DNA of 64,000 nt, taken from the NCBI RefSeq assembly GCF_016433145.1, contig NC_058136.1:2933370-2997369 (forward strand), written 5' to 3'. The position numbers were made by a program, and so were the translations under genes. Position 1 is the stretch's first letter; each line of letters opens with the position of its first letter. Shown one piece after another: positions 1 through 64,000 of the stretch. Origin of the DNA: Gracilinanus agilis (lineage: Eukaryota). The notes beneath the pieces are model-generated. The model had not been told where the DNA came from, searched no databases, and worked only from the letters and a program-made list of their open reading frames with translations.

Positions 1-280
1 ATATAAAGGAAACTCTAAAGACAAATCCTCTTTTACTTGGTAATGGATGGTACTGGATATTTTCAGAGATTGTTTCTTTCTTTCCTTTTCTCCTCCTTTT
101 TCATTGGCTCTTTGGCAACTTGCATAGTTGTAAAAAGACAACCAGCACCCTTGACATATACGTATTAGAATGGCCTGACTTATAAGAAGTGAACTATGCA
201 TTGCTAATATTCAGCAAAAGTCAACTACAACTGGATTAAAATTCCCTCTGTGAACCTTAAGCAATTTATAACTTGTAGTC

Positions 281-545
281 ATAGGATTCTAGCTCTAGAG
301 TTAGAAGGGCTCTCAGAGAACATCTAGTTCTCCCCTCTCATTTTGAAGAGGGGGAAAGTGAGGCCTAGGGATAATAAGTGACTCTCTAAGGTCACATGGG
401 TGTTAAATATTCGAATCCCAATCCTCTGACTACAAATGTAGAATTGCCCAAGACACAGGGAGTTTAGGTGACTGCCCAGGGCCTCACAGCTAAGTGTCAG
501 ACATAGGTTTTTCTGGTGCCAAGTCTAGAGTCTGTCCACTCCCCC
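281..545 (-). mobile_element. MIR/CORE-SINE fragments
   Basis: Reverse CORE motifs (ctagagttagaaggg...tcatttt...gaggcctaggg...gtgact...aggtcaca). Confidence 0.6.
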
Positions 546-649
546 ACATTGCCTCTCTCCTACTCAGCAATCATCAGGAATAGATTTGGTCTGTCTTCAA
601 TCATTGGAGAGCAGATTTGGAAGCAGAGCAGATCAGAATTGTGGGGTTA

Positions 650-1551
650 GTCTTTCTTTGGAGTAGGATTTTAATAGATGCCTACTTTTAAATATTTCAA
701 AAAGCCATTCCATAGTCTTATGTGTCTAGCAGGCCAGGACTACAAATATATATCATCTATCAGTTGTCAAGGTAGCCATTGCCTCTTTTCTAAAATCATC
801 AATGACAGGTACTAAGGATCTTATTCATGGGAGGCCAAGTATCAGAGGAAAAGTATCTATACTACGGGGAAATGGGTATAATATGGGGAAAAACTAATAT
901 AGATAGATAATTATTACTCTGTATCTAGACAAATTTTAAAATCCAGGTCATTAAACCGTGCAGGGAGGAAACGGATGTAACTTTCCCCTGCATTGTTATT
1001 ATGTGCTGCTAGAATGAAGGCACCATCTTTCTTTGATTTAGAGCATTGTTTCTGTTATCTCTATCTTATTATGACTTAGCATTTGGTTCTAGCTTTCAAA
1101 AAACAGTCCTGATTTTCATCATTTTTTTTCTTCGGGACAAAAAGCAATGCCAATAGTTCCAAAAATTGCCTGGAATAAAATTTGTGGTAGGTTTTTTACA
1201 AATGCTGCCCTATAAAATCCACACAGAGTTACTAACTAAATAAAGGTTAATACATCAAAATTTAAAGTAATAAAGCTTAAAATAATTCTATAAAAGAGAG
1301 TACATCCCTTTGAGAGTATATGGAGCTTGCAATCATTCTCTATAAGCTGCATCTCTCATCAGAATCACTCCTCGCTACATTAAAAGCTGAATGTTTGTTT
1401 TCATCATTTTCCCAAACACAACAGAAAGATAATCGAATGAATGACAAAATATTTGCAGATGAAAAGTGCAAATGTGTGCATGTGTGCAAACTTCAAGGTA
1501 TTTGACACGGTTTCAATCCCTGGAAATAGCCAATCATTTCTTCTGATGTTG
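650..1551 (-). other. Probable 3' UTR (end not defined)
   Basis: AT-rich, repeat-poor sequence following the TAA. No AATAAA found on the minus strand; an ATTAAA variant sits at 670..675. Confidence 0.55.
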
Positions 1552-1632
1552 TTACCAGTTGAAGAATGTATTTCGCCCGAGGGTCATAAAGTAAATCTGA
1601 CTGGAGCCAGATTGGACAGAGGCAAAAAATAC
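1552..1632 (-). CDS. Last coding exon of GCK-IV kinase (CNH C-terminus)
   Basis: Acceptor ttttttttctcccctaag|GTA; 81 nt, phase 0; VFFASVQSGSSQIYFMTLGRNTFFNW*; matches the family terminus VFFASVRSGGSSQV[YF]FMTL...W. Confidence 0.97.
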   Translation of the reverse strand, partial: VFFASVQSGSSQIYFMTLGRNTFFNW

Positions 1633-1905
1633 CTTAGGGGAGAAAAAAAAAGAGAAGTTGAGACATCATCAGCTGGCAGTTTAGAAATTTTCACCTGATA
1701 TTTGAAAGAGAGAAAAAAGGCTTAACACCACAATTTCAATTCACTTTCACATATTCAATGAGAAAAATTCCACTGATTGTGCAAGCTTTACTTTTTGAAA
1801 CTTACTGATTTTAAAAAATGAGGGTCAATGTTAGGGATAGGAGGAAAAGGCTAAATTAATATGAAGTCTGAAATGAATTTTAGACTCTTTTAACACTAAT
1901 GCAAA

Positions 1906-2094
1906 GGGAAGCTAGGTAGCACAGTGGATAGAACTCCAGGCCTGGATTTGGGAGGACCTAAGTTCAAATATGGCTCAGAACAGTTATTAACTGTGTGACC
2001 CTAGGCAAGTCACTTAACCCCAATTTCCTAGCCCTTGCTACTCTTGTCTTAGAAACGATATTAAGACGGAAGGAAGGTAAGAGTTTAAAAAAAG
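1906..2094 (+). mobile_element. Opossum SINE1-type CORE-SINE, older copy
   Basis: gggaagctaggtagcacagtggatag...gtgtgaccctaggcaagtcacttaacccc...aagagtttaaaaaaag. Confidence 0.75.
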
Positions 2095-2145
2095 AGAGAA
2101 AGAAATGGAGTGTTATCACTTTCTAATACATGTGGTATAAATCCA

Positions 2146-3120
2146 AGAATCTTAGAGGCCTCTAATCCAACCCATCTCTGAATAAGAATCCTACTCTATG
2201 ATAATACATGTATAACCCAATGGAACTGCTTGTTGGTTCTGGGAGGGGGGAGGGGAAAAGAGGAGGGAAAGTACATGAATCATGTAACCATGGGAAAATA
2301 CTTAAATAAAAATTAAAAAATAAAAAATAAATTAAAAAAGAAGAATCCTACTCTATAGTATTCCAGACAAATGGGCTTTCTACCTCTGCTTGGAGATCTC
2401 CAGAGAAGGGAAGCTCACCAATTCCCAGGGCAGCTCATGCCACTTGGAGAGAGTCCAAGCTATTTTTCCTTACATTAAATTCAAATCTCTCCCCACCCCA
2501 CCCCATTGCTTCTAGTTCTGTTCTCTGGGCCAAGTAGAACAAGTTTCAACTCTCATCCATGTGACAACCCTTCAAGGAATTGAAGACTGTTTGTTATCAT
2601 GTTGTGCTCTTCTCCAGTTTCTTCAACTGATCCACATATGATATGGGCTCAAATCTTCTCACTATTCTGATTGCCCTCTTCTGGACATACTCCAGTTTGC
2701 CTGTGTGCTTTCTAAAATGTCCTGGCCAGAATGGAACTCAATCCTCAATTTCCTCAATCTGTAAAATGAGGAGGTTGAACTAAATGATAGCTAAGGTCTC
2801 TTCTAACCTTAGAACCCATTTATTTTATTTCCAATACAGTCTGACTACGGCAGGATAGCATTTCAGAATTATTGCCACTTCCCTTCTTTGAGGTATTACA
2901 TTCTTTTTAGCTGCCATGCCACACTGTCAACTTAAACCCCAGATTTTTTCAGACAAATGGTCCTTCTGACCATTTAATACTTGTGAAGATGATTATTTTA
3001 ACCCAATTGTGAACCTTTATATTGACCCCTCATCATTCTATGCTGTTGAGACCTTTGTGGATCCTGACACAGACAATGTATTAGCTACTGCTCCTAGTTT
3101 TGTATCACTTACAAATCCAC
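2146..3120 (-). mobile_element. L3/CR1 LINE 3' fragment, interrupted
   Basis: Starts agaatcttagaggcctctaatccaaccc (reverse of the L3 tail), followed by typical L3 body; split by an L1 stub and a MIR piece. Confidence 0.6.
2200..2340 (+). mobile_element. L1 3' stub (141 bp)
   Basis: L1 3' UTR (catgaatcatgtaaccatgggaaaa) plus A-rich tail; perfect 16-bp TSD aagaatcctactctat at 2184..2199 and 2341..2356. Confidence 0.9.
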
Positions 3121-3139
3121 TAGGATTATCATCATTATC

Positions 3140-3360
3140 ATGACAGTCATTTATATAGTGCTTTAAGGTTTCCAGAGCCCTTTACCAATATTATCTAATT
3201 TGTTCCTATTTACAGTGGAAGGTAAGTACTATTATTATCTTCATTATACAGAGAAGAAAACTGAGGCAGAAATAGGTTAAGTATTACAGAACTAGGAAGT
3301 GTCTGAAGCTGGATTTGAACTCAGGCCTTCCTGACTCCAGGTCTAGCACTCTCCCTACTA
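3140..3360 (-). mobile_element. MIR-type SINE
   Basis: catttatatagtgctttaagg...gaaaactgaggcaga...ggatttgaactcaggccttcctgactcc. Confidence 0.75.
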
Positions 3361-4804
3361 CACAGGGTCACTACAGTATCTCTTTTTATGGTTTCATTTA
3401 AGTTGTTTTTGGAGATGTTGAACAAAAAAGGGTAGATTCCTGGGAGTGCTATATTACAGAACACGTCTTTTGCTGCCCCTGGGCACAAGATGAAACTAAC
3501 TCTGCCAACTTCCACTTTTATTCTTCTGAGGACAACTTAGTAGCTGCCTGCCAAAAGTCAGTACAGCCCAAACTCATTTGGAATCATCCCAAGTTGGGAC
3601 TTTGTACAGTAGGTCCAGATCATTGGGGTAAACAGAACAGTACTAGAATAAGCCCAGAATACATTGACTTTCTCCTGCCATGGCTAAAAATGACTCCTTC
3701 CACTCCATCATGTCTTCAGCACAGACCATATAGAGCAGACTTTCAAAAGTAGTGGAAGGATCTGCCTGCTAAGTAGCTGTCTTGTAGGGCTGTGTGTGCC
3801 CATGTTATGGGCTTTTTATTGACAGCTGTGATATGTGATAACTCTTTTTTTCATCTAATGAAACATATGCATGCTGAAATGGGGCCAACCAAAGATGTCA
3901 TTCAGCATGATGCAGTAGAAAGTTCACTGAATGTCAGAAGATCTGCATTCAAATCCCTGCCCTGACACTTATTACCTATGTGACCTTTTGGGTATTCTGT
4001 CTCCAACCTGGGCCTGGGTTCCTCTTTTATAAAATGAAGTGGTTGGACTAGATAACTTTTGAGGTCTTCTGATTCTGACCCAAAGGCCTCACCTGATTGA
4101 TGCATTCATTATAAGTCACCTTGGCTGTGTACTGGCCCAGCCTGCTGCCCACTCTCGGACACATGTGCTTTCTAACTTAAGCTTAACAAAGGTCCCCCAT
4201 TCTAAGCTCTGCCTTCTCATTCCTGCTAGCCTCTTGCCTGGAATCTGGAATCATTTGCTTTGGCTATCAATATTAATCAAATCAAAGACAGATGCCAAAC
4301 TTGCACTTTACTTCTGGCTACTCAAACAGCTTTAAGAGGCTATCTCACAGTCTGTTTAAAGGCCTTATTTTAATCTGAAAAGAAAAGGGTCTGTGGCTCA
4401 AATACAATAACCTGTTCTGCAGCAAAAGAAATAATGGCTAAACTCTGCTTGGGACATGACTGAAATCTTTGATTTTTATTGCACATGTTTTTCTTTGGAA
4501 ATCACATTTAATCTTTTATTCAATCAAGAAATGTTCCAGCTATTTCTGCTAGGAAAGGTGAATTTGCCTTTGGCAGAATTATGCAGACAGGTTTCTTAAT
4601 GAGAAGCAAGGAAAGGTATATCTCTCACTTGGTTAAACTAGTTAATTTCCAACTAGTTTAACTGACTGGGCTTCACCATTTGGGGGGAGGGAGCATGGTT
4701 AGTTCTTTCTTAATGGAAAAGCAAGGAAAAGCACATCTCTCACTTGGCTAAACCACTTAATTTCCAACTTATACTGGTTAATTGTTCCTTTAGAACATAT
4801 ATAC

Positions 4805-4944
4805 CTTGTCATTTCGTTCACACAGAAATTTGAGCTTCTGGGATTTCTTGTGCATGAACACTCCTTCCAGGTTTCCAGCTTCAACAGAGCGTAGCTCAAT
4901 TGCTCTCTCTCCCCAGCCCATTATCTGGTTTGACTGGAGATAGG
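4805..4944 (-). CDS. CNH-domain exon
   Basis: ttttctgtcactag|CC ... GACAAG|gtatat; 140 nt, phase 1 to 0; (A)[46 protein letters not shown]. Confidence 0.97.
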
Positions 4945-5309
4945 CTAGTGACAGAAAAACAAAAGGAAAAACTTAGAAAGCTGCCAGTTATGGTCCATTT
5001 TGAGTGACTGAGAGGCTGACTATTCAGATTGTGAATGAACCAGCCTGTCCTTTGCTGCCTTTCTTTCTCCCTTTGGCTGTAGCTTGCTGCCAGTAGCACT
5101 GTTTGGGATCTTGGTACTCAAACCTGTCCATGGTGCCAATTCTTTGCACCTTTGATAAGGGTCTATGACATCTGAAAGAAAGAGGACTTCTGGATTTCCA
5201 TTATTGATTAGATCCCTGATCCTCAACACAAGAGAGAATCTAGAGTGCTTTTTAAACAAACAAATGGAAATTCAATCAACTCATGCCCCTTATTTAAATA
5301 CAATATAAT

Positions 5310-5590
5310 CCGATCAATGAGTATTATTAACACCCTCTATATTCCATGCACTGTGCTTGGGATACTAATGTCCCTAGATATTAGCACTAGGGATTCAAAG
5401 GCAAAAATGAAAATGCCCCTGCCTTCAAGGAGCTTACACTTGATTAGGGAAGAAGATATAAGGATATCTATGTACATAATAAATACAACGTGATTCTGTA
5501 GGAGAAGGCACCAACACCTAGGGGTAGGGGAAGAGAGGATGGAGAGAAGCCTAAGTAGAAGATGGCACTTGAGCTTTGAAGGAAATGAAA
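5310..5590 (-). mobile_element. L2 3' fragment
   Basis: gcactgtgcttggg...aaaggcaaaaatgaaaatgcccctgccttcaaggagcttaca, the reverse L2 3' end signature. Confidence 0.6.
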
Positions 5591-6525
5591 TTCTAGGGGA
5601 GCCACAATTTATCTAGATTTATAAACCTGTTTAGCTAAAGTAGACAGGAACCAGAGAGACTCTTAGGGAGTGACAACCATTAAGGAAAAGGACTAGCTCA
5701 GTGAATTGATTATAGTGTTCGTAATGTAATTGAATAAATTTTCATGTTCAAAGTAGGCCTTAACCAGATTTGAAGTTTTTAAGTCTCTCTCGACCAAGAT
5801 TTTTAAGGTTTTAGCAGTTTTATATTACTTTATGGCAATAAAGATTATGACAATAAGTGCCTTAATGCAGAAATCCTCATTATGTAAATAACTGCTCAAC
5901 CACCTGGTGCTGTGAAGACAATGTCATTAAAGTTGAATGAAAGAGTCTGGAGCCTACATTTTTCATAGGGAAGCACATTTCCATAAATAAAGAAAAATCC
6001 TGACACTTAAATACTATCAAGGCTTTGACAGAAGGTGAAAAGATTCAGAAAAAAATTATATTAAGTAAAATAAAAAGATCATAATTCTGGACTCACCTAA
6101 ATTTTACTTTTCCTTTTTTTGTAAGAGGGAAGAAATTTAATACTACCAACCCATTTGTCTTTTTGAAGTTTTCTGGAGTTACTAGAATGTCTTTGTTTAA
6201 ACCAAAGCTGTCCCTGAGCTGTGGTTATTTATATCAAACAGGCATGAAAAGGCTTGTTAAAAGGTTATGACCCTTAAGTAGCAATCTCTTTGGTACTGAC
6301 AACTGTTCTGAGACAGAGAACATACCAAGAACTTGATAGTTCTCACATTCCCTTTCACAGTACATAGAAAATTGTTTGGGTCAAGATCCAAGTGCCCAGA
6401 GCCACCCAAACGAGCCATTCACCAACTTGTCTCAGTAGTGCCTCTTCCTCCTCATCCTTACCTGGTCTCATGTGGACTCTGACCCCCATAGTTGGTCATC
6501 TCTTCTTAGTATCAAACTTACCTCA

Positions 6526-6680
6526 TTTTTTTAACTCTGACCTTCTGTCTTGGAATCGATACTGTGTATTAGTTCCAAAGCAGAAGAGTGATAAGGGCTG
6601 GGCAATGGGGATTGTTAAGTGACTTGCCCAGGATCACACAGCTAGGAAGTGTCTAAGGCCAGATTGTAACTTAGGACTGC
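6526..6680 (-). mobile_element. SINE1-type, 5'-truncated
   Basis: ccttctgtcttggaatcgatactgtgtattagttccaaagcagaagag...gtgacttgcccagg. Confidence 0.8.
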
Positions 6681-7453
6681 ACCAAATTTATCTTTATATA
6701 TAAATAAGTGTTTAGTGCATTTAACTAATTATGTTGGTTTTCTGCTTCCTTAGATTGGACTTCTTTGTTTCCTTGCATCCCTAGCACTCAGGTTCCCAAT
6801 ATCCATGCCAGTGAGGAGACTTGGCTCCTAGTGGGCTCAGCACTTAGAAGGGTTTCCCCAGCAGATAATACTAACAGATCCAACTCTTGCATCCCACTCA
6901 GACAAGACTTGGCCATTCTTCTACTGACAATAGGTTCCCTAGAGACCAAAGTAATCACAGGTCTGGTCTAACCCCCACCACCACCACCATAGCACTTCTA
7001 AGTTTGCAAAAAGGTTTATGTCCATTTTTTTTTCATTTGAACCTCACAATAACCTTATATGGTAGGACTGGATTTCCAAAAATCAGGAGAGAGGTGAGGG
7101 ATTTCAGGCATGGAACAAGGCACATATTTTTAGGCATGGTCAGTGTGTCAATTTTCAGGCCTGGTGTTGTCTACACTGTGCCATCTAGCTGTCCCAGGTA
7201 GTAGCATTTAGAAATGGGGCTAGACTAGAACACTAGAGTATTTGACTGAGTATTCCAGAATTTTAAGACTCCATTGCACACCCTCTTCTCAGTACTCAGA
7301 AAGGGCCACAATTATTTACATGTCTTAGTTGCTAGAAAGATACCTCAAAAAGGGGAGTAGGCCTTTTTAGTGTCACTTGCCCAAAGAGTCTTCTAAGGAT
7401 TTTTTCTGATTTTAATAGCTTCCAGAGTGATTGCATTTATGACTCTATATTCT

Positions 7454-7685
7454 GTGGCAGCTAGGCGGCACAATGAAGAGAGTGCTGGACCTGGATTCCA
7501 GACCACACTCTTACTAGCTGTATGACCTTGGGCAAGTCCCTTAAGTATGGGCTGCCTCAGTTTCCTCATCTGTAAAATGGGGACAATAATCCTTGCACAG
7601 TTGTTGTGATTATCAAATGAAATAATGCTTTGTAAAGTTCTTTGCAAACCTTAACTTGCTACAAAAATGCCAGCTATTATTATTT
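7454..7685 (+). mobile_element. MIR-type SINE, near full length
   Basis: gtggcagctagg...gtatgaccttgggcaagtc...cctcagtttcctcatctgtaaaatgggg...gctattattatt. Confidence 0.8.
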
Positions 7686-9373
7686 TTTGGAGATTTAACC
7701 TATAAATAAAAATGTCTTTTTACAATGCTATCTTTAAACTTTAATTATAAGAATCATTACTTTTGAGATGGAAAGGAACTTAGAATTCATTCCATTTACA
7801 ATTCTATTTTATTTTTATGTAACTTTTAGGATTTTTAAATTTTTTTCCAGTTAATAAAGATTTATTTTCTTTCCTTTCTCCTCCTTCCTACCAAGAAGGC
7901 AAAAGCAAACCCTAATAACAAATATGGGTAGTTCAATAAAACAAACCCCCACATAGACCTTGTCTGAAAATGTGTTTCTCATTATTTATCTTCAGTCTCT
8001 CACCTTTCTATCAGAGGGTGGTCAGCTGCTTCATTATCTATATTATTTATTTTACATATGCATAAGGCAAAGTCTATAAAATTATATTAACTTTAAGAAA
8101 AGCAAAACCAATAGGGTCCATGACTAAGCCAGAGGGGCTTTTGGATGCCATTCCATGACCCCCTTCTACCCCAGAAGATAATTAAGAGTTCACCACCTCC
8201 ATAATTAATAATTAGGTCAGTGTAAGAAACTAATTCTGCTGCACATACTTCTTACCATTAACCCCATCTCTAGCTCATACTGTGCTGGATGTTTGGAAGT
8301 CCTACTAGAGATGTTCCATTACTTTTTCCCCTTTTAAAGCTCAAATGTTCTTTGGGGGAGACATGGGAAGCCTTATGAATAATGTTTTGAGGCTAGAGTA
8401 TAAGAAACACTGGACAGAGAGTAAGTCCTGGGTTCTTTGTACTGGTTTTGCCAATGGCTAGTTAATTACCCCCTTCTCCAGTTATATGTGAAGAAAGGGC
8501 TAGATTATAAAGGCTCTCCTTTTCCTTTCAGCTCTGATAGCCTATGTTTATGAAATAACCTTTTGGGTCAAGTATAGTTGTGCCTAAGGATAGTGGGCTG
8601 GGCTAGAAGAATGGAAGCAGTGATGTAGCAGATAAAGTGCTGGATGCGGAACTAGAAAGAAAAGTCAAATCCTATCTCTGATATGTGACTAGCTGTGGGA
8701 TCCTGTGCAAATCACTTAACCCTTTGAGCCTCAGTTTCCTTCTCTATAAAAATGGGGGAGTTGAATTGTATGGTTTCTGAGGTCCCTTCCAGCTTAAGAT
8801 CTCTGATTGTAACCCTATGACTTTTTACCATCCCTTTGATCCCTACAACTAAGTATCAAATGGTGTTAATACAGTGACTCTGGATTTCCTAGTAGAAATG
8901 AACTTCCTTATTTCTGTTTCTGATGAACATGTTGGTTGCAGAGATATCACTGTAAAGATTAGACCCAGATCTGTTATTTTTAGGTTCTTTTGCCCCAGAT
9001 CTGCCAATTATGTTGCAAGTCTTAGCCTTCTCTGTCACTGAAAATGGGCTCCTTGAGAGTTGATGGTTTCCAACCTTTTCTGGGCTCTCACCTATTTGAA
9101 GAAATGGGGACACGTTTTTAGGGCACTTTTTCAAATAGGGTCACAGATTCTCCTCTTTTTGAATACTGGTATGGTTGCTGTTAGAAAACATAAATGCTCA
9201 TGCTAAAGAAGCTCTCTCACCTCAACTCCACCACAGGTTCCTACTGCCACAGACAGCCTAACCTAATTGAACTAGAGAGAGAAAGGTCAAGAGGAGCTAA
9301 GAAAGTTTATTGAATATTTGACTCTAATGCAAGGGCAAGGACAGGATGGTTGGGTAACTGATCAGGTGGACAT

Positions 9374-9600
9374 TTATTTATTTATTTATTTTAGTTAGTT
9401 TTTTTTTTTAACCCTTACCTTCCATCTTGGAGTCAATACTGTGTATTGGCTCCAAGGCAGAAGAGTGGTAAGGGTAGGCAATGGGGGTCAAGTGACTTGC
9501 CCAGGGTCACACAGCTAGGAAGTGTCTGAGGCCAGATTTGAACCTAGGACCTCCCGTCTCTAGGCCTGGCTCTTAATCCACTGAGCTACCCAGCTGCCCC
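9374..9600 (-). mobile_element. SINE1-type, young
   Basis: (TTTA)n/T tail, then aacccttaccttccatcttggagtcaatac...gagctacccagctgcccc; degenerate TSD tcaggtgg..attta. Confidence 0.92.
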
Positions 9601-10299
9601 CTCAGGTGGTTATTTAAATGGCTATAGTCCAGACATCTAACTTTCCATCATGGGTTGGGGGTGAAGAGTGGAGAAAATTTGTTTATGGGCCGCACAGCAA
9701 CAGGAATCTTCTGGCTAGACAGGCATATTTGCTTGAAGGTTCCTTTGGCCTGCTTGTGACACTCTTCTAGTGTCTCTGGTTTGCATGGAAAACAACTGAC
9801 CAAGTGGACTTTCTCAAATGTCTGAACACCAAGAAAATATCCTGACCAACACTACTCCTATGTTCAATTGAGCTGCAAAACAAGGAGATAGTTCTTATGC
9901 TAAAGGACAGCTCTTTTATTTAATATATGGGTGACCTTGAGTGTGTCACTTCCTCTCAATGAACCTCAGTTTCCTCATCTTAAAAATACTGGAATTGAAC
10001 AGCTGGAATCTGTAGAAGGTCATGACAATGAAGCCTCTTTACCCTAACCCTGTCACTGGTGCTTGAGGCCAGATAGAGTCCATTATAACTGAACTTGAGA
10101 AAGAAAGGTCAAGAGAGAATGAAGAAGGAATGGTTGGCCCTAACAAAACAGGGAGGAGAAAATGATACTTCTGTGGAAGAGTCAGATATCAGGAGAGCAC
10201 TCAACTAAAAGTACAAAATACAAAGGACTTGTACCCACAACCATAAACAGTCAAGACAACTCCATTTTTTTCTTGGAGTATTCCAAGGAAGTCAAAGAT

Positions 10300-10710
10300 A
10301 TAAAGAAAAGTCCCAAATACATGAAAGCATTCATAGCAGTACTTTTGGGGGGAGGGCTTTAAGGAACCGGACACATAGTAAATGTCTTTCTATTGGAGAT
10401 AGCTAAACAAGTGTGGTACATGAATAGAATGTAATATTATTGTACTGGATGAAATCATGAAGAAGAAGCATTTAGAGAAGCATGGGGAAGACTTCTATGA
10501 ATCTATCCTGGTGAACAGATGTGGAAGTACAGAAATGAGGCACATTAAATATGGAGTGCTACCTGTAGATAGTTCAGTTTGGCTTTATAATTTTATTTGA
10601 AATTCCTTATTAGAAGGATTCCATAAAGGAGGTGGGGGAAAGATATTAGGAAATGACTGTAATATAAAACAGCTGAAGTTTATCAAGGAAAAGAAAAATA
10701 AATGATAAAA
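10300..10710 (+). mobile_element. Old L1 3' fragment
   Basis: tcatagcagtacttttgg...aaacaagtgtggtacatgaatagaatgtaatattattg, an ORF2 end/3' UTR pattern. Confidence 0.55.
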
Positions 10711-11332
10711 AAATCAAATAACATGGTTGGTTGAGATGATCTCACAGCTACCTTCAAGTTCTCAATTTCCTAGTCCCATGATCCTATGACTACAGTCTGG
10801 GTGAGATAGTAAGTGGAGTTCATTAGAGAAAGAAGGCCAGTTGTCTTCATCTTTTATGGACTTGAACACAAGTTCTTGGTGTTTCATGTTCCCTGTGTTT
10901 TATGTGACTAGAAATCTATGAGCCTGGGAATTGTATCTACATGAAACACTACCACGAGGGATTTCAATATTTTCCACCCATTCTGTGTGTTGGTCTCTTT
11001 AATAAAGGCAGACACGAGAATAAACCATCCGGAAAGGAGAGCTTTTTAACTTGTCTGTATACATTCTGCATGGAGAGTGAATGAAAATAAAATTAATATA
11101 TGGTTATAGAATCAAATCTGATCAGATTTCAGCGATGTGATTATAGTGAATGAACACCAACATCTCAGAGTTTGTCATTGCCCCAAATGTTGTAAATACA
11201 GAATGCATATTAATCACTCAGCCTGCTGTGCTCTAATGAAAGGATGATTGAGGGTGGACCAGCTCCATTTTCAAGCTATCTGAGCATTTAAGAAGTCTCC
11301 ATCAAGCTATTTGGGTGGAGGCTTATACATAC

Positions 11333-11492
11333 CCACGCATCCTGGCATTTCTCCCCACTGCAAAATTGCTTCCTTAGTGAAATGTCCATATATGTCAACA
11401 TAGACACCTTCATCTTCATAGGTGAGCAGAAGTTCTGTGCCACTAGTATTGGGCAGAATGATGATAGTATGTGGTTGAATGGTTCCATGGAT
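11333..11492 (-). CDS. CNH-domain exon
   Basis: attattccag|ATC ... GTG G|gtatgt; 160 nt, phase 0 to 1; IHGTIQPHTIIILPNTSGTELLLTYEDEGVYVDIYGHFTKEAILQWGEMPGCV. Confidence 0.96.
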
Positions 11493-13119
11493 CTGGAATA
11501 ATATTTTATAAGGATTTAGTTGACCAGTATGACTACAAACCCAGTGCCTACATCAATTAAAAGAATTTGGCAGTGCAATGAACACAAAGCAGGTTTGCAG
11601 CTCAAGGAAGGGAAAAGAAATATCTATTTCACAAGACTGCATGCTTTTCTCTCCAAGTCCTGGAAAGAGTCTCTTTCCTGTTATTATGCTTATTATGTTA
11701 TTATCCATAAACTAGTCCCTGTTCGACCTTTTACTTTGGATTGATAAGAAATCCTAGCTCAGAAGAAGTTGAGATGGATATCAAACACAGAAGAATCTCC
11801 TGAATTCCTCTCAAAAAAACTGATGTTTACAACCTACACCAGAAGAAATGTCATTTGATTCAAAAAGGAGTTTTGCTCAAGCAATGGCCAATTTATGGTT
11901 CATCATAAGAAGACTTTAGGATAATTGGCCCCAAGCCTGAGTACATACCCTAAACTCAATCCTTCTTTATTAAACAGTTAGGACCTAGCAAGAATTTTTA
12001 GTCAAACTAGAAATAGAATCATTAGAAATTGTGTAAAGTACACTGAGCTTCAAATATTTTATTTTGCTACATGTGAACATTTTTAGTGGCTATTTTGTTT
12101 CCTACTTTATACTCAGTTTCCTATAACTACTGCATATGGTTAGGAATTAAATGTGAGAGATTTCACTATACAGAAAAAAAAATAAAAAATACCAGATCAT
12201 TTCCCAAGAGAGCTGTCTGAGGCATGAGAGAACACTCCAGCATTTCTAACTCTCCGGCTGCACACCACAATAGTATGTGACAGAACTGAATTTCTAATAC
12301 TAGACATTTCCCAGTAAAGTATTTTCCCCCAAAGTAAACATCATCAAGCCAAAAAGTACCATCTCCAAATCAGCAACATGGAAGAAGGTTTCTCATAATT
12401 CAGCCCCTTCCCTCCACCCCTAAGTCCACGATCCCATTTACTGACCACCAAAGGGAGGGTAGAAGCTGTCCTTGCCAAAATGAGAGCACTCAGGCCAAGT
12501 GCTTGAGTCCATGTCTCAGCTGCTACTATCCGCAAAACTAAAACTGGGATCCAGAGGCGAAGAGTGATTTTAATGTGTTGCCTTGGTACTCCCATGAGCT
12601 ATTGGTGCAGAGAAGAGGTGAAAGGCAGGAGAGAAAGGGAGTTCAGGTGCTAGTGCAAGGTCAAGAGAGAGCCAATGGGTCTCGATGCCAGCATTTTCCA
12701 ATCAAACTGAACTGTAGACACCAAGAGCTAATTCTTGTCTCTTCCACAATCCCTAAAGTAACCAAAGCCTCTGAACAGGTTGGGGTCCCCTTGGAGAGGC
12801 ACAGCATTTCTGATCCAACTGCTTGAAGCTAAAGTTTATTTTTAGGATGCTCTGTTTTACAAAGGAAGAACCCACAGGAATGATATTCACACTCTCCTGA
12901 GAGGCTGATGATATTGGGGCATTCAGATGAAAAATTTATTTTTGTACATACATGAGCTATCCTAATTAGGTTAGGTATATGCTGTCAAAAAGAGTGATTT
13001 AAAGGGTTTAAGGCTTAATTTTCTCCTCCCTCACTCCCCTATCTTCTATAGTAATTAGAAAATGTTCCCTTATTGTCTGATAGAAAAGAGCAAAAGAGCT
13101 AGGGACTTGGAGTCATAAA

Positions 13120-13420
13120 CTGTTAGTGATTAGAATCCCAGGATTTCAGAGCTGGAATGGACTTCAGAGCCAACTAGTCCAGCTTACTCATACCTGACCC
13201 AGAATCCTCTCTACAATCTCACTGATGCCAGTCTCTTAAAGACCTCTAGTGACAGGGAGCCAACTATCTCCAGAGGCAGCCAATTCTGCCTGTGGACAGT
13301 TCTGATGTCTCTCCGCACCCTCAATCTATTGTTCTGTCCTAGTTCTACCCTCTGGGGCCAAGCAGAACAAGGTAAGTTCTTCTTGACTGTGATAGCCCTT
13401 CAGATATTTGTAGGAGACTA
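13120..13420 (-). mobile_element. L3/CR1 3' fragment
   Basis: gatttcagagctggaatggacttcagagccaactagtcc...cctctggggccaagcagaacaag. Confidence 0.55.
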
Positions 13421-14013
13421 GCGAATGTTTCCTAGTCTTACTTTCTCATCCTCAGATCCTATCCTCATGGGGAATGACCCCCAGGTCTTTTGTGGAAAAC
13501 TTCTCATCCCTTCTTGGCTGGCTTCTAAAGTAAGATTTTGGCATATGGGGTCCTACCTCTTTCTATGAACCCTCTAAAATCAGCTTTCCTCCAATTTAAC
13601 TGTATCTCAGGCCCATTATTCCTTTCTTTTAATTCAAAATCTAAGACAGAGTAGAAATTTCCCACAAAGTTTCTATCACTGCCACTTGAGCATACTTGGT
13701 TGTGAAAATCAGATGGAGAATATAATTTCCCCTTGTTGGTTTCTCCACATTTGAAGACATCTTAACAGAGAATAATCTCTCTGCATTTTAAGGAATGAGT
13801 TAATGAATTGGAGCTCAGAAGGATTAAGGAGTTGTCTTTATTTTCTTTATCCAGGGCCAATATCTGATTTGCTTGTGCATTTCCTTGATGATGCTGGTAG
13901 TTAGTATAAGAAAAGCTTGACAGTCATTTTCAAGAGCTTTTGAAGTGCTAGCCAGCAAAGAAAGCAGGTATAACTAAATAATCATTTATGAGGATTAGAA
14001 GGGACTGTCTTAC

Positions 14014-14163
14014 ATGAGTTGGTAGGTACAGGTCATAAACTGTCCCGGAATCAACATCAATGGCATGGAATCCTGCTACAGAGCCATAGATCACCTTCAG
14101 TCTCTGTCCATTTTCCACTGTGAGGTCAACTGCCAGAGGCTTCTGATAAAGGGAGTGGAATGA
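14014..14163 (-). CDS. CNH-domain exon
   Basis: ttatgattacag|TCA ... CAT|gtaaga; 150 nt, phase 0 to 0; [50 protein letters not shown]. Confidence 0.96.
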
Positions 14164-15165
14164 CTGTAATCATAAAACAGTATAGTGAGAAAAGATAAAA
14201 TGGTGTCTTCAATCCAAGCAAAAGATGACTTGTCATGGAGGCCTAGTGATTAACCAATGTTACCAGGATATAATCTCTCTCTGAGCTCTCTGACTCATCT
14301 ACCAGTCAAATCTCAGGAATGAGATGGGCCATGACACAAGTTTCTGCAGCCATTATAGGGAACAAGGTATAGAGACCAAGGCAGAAATCTCACTCCTGTC
14401 CTTTGTTTGGGTAAGGGTCCCTGAATATAAATTTGGGCCAGGGGCAAGGCAGATCTAGCCAGTCAGAGGTGGGCCTGATATTATTTGGGAAAGATATTAT
14501 TTATTACATACACTTTGACACTTTTTAGGCCATCACCATTGGGTTTTGAAGCTATAGCAATTAAAATGAAATGTTGGTACAAAAGTGTTCCAAAATACTA
14601 GAGTATCTGATGGATGACTTATAGTACATGAAAAAAGGTCAGCCAAACTGCTGCTTGCCCCTTTGTTGATCAAATCATCATCAACTTTCATTTTTTTACC
14701 TTTAGCATGTCTTTTCTCTTTCTATCTTCAAATATGTGCTTTCATGTTCTCCAGGATACTCCACTTGAAACCAGAGGATAAAGAACTGGTCTTGAAGCAA
14801 GGAAGATCTGGGTTCAAATCCCAATTCTGACACATACTAATGTGGACAAGTCATTTTACGTTGAAGTGCTCTAGGCAACTCTCTAAAATTATAAAACTGC
14901 AGAGAAATTATCTACAACCACTGGTAAATGGAGTTTCTTCATCTGGGAGTTCCCTATAACTAATGAAATTACAGGTCCAGTTCCAATCCCTATGGAGTAT
15001 TAGAAATGTCACACTGACTACTCCTGAATGGATGGATAGAGTTGTTCTACAACAGGCCCATTTATTCAAGCTGGAAGAATCTTGCATCTTCTTGTTCCTA
15101 TTGTCTGAATGGAATTGCTGATGACGTCATGAAAGGGATGAAGGACGAGATCATGGCTCACTCAC

Positions 15166-15266
15166 CTTAAAAGCCATAAACTTGTGATATGGTTTCGGTG
15201 CCCATGCATAGACCTCAACTGAATTCCTCAGAGCGACAACAAGAAATTTGATCCTCTCATATTTAA
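15166..15266 (-). CDS. CNH-domain exon
   Basis: ctttttatgttatag|TT ... AAG|gtgagt; 101 nt, phase 1 to 0; (V)[33 protein letters not shown]. Confidence 0.97.
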
Positions 15267-15489
15267 CTATAACATAAAAAGATGACAATTACAAAGAGTT
15301 AACAAGAATGCCCAAATTCAAGAACCAACTGTTGACGAGTGAAGCTGCTTGGTTAGAATCCAGTTTGAAGGAAATAACTCTCAGGATCTATGACATGCAA
15401 AATCAGCAGCATCTGGGTCAAGCCTTGCCTGAAAATATTGTCTATTTCTAGTTCTCAATCCAATTAAACAAAAAGGGATTAAGAACCTA

Positions 15490-16500
15490 TTGTGCTCAGC
15501 GTGGGGCAGGGTGGTTTACTGAGACAATAAAAAATCCTTTTCCTCAAGGAGTTTGTATTTTACTGGGAAATGAAAATGTAAAGGGATAAGTTAATAAATA
15601 CAAGACCCTTTGTGAACAGAGTTCTAAAAACAGGCAAATAAGGAAAAACGTCATGTAGGAGAGTAGCACCTACCTGAACTTCAAAGGAATAAGTTTGTTC
15701 CAGGAATAAGGCATAGCCTCTACCATGGAGGTAGAATGCCTAGTTTGGAAAGTAGCTAGGAAACCACTTTGTAGAATGTAGTATATGTTAAAGGTAATGA
15801 GTGTGAAGGACTTTACATTCTAAGCTGAGGAGTTTGCATTTTATCCTAGAGAAAATAGAGAATGACTAAAAATTTTGATTGGAGGAATGACATGGTCCTA
15901 CTTGTGCTTGTGGAAGATTATTTTGGCAGTTGTGTGGAGGATGGATTGGAGAAGGAAGAGGCTGAAACCAACGGGATCAAGTAAAAGACTATTGCAATTG
16001 CCTGGGTGAGAGTGAATGAAGGCCAGAATTACTATGAAAGCTGTGAGGGAGGAAAGGGAGCAAATATACAAGTTGTGGAGGTAGAATTGACAATATTTTT
16101 GTCAACCAATTAGATATGGGGTAGCAGGGGAGAAGAAGAGTCACACATGGTTCTGAGGTTGTGATCCTGAGTTTCTGGGGAAGGATGATGGTAACCTTAG
16201 CACAAACAGGAATATTTAGGATAGAAGCAGAATAGGGGTAGGGATGGAGAATGCATTCTCTTTTGCACATGTTAAGTTTAAGATGCCTTTAATACATTCA
16301 GGAGGCCATAATCCATAGGCAGTTAGAGATGGATGACTAGAATTCAGGGTTAGATAAATACATTTTGGAGATATCTATATAGAGATGATAATCGAACCCA
16401 TGGTTAGAGCTGAAGAGCTCACCAAGAGACAATAGAGTGTGAAAAGAGAAGACCTAGGACACATCAAACTCACAGAAAGAAACAGAAGTTTGATGATGAT
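15490..16500 (-). mobile_element. L2 fragment
   Basis: Purine-rich reverse L2 pattern (ggaagattattttggcagttgtgtggaggatggattggag..., ggtgagagtgaatgaaggcc). Confidence 0.6.
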
Positions 16501-19500
16501 CCAGCAAAGTAGACTGAGAAAGGTTGGGCATAGATATAGGAGATCATAGGCCTGGAGCTAGAGTAGACCTTAAGAGGTCATCTAGTTTAACTTCTTCATT
16601 GTATAGGTGAGGAAACTGAGACCCAGGCCAGGTACTAATTTGGGTCAACAAATGACTTGCCCAGAGTCACAGAGCTCATAAAGGTCTGAAGTAGAATTTG
16701 AACTCAGGTCTCCCTAATACTGATAAAGAAGTAAAATCTATGTGGTGCCCTGCAAAAAGTTTTGTATGTTAGGAAGGAGAAAAGAGTATGAACAATACAA
16801 AGAAGAGTTCATCCACCTTTTAATAAGCATGATTAGGAAGTTGGATTAGACTAAGTGGGAAATTCATGAAGGGGAAAGGGATGCTGTCCAAAACCATCTA
16901 CCCACTTTTCTTAGACAAAGCCTAAGTAAGCCAAACAACTGGTCTGCCATTCCCCTGCTGGCATAGTCAGCTAAAAGATGGTTGGGGTTGGGGTGAGGGG
17001 AGGGAAGGAGGGAGAAAGAGAGGCAGCCAGAAGAAAATTATCAAGTTTTCATTTAAGAGTAGGACTCTGATCCTATTATTGGCCGATAGAGATTCCTGAT
17101 GAAATATTTCAGTCCTGTTTCTGAAGCGAGCAATCCAGCAATGTTTTTGAAATTCTAATAGGTCCTTGTGTCTAAGTGTGTCTGTGTGCCAAGAAATCAC
17201 TCTCTGTCAGTATGACAGCAAAGTTTTCAGCACTTGGTTTGCAATGCATTAAGCTCAGAGAGCTTGGCTTTGGAGCATAGTTGGGGAGAACCAAGGCAGA
17301 GAGTAGCCTGTTTCTCCTGTCACACATAGGCCTGCCCTGTGAAGTTCCCCAATTCAAAGAGAGGAGTTACATATCAATTGGGATATGCTAAGGGGAGAAC
17401 AATATGACCTGGATTCATATCCAAAGCATGTCTGTCACCACAAGTCTTAGCTGCCTGCATTCAATTTGCAATCTCTCTGGTGTCATTTGGGAAACCCAGC
17501 TGTAAAAGCAGCAGCATGAACAAGTAGGAAGAGAGGATTCTGAGCACAAACTTGGTACTGTGGACATCAGCACTTGGAGCTCAATGCCAACCAGAACTGT
17601 CAGCCCAAATTAGTAGCCATAGTGAAAGCAAGTCAAGCCAGACTTGATTGCAACTGACAAGTAAGCAAACCACGTGTGTGTTCTGTCTGCAGAGGAAAGT
17701 TGTCAAGTCTAGGCCTCAACTGAAATACAGAGATTGGGCATGTCATCCACTCAGGTGAACCATCCTTTAATGAAATTTTTTCTAAGCAGGCTTCTTTTTA
17801 CAGGAAAAAAGGACAAAGTTGGAGTACAGGGGGCTTAGCCTCTCCACTTCAAATATTCCATCTTTTTGGCTGATGCTGTCAAGGAACTTTTCCCTGCCCC
17901 ATTTGTAATTAGGATTGTTATTTTTTTCCCTTTTGGAGGGAGAAAAAAGAGTTGGGAGATTTTAATGAAAAAAAGCACAAGAATTTCTTTAAAATAAGTG
18001 AGGAAGAAGGAAAAACATTCCTAGCAGAGGGAAAAGTGGCTAAGGAAGGGCTGAGCTTCTGCCAAGCTATGGAGGATGGCCTAATTTGGGGGCCTGAGGA
18101 ATATGCAGACATCAGCTTTTTTCGGTCCCTTTGACATCTCAAAAAGGGCCTCCTTGCCCATTATTAATTGTAAAATCAATCTTCTACAGTTCCCTAGCAA
18201 TTCAGGGACTACTTGGGTGGTATTTATATATCTGTAGGGAGGGACAAGCAAAGAAGTAACCCTGTGAAGTTTAGGGCTTGGCTTTTGCCTTAATCAGAAA
18301 CAAGTTGTACCTGGAATGTCTGTTTATCTGTCTCCCTGTCTTTGTTGTTCTCAGCCCCCCAGGGATGAACTTGCTGTTGGTCATCCATCAGCATATATAA
18401 GGTAATATGGAGAGAATACTAGACCCAGAGTCATGAGGCCTGGGGACCCTGGTTCTGACATTTATTTGATTTTTGATCCTGGGCAAGCTCCATTTGCTTC
18501 TCAGGGCTTGTTTCCTCATCTGTAATAGAAAGTAGTAATGTCTAAATGGCCCCTTCCTCACAGGGTTGAGAAGAAAGTGCTTTGTAAGCCTTATAGAAAG
18601 CTAGATAAATGGGAGCCAATCTTCTTGTCCTTTGGCTCAGATTTTCAAGATATCATGATCCTTCAACTTCTGACAGGTGACCTCCAGGAGAATAGGAGAA
18701 AGCTCTGATGGAGTTGTCAATGATAAAGCTAGTGACTTTGGAATACATAATCATTCCTTTCCCAGTCCTTGGTGTCCTTAAGATCTCTTATATCTCACAG
18801 GGGAATATAAAATTCCCTTAAGGGATACATATAATCACAGGGAACACAAATAGTAGCTACACATAGGAGAGACACCCAGGTGACTGAGCTCCCCATGGCT
18901 TTATTGTTTGGCCCTACCACCCAGAGGTCTCATCTGGCTCTCTTGGCAACCACTCAGTTCTGTGGTATGAGGGACAGTTTAGGAACTGTCCAGAAGTTTG
19001 AGGTCTGCCCTCCTCAAGTTAGTGGTAACAGTTGTTGCTTTTCTGCTCCAAGGATCAACCCTCCATTAAGGAACAAGTTCACAGATGGTTTTATACCTGT
19101 AAGTATAAAATAGCTCTGTATGACTTTGGAAACATTTTGTATTTAATAACTGCACACAGTTTGGATCTGACCACCACTAAAACGTAAGCTCCTTGAGGGC
19201 AGAGTTATTTCACTTTTGACTTTGCATCCCTAATATCTAAAACAGGGCCTTGCACATAATAGGTGCTTGATAAATAATTTGAAATTGAACTGAATTGAAA
19301 TAATAGAGCCTATAAATATTGAGGGACAGCTCAGCTACTCTAACTTCTGGGTTGGTCTCTTTACCTTCTGGGTTCATAATCCTCTAAAAGGCTGCTTGCA
19401 ACTACACTCTCAAGGAGAAGAGGGGATATGTGCCTGAATTATCTTGTTAATTACTTAATTTCTACCCTTCACACTGTTTGTGCACTGTTTGTAGTTCAAT

Positions 19501-20675
19501 GTAAATGCAGATGGATGAGTCAATGGACATGGGATCAGTGTCCTTAGCACTAATACTGCCTCAAATCTTAGGCCAAGCTGGGTCTGTTATTGAGACAGCC
19601 AGCTTCCCATTTTGGAACACCAAGAGAACCTGAGAAAATAGCCACCTATTTAGCTACATCAATGCCCACTTTCTACATTGCTTGACTCTTGAGTTCCATA
19701 GGTGCCTGCCTGGCATTTTTATACATAAGGGACTGAGTCCCCTTACTGGAATCAGGAAAACAAGAAGTTGCAGTAACCTATGTCTGAGTTTATGGAGTAG
19801 GACAATAGCAGTGGCAACTGAAAGAAAGAGAAACTCCAAGAGAGATTTACAAGGGAAAAAAATGAAAGGATTTGATGACATATCAGATTAGATATGAGTC
19901 ATGAGGAAGAGGGAAGCATCAGTTGATTCCAAGATTTTAAACCTGATGACAGAATAGTTCAGTGGAAAGAACTCTTGAAAACATTGCTGATTCATAAGAC
20001 ATAGCAAATTAATATAAAGATATAAGAATCATTGGTTGAAAGATACAAATAGGTGGTTTTCAAAAGAAGAAATATTTCTATCAACAACCATTTGGAACAT
20101 GCTTCAATTCAGTATCAGCAAGAGTAATGTAAATTAAAACAGCTCTGTCAAATTGGCAAAGTTCCTCCTAGCTCAGTCATTCTATATTCCATATTCTTTC
20201 TATGCTCTAATAAAGAGGTTGTCAAACACACTCTAGCAATAACAATGTATATGAATATTTTTCTCCTTCAAACAGGTCAAACAGGTGAAGCCTTCCTTGA
20301 TTCCCTCAAGTTACAGGTACTCATTTGCATGCATATTGTCTCTTCCCAGTTGAATGTAAGCTGTCTGAGGACAAGGGATATTTCAATTTTGTCTTTGCAA
20401 CCCTTGTGTCTTGCACACTATGTTGGATATAGCAGATTATTAATAAATTTTTGAGTTCAGTTGAATGCTTAGGCAGTTATGAGCCATGTGACCCTGGGTT
20501 AGTACCTCTCAGTTCCCTCATCTATAAAAAGGGCATAATATTGCAATAGGTCAAGACTATTGAGAAGCACTTGGTAAACTATAAAGCTTTATTCACATAC
20601 ACACTTTTTTTCTTTTTTGCTGATACAAAGAGACAGAGAATAGGAAGCCAACATTTACGTAGCTCTTTTCTTCTT

Positions 20676-20874
20676 TTTTTAAAAAACCATTACTTTCCAT
20701 CTTGGAATCAATACTATGTATTGGCTCCAAGGCTGAAGAGTGGTAAGGGCTAGGCAATGGGGTCAAGTGACTTGCCCTGGGTCACACAGCTAGGAAGTGT
20801 CTGGGGCCAGATTTGAACCCAGGACCTCCCATCTCTGGGCCTGGCTCTCAATACACTGAGCCACCCAGCTACCC
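20676..20874 (-). mobile_element. SINE1-type
   Basis: tactttccatcttggaatcaatactatgtattggctccaagg...gagccacccagctaccc. Confidence 0.9.
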
Positions 20875-21379
20875 ACCTTTCTTCTTAACTCAAAGAACCT
20901 CAGTGGAGCTTCCTGAAGACCTTATAAGGGAAGAGTAGAATCATTATTATTCCCATTTTCCACCTGAGGAAACTGAGGCTCAAGAGGTGACATGACTTCC
21001 TCCATGTCACACAGTAAGTAGAACTAAGTCTCCTTGAGAGCATTTTCAATAGTTTGGGCTCAATGGCGCTTTGGCTCCAGGAGGGAGGCCAGATAGGTTG
21101 GATTAACTAAACTAGTAAAGGACTGAAAGGAAAGGAAGAAGATCAGGAGGAGGAGATGACTCCAAGAATGAAGTGGAGTTAATTACTATTTGAGTTAACG
21201 AGAATGGAATTGATGGAGTTAGTGATATAACATAAAATTCCCAAAAGATTCTGAGTCTCACCTGCCCTTATATATCAGTTATAATTTTTCCCTTCCTCAC
21301 TGCTCGTCTCTGTGATGATTCATGATAATACCAAGAGGTGGAAGTCAAGAAGGAAGAGACCAAGTGAGAAGAACCTTAC

Positions 21380-21514
21380 CGATTTTGTAATGCACACAGC
21401 CTTCCAAGTCTCCCACAGAGATCCAACCTTGCTTCTTTCCCACCTCAGGGTCATTATGCAAAATCTTGTTTCTCAGCCAGGACAAGTAGTACACTCGCAG
21501 CTTATTCTTCTTTC
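21380..21514 (-). CDS. CNH-domain exon
   Basis: ttttttcatattcactag|GA ... ATC G|gtaagg; 135 nt, phase 1 to 1; (G)[44 protein letters not shown]; lies within ORF 21345..21551. Confidence 0.97.
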
Positions 21515-21675
21515 CTAGTGAATATGAAAAAACACGAAAGTGAAATAGCATGTCTTTATCTCCTTTTCTGTCAGTTCGTTGTGGTCAGTACAATTGTTCT
21601 CTTCTGACTCCAGGCCTAGGCTTAGAATACTCTTCCTGTTCTCTTTTCACCTTTAGAATTCCCAGATACCCTTTA

Positions 21676-21862
21676 TTTATTTTTTTAAACCCTTAACTTC
21701 TGTGTATTGGCTCCTTGGTGGAAGAATGGTAAGGGTGGGCAATGGGGGCCAAGTGACTTGCCCAGGGTCACACAGCTGGGAAGTGTCTGAAGCCGGATTT
21801 GAACCTAGGACCTCCCATCTCTAGGCCTGACTCTCAATCCACTGAGCTACCCAGCTGCCCCC
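21676..21862 (-). mobile_element. SINE1-type, young
   Basis: aaacccttaacttctgtgtattggctcc...gagctacccagctgcccc; TSD atacccttta at 21666..21675 and 21867..21876. Confidence 0.92.
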
Positions 21863-24555
21863 TCATATACCCTTTAAAACAAATCAAATGCCATTTTCTT
21901 TAAGAAGCCCTCCCTAAACTACACTATAGGTAATCCAAAGTGTTCTCTCTGAAATGCCCCTGGCCCTTTGTTTCCAAAATCTCTGATACATTTATCATAT
22001 GACAACATAATAATGAGATTTCTCTATGGATCATCTCCCTTTTAGTCTTTAAGTCCAAGAAGGCTAGCACCATATCTTATCCAACTGAATGTAAACTCTG
22101 AAAGGAAAGGGATTGTTCCTTTTTTTCCCCTGCCTTGCATCCAGAGTGGCCCAGCATAATGGATAGAGAGCCAGCTTAAAAATGGGAAAGATAGAGGTTC
22201 AAGACCTGCTTCTGACACATACTAGCTGTTATCCCAGGAAAGTCACTTAACTCCTTCATGCTTCAGGCAACTCTCCAAGACTAGAAGTTTCAGAGCAGAT
22301 ATCCCCCTGCATTGGTAAAGGGAAATACCTCTACTAATGATATCACAGGTCCAAGTCCTGCCCCTATTTCTCTGGGTGAGGTTTGTAGGATGGACTAGAG
22401 AGATGAGAGACAGATGGAAAGCTCTTAAACTCCCAGTATCCCCAAGTAATCCTCAAACAGCAGAAAGTACAGAGAGAAGAAGATCTATAATAGATATAAT
22501 AGGAACTTTCCCAACACTGTTGAAATTTGAGGTCTGGCCTAAGGCAAGTCACTTAATCTCTCAATAGTCTACATAATTCTCCATGAGTACAAATTACAGA
22601 GAAGGTGCCAAACTGCACTGGTAAAAGTAGTTTCCTCATCTGGAAGTGCCCTTTACCAATGAAGTCACAGCTCCAGTCTCTACCCCTATTCCTTGAAAAG
22701 AAGTAACAGATTAATACATGTTAATTTAATGAGGGAAGGAAGGAACTACCTATTGTATTAGATGAGGAAAGGGATTAAAGTTAATATTTTGATTATTTAA
22801 CAAAATATTCCCAGTATTTAACACAGTACTTGGCAGAGTAGGCACTTAGACTCTAAATGACTGATGAGCTGATCTAAAGTCAAATGAGTATCTAAGTTCC
22901 ATGGAAGTCAAAGGGGAAAACTTCAGGATTTCAAGAATCTCTGATGTCCTCTGTGTCGGTTGCCTCTAACACTGATACTCTACACTGCAACTCCTCTCAG
23001 AGCTGGTCATGGAAAGTGGCTCTGACTAAAACATGCATAGTCCTATGGCCAACCGGAGAATATAACTTTCTGAACTTGGATAAACTAAGGGACAGTCATG
23101 TAGTGGTTGAAGAGCTGACCTTGGAGTTAGGAAAACCAAGATTTGAGTCTCACCTCAGATATATACTAGATGTGTGACCCTGGGTGAATAATTTAACTTC
23201 CAAGCCTCAGTTGAGCACTTACCTCCCAGAACTGTTTCATTTGCAAACTGTAAAGCATCAGATGAATGTTAGCTTGGACCTTGACACGTACAAATATTCT
23301 ATCCCTAGACTTGAACTTGAAGCCTTTCCAGATCAAGTTCTGCTGCTACAGAACTTTGAGAATTTAGGGCCACTTCCAAGTAACAGAGGACTTTCAGAGA
23401 GGTCCATTTTTACTTATTATCTATTAATCCCCCCCACCCCCCACACCTTCCTCTATTTTCAGATTCTTGCAGTTGCTATAGGCAAGAACTTTAAAAACAT
23501 ACTGTTCTTATGCCTGGAGGGTAAGCTGGCCAGAAGAGAGGTGGACTATCTTGGGAGGTAGTGGGTTCCTCCTCAATGGAAGTCTTCACGCAATTTTCTG
23601 AGCTCTACATGGAAACTGTGGTAATATAATGACCTCCAGTTTGTTTTTTCTTTGATGTCTTTCCCCTTTTCCCTCCCATTAGAGGCAGATGTTAGGAATG
23701 TTTCTATATCCAACCTTGAAGTTCTCACTTCTGGGATCAATCTTGAACATATTTCCAGAGCGGTCTGGATGGAGTGTCAGGTTTCTGATGTATACACCCA
23801 CCCTCAGCCTCTTTTAATGTGGCCAAACTAAACTGTAGGTTTTTGAACCATGGGATAGCTTTCAATTCCACTCTTGGATTGTTCTCATGGTGAGGAAGTT
23901 CTTCCTGACATCCAGCCTCACTGGGCCCCTTTGCAACTTCCCCCCATTGCTCCTGATTCTTCCCTCTGGGGCCAAGGAAAACAAGTCTAAGCCCTCTTCT
24001 TGGATCCTGATGGGTCTTAAAGTATTTGAACAATTAGCCTAGCATCCTTCAGCATTCTCTTCTCTAGGCTAAATATGCTCAGTCTTCAGTATTCGTATGT
24101 CATGATCTTGAGGCTTTTCCCTATCTGATTACCCTCCTCTGTCAAAGTATTAAAAAAAAGAGTGGCAGCAATGTTAAACTCAAAACCAGCCGAAACTAGT
24201 GAAGAAAGCTAAGGGCATTTACCTTCTTCATGTCCTTCCTATAACACCTAGAACTAAAAACAAGATTCCAGATGGGCCTGCAAAGTCCAATACAACCAAC
24301 AGCTCCCTCATCCTAGACACTGTCCCTCTCTCAATGTAGATCAAAATGACTACCTTTCTTGGCTTCTATCACACTACTGACTTACATTGATTGTAGAAGT
24401 CACTACAATTCCCAGTCCTTGCACAGATGAACTGCTCTTTAGCCATGCCTCTCCCATGCCTACCTAGAAAGTTGATTATTTTGAACCTAAGATAAGACAA
24501 GATCCTTATATTTTATTTTCTTTCCTAGTAACAACTCTAAGACAGAAGGGCAAGG

Positions 24556-27500
24556 ATAGATAATTGAGGAAATAACAGTACTCAACATGTATGCACCAAA
24601 TGGTATAGCATCCAAATTCCTAAAGGAGAAACTGGCAGAGCTCAAGAAGAAAATGGATAGTAAAACCATACTAATGGGAGATCTAAATATTCCTCTTTCA
24701 GATCTAGATAAATCAAACCAAAAACTAAATAAGAAAGAGAAAAGAGAGGTGAATGAAGTCCTAGAAAAATTAGATTTAATAGATATGTGGAGAAAAATAA
24801 ATAGGGACAAAAAGGAATACACCTTCTTTTCAGCTGAACATGGTACATTCACAAAGATTGACCATGTAGTAGGGCATAGAAACATTGCAAACAAATGCAA
24901 AAGAGCAGAAATAATAAATGTAAACTTCTCAGATCATAATGCAATAAAAATAATTAGTAAGAGCACCTGGACAGGCAAATCAAAAATTAATTGGAAATTA
25001 AATAATATGATTCTCCAAAAGCAGTTAGTTAAAGAAGAAATCATAGAAACAATCAATAATTTCATTGAAGAGAATGACAATGATGAGACATCCTACCAAA
25101 CTCTGTGGGATGCAGCTAAGGCAGTACTCAGGGGGAAATTTATATCCTTGAGTGCATGTATAAACACATTAGAGAGGGCAAAGATCAATGAACTGGGCAC
25201 GCAAATTAAAAAACTAGAAAAGGAACAAATTAAAAATCCCCAGCTAAAGACCAAATTAGAGATTATAAAAATTAAAGGAGAAATCAATAAAATTGAAAGT
25301 AAAAGAACTAATAAATAAGACTAGAAGCTGGTTCTTTGAAAAAACAAACAAAATAGACAAAGTACTGGTCAATCTAATTTAAAAAAGGAAAGAAGAAAAC
25401 CAAATCATCTGTATCAAAGATGAAAAGGGAGACCTCACCTCTAATGAAGAGGAAATCAAGGCAATCATTAAAAACTATTTCCCCCAATTATATGGCAATA
25501 AATATAGCAATCTAGGTGAGATGGATAAATATTTACAAAAATATAAATTGCTTAGATTAACAGTAGAAGAAATAGAATACCTAAATAATCCCATATCAGA
25601 AAAAGAAATTGAACAATCCATCAAAGAACCCCCTAAGAAAAAATCCCCAGGATCAGATGGATTCACAAGTAAATTCTATCAAACCTTCAAAGAACAACTA
25701 ATTCCAATACTATACAAACTATTTGACATAATAAGCAAAGAAGGAGTTCTACCAAACTCCTTTCATGATACAAATATGGTACTGATCCCAAAGCCAGGTA
25801 GATCAAAAACAGAGAATGAAAACTACAGAGCAATCTCCTTAATAAACATAGATGCAAAAATCTTAAACAGAATACTAGCAAAAAGACTCCAGCAAGTGAT
25901 CACAATTGTTATTCATTATGATCAGGTGAGATTTATACCAGGAATGCAAGGATGGTTCAACATCAGGAAAACCATTCACATAATTGACAATATCAACAAG
26001 CAAACCAACAAAAAAACACATGATTATCTCAATAGATGTTGAAAAAGCCTTTGACAAAATATAGCACCCATTCCTATTGAAAGCACTGGAAAGTATAGGA
26101 ATAGAAGGACCTTTCCTAAAAATAATAAACAGTATATATCTAAAACCATCAACAATCATCATTTGCAATGGGGATAAATTAGAAGCCTTCCCAATAAGAT
26201 CAGGCATGAAACAAGGATGCCCATTATCACCTCTATTATTTAACATTGTACTAGAAACACTAGCAGTAGCAATTAGAGAAGAAAAAGAAATTGAAAGTAT
26301 TAAAATGGGCAATGAGGAGACTAAGCTATCTCTCTTTGCAGATGATATGATGGTCTACTTTAAAATCCTAGAGAATCAACTAAAAAGCTAATAGAAATAA
26401 TCAACAACTTTAGCAAAGTTGCAGGATACAAAATAAATGCACATAAATCATCAGCATTTCTATATGTCTCCAACACATCATAGCAGCAAGAGAAACACCA
26501 TTTAAAATCACCCTAGGGGGGCAGCTGGGTAGCTCAGTGGATTGAGAGCCAGGCCTAGAGACGGGAGGTCCTAGGTTCAAATCCGGCCTCAGACACTTCC
26601 CAGCTGTGTGACCCTGAGCAGGTCACTTGGCCCCCATTGCCTACCCTTACCACTCTTCCACCTATGAGTCAATGCACAGAAGTTAAGGGTTTAAAATAAA
26701 AAAAAAGACCTAAAATCACCCTAGACAATATAAAATACTTAGGAATCTATCTACCAAAACAAACACAGGAATTATACGAACACAACTACAAAACACTTTC
26801 CAAACAATTAAAACTAGATCTAAACAATTGGAAAAACATTGATTGCTCATGGGTAGGATGAACTAATATAATAAAAATGACCATTCTACAAAAATTAATT
26901 TACCTATTTAGTGCCATACCTATAAAACTACCAAAAAACTTTTTTACTGAATTAGAAAAAATGATAACAAAGTTCATTTGGAAGAACAAAAGATCAAGAA
27001 TATCAAGGGAAATAATGAAAAAAACTGTGAAGGAAGGTGGCCTAGCAATTACAGATATTAAACTATACTATAAAGCAGCGGTCATCAAAACGATATGGTA
27101 CCGGCTAAGAGACAGAAGGGAGGGTCAGTGGAATAGACTTGGGGTAAGTGACCTCAGCAAGACAGTGCATGATAAACCCAAAGAGCCCAACTTTTGGGAC
27201 AAAAATCCACTATTTGACAAAAACTACTAGGAAAATTGGAAAACAATATGGGAGAGATTAGGTTTAGATCAACATCTCACACCCTACACCAAGATAAATT
27301 CAGAATGGGTGAATGACTTGAATATAATGAAGGAAACTATAAGTAAATTAAGTGAACACTGAAGAGTATACTTGTCAGATCTCTGGGAAAGGGAAAATTT
27401 TAAAACCAAGCAAGAATTAGAAAAAATTACAAAATGTAAAATAAATAATTTTGATTTAAAACGGTTTTGTACAAACAAAAACAATGCAACCAAAATCAGA

Positions 27501-28591
27501 AGGGAAACAACAAACTGGGAAAAAATCATTATAACAAAAAACTCTGACAGGGTTCTAATTACTCAAATATACAAGGAGCTAAATCAATTGTATAAAAAAT
27601 TAAGCCATTCCCCAATTGATAAATGGGCAAGGGACATGAATAGGCAATTTTCAGATAAAGAAATCAAAACTATCAATAAGCACATGAGAAAGTGTTCTAA
27701 ATCTCTAATAATTAGAGAAATGAAAATCAAAACAACTCTGAGGTATCACCTCACACCTAGCAGATTGGCTAAAATGAAAGAAGGGGAGAGTAATGAATGT
27801 TGGAGGGGATGTGGCAAAACTGGGGTATTAGTGCATTGCTGGTGGAGTTGTAAACTGATCCAACCATTCTGGTTGGCAATTTGCGACTATGCTCAAAGGG
27901 CTATAAAAGAATGCCTTCCCTTTGATCCAGCCATACCATTGTTGTGTTTGTACCCCAAAGAGATCATAGATAAACAGACTTGTATGAAAATATTTATAGC
28001 CGCGCTTTTTGTGGTGGCAAAAAACTGGAAAAGGAGGGTATGCCCTTCAATTGGGGAATGGCTGAACAAATTGTGGTATATGCTGGTGATGGAATACTAC
28101 TGTGCTCAAAGGAATAATAAACTGGAGGAATCCCATGTTAACTGGAAAGACCTCTAGGAATTGATGCAGAGCGAAAGGAGCAGAGCCAGAAGAACCTTGT
28201 ACACAGAGACTGATACACTGTGGTAAAATCGAATGTAATGGACGTCTGTACTAGCAGCAATGCAATGACCCAGGACAATTCTGAGGGATTTATGGAAAAG
28301 AAAGCTACTCACATTCAGAGGAAGAACTGCAGGAGTGGAAACACAGAAGAAAAACAACCACTTGAACACATGGGTTGATGTGGAAATGGTTGGGGATGTA
28401 GACTCGAAACCACCACACCAATGCAACTACCAATAATATGTAAATAAGTCTTGATTGATCACACATGTTAAAACCAGTGGAAATGTGCGTTGGATATTGG
28501 AGGGGGGGTGAAAGGGAAAGTAAAAACAAGAATCATGTAACCATGGAAAATTTTTCTAAAAAAATAAAATATTGAAATCTAAATTTAAAAA
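24556..28591 (+). mobile_element. 5'-truncated marsupial L1 with disrupted ORF2 (endonuclease, RT, C-terminal) and 3' UTR
   Basis: ORFs 24587..25318, 25521..26042, 26077..26391, 26877..27230 and 27372..28157 translate to L1 ORF2 pieces ([37 protein letters not shown]); 17-bp TSD aagacagaa(g/c)ggcaagg at 24539..24555 and 28592..28608; antisense to the gene. Confidence 0.97.
26517..26710 (+). mobile_element. Young SINE1 inserted in L1 ORF2
   Basis: ggggcagctgggtagctcagtgg...aagggtttaaaataaaaaaaaa; perfect 14-bp TSD taaaatcaccctag at 26503..26516 and 26711..26724. Confidence 0.95.
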
Positions 28592-30601
28592 AAGACAGAA
28601 CGGCAAGGGCTAGACAATGAGGGTTAAGTGACTTGCCCACGATCACACAGTTAGGAAGTATTTGAGGCTAAATTTGAGCCCAGGTCCTCCTGACTCCAGG
28701 CCTGGCACTTTATCTACTGTGTCACCTAGCTGCCCTCATCCAATATTCTTGTATGTCAAGATCTTTTCATATTTTGACTTTTAGATGTGTTAGTGATTCC
28801 AGCTTTGAGTTATCTGCCAATTTGATAAGTATATGCTAAGTCATTCCAAATAATATAGTATAGTAGAGGGTCAAGCATAAATCCCTGAGGCACTCCATTG
28901 GAGACCTTTGAATTTTATATCCAACTCTTCCTTGAGACCACCTCTCCAGCTCATATAATTCCATGTTTATCATATCAATTGCATGAAAGGATTGAACAAA
29001 TCCTTTACTAAATTCCAGGTGAGCTGTATATGCAAATTTCCCTTATAGACTAATAACTTCACCAAAAAAGGAAATGAGGTTAATCTGGCCTGTTCTGTTC
29101 TTGCTGAAGTCTTTATGATCACTGTAATCACTTTTTTTTGTCATCACTGGCTCCTAGCTGTCCACCAGCCATTTTTAAAATAACTTTCTAGAATTTTGCT
29201 GGGACCTAAAATCAAACTCATTGGCCTATAGTTTGCAGACTACAATCTTTTTTCTTTTTTGAAAATAGGAAGAATGACCATCTGTTCAGATCAAATAAAA
29301 ATTACAACAAAATTAACCTGACACACATTTAATGATACATTTAATCATTATTGGACTGTATGGTAATTAAATTGGTAAGCACTTTTCACAAATGACTAAA
29401 ATTAGAAAACTTTTTATAGAAGCAAGCCTATTTGGTGTATTGTTTTCTTTTCATTTTGTCAAATCTCTAGTGTCAATATTAACTGTCTTCCAGGGTACCT
29501 TGTGCCAAGTAATTATCACCATGACCACATACATTCAAAGACAATGGTCCTGGATCTTTCTTCTCAAAAGCTTGCGTTCCCTTGCTCAGGGGAGCTTGAC
29601 ATCCACCTTCTTCCCACTATGCCCCATTTCTCAGGGATTATAGAGTCATAAATTTGGAGCCAAAAGGGTCCTTAGAGTCAATGATTACAACTCTCTCATT
29701 TTATGGAAGAGGAAACTGAGGTCTAGGGAGGTGAAAGTCTAGGACCACACAGCTAGTATCTGAGGCAGGGTCTGAGCTCAGATATTCCTGACTCCAAATT
29801 GAGAGTGCTTTCCATTATATCATGATCCTTTCCCAGTACCCACCCAACCCCATGGCTCTTTATTTCTGTACCAGCTGTCCTAGGAACTAGAGGGTTTGAG
29901 ATAGCAGAAGCTTTGGCCCCTGAGGAACTAGATCATCTTCTGCCATGAGAGAAAGAAGATTTTAAGAAGAGTGTGTATATATATACATATATATACCATG
30001 GTATATGGTACTAAGAAAAAAAAGAGCACAATAAAAATTGAATCTGTCTGGTTTCTTGGCATTGCTTACCTTGTCTTGATGTAGACATAGAAGAGCAAAA
30101 AAGGATAAGCAGTCTGCTTGGTACTAGTTCTGTAGTTAATAGGCCAGGGTTGATATCTTACCTCTAATGCTCTGATCTTTGGGAAAGATCTCTCTGAGCA
30201 TCATTTCCCACTTTGTAAAATGAGGGGGTTAGCTTGTGAGATGGTATCTGAGGGACCTTCCAGTTCTCAGTTTAAGATCCTATAATCCAAGGTTCTGAAC
30301 CCAAATACGAAACTGTAGAGCAATTTAAATAGGAATTCAGACACACAGGTAAAAATGGTAGCTGATATAGGATAAGCTTAAATGGTGTTTTTCTATGAAT
30401 GTTATTTTACTTTTGTTTCACTGCCTAAAAGATTTTAACACAATTCACAACCCTAATTTATGAGGGCAATTGCTCTCCTGGTGTAGCAATTAATCAACAA
30501 ACAAGCATTTATTAGGGATCTTCTATGTGTGAGGTGCTGAACAAAGTGCTGGCATTCCAAAGGAAGGCAAAAACTGGGTCCCTTTTGGATCATGAACCAA
30601 C

Positions 30602-30745
30602 CTGAAATGGTGATCAGCACATTGAGTCCTTCCAAGACGTCAATTTGCTGAAATCGGCGTCTACTTATCAGAGAGTAAACTCTTCCCTGGCCACTTCTAT
30701 CCAGTAGCCACAGCCCGCTCTCAGTTCCTACCAGCAGATTGACAC
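30602..30745 (-). CDS. CNH-domain exon
   Basis: gttttctatgtccag|GT ... TCA G|gttggt; 144 nt, phase 1 to 1; (G)[47 protein letters not shown]. Confidence 0.96.
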
Positions 30746-30920
30746 CTGGACATAGAAAACAAGATTCTTAGTTAGCTTACATTGCCTTATCAATTTGTCT
30801 TGATGTTGACTTTCCTTTTGCTCTTCCTATTTACTGATATTCTTGAAAGGTGATTCTTAAAATTTCATTCAGTGTTTCCCAACCATGGACCTCTGGCAAA
30901 TTTTTATAGGTTCATAAAAC

Positions 30921-31105
30921 CTTTTAAAAAAGTATTACCTTCTGTATTAGGATTGATATTGATTCTAAGAGAAGAATGGTAAGAGCTAAGCAATGGAGGT
31001 TAAGCCCAGAGTCACCTAGCTAGGAAGTGTCCAAGTTCACATTTGAACCCAGGTCCTCCCGTCTCTAGGCCTGGTTCTCTATCCACTGTGCTATCTAGCT
31101 GCCCC
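30921..31105 (-). mobile_element. SINE1-type, older
   Basis: tattaccttctgtattagg...ctatctagctgcccc; TSD gttcataaaac at 30910..30920 and 31108..31118. Confidence 0.8.
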
Positions 31106-31331
31106 AAGTTCATAAAACTTTGATTAGCAAAGATCTTTATTTCTTCAAACATCTATAATATACTTTGAAAAATGGATCTTGGTGATTCTTATTGTATTTG
31201 ACTCCTCCTGCTCCCCAGCTCTCAGTTAAATCTTGGCAAGCCTTGGAGAGTGAGAAGTAGGAAATACAGAAACTCTGCCTGAAACTGCCCTAGGCTCTAT
31301 GATATGATGATGAAGATGATGATAACATTTT

Positions 31332-31448
31332 TAGCATTTTTTAAATTTTATTTTTTAGAAAAATTTTCCATGCTTCCATGTTCTTACTTTCCCCTTCACC
31401 CCTCAACCCCCCATAGCCAAGATGCATTTCCACTGGTTTTAACATGTG
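31332..31448 (-). mobile_element. L1 3' stub inside a MIR
   Basis: Reverse L1 3' UTR (aaaaattttccatg...catttccactggttttaacatgtg); TSD tgatgataacatttt at 31317..31331 and 31449..31463. Confidence 0.85.
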
Positions 31449-32746
31449 TGATGATAACATTTTAAAGTTTTCAAAATGCTTTACCAATTTTATCTCATTT
31501 GATCCTCACAACAAACTTGCAAGGTAGATAATATTATTATCCTCCTTTTCCAGATGAGGAAACTGAAGCAGAAGCTAACTGACTTGCCCAGGTTCACACA
31601 ACTAGTAAATGTCTGAAAGTGGATTTGAATTCAGGCCTTCCTGACTCCAATGAATTCAGCCACTGTGCCAGCTGAGCATTGTAGTTTGAAGAATAATATT
31701 CCATCACACTTCTTTGTAACTGACCATAGAATTCATGAAAGATTATAGAAGTAACATGCTTCTGAAAATGCATCTGAACATTTTTGTTGGATGTCATCTG
31801 ATGGACTGGCTCAGAAAAAGAACTTAGGATGCCTTTTGATACTCTTTATCAAAATCTGTCAGCTAATGGCTTTAATACTTTTGGAATATTTCTTTATTTT
31901 AAAAAGAACTAATACTAAACTACTTTTTCCTTAGGGGAAAACCAACAACAATAATACCCCAATACCAAGTACCCATGAAATCAATTTCCCACTGACATTT
32001 CTTTAGGTTGAACCTAATACATGATAAGTTCTGTTGATTTTTGTATTTGCCCCCTAAAATCAAGACAAAAATATCAAAATGAAAAGTGAAACTAAAGTAA
32101 TTAAAACAAGATTATTTTGAGAGTCAATGAAGTGCAATGGAAACCGTATTGGCTAAGTAGATTAAAATTGGAAAGTGGCACAAGATCTGGGGTCAGAGTA
32201 GCAGGTACATGACCTGGAACAAGTAATTTAAGTCACTTGATCTCTCGAACTCAGTTTTCTTATCTGTAAAATAGAGATAATCATTCCTTCATCACCTCTA
32301 AGTGGGACAAGGAGGAGGTAGGGATGAACATTGGTGGGAAAGTATTGAGGTAATATTGTGGATATCCCAGTGTTGGTGGTTAGAGAACAATTACTAGGGT
32401 CCAGGGAAAGAGGCTATGTCTCAAGTTGTAAAAAGAGAGATTCAACAAGCTGCGTGATGATCAATGGTATTAGTTTAAAATTGGGGAGACAGCAGGCAAC
32501 ATGGAAGAACCCACAACAAAGGGGAATAGAGAAGGTTAGGGAAATGATGGTTCGTCTCATCTCTCCTTCCTACTCCACTGTTTTGGCATTGGTCACTTGA
32601 GACCATGAAGTGAGGGCTCTAAGCATAGGAAAAGTGATGATTCTATTATGAGTTTCCATGGAGAAAAGAGCAGTTTCCCCTAGCTTAGCCTCCCATTCTT
32701 CTCTGCCTTCAGGTCTGGATTAATGGTATGATCAGGAAAACAGGAA

Positions 32747-32778
32747 GATGGATGGATGGATGGATGGATGGATGGATG
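32747..32778. repeat. (GATG)8 microsatellite
   Basis: Eight perfect copies counted. Confidence 0.95.
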
Positions 32779-32799
32779 GGGAGAATGAGTTGATTTTGA

Positions 32800-33250
32800 C
32801 TATTTACACACACAGAAATGTATCTTTTTGGTTTGAAATTATACAAATTATGATTAGTACCCTTCAACTGGGAAATGGCTAAATGCATTTTGGTACTTAA
32901 ATGTAATGGTATATTATATAAGAATTGATGAATATGAAGAAAACACAGGAGCATGGGAAAATTTACATGAACTGATACAGAATAAGGAAGCAAAGTCAGG
33001 ACAACAATGTATATAAAAACTACAACAATGTAAACAGAAAGAATGACAGCAAGAAAGGAAAGTGAATGATGTATATATAGCTATAATGACAGAGCTTGGT
33101 CCTTGAAATGAATTAAGAAAATGCAACTCTCTCTTTGCAGAGGGGGAAGCCTAGGGATATACAATATTGCATGTATTGTCAAAGTGTTTTTTGTTGGATT
33201 GGTTCTTTTCCCCGTGTTTCTTTTTTCTTTTTTCCATACGAGGTTTTGAA
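32800..33250 (+). mobile_element. Old L1 3' fragment
   Basis: aatggtatattatataagaattgatgaatatgaag...atgggaaaatttacatgaactgatacag. Confidence 0.55.
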
Positions 33251-33696
33251 AGATATATGTGATCAAACTTATCTCCCTCCCTCCCTTGCCCTCCCTGTCC
33301 TGGTACTGGCAAACAATTCGATCTAGGTTAAACTTATTTCCATATTGTTCGTTTTTGTAAGCAATTAATCTTATAAAACCTCTTTTTTGTTCTTTATGGA
33401 TATACTCAGAAACGATAGAGATGTAAAAGCAAAAAAACAAATATATATATATATGCATATATATAACATACATATATATGTTTCTAAATGAGTACCTATA
33501 TTACTGAAGTCATCAGGCTTCCAATGTACCTATTCAGACAATTATTTCTGACTAACTTCGTCACTGTCAACAAATGTTCTTTGATTGACAGAGAGAATTG
33601 GGGGAAAAATGACTTAATTCTCTAATTTCCACAGGGTTGGGACCCTTTGTAAAGGGAGACACTCAGTTTGGACAAGCTCAAAAAGGACTAGCTCAC

Positions 33697-33846
33697 CCCA
33701 CAAAGCTGCACAGAGAACCTCGGAGCTGAACTTCTTTTTGTACTTGCGGATTTCTGGGCTGTCACTCTGTGGGCGGGCGTTGATGGGATTGACATTGACG
33801 ACAGAGGCTTTTCTCCTATTCCTTCGAAACTCAGGTTTCTCTTCAA
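33697..33846 (-). CDS. Exon encoding the start of the CNH domain
   Basis: cttctttttttcaacag|TT ... TGG G|gtgagc; 150 nt, phase 1 to 1; [49 protein letters not shown](G). Confidence 0.97.
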
Positions 33847-34079
33847 CTGTTGAAAAAAAAGAAGTTGTCAAAGATGTTGATCATCCATTCTGCAGCATCT
33901 TGAGTTACTTATTTCAGCATTGGGCAGAGAATAATTCTATGGATTCAGTGGCAATCAATTCCCATTATTCGAATTTATATTGAATATTTCTACTGGGCTA
34001 GAACCTATTACCATATTTTGTGTGATTACACTAATTGGAGATCTTGTTGTATGTGCAAATGACATAAACCATGCCCTCC

Positions 34080-34530
34080 AAGAGTAGAGAGAGAACAAGT
34101 ACACATCAGAATATGGTGAGTATGGAAAGAGAGATCATGTAGGACAGGAGATATCAGGGAAGGCAATGAGAAAGAGGCAACACTTGAGCTGGGTCAGGAG
34201 GGGATGGAAGGGGATTGGGGGAGGGAAAAGATTGCAACAGGTGCAAATCTTGGGGGAGGCAGTTGAGAGGGAAAGAGTCCTTTCCAAGCATGATGATGAG
34301 GTCAGAAACCATGAAGAACAAGTCAAGATGAAGGTATTTCAGGATACTGTGATCAGTGTGCCATGGCCATCCTTAGTCACAAACAATGTGTGACTGTTAT
34401 GTCTCATCAATCAATCAATGAACAAGCATTCATTGAGCACCTCTCCTGAGCTAGGGCCTGTGCTAGGTGTTGGAGACACAAAGATAAAAGGGAAATTATG
34501 TCCCTATCCTTAAAGAGGCTATATCCAAAT
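34080..34530 (-). mobile_element. L2 3' fragments
   Basis: caatcaatcaatgaacaagcattcattgagcacctc...gtgctaggtgttggagacacaaag, the reverse L2 tail. Confidence 0.55.
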
Positions 34531-34699
34531 GAAAATGGAAAAATCCATTGTAATTGTAGTTTGTCTGTCATGGGACAGATGTTTGGTATCACATATCTCT
34601 GTCCCACCACAAAACCAGCCTGACTTCATTTGTCCCTTGAAAATTAAGATTCCCTAATTCCCTTAAATGCCACCACAACTGGAGAACAGTAAATAATTT

Positions 34700-35010
34700 C
34701 TTTAAAATTTTATTTTCAGTTCTACATTCTCTCTCTCCCACCCACTGCGAAGGCAAGATATATGATACCCATTTCTACATATGAAATTAAGAAAAACAGA
34801 TTTCCATATTAACTATATTTTTTAAACAGCAAGAAGAGTGAGAAAATTAGACCTCAATTTACACTCAAGAGTTCGCTAGTTCTGTATCTGAGGGTAGATA
34901 GCATTTTTCATGACGAGTCCTTTGGAATTATCTTGGATCATCATATTGATTGGAGTAGCTAAGTCTTTTCTCAGTTGGTTGTTGTTACAACATTGCTGTT
35001 ACTGTAGTGT
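34700..35010 (-). mobile_element. Old L1 3' UTR fragment
   Basis: ttctgtatctgagggtagatagcatttttcatgacgagtcctttggaattatcttggatcatcatattg. Confidence 0.55.
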
Positions 35011-35293
35011 GTTTAATAAGTAATGGCAATGAGGGGAGGCAGTGGTGTAGAGTCTGTAGGTCTTAGAGTCTGGGCTTCAGGTTCCACTTCTAACACATAT
35101 TGGCTATGAATAAATCATTTCACCTCTTTGGGCCTCTAGACAACTCTAATATTCTGAGTTCCAGAAGGGGTATTGATCTGAACCTGGTCTTATACCCACC
35201 CACATCTATGAAATCACAGGTAATGGCCAATCCACTGCTTCTTCACCCACATAAAGACTGTAACATATCTGAGATCATGACAGGCATACTTAC

Positions 35294-35423
35294 AGGAACC
35301 AAAGATACGTCTAGAAGGACTGGAAGGTGGTGTGAACTGCAGAAGTTTGGGATCCAAAAATGAGGTGAAAGATGAAGTAGAGGAGGTAATGCTTTTGGTT
35401 GGTTTGCTTTTAGGACTTGCAAT
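35294..35423 (-). CDS. Intermediate-region exon (SFTPFxDP-motif homologue)
   Basis: tgctttgaatcctag|ATT ... TCC T|gtaagt; 130 nt, phase 0 to 1; IASPKSKPTKSITSSTSSFTSFLDPKLLQFTPPSSPSRRIFGS; resembles MAP4K4 SSSFTPFIDPRLLQ; phase fits the next exon. Confidence 0.88.
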
Positions 35424-36960
35424 CTAGGATTCAAAGCAGGACATAGCATTAGAAGGAGGCAGTCCTCTCAGCTTAGGATATACATGGCTAAGGGAATAGA
35501 AGCTTTCAACATTTGCTGTTTAACCTACCCACTGAACCTGGAGCCTCATGCAGGGAGTGACTCCCTAGCCCTCCAGCTGTGGGGCATCAAGTCCTTAAAG
35601 CATGCATTTGCATGGAGCAAAGGTAACAGTGTGGAAAAAAAGGCATATTCCAATTCTGCAGCCTGAACATGCAGCCCTTACATTGATTTAGAGAAAAAGA
35701 ACTCTAGGGGATAGGGAAGGGGGCAAAGAAAAGGAAGAACCCAGGAAAGAGATAATGGAGAATTTATACATGATTTTGTACTCTACACCAACTGCCAGTG
35801 GGAGACGTTATATTGTGTTGTCCTAATGCTGTTTGGTTTCATACAGCTCCCTACCCTTAAAGTGCCATGCTCCAAGGCAGCATGTCTCCTTTTAAAAACT
35901 AAATAAAGCAAATGAAAACCAAATCAGGAATAAAAAGGCATACATATGCCTTTGGGAATTTCATAATGGGCCTTAAGATAAATGGAAACATGTAAGGTAA
36001 TGTGGTATAGTAGAAAGAGCAGTGGGTTTGGAGCTGGTGGGTTCAAATCCCAGCTTTGCCACTGACTATGAATGTGACCTTGAGCAAGTCACTTAACTCA
36101 TCTGTAGAATGAGTTGATTGGCCTAGCTGACCTCTAAGGTCCTTTCCAGCTCTAGATCCAGGTTCCTAGGGGTGTCCTTGGCCAAGTCCTTTTCCCTTTC
36201 TAGGCCTCAGTTTCTTCCTCCGTAAAATGAGGGGTTGGCCTAGAGGTCTCTGCTAGCTCTAATCTTTTGTGGGACCTTGGACAAGTCTTTCCCCTTCCCC
36301 ATGACCATCAGTGTATAGTGAGGGGGTTGGTCTGAATGGTCTCTGAGGTTCCTCCCAGCTTTTGTTCTATGACTCAATGACCCTGAAATGTTGCAAAGTG
36401 AGCATTGTGATTCCTTGCTTTAAAATCCCATATCCTTACTCCTCTGCTCTGCCATGGACAAATATTCTTTGGAACGGTCACTGTACAAAGGGGTTGACTG
36501 GTTAGGTAATAGTTAATTTAGAGACAGGTAATTTCTTTGCTTCTAAGGATCTTCCTAGTTAGGAAACTCTATCTTCCAATGCAGGTTGGCACCTTCTCTG
36601 CAGTTTCTGGTCTTAGAGTTGCCTAGCATACTGAGGAGTTAAGTGACTTGTCCAAGGTTTTTCAGCCAGTACATGTCAGAGATGTGTCTTGAGACAATAA
36701 TCATGACCTTCATTTGGACAATGCTAAGAGGTTTCTGAGTGCGTGAAGCTGTGACAAACCCATTCTCTTATTTTCTCCCATACCAGTAGCACCCACCTCA
36801 CAGGACTGCTGCACAGTTCAAATGAGTTAATGTAGATAAAGCACTTTCCAAGTTTAAAGCCTCAAACAAGCTTCAGTTACGCTCATATTAACATAATACT
36901 AGGCATCAGCAGAAGCAAATTGAGCATGCCCGGGGGCCATGACTTCAAAGGCACATGTAC

Positions 36961-37097
36961 CCCTCCTGCAGAATCCTGGACCCCTCTGGGCCTTCGTGAA
37001 TTGATGTAGTGAGCTGCTCTGTCAACCGGGACCATATGGGAAGCCTTTCCAGAGCCTTCGAGAAGCTGGCATCAGAGGAGGAGGACTTGAGGAGATA
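36961..37097 (-). CDS. Candidate alternative exon
   Basis: ccagtgttttcag|TAT ... GAG GG|gtacat; open phase 0 to 2 (YLLKSSSSDASFSKALERLPIWSRLTEQLTTSIHEGPEGSRILQE); retains CpGs; needs a non-default acceptor at 35415 to keep frame. Confidence 0.3.
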
Positions 37098-37203
37098 CTG
37101 AAAACACTGGGGCCCTGTTGGATACCTGATTCTAGGTGGTTTGATGTCAGAGACAATTTGTAAAAAGAAGATGAGAGTTGCTATACTGCATGTAGGTTCA
37201 AGT

Positions 37204-37207
37204 AAAA

Positions 37208-37238
<31 letters not shown>
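37204..37238. repeat. A13 followed by (TA)11
   Basis: Directly read. Confidence 0.9.
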
Positions 37239-37911
37239 CCTGAAGGGAAGGGGCAGGAGTGTGCTCTACCAAAATGGACAGAAAATATTCAAAGAATTTT
37301 TCTGCATGGGGAGAATCAATCATGAAGGGGCTTTTTAAGTTGAAGCAGAAAGACAACCTATGTACCCCACACAGTATGAGGATGCAGTGTATCAGAGGAA
37401 ACATGATACAGGCCTCATAAATGATATAGAATGCTAGAAAGGTAAACTAAGGTACTTCCTTAAGTCTTGGAAGGGTAAACAGACCACCTGTGGCAGTTGT
37501 GGGACAATATTACTGGCAAGCTGAGGAAAAGTGCCCAGGGGAGCTTTTGAAGCCAAACTAGCTTGAAGCCCTGGAAAATACTATCAGCCCCAGGAGGGAC
37601 TTAGTTCCAAGACAGGATTCAGAGTCAGTTAAATTGGCCAAGTCTACTAAAAGCCTGGTAAGAAGAAGATTAGATCTAAGCTATGACTGCTGAGAGCTGA
37701 GGATCATCAAAAGAGTACAAAATCATACTTGAGTATTTTTTAAAAGGTTTCCTCCATAAAATTATCTACTATGCTGTTGAATATTTCATACTTTGGGCCT
37801 TTAAAATAGTTTTATTTGGGGGAAAGGAAGTAAAAAATTATGCTAATTTCTCTTTAGTTAAGTATATACATCCTTTGCTCCCTTCAAGGCTCAGCTCAAG
37901 TGCTACCTCTT

Positions 37912-38097
37912 TTTTTTATTTAAACCCTTGTGCTTCGGTGTATTGTCTCATAGGTGGAAGATTGGTAAGGGTGGGCAATGGGGGTCAAGTGACTTGCCCA
38001 GGGTCACACAGCTGGGAAGTGGCTGAGGCCGGGTTTGAACCTAGGACCTCCTGTCTCTAGGCCTGACTCTCACTCCACTGAGCTACCCAGCTGCCCC
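37912..38097 (-). mobile_element. Very young SINE1
   Basis: CpGs intact; TSD ctcaagtgctacctctt at 37895..37911 and 38097..38113. Confidence 0.95.
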
Positions 38098-40199
38098 TCA
38101 AGTGCTACCTCTTACAGGACACTTTTATGACCTCAATGGGAAGTTCTTTCTCCCCAACTTACTTTGGTTGGAATTTGTCTAGGTTGATATGCTTGTGTGT
38201 AGTTTTTTTCTGAGCGAAACGAAAGCTTCTTGGAGGCTGGAAGAGTTTCATTTTTTGACTTTGTTTCCCCAGCACCTGGCACATAGTTGGTGTTTAATAA
38301 ATGCTTGTCAACTTGAATTGACTATCTCTGGCTAGACAGGCAACATGACATCATGAGTGGAGAGTTGGTCTTGGAGTTAGGAAAGACCTCTGTTCAAGTC
38401 CCACCTCTGAAACACACTAGCTGTGTGACCCTTGATGGGTAACTTTGGACAACTCCCAAGATTCTAAGTGGCAGTGCAGGTGCCCATCTGCACTGGGACA
38501 GGGAATTCCTCACCCAGAGCACCCTACATTGATAAAATCACAGTGTGTAATCTCTAGCTTAAGCTTTTGAGTTAGGACAATGCAAAAAAGGTGCCCTGTG
38601 CCTGCCATCAGGTGGGAGAATAATATCTAGTTGGAGATCAGTTCTGTTTTCAAGAATGCAATTCTTGAAAGGTGAATCTGTAAACCTTACCATACGTGAG
38701 GATGACAGTAATGTCACGTTTGACCAAATGCTTCCTTTTGATTGACCATCTTCAAAACAGCAACAAAAAACCTAAAGAGCAAAACCACATTTTGTGGAGG
38801 GGGAATTCATCTAGGCCATAAAATATTTCATCTGGGGATGGGGATCAAATCTCTTTGGGGAGAAGTGCAGGTTTTAACTTTAATTTAAAAAAAACTCTGC
38901 AAATGTCCAGGAAGGTGACTGGATTCCAGTGGGAAAGGGTGACCCAGGCCTGGCACATGTTTCCATCTTTCTCTGCCCCTCCCTTTTCCCTGTCCTTGGC
39001 TCTTCTCGGTCTATGGATCTACTCTTGAGCCACTCCTAATGCCCATAGGCATGGTTTTCAGTGGAGCCTGAGAGCCTGAGAATAAGATTCAGGTGGTTTG
39101 AGGTCACTGAGCATTTCAATGTTAATTACAGATACTGCTGCTCTTAGGAGATGTTTGATTTGGATGTTAGAAGGAGCACAGGGCTGAGAGATAAGAGACC
39201 TGGCTTCAAATTCCACCTGTGTCCATGGGCAGGTTTTTCAGATGATAAGGCCAGGGCCCAGGGGGAACAAATAAGAAAAGTGAATGTGTTTGAGGACCTG
39301 AAAGAGGCTATAAGAATTTTAGGTGGAAGATCACCATTCTTTTCTCCTTTCTCTTTGTATTGGGAACATCTTCAGTGTTTTTGGACCCCTTGGTTGGGTG
39401 AAAGTCAGTTCGGTTGACTGTTGGGCTGTGGTGGAAGATGAATTTTTCGCTTCTCAACTGGTGACATGGTATAAAATGCCATAATGAAGAATTGATAAAG
39501 GAAATTGTAAAGGACCCTAGAGCTAGTAGGGACCTTACAGGCCACTTAGTTCAACTTTCTCATTTTAGAGAGAAGGAAATCAAAGTAAAGGAAGACAGAA
39601 GGGGAAGTGGTTTGCCCAAGGGGTCTGGAGAGACATTGGCTATTATAGTTAGAGGCAACACTGCTTAATGGAAAGAGTGCTTAGATCACAGAACCAGAGT
39701 CTGAATCTCAGCTCTGGCATTTATTCACTATGTGACCTTGGGCAAGTCATTTAACCTGTTTAGGCCTCAGTTTCCCCATCAGTAAAATGAAGGTTGGATA
39801 AGATGATCTCTAAGATCTCTTGCTGCTCTTGAACTATGATTGTGTGAACTAAAGGGGAAGAATGTCTGTGCTCTTGCCAATATGAGCCAATTGCCACAAG
39901 TAAAAAGGCCTAGTCACACACCCTCTTTCAGGAAAAAGAAAACAAGAGACAGACAGATCTTAGTATCCCCCTCATATAGGGAAAAGACATAATCAAGAAG
40001 GCAGCAGCTGTCACCAAATGACCTGAGAGAGGGTTCCAGCTTCCTTCTCCCTTGGAGGCTACCTGCAGCAAACTTATAAAAGCAGAGCTGTTCAGGTTAC
40101 TTGGCTGGTATTTATAAAAAAGGCTCTAATATTATAGAGTTGACTGACTTCTTGGAAGGAAGAAAAGGTGAGATGTCTGTGTGACACTGAACTAAGCAG

Positions 40200-41640
40200 T
40201 GCAGCTGTGTAGTCTGGTGACCTCTGCAGCTTGCCCAATGGGCTCCTCACTGTCTTGGGAAAACTCCTTGAAAAAACTGTCTACACTCACTTCCTCTCCT
40301 TTCACTCTCTCAACCTTCTGCGGCAATCTGACTTCTGGCCTTATCATTCAACTGAAACTGCTCTCTCCAAAGTCACCAATGCTTTCTCTATTGAAAAATT
40401 CAATGGCCTGTGTTTGATTCACATCCTTGATCCCTCTGCAGCATCTGACATTGTTGACCACCTTTTCCTCCTGGATTCTCTCTCCTCTCTAGGTTTTCAT
40501 GACACTGTTCTCTCCTGGTTCTCCTCCTACCTGCATGACTGCTCCTTCTCAGTCTCCTTGGCTGATTCTCCAACCATATTGAGCACCTTCACTTTTAGCA
40601 TGGGTCCTCTTCTCTTTCCTCTCTACACTTTCTCACTTGATAACCTCATCAGGTCCCAAGGGTTTAATTACTATATCTATAGATGACTCTCAGATCTATA
40701 TATCCACCTCAATCTTCCTCCTGGGCTTTAAGTCCTACATTACCAACTGCCTATTGGACTATTTAAACTGGCTCTCCAATAGGCATCTCAAAGTCAACAT
40801 CTACATAACTGAAACTCATCATTCTTCTTAAACCTTTACTCCTTTCAAACTTCCCTGGAGCTGTCATGGGTGCCGTCATCTTTCTAACTCTTCTAGAAAC
40901 AAAACTTCTTTGTCTTCCTGGAGTCCTTACTCTCACTCACTCTACATAGCCAATCAGCTGCCAAATGTAGTCATTTCTACCCCTGATACCTCTCCAATAT
41001 GTTCCCTAATCTCTGAGCACATAGCCACCACCTAAATTTCAACCCTTATTATCTTTTATCTAGACTTATTGCAATAGCCTCCTATTTGGTCTCCTGGCCT
41101 CATCTCCCTTCCTCCAATCTTTCTTCATCTAGCTGCCAAAGTGATATGCCTAAAGCATGAATTTGACCCTGTCCCATACCCCTACAGCTTCCTATTACCT
41201 CTAGGATAAACTCTAAGCTACTCTGCCATTTTCTCTTTATAGCCTGACCCATTCTTCCCTTTCTAGTCTTCTTACATATTACTCCCCTCCAGGCACTCTA
41301 GGATTCAGTCACATTGGCCTATTCACTGTCACCCACACAATTGTCCTTCTCCCTGCCTTTGCACTGGCCCCTGTGACTGGAATGTACCTCCTCTTCCTCC
41401 CATGGACCTCTGAGATCTGGCTTCCTTCAAGACTCAGCTCAAGCTTTATCAACTTCCTACTGCCCTCAGCAGCTAGCACTTCCTCCCCAAACTTGCTTGT
41501 ACATATTATGTATACACTTGTCACCCCATTATATTGTAAGCTACTTGAGGGAAGAGACACTCACTTTTGTCTTTGTGTTCCTAGTACTTAGTGTAGTCCC
41601 TGGCCTGGCATAAGTATTTCATAGCTGTTTGCTGATGGCC
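40200..41640 (+). mobile_element. L2 LINE fragment (RT region to 3' end)
   Basis: ORF 40231..40686 gives an L2-type RT remnant (KLLEK..., QSDFWPYHSTETAL, DIVDH, VLSWFSSYL); 3' tail gtaagctacttgagggaagagac...cctagtacttag. Confidence 0.85.
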
Positions 41641-42704
41641 CCATTTCCCTGTCTCATAAATATCCTTGGGGAGAATCTGTGCAGTGGAATTTGTACCACA
41701 AATTGTTGGGAGTCTGAGCCAAAGCCCACATCAAAAGGATGAGATGGCACTGACCCTTTGTCATCAATGGCTGCTTCCTTGCAAACACCTTTGAACTCTT
41801 TCTAACACTCTGACATGAGAATATGCAGAAGTCATAGGATCTTGACAGATGGTTCTGACACAGACGGATTTTGATTAAGACCCTTCTCCTTCTCTCCCCA
41901 CCCCCTGAAAACTAGTTTTTAGGATTTCACAAATGCTATACTGAGTCAGCTTACTAATCAGCCAGCCTAGTATTTGTCTCAGAAAGTGGGGGGTTGTTTA
42001 GGGAGTGCTCCTCTCTGCCCTAGAATGACTTGCTCTGGATCAATGAATGGAGTCATGTAAACCCTCCTTGACCCCATTTATTTTCAGCAAACAGTTTTTC
42101 AACTGTAAAAGCATCTTTTCAAATGTGTTTTAATTAAAACCAAATGTATCTGTAGACATAGCTTCAAACATGTGATTCAGTGAGGAAGAAAAGCAAGCCA
42201 AGAGATGGGGTTTTATCCATGAAAGCATGGAGGAGCCAAGGGAATTGCAACAGGGAAGATATAATTTCCCCAGCTAATATTAAAAGTGCTCACGACATTC
42301 AGGGAATTGCTGTCCTCATGTTAGGAAGAGCTGGTGATCACATACAAATGGAAATTTACAGTGACTGAGAACTCATTTTCACCCTTTCTCAAACAGTTAG
42401 CTTTACCTTTGATTCAACTCCTCTGCTTTTGGCTTTACGCTCTGGTCCCTTTGGGGCTCTTGTCCTTGGGAAATCCAATCCTCCATTGCTTAAGTAGTGC
42501 CTGGTAACAAACTCCAATTAATGAGAAGAAGAAACCCAGCAACAAACACATCTGGAAAGAAATTCACTAAATAGCATTAGGGTGGGACTGAACAAGGCCC
42601 AGCCATGATGCTTCAATGTGCACACTTTGATATTGGCTGAGGGGGAGACCAGAGACAAGACGAATTTCTTAGAACTCACAACACCCACGGTTTCAAATGC
42701 TTAC

Positions 42705-42726
42705 GCATTTGTGTTCCCTGCAGCCG
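42705..42726 (-). CDS. Candidate 22-nt (or 13-nt, 42705..42717) microexon
   Basis: tttaac branch-like motif, tract cccttttttccctctc, then aag|CGGCTGCAG|GGAACACAAATGC|gtaagc. Both versions are phase 2 to 0 and bridge exons 47643 and 35423 without a stop. No homology support. Confidence 0.45.
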
Positions 42727-43487
42727 CTTTGAGAGGGAAAAAAGGGCTAAACAATTCCCAGTTAAATGAAGGAAACCCATGTCAATGTTGGGCCAAAATC
42801 AGTCCACGTTATTCAGTGCCTTTATTCCCTCTTGGGAAGGAAAGTGTTTGCTCTGTAGCAAACCCCATCAACTCCCATAAATGAGAAGCCCTTTCACATC
42901 TTGTCGGTTTTGCATAGGGATCCAGTTCATATGTTAAATAAGGTAGCTGTGTTGGCCTTTTTTCTTCATACTTAATTGATGGTATTTTAACTCCTTCACT
43001 TTTCTTACCCCACAGAATTTAAAGCTGGGAGAGACTGTAGCAATTTGAGCCTTTTTTGCCCTTGGGTTTGCAATGAGCCTGTTGCCTCAGTATCTATTGC
43101 CAAGGTGGTAATAACGAGAATATATAACTGTGCCAACACACGGAAATGAGAAAGGAAATGGGAAATGCTGGTCTAGAAGAGATGTGCCATACTTTGCATA
43201 TACCTAGATTTCTTCTGGATTCTCTTTGTAATGGGATTACAATTGATATCATATGAATTTAGATATATTGAGCTTGCTTAAAGGGACATGCACATATGGA
43301 GCGAATCACGGTGGAATCTATCAATCTATATCAGTTTATACTGTCGAAATTCTATTTCTTGGATACCACCCTCTCTTCTTGGCTGAAGCCAGAGGCAGAG
43401 GAATGGCTATGGAGCATTACATTTTACTATCATAAGTGGTTTATGGCTTGCTTATTTGGCTGAACTTTTTTTCCCCCTATCTCTTTT

Positions 43488-43687
43488 TTTAAAAAAAACC
43501 CTTACCTTCCATCTTAGAATCAATACTGTGTATTGGTTCCAAGGCAGAAGAGCGGTAAGGGCTAGGCAATGGGGGTTAAGTGACTTGCCTAGGGTCACAC
43601 AGCTAGGAAGTGTCTGAGGTCAGATTTGAACCCAGGACCCGATCTCTAGGCTTGGCTCTCAACCCACTGAGCCACCCAGCTGCCCCC
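43488..43687 (-). mobile_element. SINE1-type
   Basis: cccttaccttccatcttagaatcaatactgtg...gagccacccagctgcccc; approximate TSD cta(t/c)ctctttt. Confidence 0.9.
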
Positions 43688-43727
43688 AATCACTACCTCT
43701 TTTGAGAAATGCCTGTTCTATGTAAGG

Positions 43728-43855
43728 CAGTAGTTCTTGATCTTTTTTGGTGTCCTGGGTCTGGTGGAGCCTATGGATCCCCTTCTCAGAATAAGGATTT
43801 TAGATGCATAAAAATTAAAAGGCTCACAAAGGAAAATGATCTTGTTTTAAACTTA
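43728..43855 (+). mobile_element. Ancient hAT-Charlie-like fragment
   Basis: cagtagttcttgatc...gagcctatggatccccttctcagaataaggattttagatgcataaaa resembles old MER/Charlie ends (from memory). Confidence 0.4.
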
Positions 43856-43898
43856 GTTTTAGTTCATAGAATCTAGGTCAAGAAGACTTGTTCTAGAG

Positions 43899-44072
43899 CA
43901 ATGGTCGGCAACCTTTTTGGCTGTGAGAGCCATAAACACCTGCAGAAGGAGGAGGATGGAGGCAGAAGGAGCTGGAATATGGGGCGGGGGCTGAAGGGAC
44001 CCCTGGGGCACATCCTGGGGCTCTGCCCGGACTGGCCAGTAGGGAGGTGGAGCCATACGTTGCTGACCCCTG
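43899..44072. mobile_element. hAT MITE (174 bp)
   Basis: TIRs caatggtcggcaac / gttgctgacccctg (11 of 14 match); perfect 8-bp TSD ttctagag at 43891..43898 and 44073..44080. Confidence 0.9.
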
Positions 44073-44531
44073 TTCTAGAGGAAGGAAGGGATATATCAGA
44101 AATAATGGTGATATGGAAACAAATTACATCAATAAAAATTTAAAAATAATAAAATATATTTCTTTCGATACCACCTTTAAGAGATTTAGAAGTTTTCCAA
44201 AGAAATTTCAGGAAAGGAAAAGAGACAAACTACCAAAGAAGACCTGAGTCCAAAGGCCACGTGTGTCGTTTAGTAGCAATATGATCATGGGCAATTTTCT
44301 GGGATGATAGTCCCTGTCCTACTAAGCTCTCAGATGTTGTGAGGAGGAGCAAATAAGACAAGTTTTCTGAAAGTGCCCAAGGATCTAAAAAGGCCTTTAT
44401 AAATTCCAGGTGAATCAGGAACATTCAAGGATTTCTTCATACATATGTGTATGTATATAGAATATATATGAACAAATTGACTGTTATTGATTTTCTAAAA
44501 AGGGACTTTCAATAGTTTCTAATGTTCTTTT

Positions 44532-44714
44532 TTTTTTTAAACCCTTGTACTTCGGTGTATTGTCTTATAGATGGAAGATTGGTAAGGGTGGGCAATGGGG
44601 GTCAAGTGACTTGCCCAGGGTCACACAGCTGGGAAGTGGCTGAGGCCGGGTTTGAACCTAGGACCTCCTGTCTCTAGGCCTGACTCTCACTCCACTGAGC
44701 TACCCAGCTGCCCC
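44532..44714 (-). mobile_element. Very young SINE1
   Basis: Three substitutions versus the 37912 copy over 177 nt; TSD tctaatgttctttt at 44518..44531 and 44715..44728. Confidence 0.95.
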
Positions 44715-46365
44715 TCTAATGTTCTTTTAAAACATTTTAAATACCAATGGCCAGGAACAAATATAAATATGAAAATACTGTGTGTTTAGAGTAAAAGAAG
44801 AGGGCTTGTATACACTGCAGAGAGCTGGTGATGTGCCCAGAGCACTAACTTGATAAATATTCGAAGAGAAACAGATGAATGGGGGGGGAGCAGGGCAAGC
44901 CCAGCAATGTGTGGAACCCCAAGAGGGGCCCTGTGGGCATATCCCTAGCTCTGGAAATATCTAGTGGTGACAGTAAATTTTGCAATTAACTTGTTTGCAA
45001 CAAAATGAGAACTTCTGTTCATGAATATGGGGAATTTGTTTTTCAGGCTGAAAATAGCACCTCTTTCTTGCTGCCCTATTCATTTCAGAGAACCACAGTG
45101 TACAGGTTGTGAGTCACCAAGTGCATTCCATCTCCAAGTCTTCTAAGACTTCAGAGTATGAGTTAGCAGGTAAATGTGGTTCTTATCCAAACACCAGGAT
45201 AAGGAAGGAATGGAATAAAGTTGCTAGCACTCACACACTAAAAACACCCCTATTTTTATTTTATTGTGTCTTTTGCTCAGGCCTCTGGGATTCATTCTAT
45301 CATGTTTGGCAGTACATATCACAATACTTAGGGAAGGGGGATCTCCTTAAAGATGATAAGGTATAGTTTTAGACTTCTTGACTCCTGCCCAAGTGAATAT
45401 TGCCTTGAATGACTTGTACTCCGAGTCTCAACTTTGATCAAAATGGTAACTGGCAAGGAAGCCACAACTGGAGAAATGCTTGTCCCAACAAGTGGCAAAT
45501 ATAGATTGGCTATGTGCTTGTGCAGGAAAAGGTACCCCATATCAAAAAGTTGAAAGATTAAGGATCTGCCAATCAAGAAAAATGGCACCCCCCAAATGGT
45601 CAGGGCCTGGTAAAGATAATACATTACAACTACCCATTGCCCATTGGGAACTGGTTGGGCTCTGTGGTCACTAGGGGGAAAAGACCATCCATCATTTAGA
45701 GATCAATTGTTGGAGGTGATGGCTTCTGTAGAGGGGTTTCAACCAGTGATTTATATCAAGAGGAAAATACCCATCAATATGCTTGTTGTGGGCTGGAAAA
45801 GTCTACTTTAAGACCTCTGGCATCTGGTTTGTGTTCAGAATAGCAAACAGAAGCCAGAAGGCAGCCAGGAACTCTCTTCTCAAGTCACCTGATCAAACAT
45901 CAGTAGTCTGCCATGTGTTTCTGCTGCAAGTCACCATTAATTATTGTTCATAGGGATGGTGATGGGGTGGGATTAAAGGGAAAAATTTGCACCAAATAAT
46001 ACCCTGCTGGACCCCTTGCTACACTCTGAAAACAGCTACAAGGGAAAAAGTAAAGAGGAAGTCTTGAAGAGAACTCAGGAGAAGAGGAAGTGAGCTCATT
46101 TGTGAGCTTGCCATGCAGGAGTAAGACTCCTCTAACAAGAGTTCATCATTTTGAGATTTCATCAATTGATCATCTTGAGTCCCCTGTGTCCCAGTAAGAT
46201 GCCAGTGGGCATACCTAACTCTTTGGGAAGGTGGCCCTCAGATGCCTCAGAACAAACACTCATGCCCTGTAATCTCGTTGATATTAATTGAGGAACTCAT
46301 CACATTAAGAGACTCCATTGATCAACAAGTCCTCATATTATTTTAAATAAATTGCATATTTTCAA

Positions 46366-46605
46366 TTGTCATTCAGTTGTGTCAGATTCTTTGTGATCTC
46401 ACTGACCATAGCATGTCAATGCTGTCTGTGGGGTTTTCTTGCAAAGATATTAGAGTGGTTTTTGTCATTTCCTTCTCCAGTGGATTAAGACAAATAGAAA
46501 TGAAGTGCCTTGCCCAGGGTTACAGAGCTAGTAAGTGTCTAAGGTCATATTTGAATTTGAGTCTTCCAGGCCCAGTGCTCTATCCACTGAGCCACCTAGC
46601 TGCCT
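46366..46605 (-). mobile_element. MAR1-type CORE-SINE (RTE-like tail)
   Basis: ttgtcattcagttgtgtcagattc...gggttttcttgcaaagatattagagtgg...catttccttctccag...gagccacctagctgcc. Confidence 0.8.
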
Positions 46606-47642
46606 CTTTTTCAGTACTATAATGTAAATGATGTGTTTAATATTTGTTGCTTATGGGAAGAGATTCTTATAGAAAAAAAATGGATGCTCTAAGCATTAGT
46701 TTGAGTAGATATAAACTCATTGTAAGGGAAGTAGCCTATCATGATATGACCACAGAAGAAAGTACAGAGTTTAGTTAAACTACCTGTTTGATGTGGAAAT
46801 TGGCTTTTATAGACACTATATGAATACCTCAAATAACTGGAAACTTACAAACTACCAAGACATCATGTGCCTATTTAGCCAATTCTGATTGCTAGGAATT
46901 TGGTCTTTATATTGAGCACTTCACTTCCTGCCATTTTTACTCCTTGCTCCTGGTTCTGTCCTCTTGTGCAAATCAGAATAATTCTCACTCCTTTTCATGA
47001 CAGCCCTTCAAAATATTTAAGGACAGTTATGGGAGGACAATGGTAGAATGGAAAAAACCACTGAATATAGAGTCAGAAAATCTGAGTTCAAATTTCACCA
47101 CTGTGACTTGCTAGCAGTATCTAACCTTGGACAAGGCATATCACCTTTGGGAAACCTTCTTCTCCTGTGGAATGAGTGTTGTTGGACTAAAGCATCTCTA
47201 AAGTACATCCCAGCTCTAAATCCTTCTACCTTTTATCTCTCCAAGCTCTTCTCTCCTTCAGGCTAAAGAGTCCCAACTCCACCAAAATGACCGGGTTTTT
47301 TATCCTCTCCCTCTTCTGGTTGCCCTCTTGCATTTTAGCTTCTCAGAATGACTCCAAACATGAGGCCCTTAAAACTATTCATAATGACTTTACTGCACAG
47401 AGTAGTTTAAGGCAATCTGTAATGGAAATAACTGATTGAGTGCATCCTAGGCCATCCTAAATCCATCATTCATACAGGCCAATGGCAACACCATCAGGAG
47501 AGAAAGAAGAGTAATATACCTCACATCAAGAGTCTAGCTGCAGCCATGCCTAAGTCACATAAAATGAGAGCGCATAGCTTCACTGGGCAACAATTCCTCT
47601 GCTGTTATAATGCAGATAATACTGGAAATCAGGAGAACCAAC

Positions 47643-47758
47643 CTTGGGTAACTGTATTTTTCCTCATCACTGCTAACAATCTCTTCACTGGAGGACGAAA
47701 ATTCAGAGGCTTTTAAGAACAGTTTGATGTTATCTTTTCCCTTAAGGAAACCAGGAGT
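47643..47758 (-). CDS. Intermediate-region exon (acidic SSSSEE motif)
   Basis: tctctctttgtgcccacag|ACT ... CCA AG|gttggt; 116 nt, phase 0 to 2; TPGFLKGKDNIKLFLKASEFSSSSEEIVSSDEEKYSYP; echoes TDYSSSSEES..EE of TNIK/MAP4K4. Confidence 0.8.
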
Positions 47759-49596
47759 CTGTGGGCACAAAGAGAGACACTGAAGTTGCTGGTCTCTTGC
47801 TATTTGCTTCAGGGTAGGAAAGATTGTACAGGCTTCAAAAGTCCATTAAAAATATTTCCCACTCAAATGTAAATTCCGCTTCCCTGGACAGAGTCAATAT
47901 TTGACTAAGGATGAAATACCCAAACATAAACGTTAAGGCAAGTCTACGTGGCCTAAGTGGGGTGAGCCATCATTGATTCAGTTATTTTATGCTTGGTGGA
48001 CCTTGTTGGAAAGGAAGAAAGACTGTCTGCACAGGGTGCTCAAGGCAGTCAAGCAGATGGGGAGACAATGAGACATAATGGAAGGAAAAGGGATCAAGGG
48101 CAGAATATTAGTCCCAGCTCTGCCACTGACTCACTGAGACACTTTAGCCAAATCCCTTTCCTTCCCTTGGCCTTAGTTTCTTCCTCTGTAAAATGAGGGA
48201 ATTGGAATGGAGGGCCTATGAAGACCTTTCTAGCTCTAGAGCTAGGATCCTAAAGGTGACCTTAAGCAAGTCTTTTCTCCTTGGGCTTCAATTTTTTCCT
48301 CTGTAAAATGAAGAGGGTAGATTAGAAGGCCTTTGAGGTCTTTTTTAGCTCTAGAACTAGACAACTTCTAAGTTTCTTTCAAGTTCTAGATCTATTGAGG
48401 TACCTTGAAGCTGCTCTTTCTCACTGAAGTGAATAGTGGTGATTTCCCCTCCCTGGTTTTGCCACATTACAGTCTATATCAAGGACATGAAGGAGATCCT
48501 GAACATCTCGAAAAGCTCTCAAAAATTTCTTTTTAGCTTGAAAAAGAAATATATGCCCCACTGCACTTTCTGGGCACAGGAAAGGTTGTCACAAAAACAA
48601 ACCAAAAATAATAGGGTGTCATAACTCCAAAGATCAGGTAATCTTGGATTTATAGAAGCAAAGGACCATTTAATGGTATCTAATGTCTACTCTAGTCTTT
48701 GAGGTTAACCTAGGAAGTATTTGAGGGTTGGCTTCTAATAACAAAGTGATCCATTCTTACACACAAATATTTTCTATTGAACAGAAGAACATGGAAAGCA
48801 AAACAAAATGAGGGGCTGAGATAAGATCATCTTTAAGGTTCTTTCTGGTTTTAACCTTGGATGGGCTGATGAAGTCTTTTTTTCCATTTCAATTTTAATT
48901 GCAGATCATTCATCTCCCAGAGTAACCTAGCAATAAGTAATCTCTCTTAAAGAATTTATACTCCTTGGATAAACAAGGTTCTTTCATTGCTGCCTGCTGC
49001 AGCAAGGTGGCAGTATTCTATGGTGGGGAGAACAAGTCTCTGAACTGCTCTTTAGCAGCTGAGTGATTTCAGACAAGCCATAACCCCTCTGGGCCTCAGT
49101 TTCCTCATCTGAAAAGAATGAAGTTAATACCTTCTTCATATGGTTGTTATGGGGAAGAAGGATTCAATTTAACACTTAATTCATCCAGTGTCTGACACTT
49201 AGTAGAGGTTAATGAATGCTGGGAGGTTGATTGGGTTGGCCCCAGGGGGAAAAACTAGGAGAAACAGGGGAAAATATGAGAGAAATAGATTGTGCCTTGG
49301 TGAGAGGAATAATTTCCAAACTACTGGAGCTCTCCTGAAATGGGCTGCCTTGGAATCTTGTGAGCTCCCCATTGCTAGAAGTTTTCTACTGAAGACTAGA
49401 CAAACAATTGTTTGGGGTTATATAGAGGAAATTCCTGTTTAAATCGTTTGGGACTACATGGCCTGGGATGTCCATCCCAATTCTCAGATTTCAGTGATTT
49501 GTAGGATCACAGAATTTTGAGTAAGAAATGAGCATCTGGTCCAAACTGGTCATTTTACAGATGACAAAACTGAGGTCCAGAGAGAAGGAGTTAGAT

Positions 49597-49801
49597 CAGT
49601 GATGGGCAAACTTTTTAAAGAGGGGGCCAAAGGAAAGGAAATGATCATCTGTCAGTCTGTTTCTAAGGCAACTCTTTCGAAGTTTCATTGTATTGTATCC
49701 TACTCATTATATTCATCAGATTAAGAATAATGTCTTGAGGCCTGATAGAACATTTCAGGGGGCCCCATCTGGCCCAGGGTTCTGTAGTTTGCCAATCACT
49801 T
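49597..49801. mobile_element. hAT MITE, OposCharlie/OC1-like ends
   Basis: TIRs cagtgatgggcaaact / agtttgccaatcactt (14 of 16 match); subterminal ttttaaagagggggcca and gggggccccatctggccc; inserted in a MIR; TSD not readable. Confidence 0.75.
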
Positions 49802-50289
49802 AAATAAAATCACATGGCTAGGATTCTGTAAAGAGGAATCAAATCCTGATTTCATATCTTTCTCTGATACCATGCTGTCTGCTTGCTGTTAAATTTCATA
49901 TAGAATCATAAATCTAGAGCTGGAAGGGACCTCAGACTGGCTACAGAGCAATGGACCTTTTAGGTATGGCCACTCATGCCATCAATCTGGGCTGATATGA
50001 CAATGATATCACAAACCATGAAAGTATTGAATTAACCACAATGATAATGACAACAGTAAATTTCAATCAAGAAACAAAGGAAAAGAAAACTTACTATGAT
50101 TCGGACTGGTGGAGGGCCAGTTTCACCCTTCTTGTACAGTGGCTCCAGGGTCCTGGTCAGGGGAAGTTCAGGTCTAAAAGATCCTGTGGATTCCCCAAAA
50201 TAGAATTAGTGACAGTACTGTTATCAGTTTCCTTTGTACCCCAAAGCATATTATAGTGTTCCTTTGTTTCCTCCAAAAAGCACCCAGGA

Positions 50290-50840
50290 ACCATTCTGCA
50301 AGGCAATTTGGAATTATGCCCAAAGGGCTTTAAATGACTGCTTGCCCTTTGACCCAGCCATACCACTGCTGAGTTTATACCCCAAAGAGATTATAAGGAA
50401 AAAGACTTGTACAAAAATATTTATAGCCGCACTCTTTGTGATGGCAAAAAATTGGAAAATGAAGGGATGCCCTTTGATTGGGGAATGGCTGAACAAATTG
50501 TGGTATCTGTTGGTGATCAATGCAATGATCCAGGACAATTCTGAGGTACTTATAAGAAAGAACATTATCCACATCCAGAGAAAGAACTGTGGGAGTAGAA
50601 ACACAGAAGAAAAACATTTCCTTTGATGAGGATATGATTGGGAAAGTAGATTCTAAATAATCACCCTAGTGCAAATATGAATAATATATAAATAGGTCTT
50701 GATGAATGATACACGTAAAACCCAGTGGAATTGCTCATTGGCTATGGGAGGGGGTAGAAGGAGGGGAGGGAAAGAACATGAATCATGTGACCGTGGAAAA
50801 ATATTCTAAATTAATTAATTAAATGAATGAATTTTTTTAA
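50290..50840 (+). mobile_element. L1 3' fragment (ORF2 C-terminus plus 3' UTR)
   Basis: ORF 50234..50626 (AIWNYAQRALNDCLPFDPAIPLL...GEWLNKLWY); near-perfect TSD aaaaag(a)cacccagga at 50275..50289 and 50841..50856. Confidence 0.92.
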
Positions 50841-51096
50841 AAAAAGACACCCAGGACATGTCACCAGGCTAACTGCTCAGGGGAAGGTAATAGCAGTCAA
50901 CTCTTCCCAATGACTTCTTCCTGCTGCTTGAAAAGGTAGGCATGTAGGTTCCTCTCTCAGGCCACTAAGCAAGAAAGAAGGGGATCTAATAATGTAATGA
51001 CTTCCACCTTTGGCTCTGTCCTCTCCCAAGAAATCTCAATTCCCAGCAAAATTTAGAAATAGTTGCTGCTGCTAAATGAATAAGAGAGGTCTAATA

Positions 51097-51145
51097 TAGG
51101 ATGACTAGATGCCCTATTTTGGCTGGGACACTTCCAATTTTTGAC
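51097..51145 (+). mobile_element. Ancient hAT-Tip100-like terminal fragment
   Basis: taggatgactagatgccctatttt ggctgggaca resembles tagggtgaccaga...ggctgggaca ends (from memory). Confidence 0.3.
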
Positions 51146-52008
51146 AACCTATACCTGGTCTTCATATGAATAAGCAATTGAATGCCATACTGCAGCTTTG
51201 TGAACTACCATGATAGAACATAAATTGGCAATCGGGGTCATTTGCCAAGGTGTTCGGTCCTTTGTCATGGAGTACAGATTTGGCTCTGGAAAAGCTGCTT
51301 TCTGACCAAATGGGCATCAAGTTGCTTTGAAGCAGGAAAATGGAGGTTTGGGGACCCTGTGTGGCTGAAGCAGCCTCCTGGGATTGGGTTTCCTGGTACT
51401 TGTCTCCCTCTCACGATTACCTACTACTCTAGAGAGCAAGAGGAAGTGTTTAGTAGGAATGGGTCAAGGAACAAATTCCTGGTACATTCCCTTCCCAATC
51501 TGATCTGCCCCAGATCGAGCCTGCTGGTAAAAAGAACTATAAAATGGAAAAAAAGGTAAATCACTATGGAAGCAATCAGCTGTATTGAAGACAGGACAGT
51601 TTATTCAAAACAGAGACCTTACTTTATTCTAGAGGCCAAGACCTGAAAAATACTTATGGAATACATTTTGGAAAAGAATTTATTTTGTCATAGTTTTACA
51701 TTCTACTTTTAGAATTGTTTTAAGTTAATATACTTCCTTAAAAGACAGTAGCTTCTTATACTTCTATGGCACTTTCTGTCCCTTTTAGTTGGTCAGGCTA
51801 TTAATAACAATAGGTAGCATTTATTTAGAACTTTAAGGTTTATAAAGCACTTTACATGTTAACTCATTTGATGGAACAATCCTAGGGAGTCGGTGCTATC
51901 TCCTCTTAAGAGATGAGGAAACTGAGGCAGACAGAGGTTAAGCAACTTACCCAGGATCACACAGCTAGTGTCTAAGGATGGATTTGTACTCAGGTCTTCC
52001 TGTCTCCA

Positions 52009-52260
52009 GGGCAGGTAGGTGATGCAGTAGATACAATTGCCAGGCCTGAAATCAGGAAGACATCTTCCTGAGATCAAATCCAGCCTCAGATGCTTACTAG
52101 TTGTGTGACTCTGGGCAAGTCACGTTACCCTGTTTGCCTCGGTTTCCTCCTCTGTAATATGAGCTGGAATAGGAAATGGCAAAACATTCCAGGATCTTTG
52201 ACAAGAAAACTCCAAAGAGGGCCATGAAGAGTCAGATATGACTGAAAAATGACTGAACGA
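52009..52260 (+). mobile_element. MAR1-type CORE-SINE
   Basis: gggcaggtaggtgatgcagtag...gagctggaataggaaatggcaaaacattccagg...gaagagtcagatatgactgaa. Confidence 0.85.
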
Positions 52261-53603
52261 CTTCCTGATTATAAACCTTGTGCCACCTAGCTGTCTTAGA
52301 ATGAGCTGCCAAGAATCCATTCCACTTCTTTGCACATCTCACTTCCTTTAATGCATGAAGAAATAGCACTTTAAAAAAGCCAAGGGAAGATTTTTTGCAG
52401 ATAATCTTTTTTTTTCTTGTAATCCTGAATCTCTGATAGGAATTTCTGCTTAAGTTAGGATTTTCTTGCTGTACCTTTTTAGTAAAGCAGGGGCCCACCT
52501 GTTGTTAAGCCTTCAATGAGAACAAGTTTTAAAGTCTGTTGAGAGTCTTGTCCCTCCTCTTCTACTTGGAAAAGGAGTCAAGCAGAGGCCAAAGTAGGCC
52601 CCTGGTGCATTTGGATTTTGAAAAGGAATAGCATGCCTCTTTTCTAGTTGTTTTGCAGCTTTAACATGCAGTGCTTGGAAATCTAGATGCCCACTTTGTG
52701 CCCCAAGGTTCAGATGGTTTGCAGAGGGACAAATTCTCAACAAATCTACCCCCTCCTCAGTTGGGTGGTTTGAATCCTCTGGCTTGTTTGTTGCCCCTTT
52801 GTCCTCTGCTGGGAACAGCTCATTTTCCTCCAAATCCCTTGGTGTGGCCTTGGTTCAAGGAGGAGGTTTGGGTTAGTGCCTGAGGTTGGAAGGCAAATTT
52901 GTAGCAAGTTTCTCTGATTTCCTGCATGAGGAAGCATGCAGTCCCAGGGGAAGCTCCTGGTCTGTGAAGCCCACAGAATGCAGGAGAGAGGCAAAGAATT
53001 AGCCAGTCTGTTCACACCCACAGACACACAGCCAGCAGCTAATAAGATATTTTCCAATAATATATTCTTCCCTTTCCCTCCCCACCATTCCAGTTTTTCC
53101 TCTGCACTTTCCTGCTACCTTTGGGCACTAGGGGAAAGCACAAAGGTCAGAACTGAATGATACCTAGCATTTATTCTAGAAGCAGTTGCCTATGGTCACT
53201 GGAACTCCCAGTTAGAAAAAGCCTCCCAGCTGTGCTGGAAAGAAAAGAAGGAGAGCCAAGATGTAGAGAGTGTGGATGTAAAGGGAGGTTACACTTGCAG
53301 TATGACTTTGGCCTCGGGTGGTAGGGGTCACTCTTTTTTGCTTTTCACTCCACAGACTAAACTTGAAGTTCCAGGGAATCAATACCCATAGTGACCACAC
53401 TCCCTAATAGTGGTTCCATGGCTAGAAAATAAAAATAAAACTTTAGTGGGTCAGGGATTTGGACTGCTTTACTAGGTGGAAGAACAATGAGATGCCTGGA
53501 TGAAACTAGAGAGAGGTTCCTTACCACTTAGGGTCCTGGATACTTTATTTTACAAAACAAATAAGGATCATGGAAAATGGATCCCAAAGTTATGGATCTA
53601 GAG

Positions 53604-54101
53604 CAGGGATTCTTAACCTGGGGTTCACAAACTTGATTTTTAAACAAACAAATATATAATATATAATATATAATATTTCCATACAATTGGTTTCCTTTGT
53701 AATCTTAATATATTGTATTTACAAGCATGAATCTAAGAAGAGGGCCATTGGCTTCGCCAGATTGACTACCTAGGGATCCATGAGTCAAAAAGAACCCGTT
53801 GGAGCAGAAACACAGAAGAAGAACAACTGCCTGACCACATGGGTCAGTGGGGATATGGTTGGGGATGCAGACTCTAAGTGACCACCCTAATGCAAATATC
53901 AATAATATGGAAACAGGTCTTGATCAATGATACATGTAAAATCCAGTGGAATTGCTCATTGGCTACAAGAGGGGGATGGGAAGAGAGGAGGGAAAGAACA
54001 TGAATCACGTAACCATGGGAACATTTTCTTAATTAATCAATAAAATTTAAAAAAAAATACTAGGGAAAAAAGAACCCCTTGTCCTTGTTAAGAATTCCTT
54101 G
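53604..54101. mobile_element. Old hAT-Charlie-like element interrupted by an L1 stub
   Basis: cagggattcttaacc ... gttaagaattccttg flanked by tctagag on both sides. Confidence 0.45.
53798..54066 (+). mobile_element. L1 3' UTR stub
   Basis: gagcagaaacacagaagaag...catgaatcacgtaaccatggg...A tail; TSD aaaaagaaccc at 53787..53797 and 54067..54077. Confidence 0.88.
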
Positions 54102-54444
54102 TCTAGAGACCGAAGGCACCTCTGAGGCCACCTGGTTCAACCTCTTCATTTTATGCAGGAGTAAATTGAAACCCAGGTAGGGGAAATAAGTTGCTCAGAG
54201 TCACATGGGGAGCAAGAAGCAGAAGTGGGGTTTGAACTCAAGGTTTTCTAATATGGTCTTTCTATTGGATCGTACTGTCTTCCTTAGGTTCTGACAAGTT
54301 TTGGTTAAACAAAATATTTTGAAATTTAATTTGATTTCATGTTCATTAAAGAGATTTGTTATTTAAAGGAAGATCAATCCTTGTAAATAATATATACATA
54401 TATTTTTTTTCTAATGAAAATCTTTATAGGAGGTCTAGATCTCT

Positions 54445-55625
54445 AAGCCAGAAGCCTTCTCAATAGGATCAGAAGTGAAACAAGAATGCCCATTATCACC
54501 AATATTATTTAAAATAGTATTAGAAACACTACCAATAGCAACAAGATTAGAAAAAAATGAAGGAAGAAAAATTAGCAAAGATGTAATAAAACTATCTTTT
54601 TGCAGACAATATGATAATGTATATGGAAAATCATAGAGAATCAACTAAAAAGTCAGTTGAAAATATCAATAATCTTAGTAAAGTAGCCAGGTATAAAATA
54701 AACCCACGTAAATCATCAACATTTTTATACATTACTAACAAAGTCCTGAAAGAAGAGATAGACAAAGATATTCCATTTAAAATAACCACAAACAGAATAA
54801 AATACCAGGGAGTATAACTGCCAAAACAAACCCAGGAACTACATGAACATAATTATGAAACATTTTTATACAAATAAACTCAAATCTAAATAATTGGAGA
54901 AATATTAATTGTTCATGCATGGGCAGAGCCAATATAATTAAAACGACAATCCTATTTAAACTAATCTACTTATTCAAAGTCATCCAATTAAATTATCAAA
55001 AAATTATCTTATTGAGCTAGAAAAAGTAATAATAAAATTCATTTGGAAGAACAAAAGATCAACATTAGCAAAAGAATTCATAAAAAACTGTAAAGGAAAG
55101 AAGTCTAGTAGTGCTGAACTTTAAATTGTATTATAAAGCAATAATTATCAAAACTATCTGGTATTAGCTAAGAAATAGAAAGGTGGAACAGAATGGACAT
55201 ACAACAAACAGTAGTAAAAGATTATACTAACCTTGTATTTGACAAAAGTATAGTACCAGGTTCTTGGGATAAGAAATCACTATTTGGTAAAAATTCTGGG
55301 ACAACTAGAAGCTAGGTATAGACCACTATCTTACACCATTCACTAATATAAGATCAAAATGGATACATGATCTAGACATAAAAGGAGATATCATAGGCAA
55401 ATTAGAAGAATTGGGAAAATATTACCTATCAGATTTATGGATAAGAGAGGAATCTATGAGTAAACAAGATATAGGGTACTATGAGATGTAAAATGGATAA
55501 TTTTAAGTACATTAGACTGAAAAGTTTTTGTGCAAATAAAACATGTTGCCAAGATTAGAAGAAAAGCAGAAAATTGAGAAAGAATTTTCATAGACAGTCT
55601 CTCAGACAGAGGTATCATATCTACA
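54445..55625 (+). mobile_element. Older L1 ORF2 fragment
   Basis: Degenerate RT-to-C-terminal sequence (caagaatgcccattatcacc, ctttttgcagacaatatgata, ttcatttggaagaacaaaag). Confidence 0.85.
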
Positions 55626-57035
55626 CCATTACCACCTCTAAGCTCCAGTTGGGAACTAGGAGAAAGGCAGACTTGTAACTGAATAATCTTATTTAATCCT
55701 TTAGTACTAGAGAGCACCCCAATTCTTAGCAATTACCAATGTGAGAGAACTAGCTTTGAGTAAGTTCCTAACACCCATGAGAAATGCTATGACTGTAACT
55801 TCTAGTCAAACTTGTCAGCACTGGGTGTCTACATGATTGACTACTCAGAAACTTTGGTTGATACAGCTGATGGCTAGAGAATGTAAGCTTCTTGAGGGTA
55901 GGTAGGGACTATCTTGTTTTTGTCTTTATGACTCCAGCACCTAGCACATTTAAGAAACTCTTATTGAATGACTGAATGGCCAGGCAAACAGCCCCAGTCT
56001 CCACTGATCAGTGGAATAACACTTTTCAAGTGCCATCATTCTACTGATAGCATCTGCTATCAGACTTGCATAGTAGCCATCCCAGCTTTGAAAATGTCAC
56101 TTCCTTTTTCATTTTATACTCAAATGATTTGTTTAGAGGAAGGAAAAGATGCACAATTATACAACAGTCCTGTGCAAATGCCCTTCAATTTTCCTAACAG
56201 CTATAGTCCTGCTAGAAGCCTTCCTACTTGCATTTCAAAATTGGATTTCTGGTCTTATCTTCAAAATGCTTCACTGTGTGCTTATACTGATTTCTACTGG
56301 AATGTTTTCTTTGGTTGCTCAATTAAATTTCACTGGAATCTTTTCATTGGTTGCCCAATTAAAAGGCTCATTTTCTCCCCTTGCTATCAATGAGTTCATT
56401 CTAATATAGTACAGTACAGATACAGGGCAGAAATATTTCTGTGTGGCAGCTATTCAAGTATAAGATTTCACTAGGTTAATAAAAAAAGAATAGAGCATAA
56501 AGAATAAACCAAAATGAGCTAATGGGTATTAACAGTTGCTTCTTTCTACTACTATCTGGAGACAAAAGATAATGGCAAAAGTTTTTCAAGTCTACAGTTA
56601 AACAATCTAAATGTGTTTTGAGTAGCCAGCTATGGCCAGGTAAGGATTAATAAGAAATTTATTTTTCTTTGAAATTGGACCTGTTGTTTCGCTGACCTAG
56701 GGAACTTCCAAAGGAGGAAACTCCTTCTACCAGAGCAGATTGGCATTTGCCCTGCCACCTGGGTCACTGAGAGGTTAAGTGACTCATCCGTGATCACACG
56801 GCTAGGGTGTCCTGACTTCAAGGCTGGCTGTCTCTTCAACAAGCTATGCTGCTTCTCAAAAAAAATCCTTGTTTTATTCCTCCATATTACTTTGAATGAA
56901 TTTATATGTTGGAACGAGAGCTGAAAAAATATAGCCAGTTATCTAGATATCTTTATGCATTCACATGGTGGATATTGTATAGAAAATCTACAACACTGTG
57001 TCAGATCTGAACTAAGAAGGAAAAAGGGAAATTAC

Positions 57036-57213
57036 CTCCAAACCCTGTCCTGACTGATGCTCAGCAGTAAAACCCCGCAGAGGGATGGATAGTTCTTCAG
57101 ATATGCTATGGAGTGAACCTTGGAGACTCTTTCCAAGGGAGTATGGAAGACCAATACCAGCCGCCCTGGAGAACTTCTAGCTGGAGAGCCCCAACAGGAG
57201 ACTGGTAGCAGCC
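57036..57213 (-). CDS. Candidate intermediate-region exon (3' boundary uncertain)
   Basis: Strong acceptor gtgtttttcttcctttggcactggtttag| and donor GAG|gtaatt. The phase-1 frame is open (GLLPVSCWGSPARSSPGRL...) but ends in phase 2; weaker internal phase-0 donors exist. No clear homology. Confidence 0.35.
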
Positions 57214-58345
57214 CTAAACCAGTGCCAAAGGAAGAAAAACACTAACACTATATAGGCAGAGGGCCTGGCCTTGGATCCTGACCCTGCTTCTGCCAAATTG
57301 TACCTTGACAAATTGTACCAAATTGACAATTTCTGAGACTCAGTTTCCTTCTCTGGTCACAGGGGGATAATAATAATAGCTGTATCTATACTGCAAGGTA
57401 GTTGTCAAGAATACACTTTGCAACCCTTAAAACACTCTAAAAATACAAGTTTATCATTACTGTCTTGTGTTTTCATACTCTGTGATGGGAATTATTCTTT
57501 TTTAAAAATCTTACTTGTCTCATCTCTTTCAAGGGTTCAAATAGTCCTGGTATTATTATTCTTTTATATTCTGTGTTCTATAGCTTATTGCACAGGCAGA
57601 TAAAATAACTGCTTTTATAGTTATTATTATTATACTGGATTTTTTTATTTTATTGTATGGGAAACCCCTGACAGAAGCACTCCCTTTACCAATACAGATT
57701 GCCACCTTCTCTTCAACTTAAAATCTTAGTGTAAGTGACTTGCCCAGGGTCACAGAGCCAGAATGTGTCAGAAACAAGAGTCAAACCCATGGCTTCCTGA
57801 TTCCAAGGTCAGCTTCCAATCCATTAAAACATGCTGTCTTATTATTGCTCATTTGTTGCTTATTAATAGAACAGTCATAGGACACAGGGACAACATTAAA
57901 GGCTGAGATTGCCAACAAAACCCAGGCTAGGGTTCACCACCCCTCCAACCCACTACCAACAAGAATATGTCCCCATTTCTTGCTCTGGGGTGGAGAAATG
58001 GAGGCAGAAAGGTGAAGGTGGGGATTCCTCTTTCCATAGTTTTTCCCAAGTCCAGAGGAGTTTGTTTAGACAGTAGTTTCGTTTATGGTCAAGATATTTG
58101 TTCCCTAACAAGTTACCAGGTCCAACTGAGACACTGAAAGCCTTCTATTGCCTCCAAAAGCAATACCACTCAGGTATGAACTGTTGGAAGGAAAGCTTCG
58201 TAGGAAACAAGACTGTGGCAGTATCTACTGAGATACAAAAGTGGTTTAGTGGTTTTAGTGAGCCTGTCTCACTGGGGTTGACTTAACATGGACTGTTAGA
58301 CATTAGCTATGCATTGGGACTGTTCAAGCTTGACTCGAAATTCAC

Positions 58346-58461
58346 CTGGTGTTGCTCTGTTGGTCACCCGACATTCCATTGCCCACTGTCTGTTGCCAGT
58401 GAATTTACTGCCAGTCTTTGGCTTCTGAGGCCATCCCCCAGAAGATGGCGGCTGGGAACTA
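58346..58461 (-). CDS. Intermediate-region exon
   Basis: gattttctgtcttttcag|T ... CCA G|gtgaat; 116 nt, phase 2 to 1, as I recall for the paralog exon after VPxRTTS; SSQPPSSGGWPQKPKTGSKFTGNRQWAMECRVTNRATP. Confidence 0.7.
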
Positions 58462-60905
58462 CTGAAAAGACAGAAAATCACTTACCACTTGTTGGCATTC
58501 AAAAAAGGAAAGCACAAATTACCTTACTAGACCAATGGCCAGATTTCTTTCGAGATCAACACATCACAGACTGATGAAGGTGAGTGGGACTGTGTGTTCA
58601 TGTAAGTGTATGAGCTTGTGTGTATAGGCAGATGTGTGTGTTAATGGATCATGGATATAGTACCTAAATTTTGCCCCAAATATTTCAACTTATTTAGAAT
58701 TAAGTTTCTTGATTGTGGTTATGGGTAAAGGTGGCTAATTTAAGATTACCCCTCATACCTTCCACATGAATTTAATATTAGAAAATCCTAACATTTTTAC
58801 ATGTCCCAGCTTCAACTACAAAACTTCTTAGTGGAGGGAGTTTTCTCACTTGGAAATTCCCACACAAATGAATTCAGATTTCTGGCCAAAAGCAAAACCC
58901 CAAAAACAAACATAGTTACTTTGTTGGAATGGAGAGGCGGTGGATAGATAGAGCTTGAACCCAGATTTGGGAAGTTCTGAGTCTCATCAGCAGATAACCT
59001 AATCTCCTGGAAGTTTCCTTTTCCTTGTATATAAAACAAGGATAATATTACCCATAGTTTCTATTTCTCATGTTTATTCTAAGAACCAATTTAAATAATC
59101 AGTGGAAAGCACTTTGTAAGCCTTTTGCAAGGAGTAACCATATATTAAGAGCTAGTATTCCTGTAGTGCTTTGTACTTTGCAAAATGCTTTAATCCTTAT
59201 GAAAACCTTGTGAGCTGGGTGCTATCATCCCCATTATATAGATGACTAAACTGAGGCACAGAGAGGTTATGTGACTGGCCCAGAGTCATACAACTATTAA
59301 GTGTCTGAGGCAAGATTTGGAATTCCAGTCTTCCTGACTCCAAGGCCAGAGCATTCTCCACTCTGCCACCCAGCTGTCTCCCACATCAATGAGATGAAAA
59401 AGCTCTAGGAACATTGAAGAATTCCCAAGACAGCCCGGTGGTTAAAGGTCTCCTTTGCTGTAGGGATAGCAGTTGGCTCATGTAGACCTTGGACACACCA
59501 GAAGCCCACATGCTGGTTTTTCCAAAAACTTCTATTCACGATTTTACTTTATGCAATAGCTGGTTTCCTGAAAAGTTACTTGTATAATAACTTCTATAAA
59601 CTGGATGCTATTTTAAATGTCCTAAGGGTTTTCTCCTTGGCTTTCTCATAAGATTCTGTCCTGGCCCCTTCCAATTCTATTTTGCAGTTGTTACTTGTTA
59701 TCTTCCCTAGATTGGAGGTTACCTGAGAAGAGGGACTCTGGATTTTTAGCTTAGCACACAGTAGACAGTAAATGTGTCCACACTTAATCCAGACCAGACT
59801 GAATAGAAGAATTCACTTTTGAAAGGCCCTTGGGATGTATGTTTTGTTATACTAGAACACCAGCTACCTCTCAGTCTGTAAATCTGGGTTTTTTTTAAGT
59901 AAAGAGATCCTGCTATGTAACAACTATTGATTTCTATGGTGGTTTTCTTCCCCTTGAGCTTAGAAAGCCACAGCTAACCATTTCTGGGGGTGGAGGAGAG
60001 AAAACTGGCAGTCATACTTTCAGATGCTTCTGGTGGAGTTGGGCCTCATTTAAAGCTTAGGGAAAGAAAAGAAACAAGGGCTTAAGAAGTATCATCTAGC
60101 TATAAAGAAGAGTTGCCATAACTTGGCTTCCATTCCCAAGGTTTTATAACTTTGCTCCCTCTCCAAAAGGGGATCTATAACTCTAGTACTACTCATCCCA
60201 TGGAAGGGTTTCTCTTAAGGTAAGAGCACTGTACACTTCCTGTCAGACCAGGACTTGGTGTGTACCTAAAGTGTTTCAAAGAAAGATAGGCTAAAAGAAA
60301 AATGAAACAACCAATAAGAGAGACTTAGAAAACAGTGACTGCAGCCATTATCTTAAATCCTGGAATATTCCTTGGAGCTTTTGGTCTGATTTTTCCCTTT
60401 GTGTCTCTCCTGTCTCTTTACTGGTATTAACTCCTGATGTGAGAGACTGGTGTGTATGTGTTGAGTGCATAGTTTTTGCTGACTGAACTACATTGAAGAT
60501 CTATGTGGGCATTTGTTGCAAGGTATCCCCCTTGTTGTTGCAGTCGTCTTTAAAATGGTTAATTCTGGTAAACCATGATTAAGGCAATGGGGGAGTCAGC
60601 TTGGGCTTCCAAGTCACATGGTCAATGGTGAAAGGGGAAGGCTTTCGAGCCAAATTGTCAACTAGTTTAAGTTTGGAAATTTGGCTGCCTCAGATGTGGG
60701 TAAAATAAAGTTTTAAAAATTTTTCAAAAGAAATCATTTCAACTGTGGTTGCAGTCTGGAGGCCAAAGAAGATTGGGGGCATTCCGAACATTCTGGGTTT
60801 GACTTCAATCAGAGAGAGTCTGGAACCACTGAGGCTGGCTTCAGTTTTCCAAGGGGCCATAAATAAATCACTATGGGCTTGAACACAGAGTGCAGAGATA
60901 CTTAC

Positions 60906-60973
60906 ATTGGATAGCGGCGGGCCTGGTTGATGATATCCTTGCTACGGAATTTTGAGGTTGTTCTTTCTGGGAC
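60906..60973 (-). CDS. Intermediate-region exon (VPxRTTS motif)
   Basis: ggttatatctttaag|GTC ... CCA AT|gtaagt; 68 nt, phase 0 to 2; VPERTTSKFRSKDIINQARRYP; matches TNIK VPQRTTS / MAP4K4 VPVRTTS. Confidence 0.9.
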
Positions 60974-61244
60974 CTTAAAGATATAACCAAATATTTCAGT
61001 GCAATTCTCCACCATTGAAAATTCAAGGCATTAATTTCAGAATGACTGGTACATATACATATACATAAAGTACATATACCCTTGATAAATCAGATGAGAA
61101 GGAGAGTGGAACAGTGGATAGAGGGCTAGATTTGTAGAGTGAGGATCTGAGTTCAAATCTCATCTCCATTACTTCCTGTGTACCCTTGGACAATTTCCTT
61201 TCCATTCCCTGGGCCTGTTTCCTCCTATTTAAAATAAAGGAGTT

Positions 61245-61465
61245 GGGGCACCTATGTGGGTCAGTGGATAGAGAACCATGCCTACAAATCTGACCTTACA
61301 CAGACACTTACTAGTTGTGTGGCTCTGAACAGTGACTTGACCCTGTTTGCCTCCATTTCTTCATCTGTAAAATGAGCTGGAGAAGGAAATAGCAAACCAC
61401 TCCAGTGTCTTTGTCAAAAAAAACCAAATGGGGTCAGGAATAATTGGACCCAACTGACTAAACAT
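61245..61465 (+). mobile_element. MAR1-type CORE-SINE
   Basis: ggggcacctatgtgggtcagtggatag...gagctggagaaggaaatagcaaaccactccagtgtctttg. Confidence 0.8.
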
Positions 61466-61649
61466 AAGTGAATGCTGATAGGCAAGAGGAAGTGTAGCTA
61501 GATAGAATATTTTAGGAACTGTATTCTCCAGTCTGGGATTAAGGAATTTTATATGTGCTTCTAATAACCTTACCTTGTTGTATTACTTTTGAATGGGTAT
61601 AATCTTTTGTTCATCTGTAAATATATTTCTTCAAATACACACAAAGAGA

Positions 61650-61835
61650 GAGTGAGCTAGGTCTAGAGATGGGAGGTTCTGGGTTCAAATTTGACCCCAG
61701 ATACTTCTTAGCTGTGTGAGCCAGGGCAAGTCACTTAACGCCTACTGCTTAGTCCTTAGCACTCTTCTACCTAGTAACTGATACTTACTATCAATTCTAA
61801 GAGAGAAGATAAGGGTTTTTAAATAAAAAATAAAA
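61650..61835 (+). mobile_element. SINE1-type, older, 5'-eroded
   Basis: gagctaggtctagagatgggaggttctgggttcaaat...aagggtttttaaataaaaaa. Confidence 0.75.
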
Positions 61836-63167
61836 CAAAGGGGTTGGACTAGGTGGCCTCAGAGGTCCCCTCTAGTTTTAGGACTAGGATCATTTGTGTG
61901 ACCTTGGGCAAATCCCTTCCCCTCCCTGGGCCTCAGTTTTTTCCTCTATCAATTCAAGGAGTTTGAGGTCCTTTAAGCTCTGGAGCTATAATCCATGATG
62001 ATGACCTCCTATTGAGTATTCTTTTCACAACACAGCACCATCTGTTCATTTGAGTCCAAAGTTCTCTGCTAGGGAGGGGATATTATATCATTTAGATCTG
62101 GAAGGGGCTTTCTGAATCTTCTAATTGAACCCTCTCATTTTAAATAAGAAGAAACTTTGATGCAGAGGTGATCAAGAAACTCAGGCTCAAGCCAAGGTCC
62201 TTAGACTTCCCTTTCAAAACCTTTTTTTAATGTAGGCTCAATTTTCATCTCTGCCATGAAATTCCCTTGCCTATAACAGAAGGGGCTTCATACTTTCTAA
62301 AAAGTCTTCCAGCTCCAGCAGTGTATGATTTGGGGATTCCATAAAGCCTTTTCCACTAGCTCTAACCCATAGGGAACTCTCATTTAACTGATGTTCTACA
62401 TAGAATTTGGTGCCTGGATCACATAATGCAGTCCTCGATTCTTTTGCATTTAGTTGCCTCACATATGTCTAAGTCTTCTCCTCCCAACAACACTTGGAGG
62501 TTCTATACTTGTTCCACAAATCCCACCCATGTACCTTGGTACATGGGCCTTCAAGAAATTCTTACAAAGACTTCCCTCTTCTTCAGTAGAGGAGGGAGAC
62601 TACAAATGCTGAATGCTAAGAAATGGGGTACAGGTTGCTTTGCTTCTATCTTTTATTGGTTATAAGCAAGGGTTCTATTGATAAAATACTGTGGTATATT
62701 AAAAAAAGAACAAGAGGTATCACTGATGATACGGAATCTGGAGTGTTACAATGGAACCCTGGTGATATCAGGAGAAAGTGAGGAAAGCCTCTAGGATGTT
62801 GGTTGGATGTGTGGAAGGACATGAACAAGAGTGGCTCAGAATGGGTGTGCATGGATTGAGGAATGCCTGAATTGCTGAGATAACAGAGTCATTAGAATAG
62901 TTAAAAATCATGTAACTTTTTTTAAAAATAGCATTTATTTCTTTCCTTCTCCCTCCCCCCCCCAAATGCCAAAGTGCGTTGAATGGAAATGATCATGCTT
63001 TGGGACATTATGGAAGCAGCCAGATGTTTTTTTTTGAGCCAGATGTTTTGCATTACTTCCCCCACCCCCTCCAGAAGCTAAATCAGAGCTAGAAATCTTC
63101 CCTCACTTTATCTATCAAACAGAGTAAAATGAAAGGGAATTAAATAATCACTGATAAGAAGTAGTAC

Positions 63168-63284
63168 CTTAGGAGGCTGATCTTCAACTGGGTACTTGCT
63201 CCAAAACGGATCATCTTGCCCTGAGGTTTTAGGCCTGATGGCCACGTCTGAGAGTGAGTAGCTGTGGTGGTTGTCTTTACTTAG
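63168..63284 (-). CDS. Intermediate-region exon ending in PPK
   Basis: aacctccag|CTA (alternative in-frame acceptor gives start 63299) ... CCT AAG|gtacta; LSKDNHHSYSLSDVAIRPKTSGQDDPFWSKYPVEDQPPK; joins VPERTTS as in the paralog PPK|VP junction. Confidence 0.82.
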
Positions 63285-63774
63285 CTGGAGGTTCTCATTC
63301 TTCAAATATATCAAAATAGAAGGGATATACATACATGTCATCATAGACTCAGTCATCATCCTGATGGGCTTTTAAAAAGCCCTGAAAACAAGCATGTCAT
63401 TTCTTAATTTATAACAAATTACTTAATTTCTGACCTCAGGAGATGGTTGGAAACATGTCTATAGTTAATAGTTTCTTTGGAGTAAATAAAATGAAATTCA
63501 AACATGATTGCCATAGAGCAACTAAGATCAATGCTGGATTTAGCATGCCACATTTCTAAAGTGCTTTACAATCACAGGCCCTGGAAGATGAGCATAGTCC
63601 AATGAGGACAGCTACTATTTTACACAATGGTAAAACAAGGCAAGGAGTGTGCAGTCTAGTTATTCAAGATTGGAGCTGGGCCTCTTGATTAGACCCTGAC
63701 TTCCAGTTTGAGCCCCAAAGATGGCAAGATTAAGAAAGGTGGGAAAAGATTTCCAATGGCTATAGCTAAGGAAA

Positions 63775-63960
63775 GAGGCAAGGTGGCATAGTGAAGAGAC
63801 AGCTGGCTTTGGAGCCAGAAAGATTGGGATTCAAGGGCCAGCTTTGACACATACTAGCTACGTGACCTTAAGCAAGTCACTTAACTTCCTCTCAGTGCTC
63901 TAGGCCACTCACTAAGACTAGAAGTGGCAGAACAGACCACTTGAACTTCATTAGCAACAA
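63775..63960 (+). mobile_element. Marsupial CORE-SINE (Mar3-like); similar copies near 14790, 22140, 22530, 36540, 38340 and 57650
   Basis: CORE head followed by ctctcagtgctctaggc...ctaagactagaagt..cagaa, a tail shared by those copies. Confidence 0.5.
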
Positions 63961-64000
63961 AGATATCAGGGTCGTACCAACAAAATTCTCAATAACTTCA

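What the first reader, a model, noticed from the sequence alone, without database searches (positions are those of the whole stretch)
1552..63284. Divergent fourth GCK-IV kinase with an intact, ancestral-looking CNH domain (probable marsupial NRK)
Seen: eight phase-consistent exons (33697..33846 to 1552..1632) give a stop-free CNH domain with the family exon layout. Known: the CNH domains of MAP4K4, TNIK and MINK1 are nearly invariant across mammals, while X-linked eutherian NRK is heavily diverged and restrains trophoblast proliferation. This protein sits in between. It keeps [13 protein letters not shown] and FLCERNDK but carries many substitutions (FQQID, LLLTYED, LEGVF, KSQKL); several recall NRK as I remember it. 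It ends at NW* with no C-terminal extension. Inference: a pre-eutherian-style NRK, useful for dating when NRK acquired placental specialisation.
Basis: partly seen in the sequence, partly recalled or inferred. Interest (0 to 1): 0.75.

Follow-up and report, generated by a model that had tools for sequence, protein, structure and literature searches.

The report
Opossum NRK gene, already annotated
This window holds the back half of the NRK kinase gene of the agile gracile opossum, still in its pre-placental ancestral form; the gene is real and intact, but it is already in RefSeq and marsupial NRK has already been used in print to date the placental change, so it is ordinary.

Summary
The eight minus-strand exons (33846..33697 to 1632..1552) exist, have GT-AG borders and consistent phases, and encode a complete CNH domain ending in NW-stop.

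The window is Gracilinanus agilis. All 16 exons of the RefSeq model found here (63299..1552) match RefSeq XP_044538588.1 ("MAP4K4-like", 1441 aa) at 605 of 605 residues.

The NRK reading is supported:
- **Identity:** the CNH is 99% identical to Monodelphis "nik-related protein kinase", 89% to platypus NRK, 88% to chicken NRK, and 76-80% to TNIK and a MAP4K4-type paralogue.
- **Tree:** a maximum-likelihood tree places it in the NRK clade (100/99). AU tests reject grouping it with either paralogue (p about 1e-7).
- **Ancestral type:** the basic-residue count equals platypus and chicken, and no extra exon interrupts the CNH. It therefore lacks the eutherian lipid-binding signature.

None of this is new. 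Lestari et al. 2022 and Liu et al. 2021 already analysed opossum and other marsupial NRK for exactly this dating question.

Side notes: the RefSeq model seems mis-spliced in the middle region. It skips a vertebrate-conserved exon (42500..42407) and reads a marsupial-only cysteine-rich cassette exon (38771..38691) out of frame.

The parts
63168..63299 (-). NRK middle-region exon (residues about 836-879 of XP_044538588.1); the gene continues upstream, beyond the window end
   Evidence: tblastn 100% inside the exon; AG acceptor at 63301-63300 and GT donor; platypus and chicken NRK match here
60906..60973 (-). NRK middle-region exon with the family-wide PPKVPERTTS motif
58346..58461 (-). NRK middle-region exon
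50095..50183 (-). NRK middle-region exon
47643..47758 (-). NRK middle-region exon (acidic serine-rich SSSSEE segment); ends with two bases of an Arg codon
42407..42500 (-). 94-nt exon conserved in all vertebrate NRK (LSNGG.DF.RTR motif). It is intact here but absent from the RefSeq model of this species
   Evidence: 32/33 identical to Monodelphis; matches platypus and chicken; pyrimidine tract-CAG acceptor and GTAAAG donor; keeps the frame open
38691..38771 (-). 81-nt marsupial-only cassette exon beginning VFCCCFEDG. RefSeq reads its last 59 nt (from 38749) in a shifted frame
   Evidence: 27/27 identical to Monodelphis and 25/27 to wombat and koala isoforms; absent from koala X2, tammar and devil models and from all non-marsupial proteins held
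37240..37301 (-). 62-nt exon used only by the RefSeq G. agilis model to regain frame; doubtful
   Evidence: GT-AG borders and part of XP_044538588.1; its peptide has no counterpart in any other marsupial NRK
35294..35423 (-). NRK exon (serine-rich, FTSFLDPKLLQ motif) with two in-frame donors: 35309 (RefSeq, GTATCT) and 35294 (GTAAGT). The 35294 donor adds RIFGS, as in other marsupials
33697..33846 (-).
30602..30745 (-). CNH exon (FQQID)
   Evidence: query of the representative search
21380..21514 (-). CNH exon ([18 protein letters not shown])
15166..15266 (-). CNH exon ([13 protein letters not shown])
14014..14163 (-). CNH exon
11333..11492 (-). CNH exon (LLLTYED)
4805..4944 (-). CNH exon ([18 protein letters not shown])
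1552..1632 (-). Last coding exon, ends ...FFNW plus stop (1554-1552). No AATAAA on this strand in the 1.5 kb that follow, so the 3' UTR probably runs past the window start

Best explanation
The window is the 3' 62 kb of the roughly 234-kb NRK (Nik-related kinase) gene of the agile gracile opossum, Gracilinanus agilis, transcribed from the minus strand. It encodes the last 600 or so residues: a fast-evolving, largely serine-rich middle region and a complete C-terminal CNH beta-propeller. Together with the N-terminal Ste20-type kinase domain encoded upstream of the window, this makes an intact GCK-IV kinase of the ancestral vertebrate NRK type. Inferred mechanism: it works like chicken NRK and the paralogues MAP4K4, TNIK and MINK1, as a cytosolic Ste20 kinase whose CNH is a protein-binding regulatory module. 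It probably does not work like eutherian NRK, whose remodelled CNH binds phosphatidylserine through three polybasic clusters and brings a CK2-inhibitory region to the plasma membrane to restrain trophoblast growth. Shown here: identity of the gene, intact exons, the fold, clade membership, and absence of the eutherian basic-residue gain and of any exon inserted in the CNH. Inferred: cellular localisation, binding partners and expression.
For: - **Species and gene:** the spliced window exons equal RefSeq XP_044538588.1 at 605/605 residues. The gene spans 234 kb on an 82.25-Mb record of GCA_016433145.1.
- **Named relatives:** Monodelphis 99%, other marsupials 82-96% (the 82% Dromiciops model carries a spurious 50-aa insert), platypus 89%, chicken 88%, down to lungfish 87%, all named nik-related protein kinase. 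TNIK is at 76-78% and the MAP4K4-type clade at 80%.
- **Tree:** NRK clade 100/99, marsupials 100/100. AU p = 7e-07 and 2e-07 against grouping with the paralogue clades.
- **Domains:** Pkinase 34-298 (E 5e-63) with GxGxxG, HRDIK, DFG and APE intact; CNH 1138-1411 covering profile positions 1-254 of 255 (E 4e-55).
- **Fold:** AF2 model pLDDT 80, pTM 0.80. Best solved folds are CNH domains of Rom2 (5o51), HPK1 (8eec) and MRCK1 (7z6e).
- **Constraint:** CNH and kinase domains are 96-99% identical across marsupials, while the middle region is 61-94%.
- **Ancestral type:** K+R 34 and net charge +5, the same as platypus and chicken. The 18 basic residues of the three clusters are reported as conserved only in eutherian NRK (bioRxiv 10.1101/2023.12.27.573405). 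The CNH aligns to platypus and chicken with a single 1-residue gap, so there is no counterpart of eutherian exon 25 (PMC8857918).
- **Functional reference:** chicken NRK CNH does not bind phospholipid and is cytosolic (PMC8857918).
Against: - No eutherian NRK sequence could be fetched, so the distance to eutherian NRK rests on the literature.
- The CNH carries 30 differences from both platypus and chicken, and the marsupial stem is about five times longer than the platypus branch. Some change of function cannot be excluded.
- No RNA evidence was obtainable.
- MINK1 was not in the tree. Its placement elsewhere in this genome rests on an unchecked scan note.
- X-linkage and IL1RAPL2 adjacency were not tested here.
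Confidence: 0.93

Rival explanations
1. Transitional NRK: the roughly 9% of substitutions on the branch leading to marsupials include therian-stem changes shared with eutherians. On this view the opossum CNH or middle region already has part of the placental function (membrane association, CK2 binding) and acts in the yolk-sac placenta.
For: The marsupial stem branch is 0.092 against 0.017 for platypus, followed by strong conservation within marsupials. PMC8857918 reports a raised rate on the therian-ancestor branch (2.6e-9 against 0.012e-9 substitutions per site per year). Marsupials have a large extra middle segment and a conserved Cys-rich cassette exon.
Against: There is no net gain of basic residues in the CNH. 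The seven changes fixed in all marsupials at otherwise invariant sites are conservative (V/I, K/R, A/T, one 1-residue deletion). The marsupial middle insert found no eutherian match (a word-limited search). In one tammar study NRK is listed for eutherian placenta but not for tammar placenta, though gene naming could explain that.
Confidence: 0.1
2. A lineage-specific duplicate of MAP4K4, TNIK or MINK1 (as the RefSeq name 'MAP4K4-like' suggests), not NRK.
For: RefSeq names this protein, and those of wombat, koala and tammar, 'MAP4K4-like'. MINK1 was not represented in my tree.
Against: The same orthologue is named NRK in Monodelphis, Trichosurus and Dromiciops. NRK clade support is 100/99 and AU tests reject both constrained topologies. 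Identity is 88-89% to platypus and chicken NRK against 76-80% to paralogues. Several proteins named MAP4K4 (king cobra, croaker) also fall inside the NRK clade, which shows that the label is automatic. A scan note places MINK1 on another chromosome.
Confidence: 0.02
3. An unexpressed or decaying gene copy whose open frame is kept by chance or by recent origin.
For: No RNA evidence could be gathered here. NRK was not found in supplementary tables of two opossum pregnancy transcriptome papers.
Against: There are 16-17 exons with canonical splice sites and no stop in 1.8 kb of coding sequence under three alternative splice paths. CNH and kinase domains are 95-99% identical across marsupials that diverged tens of millions of years ago, while the middle region drifts.
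Confidence: 0.03

Closest known systems
RefSeq XP_044538588.1, 'mitogen-activated protein kinase kinase kinase kinase 4-like' [Gracilinanus agilis]
   Same: It is the very gene: 605/605 residues identical to the window's exons along the RefSeq splice path.
   Different: The name is uninformative; it should be NRK. Residues about 1011-1050 come from a splice path that skips the conserved exon 42500-42407 and reads the next exon out of frame. The Monodelphis-like path is open in the window and better conserved (606/627 against 551/604 identical to Monodelphis).
Monodelphis domestica nik-related protein kinase isoform X2 (1545 aa; used as 'opossum NRK' in PMC8857918 and bioRxiv 10.1101/2021.02.09.430412)
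   Same: CNH 99% and kinase domain 99% identical, with the same exon set including the conserved 94-nt exon and the Cys-rich cassette.
   Different: It is a different didelphid species. The middle region is 85-94% identical, with length differences in the marsupial insert.
Chicken and platypus NRK (ancestral-type NRK; chicken NRK was tested biochemically in PMC8857918)
   Same: Same domain plan, same NW C-terminus, CNH 88-89% identical, same basic-residue count, no inserted CNH exon.
   Different: Marsupials carry about 370 extra, fast-evolving residues upstream of the window. They lack the ...NQNYLLPDLLQQS... segment and have the cassette exon in its place. The CNH has 30 substitutions.
Eutherian NRK (mouse, human; X-linked, placenta-specific brake on trophoblast proliferation)
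   Same: Orthologous gene according to published synteny (opossum Nrk lies next to Il1rapl2; PMC8857918). Same kinase-middle-CNH plan.
   Different: According to the papers, the eutherian CNH is only about 40% similar to chicken NRK. It has three polybasic clusters, phosphatidylserine binding, extra exons 4, 12 and 25, and a CK2-inhibitory region. None of the features testable here (charge gain, extra CNH exon) is present in the opossum. No direct sequence comparison was possible.
MAP4K4 / TNIK / MINK1 (the other GCK-IV kinases)
   Same: Same family, same exon layout of the CNH, same ...NW end, 76-80% CNH identity.
   Different: They form separate clades (TNIK 99/97, MAP4K4-type 99/91); the window sequence is outside both.

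Membership tests
GCK-IV (MAP4K4/TNIK/MINK1/NRK) Ste20 kinases | C-terminal citron-homology (CNH) domain, complete | tested here: met
   Pfam PF00780 on single exons. On the identical database protein: residues 1138-1411, profile positions 1-254 of 255, E 4e-55. The AF2 model matches solved CNH propellers 5o51, 8eec and 7z6e.
GCK-IV (MAP4K4/TNIK/MINK1/NRK) Ste20 kinases | N-terminal Ste20-type kinase domain with catalytic motifs | tested here: met
   It lies outside the window but in the same gene (XP_044538588.1). Pkinase 34-298, E 5e-63; GNGTYGQV, HRDIK, DFG and GTPYWMAPE all present.
GCK-IV (MAP4K4/TNIK/MINK1/NRK) Ste20 kinases | Protein ends right after the CNH with ...YFMTL....NW | tested here: met
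NRK orthology group | Groups with NRK of other vertebrates to the exclusion of the paralogues | tested here: met
   NRK clade 100/99. AU p = 7e-07 and 2e-07 against the alternatives. MINK1 was not sampled.
NRK orthology group | Conserved neighbourhood (IL1RAPL2 next to NRK) and location on the therian X | not testable with these tools
   The window lies wholly inside the gene, and there are no neighbours within 10 kb of it. Opossum Nrk-Il1rapl2 adjacency is published (PMC8857918). The 82.25-Mb record is of the size expected for a didelphid X; that is my inference only.
Eutherian-type (placental) NRK | Polybasic clusters in the CNH (18 K/R in three sites) that bind phosphatidylserine | tested here: not met
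   K+R 34 and net +5, identical to platypus and chicken, and no charge-gaining pattern among the 30 substitutions. The clusters are described as eutherian-only in bioRxiv 10.1101/2023.12.27.573405. This is an indirect test: no mouse sequence was aligned.
Eutherian-type (placental) NRK | Extra exon inside the CNH (eutherian exon 25) | tested here: not met
   The CNH exons align to platypus and chicken with one 1-residue gap. PMC8857918 states that exons 4, 12 and 25 are absent from non-eutherians.
Eutherian-type (placental) NRK | CK2-inhibitory region in the middle of the protein; placenta-specific expression | not tested

The most novel reading that the evidence does not exclude
Marsupial NRK may have been remodelled in its own way, not simply left ancestral. 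In place of the vertebrate-wide ...LLPDLLQQS... segment, it carries an alternatively spliced 27-residue cassette exon (window 38771-38691). The exon starts with a hydrophobic residue pair followed by a cysteine triplet and is 25-27/27 identical between American and Australian marsupials. If that triplet is palmitoylated, it would give marsupial NRK a switchable membrane anchor. That would be an independent route to the membrane recruitment that eutherian NRK achieves through its lipid-binding CNH. In this species the exon is hidden by a mis-spliced RefSeq model.
Probability: 0.08. Interest if true: 0.45.

Novelty: already known. Interest (0 to 1): 0.1.

Why it matters
It matters little as a discovery. 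Three things are useful:
- Evidence that the RefSeq label 'MAP4K4-like' for this and several other marsupial proteins should read NRK.
- A likely correction of the middle-region splice model in G. agilis.
- A reminder that the one open question named by the published authors, whether NRK is expressed in the marsupial yolk-sac placenta, is still open.

Tried and rejected
- **Eutherian NRK for a direct comparison.** Two searches with marsupial-specific middle regions returned marsupials only. The CNH search lists only its best 120 hits, all non-eutherian NRK. The eutherian branch is therefore missing from my tree.
- **MINK1.** No labelled MINK1 was among the representatives. I labelled the camel/goby/sturgeon clade 'MAP4K4-type' from its C-terminal motif as I remember it, which is a lead only.
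- **PDB by sequence.** No chain matched the CNH. Fold search did work.
- **Synteny.** The scan's notes hold none of IL1RAPL2, SERPINA7, RNF128, TBC1D8B, CLDN2, MORC4, PRPS1, MID2 or ATRX. The contig look-up shows no gene within 10 kb.
- **Rfam.** Nothing in the window.
- **Literature on marsupial placental expression.** NRK is absent from supplements of two opossum papers. In the tammar study it is listed only under 'eutherian placenta and mouse mammary gland'. This is inconclusive, because the tammar gene is not named NRK.
- **Microexon idea.** A frame-closing microexon at 42705-42726 (scan note s1-179326) is not needed. The 94-nt exon at 42500-42407 closes the frame.
- **Joined model.** One exon was searched by reference. 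After that I used the stored database protein that equals the window's exons. Exons were joined only inside local scripts, to check junctions and frames.
Full report
**What is there**

The open stretches around them hit Pfam CNH individually. Two further CNH exons were found by motif scan at about 21.5 kb and 14.1 kb. With splice sites and phases worked out, the eight exons are:
- 33846-33697
- 30745-30602
- 21514-21380
- 15266-15166
- 14163-14014
- 11492-11333
- 4944-4805
- 1632-1552

All have GT-AG borders and all phases are consistent, ending ...FFNW-stop.

**Whose gene it is**

I searched one exon by reference (window:30603-30743:-) against the representative library. It returned a 1441-residue protein with a 100% match: RefSeq XP_044538588.1, 'mitogen-activated protein kinase kinase kinase kinase 4-like' of Gracilinanus agilis.

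tblastn of that protein against the window gives 100% identity inside 16 exons, covering residues about 836-1441. A local junction check reproduces the protein at 605/605 residues. The window is therefore G. agilis, in agreement with the scan's notes that this genome is an opossum. The gene is already annotated. It spans about 234 kb on an 82.25-Mb record of GCA_016433145.1, with no other gene within 10 kb.

From here on the stored, identical database protein stands in for it. Joins were made only inside local scripts.

**Is it NRK?**

A search with the CNH part of that protein returns, in order:
- Monodelphis 'nik-related protein kinase' at 99%.
- Other marsupials, named either NRK or 'MAP4K4-like', at 82-96%. 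The 82% value is the Dromiciops model, which carries a spurious 50-residue insert.
- Platypus NRK at 89%.
- About a hundred bird, reptile, amphibian and lungfish NRK clusters at 86-89%.

TNIK is 76-78% identical and a second paralogue clade (camel, goby, sturgeon; MAP4K4-type) is 80%.

I built an IQ-TREE of 33 CNH domains under LG+C20 (PMSF):
- The window protein pairs with Monodelphis (99/95).
- Marsupials form a clade (100/100).
- That clade lies inside a 25-sequence NRK clade (100/99) that runs from teleosts and lungfish to platypus.
- TNIK (99/97) and the MAP4K4-type clade (99/91) lie outside.

Forcing marsupials together with either paralogue clade costs about 70 log-likelihood units (AU p = 7e-07 and 2e-07). 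Proteins labelled 'MAP4K4' from king cobra and croaker also fall in the NRK clade, so that label is an automatic one. MINK1 was not sampled. An unchecked scan note puts MINK1 on another chromosome.

**How ancestral is it?**

LLLTYED and LEGVF are shared with platypus and other non-eutherian NRK. FQQID (also in lungfish) and KSQKL are marsupial changes.

G. agilis differs from both platypus and chicken at 30 of 312 CNH positions. Only seven differences are fixed in all marsupials at sites otherwise invariant in NRK, and all seven are conservative.

The marsupial stem branch (0.092) is about five times the platypus branch (0.017), and the branches within marsupials are short. That means a modest burst followed by constraint, consistent with the raised therian-ancestor rate in PMC8857918.

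Several checks support an intact, ancestral-type protein:
- The CNH has 34 K+R and net charge +5, the same as platypus and chicken.
- It aligns to them with a single one-residue gap.
- The full protein has intact kinase motifs and complete Pfam kinase and CNH domains.
- An AF2 model (pLDDT 80, pTM 0.80) best matches the solved CNH propellers of Rom2, HPK1 and MRCK1.

For comparison, the published features of mouse NRK CNH are:
- It is only about 40% similar to chicken NRK.
- It has three eutherian-only polybasic clusters (18 K/R) that bind phosphatidylserine.
- It contains the eutherian-only exon 25.

The opossum domain is therefore ancestral in type, not halfway.

**Mechanism**

- **Shown:** an intact kinase-plus-CNH protein under purifying selection in its two domains. 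These are 96-99% identical across marsupials, against 61-94% in the middle region.
- **Inferred:** it behaves like chicken NRK, which is cytosolic, does not bind phospholipid or CK2, and has no effect on AKT (PMC8857918). It would also resemble the paralogues, as a Ste20 kinase with a protein-binding CNH regulatory module. It would not act as the eutherian CK2-PTEN-AKT brake.

**Already known**

Lestari et al. 2022 (PMC8857918) identified NRK orthologues by synteny in marsupials, platypus, birds, reptiles, amphibians and fish. They defined a 'marsupial' exon-structure class and noted that opossum Nrk is adjacent to Il1rapl2. They placed the rate burst and positive selection on the CNH on the eutherian stem.

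Liu et al. 2021 (bioRxiv 10.1101/2021.02.09.430412) used opossum and Tasmanian devil NRK for the same purpose.

The authors name marsupial placental expression as an open point. Supplementary tables gave only an inconclusive hint: NRK is listed for eutherian but not tammar placenta.

**Side findings in the middle region**

Other marsupial and all non-mammalian NRK proteins have a conserved segment (...LSNG..DF.RTR...) after the acidic SSSSEE stretch. The RefSeq G. agilis protein instead has about 40 unconserved residues there.

The window contains the missing exon intact at 42500-42407:
- It is 94 nt long.
- It has a strong acceptor and a GTAAAG donor.
- It is 32/33 identical to Monodelphis.
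- Platypus and chicken NRK match it.

An 81-nt exon follows at 38771-38691, behind a strong pyrimidine tract. It is 27/27 identical to Monodelphis and 25/27 to wombat and koala isoforms. It is skipped in koala X2, tammar and devil models, and absent from every non-marsupial protein held.

RefSeq skips the first of these exons. It enters the second at a weaker acceptor (38749) in a shifted frame and adds a 62-nt exon (37301-37240) to regain frame. It also uses a weak donor (35309) where a consensus GTAAGT donor at 35294 yields the RIFGS residues seen in other marsupials.

All three splice paths are open. The Monodelphis-like path is 606/627 identical to Monodelphis, against 551/604 for the RefSeq path. 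The RefSeq middle region is therefore probably mis-modelled, but only reads can settle this.

The platypus and chicken segment ...NQNYLLPDLLQQS... has no counterpart between 42.4 and 35.4 kb.

Upstream of the window, marsupials carry about 370 extra fast-evolving residues. These found no non-marsupial match in a word-limited search.

**Verdict**

The exons are real and the NRK interpretation is right, though 'divergent' and 'in between' overstate the case. The content is already in RefSeq and in the literature, so interest is low.

Noticed in passing
window 42407-42500 (-), 38691-38771 (-), 37240-37301 (-), 35294-35309 (-): RefSeq XP_044538588.1 appears mis-spliced at residues about 1011-1050. 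It skips a vertebrate-conserved 94-nt exon, reads the next exon out of frame from a weaker acceptor, adds a 62-nt exon to regain frame, and uses a weak donor 15 nt upstream of a consensus one. The Monodelphis-like path is open and better conserved (606/627 against 551/604 identical).
   Followed up: partly
window 38691-38771 (-): Marsupial-only, apparently alternative 27-residue cassette exon beginning VFCCCFEDG. It is 27/27 identical to Monodelphis and 25/27 to wombat and koala isoforms. The cysteine triplet could be a palmitoylation site, which is speculation.
   Followed up: partly
window 35424-42406 (-): The segment ...QGLWNLNNQNYLLPDLLQQS... of platypus and chicken NRK has no detectable counterpart here. 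It is lost or unrecognisably diverged in marsupials.
   Followed up: partly
outside the window (residues about 415-800 of XP_044538588.1): Marsupial NRK carries about 370 extra residues that evolve fast. A search with the Monodelphis insert matched G. agilis at 70% and Australian marsupials at 33-51%, with no match outside marsupials (a word-limited search).
   Followed up: partly
window 23184-28157 (+) and 40231-40686 (+): Broken LINE retrotransposon (endonuclease and reverse-transcriptase ORF fragments), antisense to NRK, in the intron between the second and third CNH exons. It accounts for the A-rich, low-GC stretch at 24-28 kb. A second RT fragment lies at 40.2 kb.
   Followed up: partly
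window 1-1551 (-): There is no AATAAA on the gene's strand in the 1.5 kb after the stop codon, so the 3' UTR probably extends beyond the window start.
   Followed up: no
database proteins, not the window: Automatic names are unreliable in this family. 'MAP4K4' proteins of king cobra (ETE69058.1) and large yellow croaker (TMS17462.1), and 'MAP4K4-like' proteins of wombat, koala, tammar and several birds, all fall in the NRK clade. The Dromiciops NRK model carries a 50-residue insertion inside the CNH that looks like retained intron.
   Followed up: partly
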